Shown here: one piece after another, positions 1 to 60,945 of the stretch
How the letters are laid out: every line of letters starts with the position of its first letter
Numbering within the stretch: position 1 is the first letter of the stretch
Assembly: GCA_032718475.1 (NCBI GenBank)
Contig: JAUCBJ010003500.1
Coordinates: forward strand, 1-60,945
Direction of reading: 5' to 3'
Origin: Nemertoderma westbladi
Lineage: Eukaryota > Animalia > Xenacoelomorpha
Length of the DNA stretch: 60,945 nt
Made by a program: the position numbers and the translations under genes
Notes under the pieces: generated by a model
What the model was told of the DNA's origin: nothing
Database searches by the model: none
The model's input: the letters and a program-made list of their open reading frames with translations, nothing else

Positions 1-3000
1 AGAAAGTTATATAGTGGGTTCGTAGACGGTGAGCAAGTTATATAGTGGGTTCGTAGACTGAGAGTAAGTTATATAGGGGGTTCGTAGACTGAGAGTAAGT
101 TATATAGTGGGTTCGTAGACGGAGAGCAAGTTATATAGTGGGTTCGTAGACTGAGAGTAAGTTATATAGGGGGTTCGTAGACTGAGAGCAAGTTATATAG
201 TTGGTTCGTAGACTGAGAGTAAGTTATATAGGGGGTTCGTAGACTGAGAGCAAGTTATATAGTTGGTTCGTAGACTGAGAGTAAGTTATATAGGGGGTTC
301 GTAGACGGAGAGCAAGTTATATAGGGGGTTCGTAGACTGGGAGCAAGTTATATAGTGGGTTCGTAGACAGAGAGCAAGTTATATAGTGGGTTCGTAGACT
401 GAGAGCAAGTTATATAGTGGGTTCGTAGACTGAGAGTAAGTTATATAGTGGGTTCGTAGACGGAGAGCAAGTTATATAGTGGGTTCGTAGACTGAGAGCA
501 AGTTATATAGTGGGTTCGTAGACTGAGAGCAAGTTATATAGTGGGTTCGTAGACTGAAAGCAAGTTATATAGTGGGTTCGTAGACTGAGAGCAAGTTATA
601 TAGTGGGTTCGTAGACGGAGAGCAAGTTATGTAGTGGGTTCGTAGATTGATATCAAGTTATATAGTGGGTTCGTAGACTGAGAGCAAGTTATATAGTGGG
701 TTCGTAGACTGAGAGCAAGTTATATAGTGGGTTCGTAGACGGAGAGCAAGTTATATAGTGGGTTCGTAGACTGAGAGCAAGTTATATAGTGGGTTCGTAG
801 ACTGAAAGCAAGTTATATAGTGGGTTCGTAGACTGAGAGCAAGTCATATAGTGGGTTCGTAGACTGTGAGCAAGTTATATAGTGGGTTTGTAGACTGAGA
901 GCAAGTTATATAGTGGGTTCGTAGACTGAGAGCAAGTTATATAGTGGGTTCGTAGACTGAGAGCAAGTTATATAGTGGGTTCGTAGACTGAAAGCAAGTT
1001 ATATAGTGGGTTCGTAGACTGAGAGCAAGTCATATAGTGGGTTCGTAGACTGAGAGCAAGTTATATAGTGGGTTCGTAGACTGAGAGCAAGTTATATAGT
1101 GGGTTCGTAGACTGAGAGCAAGTTATATAGTGGGTTCGTAGACGGAGAGCAAGTTATATAGTGGGTTCGTAGACTGAGAGCAAGTTATATAGTGGGTTCG
1201 TAGACTGAAAGCAAGTTATATAGTGGGTTCGTAGACTGAGAGCAAGTCATATAGTGGGTTCGTAGACTGAGAGCAAGTTATATAGTGGGTTCGTAGACTG
1301 AGAGCAAGTTATATAGTGGGTTCGTAGACGGAGAGCAAGTTATATAGGGGGTTCGTAGCCTGGGAGCAAGTTATATAGTGGGTTCGTAGACGGAGAGCAA
1401 GTTATATAGTGGGTTCGTAGACGGAGAGCAAGTTATATAGTGGGTTCGTAGACGGAGAGCAAGTTATATAGTGGGTTCGTAGACGGAGAGCAAGTTATAT
1501 AGTGGGTTCGTAGACTGATAGAAAGTTATATAGTGGGTTCGTTGACTGAGAGCAAGTTATATAGTGGGTTCGTAGACTGAGAGCAAGTTATATAGTGGGT
1601 TCGTAGACTGAGAGCAAGTTATATAGTGGGTTCGTAGACGGAGAGCAAGTTATATAGTGGGTTCGTAGACTGAGAGCAAGTTATATAGTGGGTTCGTAGA
1701 CTGATAGAAAGTTATATAGTGGGTTCGTAGACGGAGAGCAAGTTATATAGTGGGTTCGTAGACGGAGAGCAAGTTATATAGTGGGTTCGTAGACTGATAG
1801 AAAGTTATATAGTGGGTTCGTAGACGGAGAGCAAGTTATATAGTGGGTTCGTAGACTGATAGAAAGTTATATAGTGGGTTCGTAGACGGAGAGCAAGTTA
1901 TATAGTGGGTTCATAGACGGAGAGCAAGTTATATAGTGGGTTCGTAGACGGAGAGCAAGTTATATAGTGGGTTCGTAGACGGAGAGCAAGTTATATAGTG
2001 GGTTCGTAGACGGAGAGCAAGTTATATAGTGGGTTCGTAGACTGAGAGCAAGTTATATAGTGGGTTCGTAGACTGAGAGCAAGTTATATAGTGGGTTCGT
2101 AGACTGAGAGCAAGTTATATAGTGGGTTCGTAGACTGAGAGCAAGTTATATAGTGGGTTCGTAGACGGAGAGCAAGTTATATAGGGGGTTCGTAGACTGG
2201 GAGCAAGTTATATAGTGGGTTCGTAGACTGAGAGCAAGTTATATAGGGGGTTCGTAGACTGAGAGCAAGTTATATAGTGGGTTCGTAGACTGAGAGAAAG
2301 TTATATAGTGGGTTTGTAGACTGAGAGCAAGTTATATAGTGGGTTCGTAGACGGAGAGCAAGTTATATAGTGGGTTCGTAGACTGATAGAAAGTTATATA
2401 GTGGGTTCGTAGACGGAGAGCAAGTTATATAGTGGGTTCGTAGACGGAGAGCAAGTTATATAGTGGGTTCGTAGAATGATAGAAAGTTATATAGTGGGTT
2501 CGTAGACGGAGAGCAAGTTATATAGTGGGTTCGTAGACGGAGAGCAAGTTATATAGTGGGTTCGTAGACGGAGAGCAAGTTATATAGTGGGTTCGTAGAC
2601 GGAGAGCAAGTTATATAGTGGGTTCGTAGACTGATAGAAAGTTATATAGTGGGTTCGTAGACGGAGAGCAAGTTATATAGTGGGTTCGTAGACTGATAGA
2701 AAGTTATATAGTGGGTTCGTAGACGGAGAGCAAGTTATATAGTGGGTTCGTAGACTGATAGAAAGTTATATAGTGGGTTCGTAGACGGAGAGCAAGTTAT
2801 ATAGTGGGTTCGTAGACGGAGAGCAAGTTATATAGTGGGTTCGTAGACGGAGAGCAAGTTATATAGTGGGTTCGTAGACGGAGAGCAAGTTATATAGTGG
2901 GTTCGTAGACGGAGAGCAAGTTATATAGTGGGTTCGTAGAATGATAGAAAGTTATATAGTGGGTTCGTTGACTGAGAGCAAGTTATATAGTGGGTTCGTA

Positions 3001-6000
3001 GACTGAGAGCAAGTTATATAGTGGGTTCGTAGACTGAGAGCAAGTTATATAGTGGGTTCGTAGACGGAGAGCAAGTTATATAGTGGGTTCGTAGACTGAG
3101 AGCAAGTTATATAGTGGGTTCGTAGACTGATAGAAAGTTATATAGTGGGTTCGTAGACGGAGAGCAAGTTATATAGTGGGTTCGTAGACTGATAGAAAGT
3201 TATATAGTGGGTTCGTAGACGGAGAGCAAGTTATATAGGGGGTTCGTAGCCTGGGAGCAAGTTATATAGTGGGTTCGTAGACTGGGAGCAAGTTATATAG
3301 TGGGTTCGTAGACGGAGAGCAAGTTATATAGGGGGTTCGTAGCCTGGGAGCAAGTTATATAGTGGGTTCGTAGACGGAGAGCAAGTTATATAGGGGGTTC
3401 GTAGCCTGGGAGCAAGTTATATAGTGGGTTCGTAGACTGAAAGCAAGTTATATAGTGGGTTCGTAGACTGAGAGCAAGTTATATAGTGGGTTCGTAGACG
3501 GAGAGCAAGTTATGTAGTGGGTTCGTAGATTGATATCAAGTTATATAGTGGGTTCGTAGACGGAGAGCAAGTTATATAGGGGGTTCGTAGCCTGGGAGCA
3601 AGTTATATAGTGGGTTCGTAGACTGAGAGCAAGTTATATAGTGGGTTCGTAGACGGAGAGCAAGTTATATAGGGGGTTCGTAGCCTGGGAGCAAGTTATA
3701 TAGTGGGTTCGTAGACGGAGAGCAAGTTATATAGTGGGTTCGTAGACGGAGAGCAAGTTATATAGTGGGTTCGTAGACGGAGAGCAAGTTATATAGTGGG
3801 TTCGTAGACTGATAGAAAGTTATATAGTGGGTTCGTTGACTGAGAGCAAGTTATATAGTGGGTTCGTAGACTGAGAGCAAGTTATATAGTGGGTTCGTAG
3901 ACTGAGAGCAAGTTATATAGTGGGTTCGTAGACGGAGAGCAAGTTATATAGTGGGTTCGTAGACTGAGAGCAAGTTATATAGTGGGTTCGTAGACTGAGA
4001 GCAAGTTATATAGTGGGTTCGTAGACGGAGAGCAAGTTATATAGTGGGTTCGTAGACTGAGAGCAAGTTATATAGTGGGTTCGTAGACTGATAGAAAGTT
4101 ATATAGTGGGTTCGTAGACGGAGAGCAAGTTATATAGTGGGTTCGTAGACGGAGAGCAAGTTATATAGTGGGTTCGTAGACTGATAGAAAGTTATATAGT
4201 GGGTTCGTAGACGGAGAGCAAGTTATATAGTGGGTTCGTAGACTGATAGAAAGTTATATAGTGGGTTCGTAGACGGAGAGCAAGTTATATAGTGGGTTCG
4301 TAGACGGAGAGCAAGTTATATAGTGGGTTCGTAGACGGAGAGCAAGTTATATAGTGGGTTCGTAGACGGAGAGCAAGTTATATAGTGGGTTCGTAGACGG
4401 AGAGCAAGTTATATAGTGGGTTCGTAGACTGATAGAAAGTTATATAGTGGGTTCGTTGACTGAGAGCAAGTTATATAGTGGGTTCGTAGACGGAGAGCAA
4501 GTTATATAGTGGGTTCGTTGACTGAGAGCAAGTTATATAGTGGGTTCGTAGACGGAGAGCAAGTTATATAGTGGGTTCGTAGACTGAGAGCAAGTTATAT
4601 AGTGGGTTCGTAGACTGAGAGCAAGTTATATAGTGGGTTCGTAGACTGAGAGCAAGTTATATAGTGGGTTCGTAGACGGAGAGCAAGTTATATAGTGGGT
4701 TCGTAGACTGAGAGCAAGTTATATAGTGGGTTCGTAGACTGATAGAAAGTTATATAGTGGGTTCGTAGACGGTGAGCAAGTTATATAGTGGGTTCGTAGA
4801 CTGAGAGTAAGTTATATAGGGGGTTCGTAGACTGAGAGTAAGTTATATAGTGGGTTCGTAGACGGAGAGCAAGTTATATAGTGGGTTCGTAGACTGAGAG
4901 TAAGTTATATAGGGGGTTCGTAGACTGAGAGCAAGTTATATAGTTGGTTCGTAGACTGAGAGTAAGTTATATAGGGGGTTCGTAGACTGAGAGCAAGTTA
5001 TATAGTTGGTTCGTAGACTGAGAGTAAGTTATATAGGGGGTTCGTAGACGGAGAGCAAGTTATATAGGGGGTTCGTAGACTGGGAGCAAGTTATATAGTG
5101 GGTTCGTAGACAGAGAGCAAGTTATATAGTGGGTTCGTAGACTGAGAGCAAGTTATATAGTGGGTTCGTAGACTGAGAGTAAGTTATATAGTGGGTTCGT
5201 AGACGGAGAGCAAGTTATATAGTGGGTTCGTAGACTGAGAGCAAGTTATATAGTGGGTTCGTAGACTGAGAGCAAGTTATATAGTGGGTTCGTAGACTGA
5301 AAGCAAGTTATATAGTGGGTTCGTAGACTGAGAGCAAGTTATATAGTGGGTTCGTAGACGGAGAGCAAGTTATGTAGTGGGTTCGTAGATTGATATCAAG
5401 TTATATAGTGGGTTCGTAGACTGAGAGCAAGTTATATAGTGGGTTCGTAGACTGAGAGCAAGTTATATAGTGGGTTCGTAGACGGAGAGCAAGTTATATA
5501 GTGGGTTCGTAGACTGAGAGCAAGTTATATAGTGGGTTCGTAGACTGAAAGCAAGTTATATAGTGGGTTCGTAGACTGAGAGCAAGTCATATAGTGGGTT
5601 CGTAGACTGTGAGCAAGTTATATAGTGGGTTTGTAGACTGAGAGCAAGTTATATAGTGGGTTCGTAGACTGAGAGCAAGTTATATAGTGGGTTCGTAGAC
5701 TGAGAGCAAGTTATATAGTGGGTTCGTAGACTGAAAGCAAGTTATATAGTGGGTTCGTAGACTGAGAGCAAGTCATATAGTGGGTTCGTAGACTGAGAGC
5801 AAGTTATATAGTGGGTTCGTAGACTGAGAGCAAGTTATATAGTGGGTTCGTAGACTGAGAGCAAGTTATATAGTGGGTTCGTAGACGGAGAGCAAGTTAT
5901 ATAGTGGGTTCGTAGACTGAGAGCAAGTTATATAGTGGGTTCGTAGACTGAAAGCAAGTTATATAGTGGGTTCGTAGACTGAGAGCAAGTCATATAGTGG

Positions 6001-9000
6001 GTTCGTAGACTGAGAGCAAGTTATATAGTGGGTTCGTAGACTGAGAGCAAGTTATATAGTGGGTTCGTAGACGGAGAGCAAGTTATATAGGGGGTTCGTA
6101 GCCTGGGAGCAAGTTATATAGTGGGTTCGTAGACGGAGAGCAAGTTATATAGTGGGTTCGTAGACGGAGAGCAAGTTATATAGTGGGTTCGTAGACGGAG
6201 AGCAAGTTATATAGTGGGTTCGTAGACGGAGAGCAAGTTATATAGTGGGTTCGTAGACTGATAGAAAGTTATATAGTGGGTTCGTTGACTGAGAGCAAGT
6301 TATATAGTGGGTTCGTAGACTGAGAGCAAGTTATATAGTGGGTTCGTAGACTGAGAGCAAGTTATATAGTGGGTTCGTAGACGGAGAGCAAGTTATATAG
6401 TGGGTTCGTAGACTGAGAGCAAGTTATATAGTGGGTTCGTAGACTGATAGAAAGTTATATAGTGGGTTCGTAGACGGAGAGCAAGTTATATAGTGGGTTC
6501 GTAGACGGAGAGCAAGTTATATAGTGGGTTCGTAGACTGATAGAAAGTTATATAGTGGGTTCGTAGACGGAGAGCAAGTTATATAGTGGGTTCGTAGACT
6601 GATAGAAAGTTATATAGTGGGTTCGTAGACGGAGAGCAAGTTATATAGTGGGTTCATAGACGGAGAGCAAGTTATATAGTGGGTTCGTAGACGGAGAGCA
6701 AGTTATATAGTGGGTTCGTAGACGGAGAGCAAGTTATATAGTGGGTTCGTAGACGGAGAGCAAGTTATATAGTGGGTTCGTAGACTGAGAGCAAGTTATA
6801 TAGTGGGTTCGTAGACTGAGAGCAAGTTATATAGTGGGTTCGTAGACTGAGAGCAAGTTATATAGTGGGTTCGTAGACTGAGAGCAAGTTATATAGTGGG
6901 TTCGTAGACGGAGAGCAAGTTATATAGGGGGTTCGTAGACTGGGAGCAAGTTATATAGTGGGTTCGTAGACTGAGAGCAAGTTATATAGGGGGTTCGTAG
7001 ACTGAGAGCAAGTTATATAGTGGGTTCGTAGACTGAGAGAAAGTTATATAGTGGGTTTGTAGACTGAGAGCAAGTTATATAGTGGGTTCGTAGACGGAGA
7101 GCAAGTTATATAGTGGGTTCGTAGACTGATAGAAAGTTATATAGTGGGTTCGTAGACGGAGAGCAAGTTATATAGTGGGTTCGTAGACGGAGAGCAAGTT
7201 ATATAGTGGGTTCGTAGAATGATAGAAAGTTATATAGTGGGTTCGTAGACGGAGAGCAAGTTATATAGTGGGTTCGTAGACGGAGAGCAAGTTATATAGT
7301 GGGTTCGTAGACGGAGAGCAAGTTATATAGTGGGTTCGTAGACGGAGAGCAAGTTATATAGTGGGTTCGTAGACTGATAGAAAGTTATATAGTGGGTTCG
7401 TAGACGGAGAGCAAGTTATATAGTGGGTTCGTAGACTGATAGAAAGTTATATAGTGGGTTCGTAGACGGAGAGCAAGTTATATAGTGGGTTCGTAGACTG
7501 ATAGAAAGTTATATAGTGGGTTCGTAGACGGAGAGCAAGTTATATAGTGGGTTCGTAGACGGAGAGCAAGTTATATAGTGGGTTCGTAGACGGAGAGCAA
7601 GTTATATAGTGGGTTCGTAGACGGAGAGCAAGTTATATAGTGGGTTCGTAGACGGAGAGCAAGTTATATAGTGGGTTCGTAGAATGATAGAAAGTTATAT
7701 AGTGGGTTCGTTGACTGAGAGCAAGTTATATAGTGGGTTCGTAGACTGAGAGCAAGTTATATAGTGGGTTCGTAGACTGAGAGCAAGTTATATAGTGGGT
7801 TCGTAGACGGAGAGCAAGTTATATAGTGGGTTCGTAGACTGAGAGCAAGTTATATAGTGGGTTCGTAGACTGATAGAAAGTTATATAGTGGGTTCGTAGA
7901 CGGAGAGCAAGTTATATAGTGGGTTCGTAGACTGATAGAAAGTTATATAGTGGGTTCGTAGACGGAGAGCAAGTTATATAGTGGGTTCGTAGACTGAGAG
8001 CAAGTTATATAGTGGGTTCGTAGACGGAGAGCAAGTTATATAGGGGGTTCGTAGACTGGGAGCAAGTTATATAGTGGGTTCGTAGACTGAGAGTAAGTTA
8101 TATAGTGGGTTCGTAGACGGTGAGCAAGTTATATAGTGGGTTCGTAGACTGAGAGTAAGTTATATAGGGGGTTCGTAGACTGAGAGTAAGTTATATAGTG
8201 GGTTCGTAGACTGAGAGCAAGTTATATAGTGGGTTCGTAGACTGAGAGCAAGTTATATAGTGGGTTCGTAGACTGAGAGCAAGTTATATAGTGGGTTCGT
8301 AGACTGAGAGCAAGTTATATAGTGGGTTCGTAGACAGAGAGCAAGTTATATAGTGGGTTCGTAGACTGAGAGCAAGTTATATAGTGGGTTCGTAGACTGA
8401 GAGTAAGTTATATAGTGGGTTCGTAGACGGAGAGCAAGTTATATAGTGGGTTCGTAGACTGAGAGCAAGTTATATAGTGGGTTCGTAGACTGAGAGCAAG
8501 TTATATAGTGGGTTCGTAGACTGAGGAGCAAGTTATATAGTGGGTTCGTAGACAGAGAGTAAGTTATATAGTGGGTTCGTAGACGGAGAGCAAGTTATAT
8601 AGTGGGTTTGTAGACTGAGAGCAAGTTATATAGTGGGTTCGTAGACTGAGAGCAAGTTATATAGTGGGTTCGTAGACGGAGAGCAAGTTATGTAGTGGGT
8701 TCGTAGATTGATATCAAGTTATATAGTGGGTTCGTAGACTGAGAGCAAGTTATATAGTGGGTTCGTAGACTGAGAGCAAGTTATATAGTGGGTTCGTAGA
8801 CGGAGAGCAAGTTATATAGTGGGTTCGTAGACTGAGAGCAAGTTATATAGTGGGTTCGTAGACTGAGAGCAAGTTATATAGTGGGTTCGTAGACTGAGAG
8901 CAAGTTATATAGTGGGTTCGTAGACTGAGAGCAAGTTATATAGTGGGTTCGTAGACTGAAAGCAAGTTATATAGTGGGTTCGTAGACTGAGAGCAAGTCA

Positions 9001-11561
9001 TATAGTGGGTTCGTAGACTGAGAGCAAGTTATATAGTGGGTTCGTAGACTGAGAGCAAGTTATATAGTGGGTTCGTAGACTGAGAGCAAGTTATATAGTG
9101 GGTTCGTAGACGGAGAGCAAGTTATATAGTGGGTTCGTAGACTGAGAGCAAGTTATATAGTGGGTTCGTAGACTGAAAGCAAGTTATATAGTGGGTTCGT
9201 AGACTGAGAGCAAGTCATATAGTGGGTTCGTAGACTGAGAGCAAGTTATATAGTGGGTTCGTAGACTGAGAGCAAGTTATATAGTGGGTTCGTAGACGGA
9301 GAGCAAGTTATATAGGGGGTTCGTAGCCTGGGAGCAAGCTATATAGTGGGTTCGTAGACTGAGAGTAAGTTATATAGTGGGTTCGTAGACTGAAAGCAAG
9401 TTATATAGTGGGTTCGTAGACTGAGAGCAAGTTATATAGTGGGTTCGTAGACGGAGAGCAAGTTATGTAGTGGGTTCGTAGATTGATATCAAGTTATATA
9501 GTGGGTTCGTAGACGGAGAGCAAGTTATATAGGGGGTTCGTAGCCTGGGAGCAAGTTATATAGTGGGTTCGTAGACTGGGAGCAAGTTATATAGTGGGTT
9601 CGTAGACGGAGAGCAAGTTATATAGGGGGTTCGTAGCCTGGGAGCAAGTTATATAGTGGGTTCGTAGACGGAGAGCAAGTTATATAGGGGGTTCGTGGCC
9701 TGGGAGCAAGTTATATAGTGGGTTCGTAGACTGAAAGCAAGTTATATAGTGGGTTCGTAGACTGAGAGCAAGTTATATAGTGGGTTCGTAGACGGAGAGC
9801 AAGTTATGTAGTGGGTTCGTAGATTGATATCAAGTTATATAGTGGGTTCGTAGACTGAGAGCAAGTTATATAGTGGGTTCGTAGACGGAGAGCAAGTTAT
9901 ATAGGGGGTTCGTAGCCTGGGAGCAAGTTATATAGTGGGTTCGTAGACTGAGAGCAAGTTATATAGTGGGTTCGTAGACGGAGAGCAAGTTATATAGGGG
10001 GTTCGTAGCCTGGGAGCAAGTTATATAGTGGGTTCGTAGACGGAGAGCAAGTTATATAGTGGGTTCGTAGACGGAGAGCAAGTTATATAGTGGGTTCGTA
10101 GACGGAGAGCAAGTTATATAGTGGGTTCGTAGACTGAGAGCAAGTTATATAGTGGGTTCGTAGACGGAGAGCAAGTTATGTAGTGGGTTCGTAGATTGAT
10201 ATCAAGTTATATAGTGGGTTCGTAGACTGAGAGCAAGTTATATAGTGGGTTAGTAGACGGAGAGCAAGTTATATAGGGGGTTCGTAGCCTGGGAGCAAGT
10301 TATATAGTGGGTTCGTAGACTGAGAGCAAGTTATATAGTGGGTTCGTAGACGGAGAGCAAGTTATATAGGGGGTTCGTAGCCTGGGAGCAAGTTATATAG
10401 TGGGTTCGTAGACGGAGAGCAAGTTATATAGGGGGTTCGTAGCCTGGGAGCAAGTTATATAGTGGGTTCGTAGACTGAAAGCAAGTTATATAGTGGGTTC
10501 GTAGACTGAGAGCAACTTATATAGTGGGTTCGTAGACGGAGAGCATGTTATGTAGTGGGTTCGTAGATTGATATCAAGTTATATAGTGGGTTCGTAGACT
10601 GAGAGCAAGTTATATAGTGGGTTCGTAGACGGAGAGCAAGTTATATAGGGGGTTCCTAGCCTGGGAGCAAGTTATATAGTGGGTTCGTAGACTGGGAGCA
10701 AGTTATATAGTGGGTTCGTAGACCTAGAGCAAGTTATATAGTGGGTTCGTAGACTGGGAGCAAGTTATATAGAGGGTTCGTAGACGGAGTGCAAGTTATA
10801 TAGGGGGTTCGTAGCCTGGGAGCAAGTTATATAGTGGGTTCGTAGACTGAGAGCAAGTTATATAGTGGGTTCGTAGACTGAGAGCAATTCATATAGTGGG
10901 TTCGTAGACTGAGAGCAAGTTATATAGTGGGTTTGTAGACTGAGAGCAAGTTATATAGTGGGTTCGTAGACTGAGAGCAAGTTATATAGTGGGTTCGTAG
11001 ACTGAGAGCAAGTTATATAGTGGGTTTGTAGACTGAGAGCAAGTTATATAGTGGGTTCGTAGACGGAGAGCAAGTTATATAGTGGGTTAGTAGCCTGGGA
11101 GCAAGTTATATAGTGGGTTCGTAGACTGAGAGCAAGTTATATAGTGGGTTCGTAGACTGGGAGCAAGTTATGTAGTGGGTTCTTAGACTGAGAGCAAGTT
11201 ATATAGTGGGTTCGTTGACTGAGAGCAAGTTATATAGTGGGTTCGTAGACGGAGAGCAAGTTATATAGTGGGTTCGTAGACTGAGAGCAAGTTATATAGT
11301 GGGTTTGTAGACTGAGAGCAAGTTATGTAGTGGGTTCGTAGACTGGGAGCAAGTTATATAGTGGGTTCGTAGACTGAGAGCAAGTTATATAGTGGGTTCG
11401 TAGACGGAGTGTAAGTTATATAGGGGGTTCGTAGCCTGGGAGCAAGTTATATAGTGGGTTCGTAGACTGAGAGCAAGTTATATAGTGGGTTCGTAGACTG
11501 GGAGCAAGTTATATAGTGGGTTCGTAGACTGAGAGCAAGTTATATAGTGGGTTCGTTGACT
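1..11561. repeat. 31-bp tandem satellite, consensus GAGAGCAAGTTATATAGTGGGTTCGTAGACT/G, about 370 copies, left end outside the window
   Basis: Strict 31-bp periodicity with recurrent variants (GACGG/GACTG, GATAGAAAG, GGGGG+GCCTGG, ATGTAG+ATTGATATC). One 1-bp insertion near 8525. Confidence 0.99.
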
Positions 11562-11910
11562 TTCAGAAAGCTTTTGATCAGCAGGGGTTGGATGCACTGT
11601 GGGTAAAAGGGAGATCTTTGGGATTCACTGTTATCGTAAATAAAATAAGACGTAGTTAAGAGTTTGTAAAAAGACTTGTCAAGTGGGTGGTGGGGTATTG
11701 GAAATATACGACTGTTTGCTAGGCGTGTTACAAGGTGACTCATTGCCTTTCACCTATTATATATATTATGTTTTTGAAAGATCTCGAAGCAGAACTTATA
11801 CTGGGTGGGGTTAAAGGGATAACTTTGGACTATGCGAACTGATTCCTTCTACCCTATGCCGACGATTTGGTTACAGAGTTACACAAACTTTACAAAGGGT
11901 TACAAAAACA
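11537..11910 (+). pseudogene. Highly decayed non-LTR retrotransposon reverse-transcriptase core (motifs 3-5)
   Basis: Manual translation across frameshifts and stops: KLYSGFVDFQKAFD..DALWVKGRSLGF..IRRS*EFVKRLVK / YDCLLGVLQGDSLP / DLEAELILGGVKGITLDYAN*FLLPYADDLV..KGLQ. Three RT motifs in the correct order and spacing. Confidence 0.85.
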
Positions 11911-14900
11911 CAAACTTTATTTAAACTTCAGTTTATAATAATTTACCGGGTTGGGTTGCCTTTTGTTATACAAACTTTATTTAAACTTCAGTTTATAATA
12001 ATTTACCGGGTTTGGTTGCCTTTGGTTACACAAACTTTATTTAAACTTCAGTTTATAATAATTTACAGGGTTGGGTTGCCTTTGGTTACACTAACTTTAT
12101 TTAAACTTCAGTTTATAATAATTTACCTGGTTGGGTTGCCTTTGGTTACACAAACTTTATTTAAACTTCAGTTTATAATAATTTACCTGGTTGGGTTGCC
12201 TTTGGTTACACAAACTTTATTTAAACTTCAGTTTATAATAATTTACCTGGTTGGGTTGCCTTTGGTTAAACAAACTTTATTTCAACTTCAGTTCATAATA
12301 ATGTACCGAATTGGGTTGCCTTTGGTTACACAAACTTTATTTAAACTTCAGTTCATAATAATTTACCGGGTTGGGTTGCCTTTGGTTACACAAACTTATT
12401 TAAACTTCAGTTTATAATAATTTTCCTGGTTGGGTTGCCTTTGGTTAAACAAACTTTATTTCAACTTCAGTTCATAATAATGTACCGAATTGGGTTGCCT
12501 TTGGTTACACAAACTTTATTTAAACTTCAGTTCATAATAATTTACCGGGTTGGGTTGCCTTTGGTTACACAAACTTTATTTAAACTTCAGTTCATAATAA
12601 TTTACCTGGTTGGGTTGCCTTTGGTTACACAAACTTTATTTAAACTTCAGTTTATAATAATTTACGTGGTTGGGTTGGCTTTGGTTACACAAACTTTATT
12701 TAAACTTCAATTTATAATAATTTACCAGGTTTGGTTGCCTTTGGTTACACAAACTTTATTTAAACTTCAGTTTATAATAATTTACCGGGTTTGGTTGCCT
12801 TTGGTTACACAAACTTTATTTAAACTTCAGTTTATAATAATTTACCGGGTTTGGTTGCCTTTGGTTACACAAACTTTATTTAAACTTCAGTTTATAATAA
12901 TTTACCGGGTTTGGTTGCCTTTGGTTACACAAACTTTATTTAAACTTCAGTTTATAATAATTTACCGGGTTTGGTTGCCTTTGGTTACACAAACTTTATT
13001 TAAACTTCAGTTTATAATAATTTACCGGGTTTCGTTGCCTTTGGTTATACAAACTTTATTTAAACTTCAGTTTCTAATAATTTACCGGATTTGGTTGCCT
13101 TTGGTTACACAAACTTTATTTAAACTTCAGTTCATAATAATTTACCGCGTTGGGTTGCCTTTGATTACAAAAACTTTATTTAAACTTCAGTTCATAATAA
13201 TTTACCGGGTTTGGTTGCCTTTGGTTACACAAACTTTATTTAAACTTCAGTTTATAATAATTTACCGGGTTTGGTTGCCTTTGGTTACACAAACTTTATT
13301 TAAACTTCAGTTTATAATAATTTACCGGGTTTGGTTGCCTTTGGTTACACAAACTTTATTTAAACTTCAGTTTATAATAATTTACCGGGTTTGGTTGCCT
13401 TTGGTTACACAAACTTTATTTAAACTTCAGTTTATAATAATTTACCGGGTTTCGTTGCCTTTGGTTATACAAACTTTATTTAAACTTCAGTTTCTAATAA
13501 TTTACCGGATTTGGTTGCCTTTGGTTACACAAACTTTATTTAAACTTCAGTTCATAATAATTTACCGCGTTGGGTTGCCTTTGGTTACAAAAACTTTATT
13601 TAAACTTCAGTTCATAATAATTTACCGGGTTGGGTTGCCTTTGGTTACACAAACTTTATTTAAACTTCAGTTTATAATAATTTACCTGGTTGGGTTGCCT
13701 TTGGTTACACAAACTTTATTTAAACTTCATTTCATAATAATTTACCGGGTTTGGTTGCCTTTGGTTACACAAACTTTATTTAAACTTCAGTTTATAATAA
13801 TTTACCTCGTTGGGTTGCCTTTGGTTACACAAACGTTATTTATACTTCAGTTCACAATAATGTACCGAATTGGGTTGCCTTTGGTTACACAAACTTTATT
13901 TAAACTTCAGTTTATAATAATTTACCGGGTTTGGTTGCCTTTGGTTACACAAACTTTATTTAAACTTCAGTTTATAACAATTTACCGGGTTTGGTTGCCT
14001 TTGGTTACACAAACTTTATTTAAACTTCAGTTTATAACAATTTACCGGGTTTGGTTGCCTTTGGTTACACAAACTTTATTTAAACTTCAGTTTATAACAA
14101 TTTACCGGGTTTGGTTGCCTTTGGTTACACAAACTTTATTTTTAACTTCAGTTTATAATAATTTACCGGGTTTGGTTGCCTTTGGTTATACAAACTTTAT
14201 TTAAACTTCAGTTTCTAATAATTTACCGGGTTTGGTTGCCTTTGGTTACACAAACTTTATTTAAACTTCAGTTCATAATAATTTACCGAATTGGGTTGCC
14301 TTTGGTTACACAAACTTTATTTAAACTTCATTTCATAATAATTTACCGGGTTGGGTTGCCTTTGGTTACATAAACTTTATTTAAACTTCAGTTCATAATA
14401 ATTTACCTGGTTGGGTTGCCTTTGGTTACACAAACTTTATTTAAACTTCAATTTATAATAGTTTACCTGGTTGGGTTGCCTTTGGTTACACAAACTTTAT
14501 TTAAACTAATTTACCGAATTGGGTTGCCTTTGGTTACACAAACTTTATTTAAACTTCAGTTCATAATAATTTACCGGGTTTGGTTGCCTTTGGTTACACA
14601 AACTTTATTTAAACTTCAGTTTATAATAATTTACCTGGTTGGGTTGCCTTTGGTTAAACAAACTTTATTTAAAGTTAAGTTTATAATAATTTACCGGGTT
14701 AGGTTGCCTTTGGTTACACAAACTTTATTTAAACTTCAGTTTATAATAATTTACCAGGTTTGGTTGCCTTTGGTTATACAAACTTTATTTAAACTTCAGT
14801 TTATAATAATTTACCGGGTTTGGATGCCTTTGGTTACACAAACTTTATTTAATCTTCAGTTCGTAATAATTTACCGGGTTGGGTTGCCTTTGGTTACACA

Positions 14901-16317
14901 AACTTTATTTAAACTTCAGTTCATAATAATTTACCGGGTTGGGTTGACTTTGGTTACACAAACTTTATTTAAACTTCAGTTTATAATAATTTACCTGGTT
15001 GGGTTGCCTTTGGTTACACAAACTTTATTTAAACTTCAGTTTATAATAATTTACGTGGTTGGGTTGCCTTTGGTTACACAAACTTTATTTAAACTTCAGT
15101 TCATAATAATTTACCGGGTTGGGTTGCCTTTGGTTACACAGACTTTATTTAAACTTCAGTTTATAATAATTTACCTGGTTGGGTTGTCTTTGGTTACACA
15201 AACTTTATTTAAACTTCAGTTCATAATAATTTACCGGGTTGGGTTGCCTTTGGTTACACAAACTTTATTTAAACTTCAGTTTATAATAATTTACCGGGTT
15301 GGGTTGCCTTTGGTTACACAAACTTTATTTAAACTTCAGTTCATAATAATTTACCTGGTTGGGTTGCCTTTGGTTACACAAACTTTATTTAAACTTAAAT
15401 TTATAATAATTTACCTGGTTGGGTTGCCTTTGGTTATACAAACTTTATTTAAACTAATTTACCGAATTGGGTTGCCTTTGGTTACACAAACTTTATTTAA
15501 ACTTCAGTTCATAATAATTTACCGGGTTTGGTTGCCTTTGGTTACACAAACTTTATTTAACTTCAGTTTATAATAATTTACCTGGTTGGGTTGCCTTTGG
15601 TTAAACAAACTTTATTTAAACTTCAGTTTATAATAATTTACCGGGTTTGGTTGCCTTTGGTTACACAAACTTTATTTAAACTTCAGTTTATAATAATTTA
15701 CTGGGTTTGGTTGCCTTTGGTTACACAAACTTTATTTAAACTTCAGTTTATAATAATTTACCGGGTTTGGTTGCCTTTGTTTACATAAACTTTATTTAAA
15801 CTTCAGTTTATAATAATTTACTGGTTTTGGTTGCCTTTGGTTACACAAAATTTATTTAAACTTCAGTTTATAATAATTTACGTGGTTGGGTTGCCTTTGG
15901 TTACACAAACTTTATTTAAACTTCAATTTATAATAATTTACCTGGTTGGGTTGCCTTTGGTTACACAAACTTTATTTAAGTTCAGTTCATAATAATTTAC
16001 CGGGTTGGGTTGCCTTTGTTTACACAAACTTTATTTAAACTTCAGTTTATAATAATTTACCGGGTTGGGTTGCCTTTGGTTACACTAACTTTATTTAAAC
16101 TTCAGTTTATAATAATTTACCTGGTTGGGTTGCCTTTGGTTATACAAACTTTATTTAAACTTCAGATTATAATAATTTACCTGGTTGGGTTGCCTTTGGT
16201 TACACAAACTATATTTAAACTTCAGTTCATAATAATTTACCTGGTTAGGTTGCCTTTGGTTACACAAACTTTATTTAAACTTCAGTTTATAATAATTTAC
16301 GTGGTTGGGTTGCCTTT

Positions 16318-18489
16318 TTAATTTAATTTAATTTAATTTCATACACAAACAAACAAAATATAGTTTGGTACACCGTAATTAATGTGCACAAATCGACCAC
16401 CTAAACTATAAAATAACAAAAGCACAGACTGAAACAGAAACAAGACAAAATATTGGTAATATGTAAGTGTATTAAACCCTAACCAACAAACTAAGAGAAG
16501 AATCATGCAGTGGCAGCAAAATTTATAATATTATCTAGTTCAAGAGAATCAAAACCGGGAACACTAGCGTTATTTAACCGACAATTAATAAGTTCTTGTA
16601 ACAAAGGAACCCGCCATTCATTACCAACAGGCACATGTGCATAACTCAAACTATTAGCAAACCTTGGGACCAGAGAACGTAAATTATATATGTTACACCG
16701 GTTACCAATATTTCGTAAATTTGTGCCCGAACGTGTCCTACAATCAAAAACGCACAGTTCAGCCAAAAATCGTATAATACGTTTATTAGATGTGAGTAAA
16801 GAGTTAACAAATTTAACATAACGAGTTTGCAACATTACGCACGGATGCTTAAAAGGTACCAAATTCTCTACAATAAATCTATGTGTATTGTAAGGTAATC
16901 TGAATATTAATCTAATATTAATATTCCACGATGTATAAATTCTAGATGTACTGTCTGAAAAAAGGTCCCATAGATTACTCCCAAAAAGACAAGTTGCGTA
17001 AATCCGCTGGATATCGCACAATAAATAAGGATCAGAAAAATAAAACTCTTGTCTTAGTGCATTTAATTTACCTATTAATTGGCCGCGTTTTTTCAGTACA
17101 TCAGACACCATACTATTGCGAAAATCAAAAACATGCCCCAAATGAACTGCCTCACGAACCCATGGCAAATCGTGACCATTTAAATGTATTCTGGCAGCAG
17201 GTTCCCTCCAACGCGTCGAGTTGCTGAATGCAATACATTTCGATTTAGACTTCTCTGGAGTTACATTTGTACTGAAAACTAAATCATTATCTTGTGCAAA
17301 TCTTTCGCATAATGAAACCATAAACTGAAGGCCGCACAGAGATGGGCACAGCAAGAAAATATCATCCGCGTATGCTAGTGCACCCAAGAAATAAGTGCCT
17401 ATCCAGCATCCTACACCTGCCTCTCGCAGACGCACAAGGAGCGAGTTGAGAAGAATGCAAAACAGAATTGGCGAGGCCACAGATCCCTGTTTTACACCAT
17501 TAGAAATACCGAAAGGAGACGATAAAGTTTCATTCCAACGGACACAACAGGATTGATTGGAATATATCCACAGTAGGGTACGTAGGAATAACGGAGAGAA
17601 ACCCTTTTTGATCAGTTCCAAGAATAGTTTACACCACTCGACCATATCGAATGCCTTTGTGAGGTCAAGTAGACTCCCATATACTGGTGTATTGTACCTG
17701 GAGTAATGACCAATCACCTCTGAGGCCACCCACGAGCACTGGCTTGTCCCCGTACCAGACTGAAAACCGAACTGCAGCTCATCCAATGAAAGGCATTCAG
17801 ATTGTGACAGCAACATTACCCATTCAAATAGTTTGATTAACAATGATGACAAAGCTATTGCACGGTAGTTACTAGAGACGGCTTGATCACCCAGCTTATC
17901 TTTAATTAAAGGTAATATAACGCAAGTCAGAAGAAATTGAGGTACAAAACCATGAACAAGAAACAAGTTAAATAACCTAACTAATTGCTCTCTAAATTCC
18001 GGGCCCGCATTGATTAAGCAGTCCGAATCAAATCCAAAGGCTACATCTGTCTTAGAACTTTTAAGCTTATTCATAGCCTCCCAAACTAGCTCTGAAGTTA
18101 TAAGCGGCAATGCATCCCTATCACAACTGTCCAATTTCTCATGAATCTGCTGCCGTAAACCTTCCAAATTTGAGTTATAAGGTTGATTAAACAATGTGGA
18201 GTAAATTGAAGCAAAGCGATCAGCTATTGACTGTGAGTCAACACAGTCATCTATTCTAGAACTAACTACAGGCGACACCCGACGCAGCTTCTTAATCTCC
18301 TCGAATATCTGATGATTGTTTCTCAAACAGGCTTGCAGTAATTTGTCTCGCTGAATGTTATCAGAAGCGCGTTTCAACCGTCGCACAGCATATTTAAACT
18401 GAGCTCTTGTAACTCTACGCATATGAAATAGATGTGCATTTTGAGAAACATTCGGACACCCAGCAGACACCCAGACACTATGCCAACAA
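16318..18489 (-). mobile_element. 5'-truncated non-LTR retrotransposon (LINE) inserted in the 60-bp satellite; clade not resolved
   Basis: Uninterrupted RT ORF, about 165-nt 3'UTR and an (AAATT)n tail at 16318-16339. No TSD; about 4 bp (GGTT) of the monomer is missing at the junction. Confidence 0.95.
16503..18489 (-). CDS. LINE ORF2 reverse transcriptase, N-terminally truncated (no endonuclease domain)
   Basis: Motifs NYRAIALSS, QFGF, LDLTKAFD, GVKQGSVASP, YADD and HLG in the 655-aa ORF, with no internal stops. Confidence 0.92.
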
Positions 18490-21400
18490 ACACAAACTTT
18501 ATTTAAACTTCAGTTTATAATAATTTACCTGGTTGGGTTGCCTTTGGTTACACAAACTTTATTTAAACTTCAGTTTATAATAATTTACCTGGTTGGGTTG
18601 CCTTTGGTTACACAAACTTTATTTAAACTTCAGTTTATAATAATTTACCTGGTTGGGTTGCCTTTGGTTACACAAACTTTATTTAAACTTCAGTTCATAA
18701 TTATTTACCTGGTTAGGTTGCCTTTGGTTACACAAACTTTATTTAAACTTTAGTTTTTAATAATTTACCTGGTTGGGTTGCCTTTGGTTACACAAACTTT
18801 ATTTAAACTTCAGTTTATAATAATTTACCTGGTTGGGTTGCCTTTGGTTACACAAACTTTATTTAAACTTCCATTCATAATAATTTACCTGGTTAGGTTG
18901 CCTTTGGTTACACAAACTTTATTTAAACTTGAGTTTATAATAATTTACCTGGTTGGGTTGCCTTTGGTTACACAAACTTTATTTAAACTTCAGTTTATAA
19001 TAATTTACCGGGTTGGGTTGCCTTTGTTTACACAAACTTTATTTAAACTTCAGTTTATAATAATTTACCGGGTTGGGTTGCCTTTGGTTACACTAACTTT
19101 ATTTAAACTTCAGTTTATAATAATTTACCTGGTTGGGTTGCCTTTGGTTACACAAACTTTATTTAAACTTCAGTTCATAATAATTTACCTGGTTAGGTTG
19201 CCTTTGGTTACACAAACTTTATTTAAACTTCAGTTTATAATAATTTACGTGGTTGGGTTGCCTTTTGTTACACAAACTTTATTTAAACTTCAGTTTATAA
19301 TAATTTACCGGGTTGGGTTGCCTTTGGTTACACTAACTTTATTTAAACTTCAGTTTATAATAATTTACCTGGTTGGGTTGCCTTTGGTTACACAAACTTT
19401 ATTTAAACTTCAGTTTATAATAATTTACGTGGTTGGATTGCCTTTGGTTAAACAAACTTTATTTAAACTTCAATTTATATGTAATAATTTACCTGGTTGG
19501 GTTGCCTTTGGTTACACAAACTTTATTTAAACTAATTTACCGAATTGGGTTGCCTTTGGTTAAACAAACTTTATTTAAACTTCAGTTCATAATGATTTAC
19601 CGGGTTTGGTTGCCTTTGGTTACACAAATTTTATTTAAACTTCAGTTTATAATAATTTACCGGGTTGGGTTGCCTTTGGTTACACTAACTTTATTTAAAC
19701 TTCAGTTTATAATAATTTACCTGGTTGGATTGCCTTTGGTTACACAAACTTTATTTAAACTTCAGTTTATAATAATTTACGTGGTTGGGTTGCCTTTGGT
19801 TACACAAACTTTATTTAAACTTCAGTTTATAATAATTTACCTGGTTGGGTTGCCTTTGGTTACACAAACTTTATTTAAACTTCAGTTTATAATAATTTAC
19901 CTGGTTGGGTTGCCTTTGGTTACACAAACTTTATTTAAACTTCAGTTTATAATAATTTACCTGGTTGGGTTGCCTTTGGTTACACAAACTTTATTTAAAC
20001 TTCAGTTCATAATTATTTACCTGGTTAGGTTGCCTTTGGTTACACAAACTTTATTTAAACTTTAGTTTTTAATAATTTACCTGGTTGGGTTGCCTTTGGT
20101 TACACAAACTTTATTTAAACCTCAGTTTATAATAATTTACCTGGTTGGGTTGCCTTTGTTTACACAAACTTTATTTAAACTTCCGTTCATAATAATTTAC
20201 CTGGTTGGGTTGCCTTTGGTTACACAAACTTTATTTAAACTTCAGTTTATAATAATTTACCGGGTTGGGTTGCCTTTGTTTACACAAACTATATTTATAC
20301 TTCAGTTTATAATAATTTACCGGGTTGGGTTGCCTTTGGTTACACTAACTTTATTTAAACTTCAGTTTATAATAATTTACCTGGTTGGGTTGCCTTTGGT
20401 TACACAAACTTTATTTAAACTTCAGTTCATAATAATTTACCTGGTTAGGTTGCCTTTGGTTACACAAACTTTATTTAAACTTCAGTTTATAATAATTTAC
20501 CTGGTTGGATTGCCTTTGGTTACACAAACTTTATTTAAACTTCAGTTTATAATAATTTACGTGGTTGGGTTGCCTTTGGTTACACAAACTTTATTTAAAC
20601 TAATTTACCGAATTGGGTTGCCTTTGGTTACACAAACTTTATTTAAACTTCAGTTTATAATCATTTACCGGGTTGGGTTGCCTTTGGTTACACTAACTTT
20701 ATTTAAACTTCAGTTCATAATAATTTACCGGGTTGGGTTGCCTTTGGTTACACTAACTTTATTTAAACTTCAGTTCATAATAATTTACCTGGTTAGGTTG
20801 CCTTTGGTTACACAAACTTTATTTAAACTTCAGTTTATAATAATTTACCTGGTTGGATTGCCTTTGGTTACACAAACTTTATTTAAACTTCAGTTTATAA
20901 TAATTTACGTGGTTGGGTTGCCTTTGGTTACACAAACTTTATTTAAACTTCAATTTATATGTAATAATTTACCTGGTTGGGTTGCCTTTGGTTACACAAA
21001 CTTTATTTAAACTAATTTACCGAATTGGGTTGCCTTTGGTTAAACAAACTTTATTTAAACTTCAGTTTATAATCATTTACCGGGTTGGGTTGCCTTTGGT
21101 TACACTAACTTTATTTAAACTTCAGTTCATAATAATTTACCGGGTTGGGTTGCCTTTGGTTACACAAACTTTATTTAAACTAATTTACCGAATTGGGTTG
21201 CCTTTGGTTACACAAACTTTATTTAAACTTCAGTTTATAATCGTTTACCGGGTTGGGTTGCCTTTGGTTACACTAACTTTATTTAAACTTCAGTTCATAA
21301 TAATTTACCGGGTTGGGTTGCCTTTGGTTACACTAACTTTATTTAAACTTCAGTTCATAATAATTTACCTGGTTAGGTTGCCTTTGGTTACACAAACTTT

Positions 21401-24400
21401 ATTTAAACTTCAGTTTATAATAATTTACCTGGTTGGATTGCCTTTGGTTACACAAACTTTATTTAAACTTAAGTTTATAATAATTTACGTGGTTGGGTTG
21501 CCTTTGGTTACACAAACTTTATTTAAACTTCAATTTATATGTAATAATTTACCTGGTTGGGTTGCCTTTGGTTACACAAACTTTATTTAAACTAATTTAC
21601 CGAATTGGGTTGCCTTTGGTTAAACAAACTTTATTTAAACTTCAGTTTATAATCATTTACCGGGTTGGGTTGCCTTTGGTTACACTAACTTTATTTAAAC
21701 TTCAGTTCATAATAATTTACCGGGTTGGGTTGCCTTTGGTTACACTAACTTTATTTAAACTTCAGTTCATAATAATTTACCTGGTTAGGTTGCCTTTGGT
21801 TACACAAACTTTTTTTAAACTTCAGTTTATAATAATTTACCGGGTTGGGTTGCCTTTGGTTACACAAACTTTATTTAAACTTCAGTTTATAATAATTTAC
21901 CGGGTTTGGTTGCCTTTGGTTACACTAACTTTATTTAAACTTCAGTTCATAATAATTTACCTGGTTAGGTTGCCTTTGGTTACACAAACTTTATTTAAAC
22001 TTCAGTTTATAATAATTTACCGGGTTGGGTTGCCTTTGTTTACACAAACTTTATTTAAACTTCAGTTTATAATAATTTACCTGGTTAGGTTGCCTTTGGT
22101 TACACAAACTTTATTTAAACTTCAGTGTACAATAATTTACCGGGTTGGGTTGCCTTTGTTTACACAAACTTTATTTAAACTTCAGTTTATAATAATTTAC
22201 CAGGTTGGGTTGCCTTTGGTTACACTAACTTTATTTAAACTTCAGTTCATAATAATTTACCTGGTTAGGTTGCCTTTGGTTACAAAAACTTTATTTAAAC
22301 TTCAGTTTATAATAATTTACGTGGTTGGGTTGCCTTTGGTTACACAAACTTTATTTAAACTTCAATTTATATGTAATAATTTACCTGGTTGGGTTGCCTT
22401 TGGTTACACAAACTTTATTTAAACTAATTTACCGAATTGGGTTGCCTTTGGTTACACAAACTTTATTTAAACTTCAGTTCATAATAATTTACCGGGTTGG
22501 GTTGCCTTTGGTTACACAAACTTTATTTAAACTTCAGTTTATAATAATTTACCGGGTTGGGTTGCCTTTGGTTACACAAACTTTATTTAAACTTCACTTC
22601 ATAATAATTTACCTGGTTGGGTTGCCTTTGGTTACACAGACTTTATTTAAACTTCAATTTATAATAATTTACCTGGTTGGGTTGCCTTTGGTTACACAAA
22701 CTTTATTTAAACTAATTTACCGAATTGGGTTGCCTTTGGTTACACAAACTTTATTTAAACTTCAGTTCATAATAATTTACCGGGTTTGGTTGCCTTTGGT
22801 TACACAAACTTTATTTAAACTTTAGTTTATAATAATTTACCGGGTTTGGTTGCCTTTGGTTACACAAACTTTATTTAAACTTCAGTTCGTAATAATTTAC
22901 CGGGTTGGGTTGCCTTTGGTTACACAAACTTTATTTAAACTTCAGTTCATAATAATTTACCGGGTTGGGTTGCCTTTGGTTACACAAACTTTATTTAAAC
23001 TTCAGTTTATAATAATTTACCGGGTTGGGTTGCCTTTGGTTACACAAACTTTATTTAAACTTCAGTTCATAATAATTTACCTGGTTGGGTTGCCTTTGGT
23101 TACACAAACTTTATTTAAACTTAAATTTATAATAATTTACCTGGTTGGGTTGCCTTTGGTTATACAAACTTTATTTAAACTAATTTACCGAATTGGGTTG
23201 CCTTTGGTTACACAAACTTTATTTAAACTTCAGTTCATAATAATTTACCGGGTTTGGTTGCCTTTGGTTACACAAACTTTATTTAACTTCAGTTTATAAT
23301 AATTTACCTGGTTGGGTTGCCTTTGGTTAAACAAACTTTATTTAAACTTCAGTTTATAATAATTTACCGGGTTTGGTTGCCTTTGGTTACACAAACTTTA
23401 TTTAAACTTCAGTTTATAATAATTTACTGGGTTTGGTTGCCTTTGGTTACACAAACTTTATTTAAACTTCAGTTTATAATAATTTACCGGGTTTGGTTGC
23501 CTTTGGTTACATAAACTTTATTTAAACTTCAGTTTATAATAATTTACTGGGTTTGGTTGCCTTTGGTTACACAAACTTTATTTAAACTTCAGTTTATAAT
23601 AATTTACGTGGTTGGGTTGCCTTTGGTTACACAAACTTTATTTAAACTTCAATTTATAATAATTTACCTGGTTGGGTTGCCTTTGGTTACACAAACTTTA
23701 TTTAAGTTCAGTTCATAATAATTTACCGGGTTGGGTTGCCTTTGTTTACACAAACTTTATTTAAACTTCAGTTTATAATAATTTACCGGGTTGGGTTGCC
23801 TTTGGTTACACTAACTTTATTTAAACTTCAGTTTATAATAATTTACCTGGTTGGGTTGCCTTTGGTTATACAAACTTTATTTAAACTTCAGTTTATAATA
23901 ATTTACCTGGTTGGGTTGCCTTTGGTTACACAAACTATATTTAAACTTCAGTTCATAATAATTTACCTGGTTAGGTTGCCTTTGGTTACACAAACTTTAT
24001 TTAAACTTCAGTTTATAATAATTTACGTTGTTGGGTTGCCTTTGGTTACACAAACTTTATTTAAACTTCAGTTTATAATAATTTACCTGGTTGGGTTGCC
24101 TTTGGTTACACAAACTTTATATTTAAACTTCAGTTTATAATAATTTACCTGGTTGGGTTGCCTTTGGTTACACAAACTTTATTTAAACTTCAGTTTATAA
24201 TAATTTACCTGGTTGGGTTGCCTTTGGTTACACAAACTTTATTTAAACTTCAGTTCATAATTATTTACCTGGTTAGGTTGCCTTTGGTTACACAAACTTT
24301 ATTTAAACTTTAGTTTTTAATAATTTACCTGGTTGGGTTGCCTTTGGTTACACAAACTTTATTTAAACCTCAGTTTATAATAATTTACCTGGTTGGGTTG

Positions 24401-26156
24401 CCTTTGGTTACACAAACTTTATTTAAACTTCCGTTCATAATAATTTACCTGGTTGGGTTGCCTTTGGTTACACAAACTTTATTTAAACTTCAGTTTATAA
24501 TAATTTACCGGGTTGGGTTGCCTTTGTTTACACAAACTATATTTAAACTTCAGTTTATAATAATTTACCGGGTTGGGTTGCCTTTGGTTACACTAACTTT
24601 ATTTAAACTTCAGTTTATAATAATTTACCTGGTTGGGTTGCCTTTGGTTACACAAACTTTATTTAAACTTCAGTTCATAATAATTTACCTGGTTAGGTTG
24701 CCTTTGGTTACACAAACTTTATTTAAACTTCAGTTTATAATAATTTACGTGGTTGGGTTGCCTTTTGTTACACAAACTTTATTTAAACTTCAGTTTATAA
24801 TAATTTACCGGGTTGGGTTGCCTTTGGTTACACTAACTTTATTTAAACTTCAGTTTATAATAATTTACCTGGTTGGGTTGCCTTTGGTTACACAAACTTT
24901 ATTTAAACTTCAGTTCATAATAATTTACCTGGTTAGGTTGCCTTTGGTTACACAAACTTTATTTAAACTTCAGTTTATAATAATTTACGTGGTTGGATTG
25001 CCTTTGGTTACACAAACTTTATTTAAACTTCAATTTATATGTAATAATTTACCTGGTTGGGTTGCCTTTGGTTACACAAACTTTATTTAAACTAATTTAC
25101 CGAATTGGGTTGCCTTTGGTTACACAAACTTTATTTAAACTTCAGTTCATAATGATTTACCGGGTTTGGTTGCCTTTGGTTACACAAATTTTATTTAAAC
25201 TTCAGTTTATAATAATTTACCGGGTTGGGTTGCCTTTGTTTAAACAAACTTTATTTAAACTTCAGTTTATAATAATTTACCGGGTTGGGTTGCCTTTGGT
25301 TACACTAACTTTATTTAAACTTCAGTTTATAATAATTTACCTGGTTGGATTGCCTTTGGTTACACAAACTTTATTTAAACTTCAGTTTATAATAATTTAC
25401 GTGGTTGGGTTGCCTTTGGTTACACAAACTTTATTTAAACTTCAGTTCATAATAATTTACCTGGTTAGGTTGCCTTTGGTTACACAAACTTTATTTAAAC
25501 TTCAGTTCATAATGATTTACCGGGTTTGGTTGCCTTTGGTTACACAAATTTTATTTAAACTTCAGTTTATAATAATTTACCGGGTTGGGTTGCCTTTGTT
25601 TAAACAAACTTTATTTAAACTTCAGTTTATAATAATTTACCGGGTTGGGTTGCCTTTGGTTACACTAACTTTATTTAAACTTCAGTTTATAATAATTTAC
25701 CTGGTTGGATTGCCTTTGGTTACACAAACTTTATTTAAACTTCAGTTTATAATAATTTACGTGGTTGGGTTGCCTTTGGTTACACAAACTTTATTTAAAC
25801 TTCAATTTATATGTAATAATTTACCTGGTTGGGTTGCCTTTGGTTACACAAACTTTATTTAAACTAATTTACCGAATTGGGTTGCCTTTGGTTACACAAA
25901 CTTTATTTAAACTTCAGTTTATAATCATTTACCGGGTTGGGTTGCCTTTGGTTACACTAACTTTATTTAAACTTCAGTTTATAATAATTTACCGGGTTGG
26001 GTTGCCTTTGTTTACACAAACTTTATTTAAACTTCAGTTTATAATAATTTAGCTGGTTAGGTTGCCTTTGGTTACACAAACTTTATTTAAACTTCAGTGT
26101 ATAATAATTTACCGGGTTGGGTTGCCTTTGTTTACACAAACTTTATTTAAACTTCA

Positions 26157-26701
26157 TGTGACGGGATCCAGATGGGATCCCGGTTTATCCGGTTTTGTCA
26201 GTTCACGCGTCCCCGCCGTGTGTGAAGAGTAAAAGAGTTTCGGTTGTTCGACGTGTATAATGTTTGGGTATATGGATATAGATACGGTATAATGGTGGAT
26301 AAAGTTATTGCATATGGAAGGCGGGAGACGGTAATTGAAATCCCGGTACTTCCCTAACTAAACTATTGTAAGCTACAGTAACACCAGTAACTAGCACTGA
26401 GATAACTGAACTGATATGATTACAGGTTACTGGTTATATTGCACGGTGGCCTTATTGCTACTCAATCGATGCCTTTCCCCCCTCCTGATTGGTTGGTACC
26501 CTTGTTGGTGCCCTTTGGAGTGTTCCCGTTCACTCCACCTGTTCTCTCTGGGTTAGGGGTTTGGCCCCTGACCCTCATTGTGTGTTTCCTTCCCATTTTT
26601 ATTGGGATGGCACGAGTTGGTTAATTACCCAATCTCGTGGCTCCCAATATTGCTTATCGGCTTAACTTTATGGGGTGTTAGCGGGATTGAATAAGCTAAC
26701 A
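26157..26701 (-). repeat. 3' LTR (545 bp)
   Basis: Direct repeat of 37981-38525; 3 substitutions seen. Confidence 0.97.
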
Positions 26702-26710
26702 CTCCCCCCC
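26702..26710 (-). other. Polypurine tract (GGGGGGGAG) abutting the 3' LTR
   Basis: Purine run immediately upstream of the TG of the 3' LTR on the sense strand. Confidence 0.9.
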
Positions 26711-27345
26711 ATGCTATCTTCCCGGTAAGAAGATAGCATCAACCAAAAAAGTGCGCTACAATCCCGCTGGATCCCGATCTAGTATCGGGTGTGGGGTGGA
26801 ATTCTTTTCTCTCGGAGCCGGCTTTCCAGGCCGCTCCCTATGGGTATGATAACGCTACCCTGTGTGCCTGGCGTCTCATGTCGGGCCGATCGCGCTCACC
26901 TCTCACACGATTTTTGTTTCCCCAACACTTTCGCCCTATCTCTTCTCCACTCTCACCCTAACTCTCGCACACCCTCGGACCTCCTCGTCCCTCACTCAGC
27001 CTCTTATTCCTCCCCCTCCACACTAGAATTGCATCTGCACTCTCTCCGCGCTTCGCACTCTCACTCCGTCCCTCAACCCCACTTTGACTACCTCATCCCT
27101 TCTGACGAATCTCACCCCCCTCCCATGCCGTCGCACTCAAGAAGTGTGAAATCGTCTGGTGTCTCGTCCATAGTGCCATAGTCAGTTTACCTCCCAGTCC
27201 CAGTAGGTAATTGAGAAAGGTTGTATGACTATAGTACTTACTCCGAACGTATATATTTGTAGATTACTGATTGCTACGTACGTACATACAAATTGTACTT
27301 ATATGATTATTCACATTAATTAAATTTGTACATAGTTCGCACGTC

Positions 27346-28426
27346 TCACGTGGCGCCTTCCAGGCGCACTACATCAAAGCCCCAGTCCATCCCTCCTTGG
27401 CGTCCGTGGTGTCCCCGAAAGTTGCACTTCGGATATCGGTTCTGTAACCGTGGACACGCTCCCATCCTGTGGCTCGTCTCGTCGCAGTAGAGACAGCTGG
27501 TCCCTTTCTGGAACCGGTACAAGCAGCTCCTTTCCTGGTGGGTCTGTCTCCCACAGTAGCCGCAACCGAGTACCAATGTCTCCCGCCCCACATCGTCTTT
27601 CATCCCAAGCGATCTCCGCGGTCTGTGGAGTCGCTGATAGGCGAATTTCTCCACGTTAGCGTCTCTGTCTACGTCGATCTCTCCGCCCCTCTTGGGCATC
27701 GTCTCCCCGAATACTACCCGTGGTGCCGTCCCCGGTTGCTTGCCCAACCTGATAGTGCTCCCCGCTAAATCCATCGCCGGCTCCTTGTGCACCCAGGCCC
27801 GCTTGCCGGGTTTGTCCCAGAAGGCTCTCGCCCCACTGGTCGTCACCACCCTCCCGCCAACCCAGTCCGTGTCCGAGTGGCCTATCCTCTCGATGGGCGG
27901 CATCTCTCCGAACTCGTCGTCGTCCTCGTCCTCCTCTCGCAGTGGTTCCAACCCCGGTATCCCGGTGGACCCACTATGTTCCTTTCCACCTTGGTTCCTG
28001 CCCGTAACTCTCCATTCCTCAAGCTCCCCTAGCCTCTTTTGCGGTTGGTCGCCCTCGGCGCCCGCTGGTGTGGGAATCGCTTGCAATCCCGACGTCGACT
28101 GTTTCAGTGATCCCACCGTCCACCCTAGTTCTTTCCCTAGAGACTCCCCCGAACTCCCTGACGAAGCCCAACGAAGTTCGTCTAAGGCTGCTTGTTCCTC
28201 GAAGCCGTAGCTCTGCGCCCTAGCTTCCTCCTCCCTCTCCTCTGCTTCTCTCCTCTCTCACAAGTTTGCCTGCCATCTCGAACTCTGCCCGATCGCTCAC
28301 CCGTAAGTGGTGCCTTGCCAAGGCGCAAACGTGATGAGTGATGGGTTTAGGTGGTTTAAGCTCAGTTCGATGGCCTATCTCTTTCTGAATTTTCGAGTTA
28401 TTGCCTATTCTTACTACTGTTACCAT
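27346..28426 (-). CDS. Additional ORF of the BEL/Pao element (about 360 aa if one frameshift near 28255 is repaired), with C-terminal CX2CX4HX4C zinc knuckles
   Basis: CGYCGRQTHQERSC, CLYCDETSHRMGAC and a degenerate third (YPKCNFRGHH). The frame is open from 28257 to 27346. The upstream 68-aa ATG ORF joins it through a (GA)n tract. Confidence 0.65.
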
Positions 28427-28689
28427 AATTTGTTCCCCTTCTTAGCCCTATTCTTATTCTAACTTTATTTTGATTTAATTTCAATCCTACTACCCTACTG
28501 CTTCCTATTGATTATTCTATTCCCTAATCCACATTCTGGCCTACTCTGTGGGCCTATGCGGTACAGCAGTGTGCGTCGCGTGGCCACACGATTTACCCAG
28601 CTGTACTCATATGCCCCCCTCTCGCTACTAACACTACTAACTGCTAACTAATATCTATATCTTACATACCCTTCTACCTCTTACTCTTT

Positions 28690-29175
28690 CTCTAACTAAC
28701 GGTACTACGTACCCTCTAACTCTCTACCTAACGGTACTACGTACCCTCTAACTCCAACTCTTCTCTAACTAACGGTACTACGTACCCTCTAACTCTAACT
28801 CTTCTCTAACTAACGGTACTACGTACCCTCTAACTCTCTAACTAACTAGTGGTACTACGTACCCTCTAACTCTCTAACTAACTAGTGGTACTACGTACCC
28901 TCTAACTCTAACTCTTCTCTAACTAACGGTACTACGTACCCTCTAACACTAACTCTTCTCTAACTAACGGTACTACGTACCCTCTAACTCTCTAACTAAC
29001 TAGTGGTACTACGTACCCTCTAACTCTCTAACTAACTAGTGGTACTACGTACCCTCTAACTCTAACTCTTCTCTAACTAACGGTACTACATACCCTCTAA
29101 CTCTCTAACTAACTAGTGGTACTACGTACCCTCTAACTCTAACTAACTAGTGGTACTACGTACCCTCTAACTCTA
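28690..29175. repeat. 13 tandem units (32-41 bp), each containing GGTAC-TAC-GTACC, between pol and the extra ORF
   Basis: Core at 28701, 28733, 28774, 28815, 28851, 28887, 28928, 28969, 29005, 29041, 29082, 29118 and 29152, separated by CTAA/CTCT-rich spacers. Confidence 0.95.
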
Positions 29176-29326
29176 CCTTCTGCCTACTAACTGCGTACCT
29201 ACCATGTACTATTATTTTATTTTATTTTATTTTTATTTTTTATTTTGTTTGTGGGAAGGGCGTCTCGCCCTCAATCCCACCCCCCTCAGTCCAAAACTTG
29301 GACGACTAAACTTTTCTTTAACTCTA

Positions 29327-32300
29327 CTAAGGTGCCCCTTCTAACAGACAGCATTTGCCTACAGCTCTCCTGTAGGTTTTTCTGTCCTTCGCAGCTATCT
29401 TTCCACCTATCCGCACTTCTACCGATCGGACTCTTCCGTCCTCGTCGGAGTAGGTGCCTACAACTCTCGCCAACCGCCATTGGTTGTTGATGATAGTATC
29501 ATCCGTAACGATTACGAGATCTCCCTCTCTTAACTCCCTATTCGGCTTCCTCCACCTGCTTCTTTTATGGAGTGTGGGTAGGTATTCCTCGACCCACCTC
29601 CTCCAATACTCTGCGCTAATTGCTTTGGCGACTTTCCAACTTTGGCGGGAGTGTATGTCGTCTGGATCTACACCCCGCATGTCGATGGTCGCTGGCCTTT
29701 CCATCAGGAAATGGCTAGGCGTCAGCACGTCTAGTGACTCAGGGTCATCATTCTCCGGGTATAGCGGTCTGCTATTAATGATCCCCTCGCACTTCGCAAG
29801 CACCGTCCGTAAGACGTCTTCTGTGACCATGTGGGTGTTCATTAGCTTCGTCATTAGACGCTTTGAACTGCCCACCAGTCTCTCGACGCATCCTAGTGTA
29901 TGTGGTGCATACGGCGTCCTCCTCTCCCACTTTACTTGTCGTCTTCTCATGGCTGCCCTGACTTCTTCTCCCTCCAAGATGTCCAATGCCTCTGCCATCT
30001 CATTCTCTGCGCCCACAAAGTTGGTGCCGTTGTCGCTGTATATCACTGCGATCGTCCCACCTTTGCGGTCCCTAAACCTTTCTAAGGCATTAATGAATGC
30101 TGATGCGGTTGCATCTTGGGCGAGTTCTATCCCTACCGCCCGTGTGTTGTTGCATACGAAGATAATGCCGTAGCGTTTCTCCGTGTGTCGCATCACTTTG
30201 ATCTTTATCGGCCCGAACATGTCCACACCGCAATGCGTAAATGGCGGGTCGTGCTGTCTTACCCTACTCGCCGGTAGTGGCGCCATCTCCTGTACGGCTC
30301 GCTCCTTCTTCGCTCGTCGGCAGGTCTGGCACTGCCCCACTACCGCTTTTACCTTCTTCCTCAATTGTTTGACCCAATAGGTCCTCCTTATCTCTGTGAG
30401 GGTTCGGTTGGTGCCCCCATGCAATATGGATTTGTGGGAGTCCCATATAATCTGATGGACTATCGGCGATCCTGTAGGAATGATGATGGGTTTCGGTGGT
30501 ACGACTATGCTGTTGTTGTATCCCACCCTAGAATTCATTACTAGAATCCCCTCGTCATTGAGTTGTGGCGACAGCGTAATCAGCTCGCTGTCCCGTCGGA
30601 GGTGCTGTTGGTTACCGACGCGTTCCATCTCGTCGCCGTAGTTCTTCCATTGTTCATAGCGGATCACTGCCTTGGCCACTCCTTCCAGATCTATGGTTGT
30701 CCTGGTCTTCTTGTCCTTACCAACTCCCGCAAGGAAATTCCCGAAGGCTCTCCAGTACGCCACTAGTTTCTTGGTCTTATACCAACTAGAACTGTAACTG
30801 AGGAGTTTATCTGTCGGATTATCGCACAGTTCTCGTCCTGGTTGCACGTCCCTAATCTCCCTCACCATCTGGGAGTATATCTCTTCTCCCTCTGAATCGC
30901 CCTCTTCTCCTTCTGATACCACTTCTGAGCCCGGGTCCACCCTTCTCATCGGCGGCCAGGCCTCCTTATCGCTCAGAAATTGTGGCCCATGCTGCCACAA
31001 TACTTCCTTCTTCAGGAAAGTGTGGCGTTCTACGCCCCTCGACAGCAAGTCCGCTGGGTTCTCGTCTGTTGGGCAGTAGTGCCACCTTTCCAGTTCTGTG
31101 GTCGCCCTTATTTCGTCCACTCTATTTGCGACGAATATCGGGTATCTCGTCCTTTCGTTATGTAGCCAACCAAGCACTACCATGGAGTCCGTCCAGTAGT
31201 GTGTCTCCACTATGTTGGGAATAGTATCCACTAGGTAGGCTGTGGCTCTAACTCCTAGTCTCGCAGCTGTCAATTCTAACTTGGGAACTGATGCTGAATC
31301 TGGCGGCGTTGACTTTGCTTTACTAAAGGCTAGTCTGGGCTTATGAGCCCCCTCTCGATGTACTAAATAGAGTGCCGCTCCGTACGCCTCCAACGACGTA
31401 TCGGAGAACATGTGTAGGTCCAGACTCGTCATGTTCCCATCCGGGAAATACACTCGAGGCATGTTGTATGTTCCCATCTTCTCCAAGTCTCTTGTCCACT
31501 TGCTCCACTGTTTCTTGATTTCCTCTGGTACCTCTACGTCCCACTCATCCTTCAATTTGTATACTCTCTTGAGTATCTGTTTCCCCGTGACTAATAATGG
31601 GGATGCTAGGCCTAGGGGATCGTATATCCTTGCTATATACGATACATAGCCCCTCTTCGTGTGGATGCCTGCGCCCTCCTGGCTCAGCTGATACTTCAGT
31701 TCATCTGTCTCTCTATCCCACACGATTCCCAATGCCTTCTGTTGAGATTATGTTCTCTTAATCGCCATGTCCTGCCCTTTGGCTGTTGTGGGATTATCCA
31801 TGCTCGATTCTGGTCTCCTGTCCTCTATCGCCTTGATAAATTCTTCCGAACTGGATTGGAATTTGGTCAGGTTAAAGCCGGATCCTTTTAGGATGTCGCG
31901 AACCTCGCGCCCTGTGTCCAGTATCTCCTTAACCGTATTTCCAGACTCCATTCCGTCGTCTACGTAGAAGCCGCGTCGAATCATATCGACGGCTCTACTG
32001 CTGTATCTATCTTCCTTCCCCTTCACTGTGTCTCTCACTGCCATAGTCGTCGTAAATGAAGACGACTTGGCCCCCATGTTTTGTACTACCATCTTATATG
32101 CTGGTATTATCGGCGGTTCTTCCTCGCCGTTATACCATAAGAAGCGCTGACTGTCGCTATCTTCTTCCGTTACACGGACTTGGTTGAACATGCCTTCTAT
32201 GTCACACGTGAAGGCGTGTTTCCCATTTCTAAATCTAAGTAGGACCTCTATGCCCGAGTTGTATATGTTTGGGCCTTCTAACAGGTAATCGTTTAAGCGT

Positions 32301-33397
32301 TTTCCGTCTGTCTTTGCTGATGCGTCGACTACCATCCGTAGTTTACCTTTCTTTGGGTCTAAAGCCACGTGTAGTGGCAGGTAATACGTCCTGTCTGTGT
32401 TCGGCTCGTCGACCGGTAACTCCACGGCCCATCCTTTCTCGACGTACTTTTTAATTGTTCTGTGGATGTACTCATTCTTCTCGGGGCTCCGTTTTAGTGT
32501 TTGTTTCAGCTTGCGGAGTCTCGTGAGTACCATCCCCCTATTGTCGGGCAGCGGTATCTTCGGTAGTTTCCATACCATTCCTATAGTATACCGCCCCTCA
32601 TCGCATGTCATCGATTCCTCCACGCTTTGTAAAGCCTGCTTGTCTTCCACCGAGGTCCCGACCCCGGTTTCTTTCAGTCCCTCGAAATCATGTCTGAGCA
32701 GTCTTTTAAGCTGCTCCTCTGCCCCCTCGTCACCCATTTCCTGCATTGTTCCCGCGAACATGCATCCTGATGTCTCCGACATCCTAAATGGTATCTTGCT
32801 CTTAATTGGACCACTCAGCGTCCACCCGAATGGTGTTAATATGGCCACCGGGTCACTCTGCTTGTCTTCGCCGAAGACCGTTTGCATTCTTTCGTGGGCC
32901 GTTGGGCAGTCCATGCCTACTATGATGGACACCTTCCTAACGTCCACGTCTGGGATTGAGAAGTCAATGTCGTCCAGGAATTTATACTGCTCGACCTCGA
33001 TGTTGGTTGGCCGCCTGGCATTGATATTAATTGACTCTATCACTTGGATGGGGTCGATGGTTGCCCCATAGTCGCATCCTGGTGCCACTGCTGCAATTGC
33101 GCACCGTCCTGTTCTCATCTCCAGGATCACATCTTTGCTAGAGATGGTTGTTACCGCCATTCTGCTTGGCCTCGTTCTCAATCCTATCTCTTCGGCCACC
33201 CATTCTTCGATTAATGTGAAGGCAGCTCCACTATCAACCAGCATTAATGTTGTTATTGATCGATTGCCTTCCCCAATCACTCGCATGGGTACTACTCCAA
33301 GTAGCACCGTTCCTCTCTTCTTCGCCCCTACTGTGCTCGTCGCCATTGTTTGGCCTCTCCTTTGACCAAACTTGACCGGCTTCTCCTGTCCACTCAT
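29327..33397 (-). pseudogene. pol: BEL/Pao pol (aspartic protease, RT, RNase H, integrase) with one in-frame TAA at 31748-31750
   Basis: LVDSGA protease; FYVDD RT; Pao RNase H; H..H/CX2C, DMFGP, SDNGTNF and E integrase. The 549-aa and 801-aa ORFs are in the same frame, separated only by the stop. Confidence 0.93.
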
Positions 33398-36300
33398 TCA
33401 TGTCCACTCATTACACATCGTGAGCAGATTTTGTTGCTGAACGCATAATCTATCTGATCTTGCCTAGGTAGCGCCTGCCAGTACCTGCAGTTCATGGTTT
33501 GATGAAGCGCATTTGCGTGTAGCTGGCATTTGCTCTTTGGGTCGTAGCCCTCTTCATAAAGCGCATTGCGTATCGCAGTTGCGTTTGTACCAAAGTCCCT
33601 ACTATTCTTATTGTTTGGATTCGGCCTATTGGACGTACTGGGGTTATGTTTATTCGTGTTGTTATTGTTCCCCTGTCCGTTCCATGGTGTGGTCTCATCT
33701 TCGGCTAGCTGTGGACTTGCAGTCCCCTGCGTCGCTGCATATGGCAATGATTGCCTGAGTCTCGGTAATGCGTTTGATGTATTGTGCTCTGGTTTCGGTC
33801 TATGGTAGTCTATCTTCGGTCCCTTTCCCAGGCTATCTTCACTATAGACTGGGTCAGTTATTAGCTCAGCCTCGTAGTTTAAGAAGTTTGACATTTCTTC
33901 TAAACCCGGTTCCGCACCCTTTTGTCTCGAGTGGAGAAAGCAATTTTCCTCCACTTGTTGCGCATCCAACTCGGTAGTGCCTGTGCTATCGTGGTGATGT
34001 TATTGGACGCATTGAGCTCGTATGGTGCGTCTAGCGTCTTCAGCACGATCAGCGCCTTTTCGACTTTGTTAGCGAACGTCTTAATGCTAACGGGATTATC
34101 CTGTAGGCCACCCGATGTTATGCCCCTCAGCGTCTGCCTGATGATCTTGGCCGGGTGCCCGTATTCCCTATCCAGTGCCCGCCATGCTGTCGTGAAGCCG
34201 CCCTCTATTCCTTGATATTGCCTCACGATATCGTATGCTGGGCCTCCCGTATATACTTGCAGATATTTTAGGCACTCCGCCTGCGTCAAGTTTTTTGTTA
34301 GTATTTCGTTACTATACATGCGCCGAAACTGTAGATATTCTTCCGGCCTACTCCCATCGAATTTGAATGGTTCCACGGGTGGTAGCTCGTTCCTCGTTTT
34401 CAACGCATCGATCAGCGTGGCCATCCCCATCGCCTGCGCTTCCAATGGATTCGACGGGTGCTGTATAGTTTCTCCTGTCTGGTGCGGTTCATCCGTCCTA
34501 TTTCTTGATCTTCTCTGACTTGGGTATGTCATCGGGGGTAGCGGCCCCCTCCATATTTCTGTGTCACACGACCTGTTTTCATCTAAGGGTCTCGTTGTTC
34601 TTGCTCCTATCGGGGTATATTGTTGATATTGTGATGGGGGAATGTCACCCTGTCCCCCCCCCCCCCCCCCCCGCCGGTATGTTTGGTAATGGGGTTGATG
34701 TTAATATGTTGGGGCCCATACACCTATCCGCAATAATTCCCCCCTCCCCTGGGTATATGTTATGTCCCTGCATGCTGTAGTCATACTGCTGTACTGGTAC
34801 CGGTATAGGCCTATCAGCTTCTGGCCTACTCGCCGGTATGTATTCCGCGACTTCCGGGTTTAATCCCGTTGTCCGCGCCATCCTATCCCCTACATTGCCT
34901 CTCTCAGTATGGCCTATGGTATGTGCAGTAAGGCCTACAGTATGTCCTACAGTCTGCATGTGTTGTTCGGGATCGAAGTTTATTCTTCTCGAATAATCCT
35001 CCCCGCGGCTACCGTATTCTCGATCGATAGGTGTATTCCGTCGGAAAGTTTCTCTTCGACCCCCCCCCTCTACTGTTCTCATCTTCGTACCGGTACATCG
35101 CGTACCCCTCTCTCGGCGCGTAGTGCGCCTCACCGGGTCGCATCTCTCCGGGGCGATGGCAATCTCCCGGAGTCCGACCCCACTGACTCTCTGTTCTCAT
35201 CTCGACCACCGACGGCTCGCTATCCGTCCTCGCTCTTCTATCGTTCGCGGCGATACCTCTACTACTATCTTCTCTTCTTCTCCTTTCAGTGGAGTATTCC
35301 CGCTCGTGAGATCTCTCGTCGACCTCCTGGTTAAACCCCACTGTTCTTCTTCCCTCTTCTGATCGGGCTCGACGCTTTGTCCGCCCTCTCACGACGTCAA
35401 CCTGTCTCTCTCTGCTCGGTCGCACGCCGCTGGGGATACTCGCAATCCCCCTATTACTTTCCGTCGCCGGTTGTTGCGGTTTACCTATTTCGGCCCGCGC
35501 ATTATCCGCTGACGGCTGTGGGACACTCTCTGCCCCCCCCCCCCTTTCGCCGCTAACTCGCTGTTGTGGGGCCCCTGTAGCCCCCCCCCCCTTTCGCCAC
35601 ATCTAACTTCGCTATCCCTCACCCCGCTACTATATCCCTCTCTAGTCGACACATCAACCCTACCGCGGTCGGGTCTATTCACCCCCGCCTCTCCCTCTGC
35701 TATTGCGTGGCCTACCAGGCCCTCTGCACCCTGCCTACCAACTATGTGGCCTACCAGGCCCTCGCTGGGTCTATTCAACCCAGCCACCCCCTGCCTACCA
35801 ACTACGTGGCCTACCAGGCCCTCGCTCGGTCTACCTAATCCAGCTACTCCCTGCCTACTAACTGTGTGGCCTACCAGGCCCTCGCTGGGTCTATTCAACC
35901 CAGCCTCTTCCTGCCTACCAACTACGTGGCCTACCAGGCCCTCGCTGGGTCTACCTAACCCAGCTACTTCTGGCCCACCAACTGCATGACCTACCAGGCC
36001 CCCGTTTGTCTGGCTATACACGCCCGACGTGTTTACGTTAATAGCACCCATATTGGAACCAGAATTAATTTGTTCCTTCGAAATAAAATCATTTGAATTA
36101 TTTTGTGCGACTACACTATCTGAATTATTTTGTAAATTCGGGCTCAGATTATTATTTAGATTATTTGGATTATTTTGGGGATTATTTTGCGTAGCTACAT
36201 TAATATTAGAATTATTTTCTACATTAATATTAGGATTGTTCTGATTTAAATTTAAATTACTATCACTAGGTAAATTATTTCCTGCAATAAAGGTTTGATT

Positions 36301-37938
36301 AGAATTATCCCATACGGTACTATTAATATTAACCACGTCTACTGTACCATTATCATTATTACCCCCCCCGCCCGTACGGTTACACCAGTTTTGGGTCTGT
36401 CGTGCGGTCCCTGTAAGTGGGGTATTAATAAATGTATCCACGGCCCCTGGCTCCCCTAGAATACTCGAGCCAGTCCCGCTCTCAGACGTCCCCGCCCGCA
36501 CCAGTTGCAGCTCGTGCATGCGTCTAATCCTATGTTCCCCAAGCTCACTTTGGCGTCTCTTTAGTTCCTTTTGCTCTCGCTCAGCTTCTACCATTCTCCT
36601 CTCACATTCCCGCGCGTCCCGCTGAGCCAGCTCTGCTATTTTTCTAGTGCTCTCCCTTCGCCTCGCTTCACGCTCCTTACGTTCACTTTCCTTTCTCGCC
36701 TCATACTCCTTGCGTTCCGCCTCACGCTCCCTGCGTTCCCTTTCCTCTCTCGCCTCACGCTCCTTGCGTTCCCTTTCCTCTCTCGCCTCACGCTCCCTAC
36801 ACTCCTTTTCCTCTATTTCCTCATACTCCCTAAGGCTTCTCAAAGCCCTTTCGGCCTTCTCTCCGGTTTCTCTAATCAATGCCGCTCCCCTCTCTAGCCG
36901 CATTCTCCCCTCCTCCAGCCGTTCACCCATTTCCTTCTGACCTTGCTCTATCAGCTCGAGACGGTACGCGGCACCTACCTCTCTCACCCGTCTTCCTTTC
37001 GCGGAGGATGTAGCAGACTTATCGGTTATGACGGACTCCCTCCGCCTTCCCGATCTACTATCTTTCCCCCGCTTCCCGGAACTTCCTCTGACCGACGAGG
37101 CCGAATCCTCGGGGTTAACCTCGGATTCGCCCCCTTCAGGTCCCCTCCAGCCCACTAATTTTACTCCCCGGGCATCGACCAAGTATGGCCCTATGTACAC
37201 TGACGCTACGCTAGGTTCCATACTCCCACATTCCCATAGTTCGAGCAGTTCATTGGCAACCCCTTTCGCTCTCTCCTCGGCTAGTTCTCTCTGCCCAAAA
37301 CGCATTAGGTAATTAAAGTGTCTATCCGACTCACCTAGTCGTTTCCTCAGTCTCACCTCATCTATCTTCGCCCCTTCCTTCTTAGCGTCCTTTAGTAGTC
37401 TCTGGGTCGCGTTGTAGGCCCGTCGAAGTCGATCAGAAACCCCGACGTCCTCGTCGCCGACCTCTCTTCCATCTCTCCGGGTCCGACGTCGTACCGGCGG
37501 CCCCACCGTCGCCATTCCGGCGGGCCGTCCGTCACCCTCGGCCTGTGGCTGGCCGGCGACATCGGTACCGATATTTCTTTCGTCTCTCTGCGTCCGGGGC
37601 CGCACCGTCGGCCCCACCGTCGCCGTTTCGGTGGGCCGCTCGTCGCCCTCGGCCTGTGGCTGGCCGGCGACATCGGTGCGCCGACCCCCGTCCTGTGTCG
37701 ACTCATCTCCTTCTCCCTCCGTCTCGCTCTCTCTTCCTCTCGGCTCGACCTCGGGTTCCAGGCCCCCCCCCCCATCCTGAACTGCCGGATGACCCGTTAC
37801 CGATGGGTCCGGCGTTGTGGGCCTGTATCGCCTGGTTGCGGCCTCGCAGATCGTTAATTCTTCTTCGTCCGGGGTCCGCGTCGGCGTTGTCTCTCCCGAC
37901 TGACTCATCTCGTTTGGTGATTGGTTGTTGGTAGTCAC
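33394..37938 (-). pseudogene. gag: BEL/Pao gag (about 1500 codons) broken by frameshifts near 35585, 35064, 34660 and 33920
   Basis: DUF1759-like segment ELPPVEPFKFDG...; knuckles CQLH..HQTMNC and CSRCVMSGH; long low-complexity N-terminal part. The frameshifts coincide with homopolymer runs. Confidence 0.85.
35707..36000 (-). repeat. In-frame 60-bp (20-aa) repeats in gag (GLxRPSEGLVGHxVGRQGVA), about 5 copies
   Basis: TGGCCTACCAGGCCCTC recurs every 60 bp. Confidence 0.9.
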
Positions 37939-37971
37939 TGAGTTTTAGTTAGTTAGGGCGGCAGCTCTGAG

Positions 37972-37980
37972 TTCAATTAC
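37972..37980 (-). other. PBS position: GTAATTGAA (non-TGG), complementary to 38155-38163 inside the 5' LTR
   Basis: Plus strand TTCAATTAC at 37972-37980 abuts the LTR; GTAATTGAA occurs at 38155-38163. Confidence 0.6.
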
Positions 37981-38525
37981 TGTGATGGGATCCAGATGGG
38001 ATCCCGGTTTATCCGGTTTTGTCAGTTCACGCGTCCCCGCCGTGTGTGAAGAGTAAAAGAGTTTCGGTTGTTCGACGTGTATAATGTTTGGGTATATGGA
38101 TATAGATACGGTATAATGGTGGATAAAGTTATTGCATATGGAAGGCGGGAGACGGTAATTGAAATCCCGGTACTTCCCTAACTAAACTATTGTAAGCTAC
38201 AGTAACACCAGTAACTAGCACTGAGATAACTGAACTGATATGATTACAGGTTACTGGTTATATTGCACGGTGGCCTTATTGCTACTCAATCGATGCCTTT
38301 CCCCCCTCCTGATTGGTTGGTACCCTTGTTGGCGCCCTTTGGAGTGTTCCCGTTCACTCCACCTGTTCTCTCTGGGTTAGGGGTTTGGCCCCTGACCCTC
38401 ATTGTGTGTTTCCTTCCCATTTTTATTGGGATGGCACGAGTTGGTTAAGTACCCAATCTCGTGGCTCCCAATATTGCTTATCGGCTTAACTTTATGGGGT
38501 GTTAGCGGGATTGAATAAGCTAACA
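37981..38525 (-). repeat. 5' LTR (545 bp)
   Basis: Direct repeat of 26157-26701 with TG/CA termini. Confidence 0.97.
38228..38262 (-). promoter_or_regulatory. Putative LTR core promoter: TATAA followed by tandem TCAGTT initiators
   Basis: Minus strand CAATATAACC...ATCAGTTCAGTT. The TATA starts 26 and 31 nt upstream of the two Inr adenines (38236, 38231). Confidence 0.5.
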
Positions 38526-39228
38526 CTTCAGTTTATAATAATTTACCAGGTTGGGTTGCCTTTGGTTACACTAACTTTATTTAAACTTCAGTTTATAATA
38601 ATTTACGTGGTTGGGTTGCCTTTGGTTACACAAACTTTATTTAAACTTCAATTTATATGTAATAATTTACCTGGTTGGGTTGCCTTTGGTTACACAAACT
38701 TTATTTAAACTAATTTACCGAATTGGGTTGCCTTTGGTTAAACAAACTTTATTTAAACTTCAGTTTATAATAATTTACCTGGTTGGGTTGCCTTTGGTTA
38801 AACAAACTTTATTTAAACTTCAGTTTATAATAATTTACTGGGTTTTTGTTGCCTTTGGTTACACAAACTTTATTTAAACTTCAGTTTATAATAATTTACC
38901 GGGTTTGGTTGCCTTTGGTTACACAAACTTTATTTAAACTTCAGTTTATAATAATTTACCGGGTTTGGTTGCCTTTGGTTACACAAACTTTATTTAAACT
39001 TCAGTTTATAATAATTTACCGGGTTTGGTTGCCTTTGGTTACACAAACTTTATTTAAACTTCAGTTCATAATAATTTACCGGGTTGGGTTGCCTTTGGTT
39101 ACACAAACTTTATTTAAACTTCAGTTCATAATAATTTACCGGGTTGGGTTGCCTTTGGTTACATAAACTTTATTTAAACTTCAGTTTATAATAATTTACC
39201 GGGTTGGGTTGCCTTTGGTTACACAAAC

Positions 39229-39234
39229 TTTATT
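39229..39234 (-). terminator. First AATAAA poly(A) signal downstream of the FReD gene stop, followed by GU-rich GTTTGTGT; repeated in almost every satellite monomer
   Basis: Minus strand TTTAAATAAAGTTTGTGT about 45 nt after the TAA. Confidence 0.7.
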
Positions 39235-39278
39235 TAAACGTCAGTTCATAATAATTTACCGGGTTGGGTTGCCTTTGG

Positions 39279-40018
39279 TTACACAAACTTAACTTTCATT
39301 TCAACCTTAACCGCGGGATCGTTACTGTTACCAACACACCAGTGTATACCTTCATTATCGTCTAATCCGTGTATTCCATTAAGATTTGAACATTGGCATT
39401 TGCGGCTTTGTTTGGTTTTGTACCACCATCCACCGCCTCCATCAGTAGTTAAACATGTCATCGATTCGATATCAGCTGATCCCTTTGCATAAAAAGGTGT
39501 TTCATGAAGACCATCTTGAATAATCATAGCATCGCCAGCATCTCCAAGGTAATCCTTGATATCTAAACTGAAAGCATTTCCTGATACTTTAAATTCTGAA
39601 TATTTTGCGTATTTCATTACCTCCAGTACACCGTCACTGTCGTCGTCCCACCACAGGTCAATCCGCAGCTGCGCCGTCCCTTGTTGAGTCAGTAGACGTA
39701 TCTTTTCCAATCCGAGCCAGTAATTCTTATCCGCCTTTCCGAAACCCGCGAGGTACTCACTGTAATCGCGATCGAAGATTTCAGATGCATCAACCCTGCG
39801 CTGTATAATCAACCAGGGTTCACCCTCAGTAGTGCGGTCGCATCTGACTTTGTTACCATCGTTGGTTAGACCGTAGGTGTCGTCATTAATTATATCTGTC
39901 TTCGCATTGTAGCATGGGTTTACTTTCAGCGGATCATACACAGTCGTGGTGGTGGGTGCGATGGTGGTTTTGGGTGTGGTATCTTTAGTCGGAATAGTTT
40001 CGGGTACGACTGTTGTAC
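39279..40018 (-). CDS. Terminal exon: Thr-rich linker plus fibrinogen C-terminal (FReD) domain
   Basis: VRCD..WLIIQRR..GFG..YWLGLEKI..LRIDL..GDAGD..GGWWY..C.SNLNG..GIHW..EMK. Acceptor AATATTTCAG at 40028-40019, phase 1; stop TAA at 39281-39279. Confidence 0.92.
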
Positions 40019-41435
40019 CTGAAATATTATTGCCATAAGTCACGGAATAGTAAGCATTAATTATCACCCCAGATTGATTGATTGATATGATTGATTGATA
40101 TGAGCCCGTACGGGCTCTTATATTTTTTTTAATATCAAGGATGACCGCACACAATATTAAAATTGTACAATCAGTATACTATACAGTATACAGTACAGTA
40201 GGCCTATACTATACGCAGTATTCCCTCAATATGCTCTGGTATACAGTTCAGGGGATAAGTAATTTGTGGGACAATATTTTGTTTTGGCACATAGGTAATA
40301 ATTTATTGCGTTGCATTAATAAATAATTATGGCGAATAATAATAGTTTGGCACAAAGTTTTTAGTAGTGGGCCTCCCGGCACAAAATGTTGTTTATTGAC
40401 GAAGTAATAGTGATCTAGGTTATAGTAATTCTAATTTAATTATCAATTATTTATCAATCAATTTAATTGGGGACGGTGCGGGGTTGCGGGGCTCCGATCT
40501 ACCCGATCGGTATTAACCGATCTCGTATTTACTTCGTTTGTGACTTTAGATAGGTAATATAATATAGATTAATTATTTAGGCTATTTAATAAACAACTTG
40601 TGCAGTTTACTATGTAAATTTACTATGGATATTCATTTAATTGTCAATTATTTATTGTTTTTGTTAAAAATGCCCATCTCAATTGCGGATATTTTCCAGT
40701 GTAATTAAAAAATGTTAAACCTTAAACATGAATAAAATTACTTGCCAGGTTACTTTAATTTACCATAAATTTCCAATTAATTCATTAAAGAACGTTGCAG
40801 TACAACTATACATGTGTCACTTTAATGAGTTCCCGTTTAATTGAATAATGTCCCAGTTTAAGTAAAAAAAATGGAAAATTTTAAATATCGGTAAATGTCC
40901 TTTAAAAAAAGGTGAACGTTCATTAAAAGTGTGGCTCTTTAAATAAAAAATATACAAAATAGTTTGATGTATCATGTATATTTCACTCCACAATTTAATA
41001 GGGCATATGTTTGGCAGTGTCACCCGTTTTGTCAGCGTGTCTGCCTAGCTCATTGTTAATTAAATAAATTGGAGATGAGCTGTTGCAACTGTAATTAAAG
41101 GTGTAATATTATGGGGGTGTTCAATGTTTGAAGACCCTTTTCTGAATTTTACCACTATTTCAACTGTTTCGGGATATTTGAGAACTCATGAATCAATATA
41201 CGCAAATTATATAGCATACAGTTGACAAACTACATGTACAGTATACCAAGTTTGATTTACTATTACTACACGTTCGTGGGGCCATCGCGCTGTACGAGGG
41301 TCAGTTATTGGATACAGATTAAAATTGAACAATTCTATCCTAAAATCGGTACTTAAGAAATTTAATTAATAAATTAGAAATTTAACCAAACCGCCTATAA
41401 GAATAAATCAAAGAAGAAAGGAAAGTTCCCCTTAC

Positions 41436-41456
41436 CTTATGCCGATAGTATTGATA
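41436..41456 (-). other. Candidate 21-nt micro-exon containing an in-frame stop
   Basis: AATATTTCAG|TATCAATACTATCGGCATAAG|GTAAGGG. The splice sites match those of the flanking exons. Confidence 0.35.
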
Positions 41457-42429
41457 CTGAAATATTAATTTATCATGTCAATGCCTCAACGAAATCATTT
41501 AGCTAATATCTAAAGAATCACCATTAAATTCAGCCAATCATTGTAGAAGATAGAGCAAGCTCAGTGGGAGGATGATTGGAATGTTTCCCATCTACTAGAG
41601 ACGGGCCTAGCGGCCCGTGAAGCAAGTCGTAGGAGACAATACGAGTCAAGTAAAAGCTTTTTGTTCTATCTGATAATAAATTAGTGTGAGGGTAGTCCCG
41701 GTGGTGTACGAAAAATTTTCTAGACAACTTCAAACTATAATTATTATGTTGTAATCATCTAATGAATTATAAAAGCTGTTGTGATTATAGAAGATAGAGA
41801 GCAGTTAGCGAAATGATTATTTTATTCTATCGGATAGAGTAGTCAGAGAGGAGTCGAGGTGTCAATTGATTAATAATAATAACAGCAGTTGTCATGAATT
41901 CAATACAATCGCGCACAAGAAGTGATAAGACAAATTCGTTCTTATTTTTGTAATAAATAAAACAAGTTGAGATATTTCAATGTAAACCGCGATTAACAAT
42001 TTACACTGTTCAATGTAAACCACGATATTAATTAAATACAACAATTATATTATTATTATAACAAATTTTTATATTTCAAACTATAATGTTAGCCTTATGG
42101 AGAATCATTCTGAGGCTGAGTAAACATTCAGCCTTATAAGCATACAGCCTCCACAGTATTAATGTTGGCGCAAAGATTTCAAAATAAAACAATAATGCAA
42201 TGAGAGCATAGTACAATACACTGTGTAGTCAACACACTGTTTAACTAACAGTCATTTAGCTTGCACGCCAATTAATTAACATAGCAAGGATGCATTGGGA
42301 AGAGTTATTCAGCTGAGACTGTAATAGTTAAACCAGTTTATGTTTGATTACTGTCTGGGTTGTAGAGTAGAGTGATAATAAAACTTGGCAGAGAAAGTAC
42401 TTCTTTGTTAGTTGCCCTTAACTATTGAA

Positions 42430-42725
42430 TGCATTACCAGGCCATCTCTATACATTTTTCATGAGTGCCAGCTGGTGTTTTATCATTGCGCCTATGGCAA
42501 ATTTCGTGTTTTGGGGCTATTTTTCGAAATAAAACAAGTTGAGATGTTTCAATTTAAACCGCGATTTCACAAGTACCCTTAGAAATCCATTTTCATGGTC
42601 CATGCAAAATTTCATCAAAATCATTAGAGCCGTTTTTGCTCTAGGTCAGTAGCCAGTAGTCAGTAGCCAGTCCAGTCAGTAGCTTTTTTTTCTTACAGTA
42701 ATCAAGTCTAACGACTTGCTAAATA
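42430..42725 (+). mobile_element. HINE/DINE-1-like non-autonomous rolling-circle element fragment
   Basis: CATGCAAAATTTCATCAAAATC core, CAGT-type microsatellite, terminal hairpin CAAGTC-TAAC-GACTTG. Left boundary approximate. Confidence 0.4.
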
Positions 42726-42944
42726 GGCAATATCAAGAATGCCAAGGAATGATGAGACTGGAAGTATAGAGTAATGGAATGCATTTTAACTTAATTACGT
42801 TTAGATCCATTAAAAACACATTTCTTAAAGCAAATCTCTTGAACTAATTAAAAACTATAATGGAATGGTGTATGGGGTTTACAACTGTATAACTTTTAAG
42901 TATAATTATTTAAATCTTATACTATAAAATAATTAATATCCTTT

Positions 42945-43237
42945 AAGGAGGCAGGTTGAAATTGATGTTTTTACCCTAATCAACTTAATTAACTAATTAA
43001 CTGCTATTATCTTAGCTTCTCGAAGGCCACGCGAAAATTCAACTTGGAAAATTTCTAAACTTTGGCCAGACTACATGTGTACCAAGTTTGGTTAAATTTC
43101 ATTAACATTTGGCTGAGTTATTAACGTTTAAATTGGACACAACAGATCAACAGAACAACAGATCGACAGACACACCGAATGATTTAGTGGTACCTATATG
43201 CTAAGCTCGCTTACTTTTTTCGCTCGCCCCACAACTA
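42945..43237 (+). mobile_element. Second HINE/DINE-1-like fragment
   Basis: CATGTGTACCAAGTTTGGTTAAAT core followed by an ACAG-type microsatellite and a CTATATGC motif. Boundaries approximate. Confidence 0.4.
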
Positions 43238-43629
43238 GCAGGGCCGGATTTAGATTGTGGGAGGCCCTAGGCCATAACTTTGTGGCAAGTCCCCCTAATA
43301 CATTTTTTACAAGTAAGGGGGGGGGGGGGGGGGGGGCATTAAATATTTAGGGACAGCTTTATGGTCAATGCAAATTTTCAAATATTTTCCTAGCACTTTC
43401 ATAAATAATAATTGCTAAAGTTTTTCGACAAATTTTTCGACCATGTTAAAATTGACTTCAAATTTAGCTACTTTTATAATGTACATAGCAACCAACTTTC
43501 GCTGGTTCCACCAACTTCCAATCGACGCCTAGACTGATTATCAGCCTGTCCAATCTATGATAAAATATTCGTAGAATTCTACGACATCGACACTATTTAC
43601 GTTTAATTATTATAACATTTTACCCTTAC

Positions 43630-44171
43630 CTGGTGGTTCTGGTGGTCCAGTTACTTCAGGTGATACTCCTGTTGTTATTACTTTAGGGGGTGTTTTATTA
43701 GGTACCCCAGTTATAGGTGCTACGGTTGTAGGTGCTACGGTTGTAGGTGGTACGGTTGTAGGTGGTACGGTTGTAGGTGCTTGTGTTATTGCTTTCGTTG
43801 TTGGTGGCAAGGTAGTTGTGGTTGTTGTAGTCGTCGTCGTCGGTGTAGTTGTTGTTGTAGTAGTAGTGGTAGTAGTTGTTGTTGTTGTTGTAGTGCAGGG
43901 TGGGCACGTATCGGCCACCACAGTAGTTGTTGTTGGCTTCGGGTTTAAGTTAATACCCCACACCCACCCATTTGGTGCTGCGTATTTCTCCCATATATAT
44001 AGCGAGCCGACTCCCCCCACGAGACCTGTTATTGAATATAACAGTACCAAACCTGTAACTATCAATCGTTTTTTCCGAAGCACCCTTTGTCTCTGTATTT
44101 TTCTGCGCATCCGTCTTTCCTCGACATTGTTAATTAAAGGGGCACTGAACGTCCGCGGGCTCAAAGTGTGT
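43630..44171 (-). CDS. Exon encoding basic juxtamembrane segment, transmembrane helix, CPPC and Thr/Pro mucin-like stalk of the FReD gene
   Basis: RKKR-LIVTGLVLLYSITGLVGGVGSLYIW, poly-Thr and PTTV repeats. Donor CAG|GTAAGG (phase 1) joins 40018 in frame. The 5' boundary is uncertain (AG at 44172, phase 2, or at 44237, phase 0). Confidence 0.85.
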
Positions 44172-45159
44172 CTGTTGTTAAATGTATTAGTGAAGCCCGT
44201 GCCAACACCACCATTATAGAATTCAGGCTTGTATAGCTATTTGTTATAATTATATTTATTAATGGTACGAAAATAATTAGTGAAGGAAAATTAATACTGT
44301 AGTATCATTAAATATAAGATTATATCTTAACTCCTTCTAAAGAAAAACTATTTACCTGCGGGAGAAGTGCTGCATTTTGTATTAAAATCTTATGAGTTCG
44401 TTACATCAACAGTACATAGCATTTAAGTGATTCTCTGGAAACATTATTATCTTTTATAAAAACTAGCTATTGGTGGCCTTTCGCTATCTATGTAATTTAT
44501 TCTGGTGTGGTGTATCGCACAATAACACAGTGACCGTACCGTACCTAACTCAACAATAGTAACCACGCCTAACTCAGCTATAGTTCCGTTCCTAACTCGG
44601 CATTACTGTGCTATGGGGGCAATACTATAATATGGGTACCCACTTTTTGGACTATTTTTTTTCATATGAAAATGGCTTTTATCATGAGGGTTTTTGTTCT
44701 AGAACAAATATTTGACCTTCTGTTTTTGTTTTTGTTTTTGTGTTAACTAGTACTTTTTATTACCTAGTGAAAAAAATTATAATTGAAAAGTTTAAAAAAA
44801 AAATTGACCAACTTTTTCTTGTGAAAAAGGTACGAATTTTTATAATTATAAATTAAATTTATATATTTATTTCTTTTTTATTAGTAATTTCTAAAATACC
44901 TGATGATATGGAAATTGTCCAAGGAAAAGGGGGCACTAAGTTTTTTTTTTGCTTTTGTAATTTTGAGAACACTTAAGTGGGGGTAGCACCCCCAAATTGA
45001 ACCTCACATTTTTGTGTCTCTGGACCATAAAATTGGGTGAAAATTATTCTTTGTGCTACTAAACATCGTCTGGATTGTGTGAGAATAACTAAACCAAATA
45101 TTTTTTAAAATTGGCCCCAAAATGGCTTCGTAAAAGCCAAAAGTGCCTTTTTGCGCCAA

Positions 45160-45435
45160 GGGCTATTTCTCCACCAATATTTGTGTGTCGAAATTTGGAA
45201 TAAAGGTTCAGATGAACGCTGCACCCAATTCTTCTGAACAAATTTTGCCTCAAATGCTCTGGAGCCTTTTTAGAATAAAAAGGCCCCAAAAAAGGGCTTT
45301 TTGGGCCTATTTGATATAAAAAGGTTCCAGGGCATTTCCAACCAAATTTGTTCAGAAGAAGTATGGAGAAGGGTAATCTTAACAAGTGTACCAAATTTCA
45401 ACTCATTTCAGTTAAAATTGGTGGAGAAATAGCCT
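45160..45435. mobile_element. Palindromic (MITE-like) non-autonomous DNA element core
   Basis: Nested inverted repeats CTATTTCTCCACCAAT/ATTGGTGGAGAAATAG and TTCTTCTGAACAAATTT/AAATTTGTTCAGAAGAA around a central palindrome. Confidence 0.55.
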
Positions 45436-46505
45436 TTATCATGAAAAAAAGTCATTCTGAGATATATACTGTATGGGTGTTTAAAGTTTAAAACACAATT
45501 CAAACCTTCCCGCTATTTTAGATAATACCATTTTTTCTATGTTCAACCATAACTTTGTCAAAAATGAATGAAATTCAATGAAATTTTCCATGCTTGCTAA
45601 ACATATATCTAGTAAAACAACTTTCTAGAAATTTTATTCATATCTGTACCAAAGAGAGCCTTTTTTATGAAAAGGGCCCCGTTAAATTGTGCTGCTCGAA
45701 GGTTTTTCAAAAATCAGACTACCTCTTACGTTTTGGGTAATAACTTGAGTTTGAGAAAAGATACGAGAAAGTACGTAGCAGCCCAGTTATGTTGCACCGT
45801 GGTGACGTTAGCCGTGACGTCAACAGTCAGTACACCAGTAATTAATTAAAAAAAATAGATTTTTTTAACATAAATCATTGTCAAAAAATGTAAACTGCTA
45901 TCATCTCCTCAATATTTTTTGTCATTAATGTATTCTGCAACAGTTTAAACATGAAATGTCAACGTTTACACATTTTATATAATTACGAAAAATAATAGAT
46001 AGTAAAAAAACACTAGCTACCATAAAAAAACATATTTACTAATGTAGGGGTGTGTCTGTTATCTGTCGCCAACATGGCGTTTCGCGTATTCGTGAAATGT
46101 TGAACTTAAATTACGTAAAATAACACTGAATTACTGTAATATAGTTGTGCTGTGCTAATAGTTAATAATCTTACTTATGCTTTTCATGTACCCCATATTA
46201 TTTAGACTCATCTACCTGTGTATTTCTATTGTCCAATTTAATTATGTATTTATTTTTACTATGTGCCTTAATGGCGTGGATTAAAGATAATAATAGTAAT
46301 GTTCTACAACACAAAAAATTGCACTATTTTTAGAAATTAAAAAAAAATGTTAATATATAATAATCATGTTTTGAAAAATTACTAGCTAGTCGATTAGCTA
46401 ATGTTCTAGAACACAATATTTTTTTTAATGTAGCAATGAAGGTAGTGGTGATATTACTATGCAAAAAGTACATAATTTCACTAATTAATATCAAAATATC
46501 AAAAT

Positions 46506-47950
46506 GGTCAATTCCATAAGAAATGGGCAAAAAAGTTAAAAAATAAAATGCATAATTTGTTATCACTGAATACACTTTCTGGTGCCATTTTTATCATAGA
46601 TTATGAATATCCGGCAATGAACAACAATTTAATTAAAATTCGATAAGCATGTCGAATAGTCGTTGGTATTACCATCACTATTACTATTTGACTGTTGCTA
46701 CCTGTTACCTGTTTCGTTAGGCCAATGATTTGACTTTCAAGATGGGTCATTGTTATAAATGTTGTCGCGCTCAAGTCTCAAGTAATGTTACCCCCCCCCC
46801 CCCCCCCCCCCATTCCTGTTAGCCCATGTATATAATTGTATTATTACTCATTTCCCTCATTTGATAACATCATTGCTTATTTTTACCGTCTCCATAACTT
46901 GCTCTTTTCCCCAAATTGGTAACATCTGTTTATTGTTTTGGAGAGAAAATAATAGTATGTTTTTGCTTATCAGTAATCTAGATTGAAACATTTTGAAATA
47001 TTGTATGTGTTTGGTGGGTGGGGGGTAACAGGAATGGGGGGGGGGGGGGGGGGGGAATCGCTAAGTGCGACGGTGGGAGGGGGGTAACAGCACGGGACGA
47101 TACTTCCATTGATTTATCCACATTTGTACAAATATAAGAATCTGGATAAGTCTGTTATAATTGGAACGTCCGACACCATAATTCCGACACAAAACGTCCG
47201 ACACCATTTAATTTACAATCAGACTGCAAAAACTGTGCGTTAGATTGATGATATTACAAAAGTTTGATATATATTAGTTAAACACATAGTTGCAGATTAT
47301 TGTGGTTAACCATAATTTAACCATTTAGCACCGCATAAAAAGTTTTCGAGAAATAAGTGATAAAAAATGTACAGTTCGATAAACATGCCATAGTTTGAAA
47401 AGTTGTGAACGAAATTATTTTATTTTTCTACCCCCGTACAGCAGAGATATTGTTTAAGACAAAGCGAATATGAACCCTCGCATTCATTACCAACAAAGTA
47501 CAAATAAAAGAACATGGATTAGTGGGCAAATCCAAACGTCCGACACCAAACGTCCGACACCATTTCAATTCCAATCAAACTACAAAAACTGTATGTTAGA
47601 TTTAGGATATTACAAAGGTTGGATTAATAATAGGTAGCCAAATAGTTGCTGATCACTGTGGTTAGCCAAAATTTGCAAAAGCTCTCATCGGCACTGTTAC
47701 ACGAATGTTTTAATTTTTAGCCAAAAATTACTGTCCCAAAACTCAAACGTCCGACACCCACTTTTTAAACTCGAATTTCTAGAAATCTAGTAGTTTTCAG
47801 TGGACTCATTATGTGTTCTCATATAGAGCTTCGAATTTGGGGTAGTATAAGCATTATTCTGGTTGATCTTGAATTAACAACTTCCTACAAATAGTAAAAA
47901 ACAACCGAAAATTTGGGTTTGCCCCAACGTCCGACACCATGGAATTGACC
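46506..47950. mobile_element. Non-autonomous DNA transposon, Sola-like
   Basis: 12-bp TIR GGTCAATTCCAT/ATGGAATTGACC, 4-bp TSD AAAT, six subterminal AACGTCCGACACC repeats in the right half. Confidence 0.7.
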
Positions 47951-48918
47951 AAATGCGACTGCATACGGAACTCTAGCCTATTAAAATTAGTGGGATATTT
48001 TTTGAACATCGTGTACAGTTTTCTGAATCCAAAACGTCCCTGATTGCGATCCAGCTATTATTCTAGGATGCCGGTAATAATTTAGGATTGTTAACTAGGC
48101 CTAACCAATAACCTAGGCCTAAACCGGTACATACGCAACATATTAATAAAATCAGATTTTAACATTTTAAATACGTACTATTAGTACTATTAGTATCACT
48201 CTGCTATCCTATGATGACTCTGCTATGGCTATCCTATGACTCTGCTATGGCACTATCCTCAGTAGCAAGAAATCCAGAAATTTCTGCAATATTAGGATCA
48301 CTCTGCTCCGGGCGTTTTAGAACATGACGCCCATCTCCACAGCATTCATTTTTTTAACAAGCAAGCAAAACTAATTTCAAATATGTGTACTTTTCTAACT
48401 ATAACATGAGAATAAATATATTCTAGAATTTAATAAAAAATGGTGTCTATAGTTTTAATTAACGGCAGAAAAATATTTTTTTTTTTTGGTATTTTAAAAA
48501 CAATATTAAAAAACACTAGCTACTAAAAAAAATTACTAGCTACAACTAAATCGAATGTCAGCAACCATATTCAAGAAAAAAATTTTCAAAAAAATGCCGT
48601 GGAAGTATCTTATTGAAATCAAAATTGGTCAAAAATGGTGACCCATACTATACCAGTGTCTATGCATTTCGCACAGCAAAATATTTTTGAATAATTGTTT
48701 TCTAATTATTACCACTTTTAAAATTAAAAATTAACTAGCTATATGTTCTTGAACATTATATTTTGTATTTATTTATGTTCTAGAATAGTGTATAATATTT
48801 ATATTTTGTTCTAGAACTCGACAATGTTGCCATGGTAACAATGATTTATGTTATAAAAATGTAGAGCTGCTAACGTCTCTCAGAAGATGAGAGATTTATG
48901 TTCTAAAACAAAAAAACG

Positions 48919-51140
48919 GGATAGTTCTTTTTACAGAACACAGCAGAACACAGTAGAACACAGCAGAACACAGTAGAACACAGCAGAACACAATAGAATA
49001 CAGGCGGAACATAGGCGAACACAGCTGTAATTAAAATCTACACCAAAAAATAACACACTTGGGAAAGTACCTGACTTAATCATACAACTGTAAGATGTCA
49101 ATTACATATTTAAATTAAATGGCGGTTTTCCATATCCTCCAAAATATATTACCTGATCAGAGTTGCCCGATCAGCTGTTCGGTTAGGCCTGTACCTGTTA
49201 CTAGTCCAGCAGTCTGCCTGTCAGCCTGTTCCAGTACTGCCGTAGGCCTAGTGCTGTAGAGACTACTACTAGGATCGGCATGCTGCATTGCAGCTGCATT
49301 TTTAAGAATGCTGTGCCGGCTTGTCAACAAAATTGCACCGCCACAACTCCCTATCACCCATGACATTTGCTAGATCATCCGCATCTTTAAGGCCAGTATC
49401 CTTTAAGATGCGTCTCAAGAAAGTCATGGGCTGTCCACCATGCTTATTCACTCCATGAGGCTGCCAAAGTACAAGATTATGCACTGGCTGGTCCTCACGG
49501 CGAAAGCAATGTCCTGCAAAGCGGAGGCGATTTTGTTCTAGTGTCAAGCTTGGGGGAACCAATGAGACACCTCCAATGTTATATAGTGTCTGGTTGTAGA
49601 TGTGTGCATTGTACTTGACACAATGTACCCGGCGTAGCATTCTTGTGAATGTGCCATCCAGAGATTTGGTGTCCTCAGCAGTTAGAGCCCAGCATGGACT
49701 CCCGTAGAGGAGTACTGGAACTACTGCTGCTCTAAATAATCGGACCTTAAGTTTCCGACTAATTCTAGGTGACTTCCAAATCCTGGAAAGCCTATTCAAG
49801 GCTGCCCATGCCTTTCCCTTACGTATTCGAAGGTCCTCACCTTACTTCCGGATCCATGATCCCAGGTAACAGAAGTCGTCCACATGCTCAAGCATACCAT
49901 CCTTTGAGCTTATGCTCATCCGATCAGAGACTTGCTGAGGACTTTCAAAGTTAACTGTCAGAATTTTGGTCTTTCTGGAGTTAATAAAAAGACCAACACT
50001 AGAAGCAGCATGTTCTAATGAGCTAAGAAGCCGTTGGGCTCCTTCTAATGATTCTGAGAGTACTCCTAAGTCATCAGCAAAGTCTAGATCAGTTAGGTAC
50101 TTGGCAGGATTTCCTCGACTTCTGGAGCCAGTAGGTGGAGTTATCATCACCCCATCATCATTATGATGATCTAAGGACATGCGTAGAACATAGTCAACCA
50201 CAATAATGAACAAGAATGGTGCAAGTGTGTCTCCTTGGAGGACGCCCCATAACACTTCAAATGGTTCTGTGTCACCGTCAACAGTAGACACAAATGTTGT
50301 CGAACCATCGTATACTGATCTGATTGCTGCAATAATTTCATCAGGAATCCCATATAATGAAAGTATGCTGAACATACGTGAGCGAGAGACTGAATCAAAG
50401 GCCTTGAAGAAGTCAACAAAGATAACAGCCAGATGCCTGTCTTTCTTTTTTTATAACTCTTCAATTATCCTTCTAAGTGCCAAAATGGGCTCCATGGTCC
50501 CACGACCTTTTCGGAACCCATTCTGATTTCCACGTAGCAGTCTCTCAATGGGATCCCTGATGCGATTTAATAGAATTCTATCGAGATCAATGAGATTCCC
50601 CGAAAAGAACCATAGAGTGTTAGGTTGCCCTTCTTGGGAACTGGCACCAACTTATTTGTTTTCATTTCTTGTGGGACTCTTGTTGTACGGTACATGTCTA
50701 CTATGATGGGATAGATGAGCTTTAAACACTCAGGTATTTAGGCTGTAGAGACATGTACAGACTGACAGACTGTACATTGTACAGACAGACAGATGTAGGC
50801 ATTTACCGGCAATTACCGGGCACAGTGTAGAGTATATTACCAATGTACTGATGTAGGCCTACTCAGCTACCGGTACTGTACTGCTGTAGAACTAACCAAC
50901 TCTTCATGGTTACAGGATAATGAGAAGTAATTTATTTTGGAGGATATGGAAAACCGCCATTTAATTTAAATATGTAATTGACATCTTACAGTTGTATGAT
51001 TAAATCCGGTACTTTCCCAAGTGTGTTATTTTTTGGTGTAGATTTTAATTACAGCTGTGTTCGCCTATGTTCCGCCTGTATTCTATTGTGTTCTGCTGTG
51101 TTCTACTGTGTTCTGCTGTGTTCTGTAAAAAGATATATCC
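48919..51140. mobile_element. Non-autonomous Mutator-like (MULE) element with long TIRs
   Basis: About 210-230-bp TIRs (48919-49146 and 50933-51140) containing 10-bp CAGAACACAG repeats; 9-bp TSD AAAAAAACG (48910-48918 and 51141-51149). Confidence 0.85.
49264..50741 (-). mobile_element. 5'-truncated, frameshifted RTE-type LINE nested in the MULE
   Basis: QNGFRKGR, FVDFFKAFDS, GVLQGDTLAPFLF, FADD, YLGS, RLRFAGH; (TAG)n tail; 11-bp TSD GCTGTAGAGAC (49253-49263 and 50742-50752). Confidence 0.9.
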
Positions 51141-51620
51141 AAAAAAACGCATAATAGGCCTAATTGCTATTAACATGATTTAATTAATAATAGGTCAAAA
51201 ACTGGCTACCCATAACATAGTAATGGCCCTAACCGTAACAATAGTAACCGTGACTAACTCAGCAATAGTCTGCAGAAGCTTTGGAGAAGTAAAAATTGAA
51301 AATACTCCAGCACCACATAATTACAAAATTGCATTGAAAAACCTATAAATACGATTTTATCCTTAAAAATTTTATTTTTTATAATTTACTAGCCACCAAA
51401 AAAAACACTACAGTGGCTACCAAATTTATCACTAATTACCATTAAAAACACTAGCAACCATGATAATGATTCAACATTCCTTTATGCTATAATTAAACTT
51501 AAAGAACATAAATAATATAGAAAATGTAAAAAAATCGCTTGCATAATTTTATAAAATTTCGTAAAAGTGATTAGGATATACACAGACTCTCAACAAGAAT
51601 GGCACGGGCTCCAGTAATAC

Positions 51621-51973
51621 CTGTTGTTGCTTGTTTTAGCCGAACCGCAACTACATCGCCGATGTAACGCCCGTATGTCCATGAACCCGGGGTTTATACC
51701 ACTCTGATTGGCGCACAAACCCTCCTCTCTGTAACTCTTACGGGTCTGACACCGGTGTCTCCCGCCCCGCTGCGACGCCTTCCATAAAGGACGCTCTTCT
51801 CGTGGACTTTGCCGGAATCTGGGAGAACCTCCGCCGGCTGAATGTGGTCGGACGCTGGCGGGAGGCCTTGAGGAAGATCTCCTACGGAACATCGGGGGTA
51901 CGTAATCGCTGGTTTTGGGACCGCCTGGCGGATATAGACGAGTTACCGTCGATTGTGATGACGTAGACTCCAT
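51621..51973 (-). CDS. Candidate first coding exon (R/S/P-rich cytoplasmic tail) of the FReD gene
   Basis: GC-rich open frame in AT-rich DNA, ATG in ACTATGG context, donor CAG|GTATTA in phase 2 matching the acceptor at 44172. The three exons total 1635 nt (544 aa). Confidence 0.5.
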
Positions 51974-52606
51974 AGTAATTTGTTATCACCGGTATTATTT
52001 TGTATTCTTTTGTTTTATGGCTATTGAATTACATTGTTGTCAATTATTGTGCTTACTGCGAATGTAAATATAAAAATATTTAAATTCCAGAATAATAATT
52101 TCTAAAGCAACACACTTGATTTTCTTTAGTTCCTTTATTGTGAAGCTTAAAATATTATTGAATAAACAAAACAAAGTTTTGCATTGTTGGCATTTGAACA
52201 GTTGTTTCGCTGGCCCAAAGACTTCTCAACCAATTTAGAACAGAGGCAGCATCTAATGTCAGTCTATTTTGATTAAAAAAAAATCTGAGTTCTAGGTTAC
52301 CCCCAGCAGATCTTCGGCAATCACTGTGTTGAGTAACGATATGGTTTGGTTGTTTATATAGAAGACTTCTGCTACCTAGAACTTTGTATTTGGAGATATG
52401 ACGAAAGAAAACCTTAGAATACGAAACAGCTGGCAAGTTCTGTCGACTGCACTGTATTAAATTCACCTAAAATCACAATATTTCTGAAGGTGTATCATCG
52501 TGGATCATCGTTGCAGCTTGTAGCATTAGAACCTTTGCTGAATGCATCAACATGATAGACAGGGATCATGGCAAAAGAAGCAATGCTCACATAATATACA
52601 TTTCGC

Positions 52607-52772
52607 ACTGTTGTGTCCCTAGGCAAGACACTTTAGACATTAGTGCCTACGTCAACCCAGCGGTATAATGGGAACCTAGCTTTGCTGGGGTAATGATAAT
52701 AAAAGCGCTTTGAGTATGCCGAGCATAATAAAGCGCTATATAAATAACCAATATTATTATTATTATTATAAT
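52607..52772 (+). mobile_element. 5'-truncated CORE-like SINE with L2-type tail
   Basis: GTGTCCCTAGGCAAGACACTT core, AAAGCGCTTTGAG..AAAGCGCTATATAAAT, (TAT)n tail. Confidence 0.7.
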
Positions 52773-53023
52773 TAACGATGCATTGTATCAGTAGTAATAT
52801 CTGGTTACAAAAAACCGGCACCACCCTGCGGCTACAACCATTGCTACTGCTGCTCAGCCTGCACATGATCTTGTTCCATTACAGCCAGCTGGAGAGACAC
52901 ATGGTGGGCATCCATTGGCATCTTGAACGTCTGCTAAACGACTTGGATCTTATTGATGCAGACAATGTGGGTATTTACATGGCTGTCCGCAAACTGTAGG
53001 GGGGGGGGGGGGCTATGTAGGAC

Positions 53024-53297
53024 AAATGTAAAGTAAAGTAAATTTTCTTCGGCCACTAGGCCAGGGATTACGCACAAAGTCTGACGACTTATTTCCAGTG
53101 CGGTCCCCCCAGAACGTTACTCCCCATAGGAAACTCTAGTACTCATTTAGCTACCACTTAAGGATGCAAGGCAGAGATGCGCCCTGGCTGGTCCCTTTAA
53201 AGCATTCGTGCCGAAACGAAAACTGCCCTGGCCCATGTGAGGATCGAACCCACGACCTACAGGAGATGTGAATTCAATGCAACCACTACACCAAGGT
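53024..53297 (-). mobile_element. tRNA-derived SINE
   Basis: A box TGGTGTAGTGG, B box GGTTCGATCCT, central GCCTTGCATCCTT..AAATGAGTAC segment, (TTTAC)n tail. Confidence 0.8.
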
Positions 53298-53655
53298 GGA
53301 ACCTTGGTGTAGTGGTGGTAGGCGGATACGAATTATATTTTCTCTAAATTGAACAAAATTAATCGGTGGAGTAATGGACGGACAGTCAAGCAACAAAATT
53401 ATTTTCACTACTGATCCTGTCAGTACAATTTCAATACTACGTCATATGCCACATATAGTACGCAATATCTGCTAGAAATTGATTGATTATACAGTAATAT
53501 AGAGGATGTCATAGTTTAAAAATGTTAATACGTTGGTCTAGGTCTAATTGGCTAATATTGTAATACATTAAGTAAACACAAATATTATTGCGTAATAATA
53601 TTACTAAATAATGGTATAAACCCACCTGAGTAAAATTCGTTAGCGTATTGCGTAT

Positions 53656-54354
53656 AATAAAGTGGAGGGGCTGCTATGGAGGTAGGATTGCATATAAATG
53701 CTATCAAGACCGAATTCATGACTTTTAATGTTGATGGAAACTTGACAACCATTGATAATAATCAACTAAGGAAGGTTGACGACTTCCAGTACCTTGGATC
53801 ATGGATAGAGAGTAGCAAAAAGGACATAGAAGTTAAGAAAGCAAAGGCTTGGGTAGCTCTATCAAAATGGATACCATCTGGAAATCAGATCTCTCCAGGC
53901 ACCTGAAGACTAAGTTCTTTCGAGCCACAGTGGAAAGTGTATTTTTATACGACGTTGAGACCTGGACACTGACTAAATCACTTTAACAACGAATTGATGG
54001 TTGCCATACAAGACTACTAAGGGCAGCCCTAAACATCAGCTGGAAACAACACATGTCAAACGCCGAGCTTTATGGTAAAATACCACCTGTATCAACCACC
54101 CTCCGTGGACGCAGATTAAGATTCAGTGGGCACAGCTGGCGAAGTAAAGACGAGGTCATACCAGATCTCCTTTCCTGGCAACCAACTCAGGGAAAGCGTA
54201 GTCGTGGACGACCGGCCATAACAAAGATAGATCAACTTGAAAGGGATACTGAACTTGGGAGAAACGAAATTGCGACAACTATGGAGAATCGAGAAGTCTG
54301 GAAGGATCTCATTTCCACTGTCCGAGATCGCTCGACCTAGTAGTAGTAGTAGTA
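53656..54354 (+). mobile_element. 3' fragment of an RTE-type LINE
   Basis: GLHINAIKTEFM, FQYLGSWI, RLRFSGH, RGRP; (TAG)n tail; 11-bp TSD GTATTGCGTAT (53645-53655 and 54355-54365). Confidence 0.88.
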
Positions 54355-54899
54355 GTATTGCGTATTTAGTTATTATGTAGGCCTACGTTTTCTTTCAGTT
54401 TCCTGTTCAGGTCCAATCTACACGATTGTTTAATATTGGAGGTTATGTTTGCGTGTTGGTGCTCCACTCTCTTATGTGTGTGTTAATTTATTTAAACTAT
54501 TGTTTGGGTATTATGTATGTATTGAGTTTCTTAACATGTAAATAACCGAACATGTCGATTTCATATTGATGTCCCGCGACGAAGCCTGTTACCACCTCTA
54601 TCCCTTCGCGAATCGGAATATTAGTATAGATCGCGGTGATTCCCCGTACTTAGTTCCAAGCCTCAAGCGAATTTAGTTCCAATAGAAATTAATTTAGTTC
54701 TAATTTAGGCGAGTTTAGTTCCAATAACTAGAGAAAAACGAAAACGAATTTATGGACCAATGGAAGTGAATTTAGTTCCACCAATGGAAGCGAACTTTGT
54801 TCCAATGTTTCAGGTGTGGGGCGAGCCACGTAGTTGGCGAAGAATCTGTTTAATCCCCCTACTAGGGGGATGAGGGCCGGGTAAATAATTATTGTAAAT

Positions 54900-55159
54900 G
54901 AATGGGAGAATCTTTTAGGCTCGTCTATAAGCCAAGGAATGCCTGTTCACCACCAGGGTGATCTTCCACAGTAAACCCTTCCACTCTGTTTCCCAAGTTG
55001 CTTTGGTTCCCATTTATCGACCACTGAAGGATGAAAGCCGGGGTTGGGCTAGGCTGCAGCATTTAAAGCACTGTGCCCAAACAGTGCTGCCACATCTAGG
55101 GATCGAACCCGGGCTCCCAAATCGGAAGCACAGTAATGTCACCACTAGACCAAGCTGCT
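54900..55159 (-). mobile_element. tRNA-derived SINE inserted in the foldback element
   Basis: A box TGGTCTAGTGG, B box GGTTCGATCCC, 16-bp TSD AATAATTATTGTAAAT (54884-54899 and 55160-55175). Confidence 0.88.
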
Positions 55160-56209
55160 AATAATTATTGTAAATAAAAGATGGCAGCCTGGATGGACCA
55201 CAATGTTAACGTTACCTAACCACAAGCTTAAACATGGCACTGAATATTTTTGATTAATTGTAGATTTCGATAATATTTATATAATATTTAGATAATTTCG
55301 TTCTATCACAATGGGGGGAGGGGGTGGGGGTTGGGTTCAACCATATGGTACTCGACTAGCACTTTCATCCCGCCCCCACACCCAAACCAGGCTATTATAC
55401 TACAAATGGTACTTTACTTTTTTTTTTTTTTTACTCTGGATAGGTAACGTACTGCTGTATGAGTAGGCCTACAGTACTACCTAGTGGTACATACAGACAT
55501 ACTGATACTATATTTCTGACAGAAGGGTTTTACCACAATTTACAATTATTGCTGACCCCATGACCACCCCCAAATTGTGGCATTATGCAAAATCTTCGCT
55601 ACTACGTGGCTGAATTCGCTATTGTTTTCTTTCTAGTTATTGCACGTGGGGATAGCCACGTAGTAGGCGAAGCCTATTGCGTATTGCCTCTATTTGGGGT
55701 GGGTCAGGGTCAACAATAATTGTAAATAATTGTAAAACCCTTCTGTCATTTTTAAAAATCGAATTATTATTAATGAATTAAATGTATAATTACACATTTC
55801 AAATATATATTAATCACGAGTATACTGATACTGACTGACTGAGTCTGTAGTATTATAATAAATACTCAAGTCATGCACATTGTGCCATTTCCAAACCAAA
55901 TACAATATGAGTTTGGGCGTTGTTTTTTACACTGAATATCATTTTAAATGATTAAATATAATTGAATTGTTTGGGTTAAGAGGTTGGGCGTTGTTTGGGA
56001 TAAGATTGTTTTGGTTAGGAGGTTAGGCATTTTGGGTTAGTTATTTACAATTATTATTTAACCATCCACCTAATACTGTCATTAAACAGATTCTTCGCCA
56101 ACTACGTGGCTCGCCCCACACCTAAATGGATCTAAATTCGTTAATTTTTTTCGTATAATTTTATAATATAATATAATTTTTTTTCTTCGTTAAATCATTT
56201 TAAATTGAA

Positions 56210-56410
56210 TTGGAACTAAATTCGCTTGCATTGGAACTAAATTCGCTTGCATTGGAACTAAATTCGCTTGCATTGGAACTAAATTCGCTTGCATTGGAAC
56301 TAAATTCGCTTGCATTGGAACTAAATTCGCTTAAATTGGAACTAAATTCGCTTGCATTGGAACTAAATTCGCTTGCATTGGCACCAAGTTCGCATCCATT
56401 GGAACTAAGT
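56210..56410. repeat. 21-bp tandem repeat TTGGAACTAAATTCGCTTGCA, about 9 copies
   Basis: Direct periodicity; degenerate inverted copies at 54645-54810. Confidence 0.95.
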
Positions 56411-59400
56411 ATTAATTCTAATAATCCCGAAATCGATTTCGAACGAATCGAACGCATCTATGGACGGATAGGAAGATTTAAACAGTCAGTACAATTTCAA
56501 TACTAGTGTCATATGCCAAATATAGAACGCAATACCAGCTAGAGCTAGGTATTGATTGAGTGTGCCATATTTACCCATTAAACCGCAGTATCGTTTGGCT
56601 TAGAATAGTTGATGCTGTCATCTTGGGATCATCTCTAACTGACACGTTGCTCAAAGTTCTTTGGATGACATTTAAAAATTCGGTAAGTCGATGCTGAATA
56701 ATAAGTGTATATATAAGTTAAGTAAAAAAAGTATCAAATAGTTACAGAGCAAAATTTCTTCAACAAACTATAAAATTTTTTGACAATCGTTATATATAAA
56801 ACACATGTTAAATGTGGATTCGATTTGCCATCTCATAAAATGTAAGTAATAATTTGTTAATTATAGTACAGTGTTGCATGATTACTCATTAATAATATTG
56901 TTACAAACTTATTAAATACTTATTAGGTGGCGCTCAAACTACAAAGTAAAAATATAAAAATCCCATAAACTATTGAAATTTTCTGAATTAGTCTACAGAC
57001 GAGGAGCAATCTGAGCTAATAATACATCGATCGAAAGATCTCGACTAGAGCACGTAAAGCGACGAAATGGTTATTTTGTGTGGTAGCTACAGTACTTACT
57101 ATTTACAACATATCTATCATAACACAAAATTAATTGATTAGGCCGTTTCCTTTTTGCGGTACCGGTTGGGCGCGAGGTTAGCCTGGCAGTTCAGTCTGTC
57201 ACTCTACACGTTGGGTGTCATGGATTATCATGCACATCTACGTGATGCAGACCGCCCCGAGCACGGTAACGTGAACCGCGCTATCTCGAGACGAATTTTA
57301 CGCGTTTGCTTGCTTGAATGCGTATTTGAGGTCAAATTGGCCTGATTACTGGTCTGCCGGCAGGAAACTGTATAACAGCAGTTGCATCATCAGCTGTCTC
57401 AATATGCTCTAACTGACACTTTGCAGATATGTACCTGAAATACTGCATGTTTGGGATGACTCTTATCTGTCTGAAGTTCTCCAGTCTGCCGCTAGGGGGC
57501 GAAATGTATGAAAGTGAAGACCTCCTATTTGGTTGTATGTGCTTTTCTACTGATACATGGCAGAGTTCTACTATACCACAGGCTGCGTGTTTGGGAGGAC
57601 GCTTACCAGTCTGCAGTTCTCCCGTCTGCCGCTAGGGTGAGAAATATCGGAAAGTGAAAAACCTTCTCTATTTCTTTGTTTACAATGCTTTTTTGCTAAT
57701 TTTGGCCTATTTTAATACTTAAGAGTTGATACTTGGCAGCGATCTAAGAGTACCTTCTAAACTATACAGTAGGTTGTGTTAACGTAACCTCTCGCAGTTC
57801 TACAGTTTTCGTAATGGCCAAACTGTCTGACAGTTTAAACCTACATCCTATTTTATTATTTATAATTCTTTGGAGGTGATACTTTGGCAGGTAGGCCTAT
57901 CTACTACAACATAAGCCTTACTGTATGTTGTACCGCAGATAAAGATACCGGACTTAGCGACTGTAGACTGTTTTTTTTTGAGAGAACGCTCACTCATGTG
58001 ACATTTTGTTAAGTTAGAAGGCGATCTGACTTACTCATATAAATCTAGATCTACTTTATCATTTTACAATTTATCACTGTGAACGGCGTCTTAGAGTCCC
58101 TACTACCTTAAATGAATCGGCATGTCCCATAAAAATGTATTAAAATAACTTTCGTTTGGCAGAGCTTGCAAAGTCGTCAATGACGTCCATGTGGGATCGA
58201 ACTGGTTGATCTCCGGGTTGGAAGTCTGTCGCCTTGTTTTGAAATATTCCAAAAATTTCCGCGATTTACGTGCTCAATACTTAACTTATACACTCACTAC
58301 AATGAAAGGTAGTATATTAACCATGAACCATGACGGCCACAATGATTAATTATACACTCTAGCTACTAATTTAGGTAGGACAATTACAGCTTCCTACCCA
58401 GCTTCATAGAGAAATGGAATGGTTAGAGCTACCAACCTGGATATCACGAGTTCGATCCCACCTGGACCTCATTGTAGACTTCGCTGAGGCTAAGCTATGC
58501 CCAACAAAAGCTATAATAATCTGAATCCACTCATTCATCTAAAAATACCAATAATAAATTAAGCTGTATTGCAGACCGCCAATCTTTGCAGCACTTTTAG
58601 CAAACGATTGAGGAATGTTAATGGCTGATCCCCGCGGGTTGTGTAACCAGTTGGTTATCGTCGAATAAATAAGATCACGTGCAAAGTGATCTTCGATAGT
58701 GGCCCGCAAGATGCACCAGTTGTGTTCGCAGTGTAGTGCGGTTAACGGTTGCGGTGGTAACGCGGTTGCAGCATAATCGACCTAGAAAAGGCAAAGTTCA
58801 AAAATATAAGAAATTAATTATAAGATAATTTGGAATTGTAATATTGGGGCCGTCGGAGCCAAAAAGATAGGTTAATTAATCGAAGAATTTGCATCCATAG
58901 GATTTTACTAACATACAGTATATGACACTTACGTGGCAGGTACCACTCGCTGGTTTGCCAGTCTACCCGGCGGGTTTCTCCGTGCAGTTGGCAGTCAGCC
59001 CATATCTATTGTAATTTGTAGCCACATGGCCTACTGTACCGCTAGCGGTGTCCTTGACCACCAGGCGTTTGAGGAAAGTCATCCGATTTCCACTCGTTTG
59101 TGCATTTATTCCTCGGCTACTCCTCCGGTACACATTCTACTATTCCTCGAAAATACGGATGAAAAAGTCGGACCAAAAAAATAGTACTTTCTTTTTGCAA
59201 AAGAAATATTTATTTCTCTCTGATTTTTATATGTACAGAACTGTACAATACATTACGTTGCCCACTAAGATTTTACGTGTAGGTGATGTTTGAATGAATG
59301 GTCACAATAAATTATCTGAATTATTGCAATTTGTGTAACCATGTGGGATGGGTTGGAATTTGATTCAATAATAATATCCTATATATTTTTCAACAACTGT

Positions 59401-59740
59401 AAAATCTTGATTGGCTAAAATGAGACGGTGCTGAATATTAGTAATAATGAATTAATAAAATGGGCTGGTATGATAAATTTATACATCGGCTAATATACTG
59501 AGAGGGAATTGAACACTATTCGTGACGTGGTCATTGGTCATTGTTCAAAATTACGATTATATCATTCAATATAAATAATTATATTTTAATGAAAAATTCT
59601 AAATTGTACAAATCTCTACAATTTATTATTATTATTATTTTTAAAAGTTTAATTATTATAATAATTTGGAATAATACTTTGGACACACAGGCCTGGGCTG
59701 GGATAATGTGAATCTATCTGATCTGGCTGTCTGCCCACGT

Positions 59741-60469
59741 GCCCCCCCCCCCCCCCCCCCCCCCTGGATCCGCCCCTGCTACCATACCACCCTATAATCC
59801 CCCCCCCCCCCTAGATCCGCCCCTGCTACCATACCACCCTATAACCCCCCCCCCCCTGAATCCGCCCCTGCTACCATACCACCCTACAATCCCCCCCCCC
59901 CTGGATCCGCCCCTGCTACCATGCCACCCTATAATCCCCCCCCCCTGGATCCGCCCCTGCTACCATACCACCCTATAACCCCCCCCCCCCTAGATCCGCC
60001 CCCTGCTACCATACCACCCTATAATCCCCCCCCTGGATCCGCCCCTGCTACCATACCACCCTATAACCCCCCCCCCCCCCTAGATCCGCCCCTGCTACCA
60101 TACCACCCTATACCCCCCCCCCCCCCTAGATCCGCCCCTGCTACCATACCACCCTATAAACCCCCCCCCCCCTAGATCCGCCCCTGCTACCATACCACCC
60201 TATAATCCCCCCCCCTGGATCCGCCCCTGCTACCATACCACCCTATAACCCCCCCCCCCCCTAGATCCGCCCCTGCTACCATACCACCCTATAATCCCCC
60301 CCCTGGATCCGCCCCTGCTACCATACCACCCTATAACCCCCCCCCCCCCCCTAGATCCGCCCCTGCTACCATACCACCCTATAACCCCCCCCTGGATCCG
60401 CCCCTGCTACCATACCACCCTATAATCCCCCCCCCCTGGATCCGCCCCTGCTACCATACCACCCTATAA
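59741..60469. repeat. About 41-48-bp minisatellite (C)nTGGATCCGCCCCTGCTACCATACCACCCTATAA, 16 copies
   Basis: Direct periodicity with a variable poly-C run. Confidence 0.95.
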
Positions 60470-60738
60470 TGCAATACAGCCACGTCAGCTACAACACTGT
60501 CACACAATCTCAATGTTGCTAATCAACACCCCCCCCCCCCCCCCCCCCCCCACCTACTTTCCCCGTGAAAGAAGGTTTAATTAATCAATTAATCAAATCG
60601 AACATCAGAATACAGAAATTGTACGGGTATGAAAGTTCGATATATTTAATTAATTATATTTATGTTTCTTTTTAGAATTAGTATTACAACGCAAGGAATT
60701 ACAGCATAATATTATTATCTATTACACGAGATAAAATA

Positions 60739-60945
60739 ATGGCGGATGAAATAACAAACGAAGATAGTATAATAAAATACATAAGATTACACTACGATTC
60801 TCCGGTTGATGTAGATATCAAGAAAAATACTATCAGCTCTCAATTCATCGGGTAAGTTAACAAGATTAATTAAACTTTTCAAAAGAATCATGGCTCATAT
60901 CATTGAAAATGAAAATATCGGAAAACTTCAGCAACTTGCTTGGCC
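60739..60945 (+). CDS. Candidate start of a plus-strand spliced gene (MADEITNEDSIIKYIRLHYDSPVDVDIKKNTISSQFIG-IMAHIIENENIGKLQQLAW...), product unknown
   Basis: ATAATGGCG start context, GG|GTAAGT donor after 60851, AG at 60884-60885 restores the frame (34-nt intron), open to the window end. Confidence 0.4.

What the first reader, a model, noticed from the sequence alone, without database searches (positions are those of the whole stretch)
11908..39290. A satellite made of a gene's own stop codon, 3'UTR and poly(A) signal (about 215 tandem terminators)
The FReD ORF ends ...GTT AAG TTT GTG TAA, and these codons (KFV*) are the first bases of the array on the minus strand. Each monomer is AAGTTTGTG-TAA, about 45 nt of UTR, AATAAA, then GU-rich GTTTGTGT. 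Both array ends finish in the same 10-nt microhomology (plus strand ACACAAACTT at 11908-11917 and 39281-39290), which explains the founding duplication. The gene now has a ladder of potential poly(A) sites every 60 nt. This could give length-variable 3'UTRs, fail-safe termination that shields the downstream sense-oriented LTR and LINE from read-through, or repeat-derived small RNAs matching the mRNA end (all inference).
Basis: partly seen in the sequence, partly recalled or inferred. Interest (0 to 1): 0.85.

Follow-up and report, generated by a model that had tools for sequence, protein, structure and literature searches.

The report
Satellite grown from a gene's end
In an unidentified animal, 60 bases holding the last codons, stop codon and a poly(A)-signal-like word of a lectin-type gene are repeated 215 times in a row, likely as a harmless runaway repeat rather than a selected stack of terminators, because the spare signals are no better conserved than their neighbours.

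Summary
The array is real: 215 units of 60 bp, 12.8 kb in three pieces, split by a LINE and a young Bel/Pao LTR element. Unit 1 encodes the last three residues and the stop of a fibrinogen-domain gene. Its first codon gives the basic residue kept in 119 of 120 homologues, so the unit likely came from the gene.

The functional reading is weak. AATAAA (208 copies) is no more conserved than other A/T columns (p 0.31-0.41). Both retroelements landed in a pre-existing array, so it was not built to shield them. The far end abuts a truncated LINE reverse-transcriptase fragment through a scrambled junction, so the '10-nt founding microhomology' is unproven. The neighbouring 31-bp satellite is made of codons of that fragment, an internal control for unselected amplification.

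One public run assembles as gene plus about 2.5 units. That is either an allele roughly 100-fold shorter or RNA ending in the first units; this is unresolved. The closest known kind is the lancelet 'mirage' minisatellites, here at the stop/3'UTR boundary. No run on record as RNA was listed.

The parts
39231..39290 (-). Unit 1 of the array: codons K-F-V, stop TAA (39281-39279), 44 nt, first four bases of AATAAA (hexamer 39234-39229)
38526..39290 (-). Gene-proximal array piece, about 12.8 units, 12 AATAAA
18490..26156 (-). Middle array piece, about 128 units, with block duplications
11908..16317 (-). Distal array piece, about 73.5 units; 18 units repeat a block of the middle piece
39279..40018 (-). 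Predicted last exon of the gene: Thr/Pro stalk end plus Fibrinogen_C domain (E 1.5e-30)
   Evidence: splice site predicted, not shown
43630..44110 (-). Predicted first coding exon: ATG, one hydrophobic segment (residues 16-34), Thr/Pro-rich stalk; joined model 406 aa, no internal stop
   Evidence: predicted
26157..38525 (-). Bel/Pao LTR retrotransposon inserted in unit 13; LTRs 26157-26701 and 37981-38525, 542 of 545 identical; target duplication CTTCA; gag-pol interrupted by stops
16318..18489 (-). 5'-truncated LINE (RVT_1, E 4e-20) with a 5-nt-repeat tail; 4 nt of the unit lost, no target duplication
11534..11908 (+). Decayed, 3'-truncated LINE reverse-transcriptase fragment (KLY...YADD...GLQK) forming the distal flank; 11866-11904 holds 10-, 15- and 7-nt exact pieces of the 60-bp unit
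4..11561 (+). Separate 31-bp satellite (at least 373 copies, runs off the window) whose last unit encodes the KLYSGFVD residues of the RT fragment: internal control

Best explanation
The array is a tandem repeat of the gene's last three codons, stop codon and short 3' UTR, likely amplified in place by unselected slippage and unequal exchange and likely tolerated because only the first stop codon is read. Shown: unit 1 is coding sequence of an intact-looking fibrinogen-domain gene; the units differ by 5.8% on average and grew in blocks; a LINE and an LTR element inserted later; the far end is joined to a truncated LINE fragment. Inferred: a small local duplication seeded the array; selection pins it at the coding edge while ignoring copy number; the mRNA ends after one of the first few AATAAA copies, so most of the 208 copies are never reached; the distal junction is a later repair join, not the founding scar. 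It works like a lancelet 'mirage' minisatellite, but at the coding/3'UTR boundary.
For: K/R at this position in 119 of 120 homologues, and 109 of 120 end 3-9 residues after the conserved M (ours 5); only 7 of 120 phase/strand joins of the unit would give K/R plus a near stop. Exon contigs run 29-30 nt into unit 1 in two other samples, 0 other letters over 790 and 839 nt. The hexamer is no more conserved than 35 other A/T columns (distinct alleles 0.50 vs 0.71 per column, p 0.41; units p 0.31), and the idle TAA in units 2-215 is invariant too. Target duplication lies inside a unit and variants are shared across the LTR. The adjacent 31-bp satellite was amplified from dead RT codons. Mirages are reported not to disturb the mRNA and to vary in length (PMC3087553, passages).
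Against: No RNA evidence for where the mRNA ends. The conservation test has little power (6 columns, young array), and the hexamer window is among the less variable ones (9 of 60 windows have as few alleles). The pre-duplication state was not seen, and 7 of 120 is about 6%, so capture of the gene end by a foreign repeat is not excluded. With no genome held, other loci could not be searched.
Confidence: 0.68

Rival explanations
1. Neutral origin, real consequence: each AATAAA is weak, so transcripts end in a 60-nt ladder over the first few units, and copy number changes 3' UTR length or termination efficiency.
For: 208 hexamers in 215 units, most units also with a TGTA word. The four unit contigs of run X3 have exactly the lengths given by gene + majority unit + variant unit + at least 30 nt. 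If that run is RNA, this means read-through of the first signal.
Against: X3 is labelled DNA? and its exon contig runs 32 nt past the predicted acceptor with no splice joint. A two-step ladder ending at a CA 24 nt after the hexamer gave other contig lengths than observed. There is no excess conservation.
Confidence: 0.17
2. A satellite from elsewhere replaced the gene's 3' end, and the protein borrowed its last three codons and stop from the repeat.
For: 46 of 120 phase/strand joins give a stop within 1-7 codons and 7 of 120 also start with K/R. AATAAA arises in 16% of shuffles of the unit. One contig in X5 has depth 9433 against 26.8 for the exon, above the 130 copies of the commonest 31-mer in the window, which leaves room for other loci.
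Against: The boundary falls exactly on the conserved basic codon. In X3 the laid unit contigs are only 0.6-1.8 times the exon depth. No look-alike in earlier scanned windows (an index of notes, weak).
Confidence: 0.07
3. The array is a selected terminator or insulator block that keeps transcription out of downstream elements or yields small RNAs against the mRNA end.
For: Sense orientation of both insertions; high retention of AATAAA.
Against: The insertions post-date the array and 196 of 208 hexamers lie beyond the LTR. The 5' LTR sits between gene and element, and the LTR has its own AATAAA. There is no inverted copy of the unit in the window and no unusual RNA fold (z 0.32).
Confidence: 0.05

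Closest known systems
Amphioxus 'mirage' minisatellites (globins BflGb6/BflGb9, Adh3, troponin C, PGBD5); PMC3087553 abstract and 7 passages, PMC3902484 one passage
   Same: Tandem copies of a short unit that straddles a functional gene boundary; one terminal copy is the authentic gene sequence; unit 10-160 bp; reported length-unstable and harmless to the mRNA.
   Different: Mirages span exon-intron junctions and the globin example had 3-6 units. Here the unit spans the stop codon and a poly(A)-signal-like hexamer, has 215 units and carries two transposon insertions.
Exon-edge giant arrays noted elsewhere in this same genome (earlier AI notes; unchecked)
   Same: Hundreds of units amplified from the host gene's own boundary.
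   Different: Those notes concern splice donors and acceptors; none listed concerns a stop codon or poly(A) signal.
Satellites amplified from a piece of a retroelement (recalled, e.g. pea PisTR-A from Ogre; no call)
   Same: Local unique sequence turned into a long array; the 31-bp neighbour here is such a case.
   Different: The 60-bp unit comes from a host protein-coding gene end.
Functional tandem terminators: mouse rDNA Sal boxes, engineered triple-poly(A) stop cassettes (recalled; no call)
   Same: Several termination signals in a row behind a transcription unit.
   Different: Those have a shown function; here the signal is not preferentially conserved and use is unshown.
Human D4Z4/DUX4 (recalled; no call)
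   Same: A tandem array whose edge unit is special for making a polyadenylated mRNA.
   Different: Mirror image: many ORFs and one poly(A) signal there; one ORF and many signals here.

Membership tests
Mirage minisatellites | Unit spans an exon-intron boundary | tested here: not met
   Unit spans the coding/3'UTR boundary
Mirage minisatellites | One terminal unit is the authentic gene sequence | tested here: met
   Unit 1 encodes KFV-stop with the conserved basic residue
Mirage minisatellites | Unit of about 10-160 bp in head-to-tail order | tested here: met
   60 bp, 184 of 215 units exactly 60 nt
Mirage minisatellites | Length varies between alleles | tested here: inconclusive
   X3 contigs fit about 2.5 units, X5 more than the window, but contig depth is not a copy number and X3 may be RNA
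Mirage minisatellites | Mature mRNA is undisturbed | not testable with these tools
   No run on record as RNA
Functional tandem terminator array | Signal conserved above the rest of the unit | tested here: not met
   p 0.31-0.41 against other A/T columns; low power
Functional tandem terminator array | Several copies used as 3' ends | not testable with these tools
   Contigs cannot show RNA ends
Dispersed satellite family inserted at the gene | Unit abundant at unlinked loci | tested here: inconclusive
   No genome; summed depth in X2 about 820-950 times the spacer, inside the 65-2,500 range simulated from the window alone
Dispersed satellite family inserted at the gene | Junction unrelated to the protein's conserved end | tested here: not met
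   Junction on the conserved K/R codon; 7 of 120 by chance

The most novel reading that the evidence does not exclude
A 'poly(A) mirage': a gene-end repeat that ranges from about 2-3 to several hundred copies within one species, with transcripts skipping the first signal and ending in a 60-nt ladder. It would be a natural allelic series for how the number of tandem poly(A) signals sets mRNA ends and Pol II termination, and would show that this genome's amplification at gene boundaries also hits stop codons and poly(A) sites, not only splice sites.
Probability: 0.2. Interest if true: 0.7.

Novelty: new variant of a known kind. Interest (0 to 1): 0.42.

Why it matters
It shows satellite birth from a protein-coding gene end with the seed still in place, next to a second satellite born from dead reverse-transcriptase codons. 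Together they argue that boundary-anchored arrays are a by-product of an amplification-prone genome filtered by selection on the protein. If the short-array reading of run X3 holds, the locus gives a roughly 100-fold natural range in the number of poly(A) signals behind one gene, which makes the effect of signal number on 3'-end choice directly testable.

Tried and rejected
No genome held, so unlinked copies and paralogues could not be searched. Run search: no RNA holder listed; this is no evidence on expression.

Runs X6 and X7 (other organisms) laid nothing on the exon; no proof of absence. X3 gave no cover on the spacer or the 31-bp satellite, nor on 40051-40100. X4, the same sample as X2, also lacked the spacer contig, so records are dropped and these holes prove nothing. 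Loose ends showed only repeat continuation, and even known junctions were not listed, so this does not test for other loci. Summed depth as copy number was rejected: simulation gave 65 to 2,500 per copy for the same array depending on the shortest contig counted.

Pfam on the spacer was below cut-off (RVT_1 E 0.013) and the word-index protein search found nothing; the full HMMER search then found it. I considered that the 60-bp unit derives from the RT fragment; the RT profile alignment stops at GLQK, at the array edge, so this was not supported. RNA fold of three units was unremarkable.

Paper searches for a repeat unit holding a stop codon and poly(A) signal listed 27 papers in all, none on such a case by title or abstract start. 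These were strict all-term searches of open-access text only, so absence from print is not established. No supplements were read.

Full report
Observation. Tandem Repeats Finder gives a 60-bp period at 11908-26156 and 38525-39290. Two counts give 215 units; 184 of 215 are 60 nt, 13 are 48 nt and 7 are 64 nt. There are 88 distinct sequences and the mean pairwise difference is 5.8%. On the minus strand unit 1 starts at 39290 with AAG TTT GTG TAA, the end of an ORF with a Fibrinogen_C domain (E 1.5e-30). AATAAA follows 44 nt after the stop and is formed across the unit junction; 208 copies are intact.

Host gene. A two-exon model (ATG 44110, donor 43630, acceptor 40018) gives 406 residues with no internal stop, one hydrophobic segment at 16-34, a Thr/Pro stalk and the fibrinogen domain. 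The splice sites are predicted only. The best homologues are 27-41% identical animal fibrinogen-related proteins (120 of 501 listed). The last exon is covered with 0 other letters in two other samples, by contigs that run 29-30 nt into unit 1 (short of the 31 letters the tool asks for a bridge).

Did the unit come from the gene? The protein ends EMKVKFV. In the 120 listed homologues the residue three after the conserved M is R in 109 and K in 10, and 109 end 3-9 residues after M. That residue is encoded by the first codon of the array. Of 120 phase and strand joins of the unit, 46 give a stop within 1-7 codons and 7 also begin with K/R. Gene origin is therefore favoured about 17 to 1 over a chance join, but not proven.

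History. The Bel/Pao element (Pfam) has LTRs 542 of 545 identical and a CTTCA target duplication inside unit 13; 7 of 10 distinct proximal units recur beyond it. The LINE removed 4 nt of a unit and interrupts one copy of a block that is intact 93 units away. The array is thus older than both insertions and cannot have arisen to shield them. It grew by block duplication, as minisatellites do.

The far end. The 346 bp between this array and the 31-bp satellite is a decayed LINE reverse-transcriptase fragment on the plus strand: 200 proteins at E up to 0.001, best 1.6e-11; 6 of 6 hits scanned carry RVT_1 above cut-off. A profile of these hits aligns from KLY to GLQK, ending at the array edge. Just inside lie exact 15-, 10- and 7-nt pieces of the unit, whereas no match of 13 nt or more occurs in 16.2 kb of control sequence. 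This looks like a repair junction with templated pieces (inference). The LINE's later 5' junction also breaks at the same 10-mer. The shared 10-mer at both ends is therefore compatible with a founding microhomology but does not show it. If the ancestral sequence after AATA differed, the junction itself created the hexamer; 16% of shuffled units contain one. The spacer is covered with 0 other letters in X2 and X5, joined 30-34 nt into both satellites, so it is not an assembly artefact (X2 is from the sample flagged as a possible source of this DNA).

Internal control. The last unit of the 31-bp satellite reads SKLYSGFVD and continues into FQKAFD of the RT fragment; K-L-Y are the majority residues at those positions in 48-65 of 82 homologues. 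At least 373 copies of dead RT codons sit next door. Earlier AI notes list many giant arrays at exon edges in this genome; I did not check those loci.

Selection on the signal. The six hexamer columns carry 3 distinct changes in 6 units. Other A/T columns average 0.71 alleles against 0.50, G/C columns 1.84. Permutation among A/T columns gives p 0.41 (alleles) and 0.31 (units). The idle stop codon is invariant as well. Apparent conservation is explained by base composition, though power is low.

Other samples. Five runs hold the exon, in three samples; I laid X2-X7 and not X1 or X8. X5 gave 26 unit contigs, the deepest shown 9433 against 26.8 for the exon and 43.3 for the spacer, while the commonest 31-mer occurs 130 times in the window. 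That suggests more units than here. X3 gave the same four unit contigs in both calls (36, 56, 58, 64 nt; depth 17.2, 54.3, 21.3, 27.7; exon 30), although the majority-type words of three of them occur 26-89 times on average in the window. A model of gene, majority unit, variant unit and at least 30 more bases reproduces all four lengths with multiplicity 1, 2, 1, 1; an end at the window's phase does not. The model was fitted afterwards, other orders fit the lengths too, and the tool warns that depth is no copy number. Two readings remain. X3 may be DNA from an individual with 2-4 units and another flank. Or it may be RNA that passes the first hexamer and stops soon after: its assembly holds 85 Mb of non-overlapping sequence against 147-281 Mb for X2, X4 and X5, but its exon contig runs 32 nt into the predicted intron without a joint. 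I cannot decide between them.

Mechanism. Likely a small duplication at the gene end was tolerated because translation stops at the first TAA. Slippage and unequal exchange expanded it, the coding edge pinned one end, transposons landed in it and a deletion joined the other end to a LINE remnant. Cleavage likely occurs after one of the first hexamers; by the recalled 10-30 nt rule this is in the next unit, with that unit's U-rich stretch or the following GU-rich word as downstream element. All RNA-level steps are inferred.

Comparison and verdict. It works like a mirage minisatellite (PMC3087553, passages; PMC3902484, one passage) but fails the exon-intron criterion, so it is a variant, not a member. 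Eight strict searches found no printed animal case with stop codon and poly(A) signal in the unit; earlier AI notes describe small gene-end arrays in giant viruses. The feature is real, striking in size and probably neutral. Interest 0.42.

Noticed in passing
window 4-11561: The 31-bp satellite (at least 373 copies) is built from reverse-transcriptase codons of the adjacent dead LINE fragment; its last unit continues in frame into the FQKAFD motif.
   Followed up: yes
window 11534-11908: A 375-bp LINE RT remnant has a different satellite anchored at each end, one from itself and one from the neighbouring gene; covered without differences in two samples.
   Followed up: partly
window 18490 and 11908: The LINE 5' junction and the distal array end both break at exactly the same phase of the unit, after an A-rich flank; possibly a preferred joining site.
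   Followed up: partly
runs X3 and X5 on window 39195-40100 and 11499-11997: X3 assembles as gene plus about 2.5 units (short allele or RNA); in X5 the spacer contig (43.3) is 1.6 times deeper than the exon contig (26.8), unexplained.
   Followed up: partly
window 48955-51124: 198-nt inverted repeats, 98% complementary, enclose ORF pieces that look like a LINE RT fragment (49302-50450): possibly a LINE piece carried inside a TIR element.
   Followed up: no
window 27346-28257: Extra 303-aa minus-strand ORF with Cys/His motifs between pol and the 3' LTR of the Bel/Pao element, next to a 36-bp internal tandem repeat (28663-29175).
   Followed up: no
window 54664-56408 and 59753-60470: A second inverted-repeat element with one arm region amplified as a 21-bp tandem, and a 46-bp C-rich tandem of 16 copies: more local amplification.
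   Followed up: no
window 39279-44110: The host gene is predicted to be a type II membrane fibrinogen-domain protein with a mucin-like stalk, a topology recalled for FIBCD1; orthology not tested.
   Followed up: partly

Follow-up and report, generated by a model that had tools for sequence, protein, structure and literature searches.

A candidate internal self-primer within the LTR RNA of a BEL/Pao retrotransposon from Nemertoderma westbladi

The element and its surroundings

The window, that is the whole stretch of 60,945 nt that was analysed, carries an LTR retrotransposon on its minus strand. Its LTR pair (38525-37981 and 26701-26157) has TG...CA ends and 3 differences between the copies, and is bounded by a 5-bp TGAAG target duplication at 38530-38526 and 26156-26152. 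The parts of the element are as follows.

37981..38525, minus strand: 5′ LTR, 545 bp, TG...CA, compared with the 3′ LTR
26157..26701, minus strand: 3′ LTR, also 545 bp, holding a second copy of the primer segment described below (26339-26331)
26702..26710, minus strand: polypurine tract, adjoining the 3′ LTR
29327..37944, minus strand: gag-pol in several open frames (DUF1759 gag, protease, RT, Peptidase_A17/RNase H region, integrase, DUF5641)

Pfam matches were obtained for DUF1759, the aspartic protease, Peptidase_A17, the integrase and DUF5641, together with a weak match for RVT_1 (E 0.003), and the element was placed in BEL/Pao because of this domain set. With its LTRs, target site duplication, polypurine tract and the gag/PR/RT/RNase H/IN order all present, it is a member of BEL/Pao (Belpaoviridae). 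PF05380 occurs in all 120 homologues among the matches listed. The copy is broken: several frames share its coding region, which also has one in-frame stop. Among 423 homologues (1412-4030 residues) the nearest are about 35% identical, and the best identity in the tree comparison is 36%. The named clades BEL, Tas, Pao, Sinbad, Suzu, Dan, Flow and Sailor were considered; a quick tree, built without named clade references, puts the element on a long end branch outside any supported group.

According to ICTV, Belpaoviridae have genomes of 4.2-10 kb, host tRNA-Arg or tRNA-Gly primes them at an 18-nt site, and their replication is called poorly understood (PMC8742986). The window element agrees with that description in its LTRs, polypurine tract, gag-PR-RT-RH-IN order and animal-type host (PMC8742986). 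It differs in having no 18-nt tRNA site, in its length of 12.4 kb and in an extra 3′ frame. This frame, of 303 codons (27346-28257, minus strand), lies between the integrase and the 3′ LTR; two CCHC-like knuckles can be seen in it by eye and it has no Pfam match. It is preceded by a 36-bp tandem array at 28677-29174. A perfect 11-bp hairpin with a 7-nt loop, read from the sequence at 26739-26711 (minus strand), stands immediately before the polypurine tract.

The surroundings are rich in repeats. Satellites of a 31-bp unit (373 copies) and a 60-bp unit occupy 4-11561 and 11908-39303, and the 60-bp array contains both the BEL/Pao element and an RT-bearing insertion (16503-18509). Inverted repeats of 198 bp (98%) at 48955-51124 flank a broken frame for RT and DUF6451 (49302-50450), which may be a piece of a non-LTR element lying within a DNA transposon. 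A frame with a fibrinogen C-terminal domain (39279-40178, minus strand) fits an animal host.

The primer site, its LTR complement and the RNA fold

In the first-pass annotation of this DNA, made from sequence alone, the absence of TGG after the 5′ LTR was noted as part of a candidate case of self-priming. The absence is real: the internal region begins GTAATTGAA, no TGG was found in its first eight positions (+1..+8), and the typical 18-nt tRNA site is therefore missing. This leaves the protein-based placement in BEL/Pao intact. The same annotation named an exact 9-nt complement in the LTR at 38163-38155. We find it there, with its 3′ C opposite +1, and elsewhere in the window only as the 3′ LTR copy. 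The features around the site are listed here.

37972..37980, minus strand: primer-binding position +1..+9 (GTAATTGAA), without TGG and without a spacer after the LTR
38155..38163, minus strand: candidate self-primer 3′ end, forming helix H1 (TTCAATTAC), with the cut predicted to fall between 38155 and 38154
38228..38316, minus strand: predicted promoter, with CCAAT at 38316, TATA at 38262 and Inr-like TCAGTT at 38238 and 38233
38176..38189, minus strand: tether helix H2, LTR side, predicted to pair with leader 37958-37946 (P 1.0 and 0.69)
37946..37958, minus strand: tether helix H2, leader side (+23..+35), from the LTR/leader helix scan and folding
38200..38217, minus strand: tether helix H3, LTR side, predicted to pair with leader 37941-37929 in either of two registers, one of them at P about 0.4
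38144..38154, minus strand: helix H0, pairing with U5 38041-38032 and starting one base past the predicted cut (P 0.99-1.0)
37987..38005, minus strand: U5 hairpin of 7 bp, six bases ahead of the primer site (P 0.99)
38226..38236, minus strand: helix A, the rival primer, 11 nt long and beginning at the first Inr-like A, pairing with +1..+11 (two G-U)

The LTR was scanned for CCAAT, TATA and Inr-like words, and all three kinds are present. Transcription likely starts near 38231, 31 nt from the TATA word, at the second Inr-like word. Among the family contigs introduced below, 38239-38234 varies in several while 38233-38226 has no listed change, so the second Inr-like site is the conserved one. 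The primer segment would lie 68-73 nt inside the predicted start, much as the first reading had it (about 70 nt inside the transcript). Coverage in a presumed RNA run (X6) is confined to U3 and a short gag stretch, which leaves it silent on start or cut.

Chance complementarity is one rival. The R region is AT-rich and motif-repetitive, with several GTTA/TTAC-like repeats, and the chance of about 0.002 put forward earlier was too low: LTR dinucleotide shuffles give about 0.004-0.009, with the 9-mer present in 22/5000 at offset 0 and in 44/5000 when offsets 0-3 are allowed. A 10-bp helix like H2 arises alone in 123/5000 shuffles. The complement and a nested 10-bp helix appeared together in 0/5000.

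Three features go beyond the first reading: two extra helices with the leader, nested with H1; a competing 11-nt helix at the predicted RNA 5′ end; and the position of H1 outside the minimum-energy fold of the uncut RNA. A scan of the LTR against the leader gave the H2 core of 10 Watson-Crick pairs (38185-38176 with +23..+32) and H3, a 10-bp helix that includes G-U pairs and differs among copies, with many variants in the contigs compared. The region folds better than 100/100 shuffles (z -3.6). H1 alone is worth -7.7 kcal/mol, and H1 to H3 together -41. The hairpin in U5 noted earlier at 38005-37987 is also predicted here.

In the uncut RNA, H1 has a P of 0.08 and lies 2.2 kcal/mol over the minimum-energy fold, which counts against internal priming. 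Once the RNA is nicked at the 3′ end of H1, its folding probability rises from 8% to 95%. When 31 nick positions were scanned, H1 reached a P of at least 0.8 at four of them (38155, 38154, 38153 and 38031), all at the junction of H1 and H0; it was 0.51 at 38156 and at most 0.44 at the remaining positions. Helix A has a P of 0.0 even when freed. In these folding models the cut product is feasible; its actual production is a separate matter.

Matched changes in the family and complements in distant elements

Variation within the family was taken from contigs of public runs, compared with the 5′ junction region; X4 and X5 are two studies. The family is abundant and diverse in these contigs. In two X4 contigs the agreement with the window stops just left of 37977; the sequence beyond, a loose end in each, gives the site of a sister lineage, GTAACTAAA. 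Loose ends left of 38176, in one contig each from X4 and X5, carry TTTAGTTAC in place of TTCAATTAC. TTTAGTTAC and GTAACTAAA are perfect complements: the pair at +5 has gone from A-U to G-C and that at +7 from C-G to U-A, with 9/9 Watson-Crick pairs kept. Compensatory change in relatives had been proposed as a check on the pairing, and these two double-sided changes in H1 provide it, with partners linked by depth alone. The sister segment and the sister site lie on separate contigs, none spanning both. In X4 the site types split at depths of 62 versus about 101 (by subtraction from 234.8) and the LTR types at 69 versus 103, and this agreement links sister site to sister segment; in X5 the depths of the sister partners, 25 and 74, show no match and count against the link. 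At about 11% divergence, two matched changes in H1 are unlikely to arise by chance (roughly 0.002 by hand arithmetic).

H2 holds one further matched change. Its pair 38181/37953 is U-A in the window, U-G in most copies, and C-G where 38181 has also changed, the changed letters having X4 depths of 30.1 and 31.5. By eye, H2 of the sister lineage has 13 bp, two of them G-U. The sister lineage differs at one letter in H0, and loose ends at the U5 hairpin leave the stem arm unchanged and have other loop letters. Four other contigs cover 38163-38155, and no change in it was seen among the rows listed (40/48 substitutions, 12/58 indels, 12/40 loose ends), to which the invariance of H1 elsewhere applies. 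One X4 contig with the window-type site probably has a one-base gap somewhere in 37964-37976, judging from bin depth. A strand-switch joint, in which the copied primer would be preserved in DNA, was looked for and not found among the contig rows listed.

The sister lineage also bears on the classical Tf1 geometry. Here transcription would begin at 38236, helix A (the first 11 bases) would act as primer, and H2 and H3 would supply the outer duplexes of the pretzel. The fit is close in several respects. Helix A starts exactly at an Inr-like A, makes 11/11 pairs (two G-U) and, at -10.3 kcal/mol, is a more stable free duplex than H1. Its 11-mer may resemble the Tf1 primer more fully. Its position upstream of H2 and H3 matches the Tf1 pretzel in the accessible part of PMC10085805, and a perfect complement of it would begin ATAAC, like the Tf1 site given in part of PMC11042837. 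The sister lineage lacks 38235 and is one base shorter just past +9, which looks like a matched deletion. Against this, a C-A mismatch at +7 weakens helix A in the sister lineage to -5.8 kcal/mol; a start at the conserved second Inr-like site would leave it just 6 nt (-1.3 kcal/mol); its P stays at 0.0 in the nick folding; and the site retains a G at +1 that copying of a helix A primer would convert. We consider this geometry unlikely.

A profile scan of genome contigs yielded 8 loci, 29-35% identical to the window element, and two further long loci came from searching the bins concerned. Of these ten contigs (L008-L015, L021 and L045; the fragments L031 and L046 were left out), the 5′ junction could be placed in 4 and not in 6. 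It was placed by two LTRs in L009 and L012, by a partial LTR in L011 and by inference in L014. The first-pass annotation had suggested examining BEL/Pao elements without TGG for a complement in the LTR. TGG was found in +1..+8 of 0/4 elements with a placeable junction, and an LTR complement to the site is present in 4/4, across a splice junction in 3.

L009 (6091-6425) has identical 320-bp LTRs and a contiguous 11-bp complement at +5..+15, found in 4/2000 shuffles. The internal regions of L011, L012 and L014 begin GTAAA, and their complements of 7-8 nt start directly after AG. Taken alone these contiguous matches are weak (53/2000 shuffles for L011, 289/2000 for L012, 132/2000 for L014). Across a GT-AG junction they lengthen to 11 nt in L011, 14 nt in L012 and 13 nt in L014, each equalled in 0/500 shuffles when a GTRAG donor is used; with any GT donor the rates are 5/500, 0/500 and 0/500. 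The introns are of 697 nt in L011 and 493 nt in L014, and lie within the LTR at 307-624 in L012. The 7-mer of L014 is circular as evidence by itself, because the junction was chosen by eye for its GTAA start; the 13-nt match was found afterwards. Since the complements span a splice junction, the candidate primers of these three elements would have to lie within the transcript; like that of the window element, they have TAC as their end, opposite +1.

L011, L012 and L014 form one well-supported clade in the quick tree that is not sister to the window element, so the geometry recurs in BEL/Pao and inheritance is not implied. The identity of 29-33% between these distant elements and the window element, together with their place apart from it in the tree, counts against the self-priming case. 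A splice-made primer for the window element itself was rejected, as its best junction gives 6 nt (144/500 shuffles). The base after the candidate primer 3′ end is C in the window, the sister lineage, L009, L011, L012 and L014, and the predicted cut therefore always falls between two C; this may reflect a cleavage preference or chance.

With two matched changes in H1, one in H2, and complements in 4/4 distant elements, we regard chance complementarity as very improbable, even at shuffle rates of 0.4-0.9% for H1.

Selection on the structure for another purpose is a further rival; covariation is evidence of pairing and not of priming. H1 to H3 might serve packaging, dimer formation or masking of the site, the primer being a host RNA, for instance a tRNA fragment that lacks CCA. 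The site's complement resembles a tRNA T-loop motif, a likeness that is lost in the sister lineage. Half-tRNA primers are given for Copia lineages in part of PMC6317226. Cognate duplexes in the two lineages are worth -7.7 and -7.8 kcal/mol; the window primer on the sister site has -0.4, and the sister primer on the window site -5.5, via G-U. Since the sister-type 9-mer can pair with either version of the site, a single outside RNA could suffice for the two. Set against a host primer are the end of the duplex exactly at +1 in the window, the sister lineage and three distant elements, and the Rfam search of 37800-38600, which gave no match above chance (a single chance-level hit). No tRNA gene was found in the window. 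We give this explanation a small chance.

Two observations concern the distant elements themselves. The LTR of L012 (6017-6721) has a 5-bp duplication at its edges and ends in TA...AA instead of TG...CA. Host contamination most likely explains where these eukaryotic BEL/Pao elements were found: eight contigs that belong to bacterial genome bins, plus additional contigs from those bins. A search with the LTR-end pattern returned 7 metagenome stretches, none related by BLAST, and 0 viral stretches; protein and profile scans of viral contigs gave no relative.

Known self-priming systems and the proposed route

Tf1, Tf2, Tj1 and the Tf1/sushi group are documented self-primers, whose primer is 5′-terminal and sits in a pretzel of three duplexes, in those parts of PMC4600332, PMC10085805, PMC5341516, PMC7175516 and PMC11042837 that were accessible. 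In Tf1, RNase H cuts between bases 11 and 12 (PMC7175516, in part). Outside that group, to which the first-pass annotation had confined its knowledge of self-priming, the mechanism is also predicted for Tcn1 and the Copia TAR lineage in the accessible part of PMC6317226, and GalEa has a hairpin in place of the tRNA site (PMC5445492 and PMC6934838, each in part). Within BEL/Pao, the words 'PBS' and 'tRNA' are absent from the main text of the surveys PMC3118150, PMC554778 and PMC6238403, and the accessible part of PMC3601003 has self-priming only for a hypothetical ancestor. Among literature listings and the starts of abstracts we found no paper on BEL/Pao self-priming, which Repbase, GyDB or subscription papers may record.

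The window element resembles Tf1 and Tf2 (S. pombe), Tj1, Tosmo, Tcn1 and the Tf1/sushi group at large in having no tRNA site, a site after CA that pairs with its own LTR RNA, flanking duplexes and the need for a cut (accessible parts of PMC4600332, PMC10085805 and PMC7175516). Immediately behind the CA stands a site whose complement lies in the LTR of the element itself, a feature of Tf1/sushi self-priming. Unlike in that group, the segment is 9 nt long, lies about 70 nt inside the predicted start and is nested under tether helices; the domains are those of BEL/Pao, Pfam gives no chromodomain match, and the ancestry is not that of a Ty3/gypsy chromovirus. Flanking duplexes are predicted here too, and they form a pretzel only with helix A, being nested with H1. 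The element thus appears to work like Tf1 self-priming outside the Tf1/sushi group, with an internal and tethered primer. The Tf1-type reading of the first-pass annotation gains support from the matched changes in the sister lineage and the complements in distant elements, with the priming, the cut and the start as its putative parts.

The Copia TAR lineage (Houba, Osr-1) is a second likeness, since its self-priming is likewise predicted from LTR complementarity outside the Tf1 group; it belongs to another superfamily and another host kingdom. The accessible part of PMC6317226 shows that its survey asked for at least 10 bp, and the 9-bp H1 would have been missed for that reason. In the Conserved Hairpin Site of fungal GalEa a 9-bp pairing likewise replaces the tRNA site, with both arms downstream of the LTR, whereas the partner in the window is within the LTR (PMC5445492, in part).

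We favour, as somewhat better than an even bet, a route in which the element primes reverse transcription with a cleaved 5′ piece of its own RNA, roughly 77 nt long, extended at the last base of the LTR. Transcription would begin near 38231, and H2 and H3 would clamp the first 77 nt onto the leader. Such tethering would be needed because H1, with 9 bp and rich in AU (-7.7 kcal/mol), could not hold the 5′ piece alone. H1 would then form at the junction with H0 and the U5 hairpin, and a cut after 38155, probably by the element's RNase H as in Tf1, would leave a 3′ OH. From there RT would extend the primer, adding T-G first. Strong-stop DNA would end at 38154 and transfer to the 3′ R, for which a poly(A) site further downstream would be needed. 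The primer site would be re-templated when the primer is copied during plus-strand synthesis, and this would explain why H1 is purely Watson-Crick in both lineages and H2 tolerates G-U.

With a self-primer whose changes are matched, self-priming would reach BEL/Pao as well, and it would be seen that a primer can lie elsewhere than at the first bases of the RNA. The route predicts a capped fragment about 77 nt long, a 5′ end newly made at 38154, and site letters that always track the LTR segment. We hold it an even bet that many BEL/Pao elements have dropped tRNA priming for an internal, tethered self-primer that ends in TAC and is cut from mid-R, here as a contiguous 9-mer on a clamped piece of about 77 nt, the size of a tRNA, and in another clade via splicing. 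If so, this would be a priming architecture apart from the 5′-terminal Tf1 pretzel, within a family for which tRNA priming is described. The finding also suggests that annotation tools requiring a tRNA site or a complement of at least 10 bp would miss such elements.

The same 9-mer could instead prime from the 3′ LTR copy (26339-26331) or from a second packaged RNA, for example from the processed 3′ end of a genome. As the primer segment and H2/H3 are in both LTR copies, all the covariation fits this reading equally. A processed end at the segment would call for a poly(A)-signal-like hexamer 15-30 nt upstream of it, where none was found; the weak candidates at 38133, 38117 and 38085 are all downstream of the primer segment. 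A primer at the RNA 3′ end would, moreover, occupy the sequence used for strand transfer. The AATAAA at 38427, in U3, was rejected as the poly(A) signal of the family, being altered in nearly all other copies. We think it improbable that priming runs from the 3′ copy. All registers of self-priming taken jointly are highly probable.

Two further observations concern U3. A long hairpin at 38417-38480, with a weak microRNA-like Rfam hit (E 3.9), would bury the AATAAA of the window copy. In the contigs, U3 (window 38260-38525) is far deeper than R and the leader, with loose ends before 38240, suggesting that a related LTR family in which R starts differently is far more abundant.
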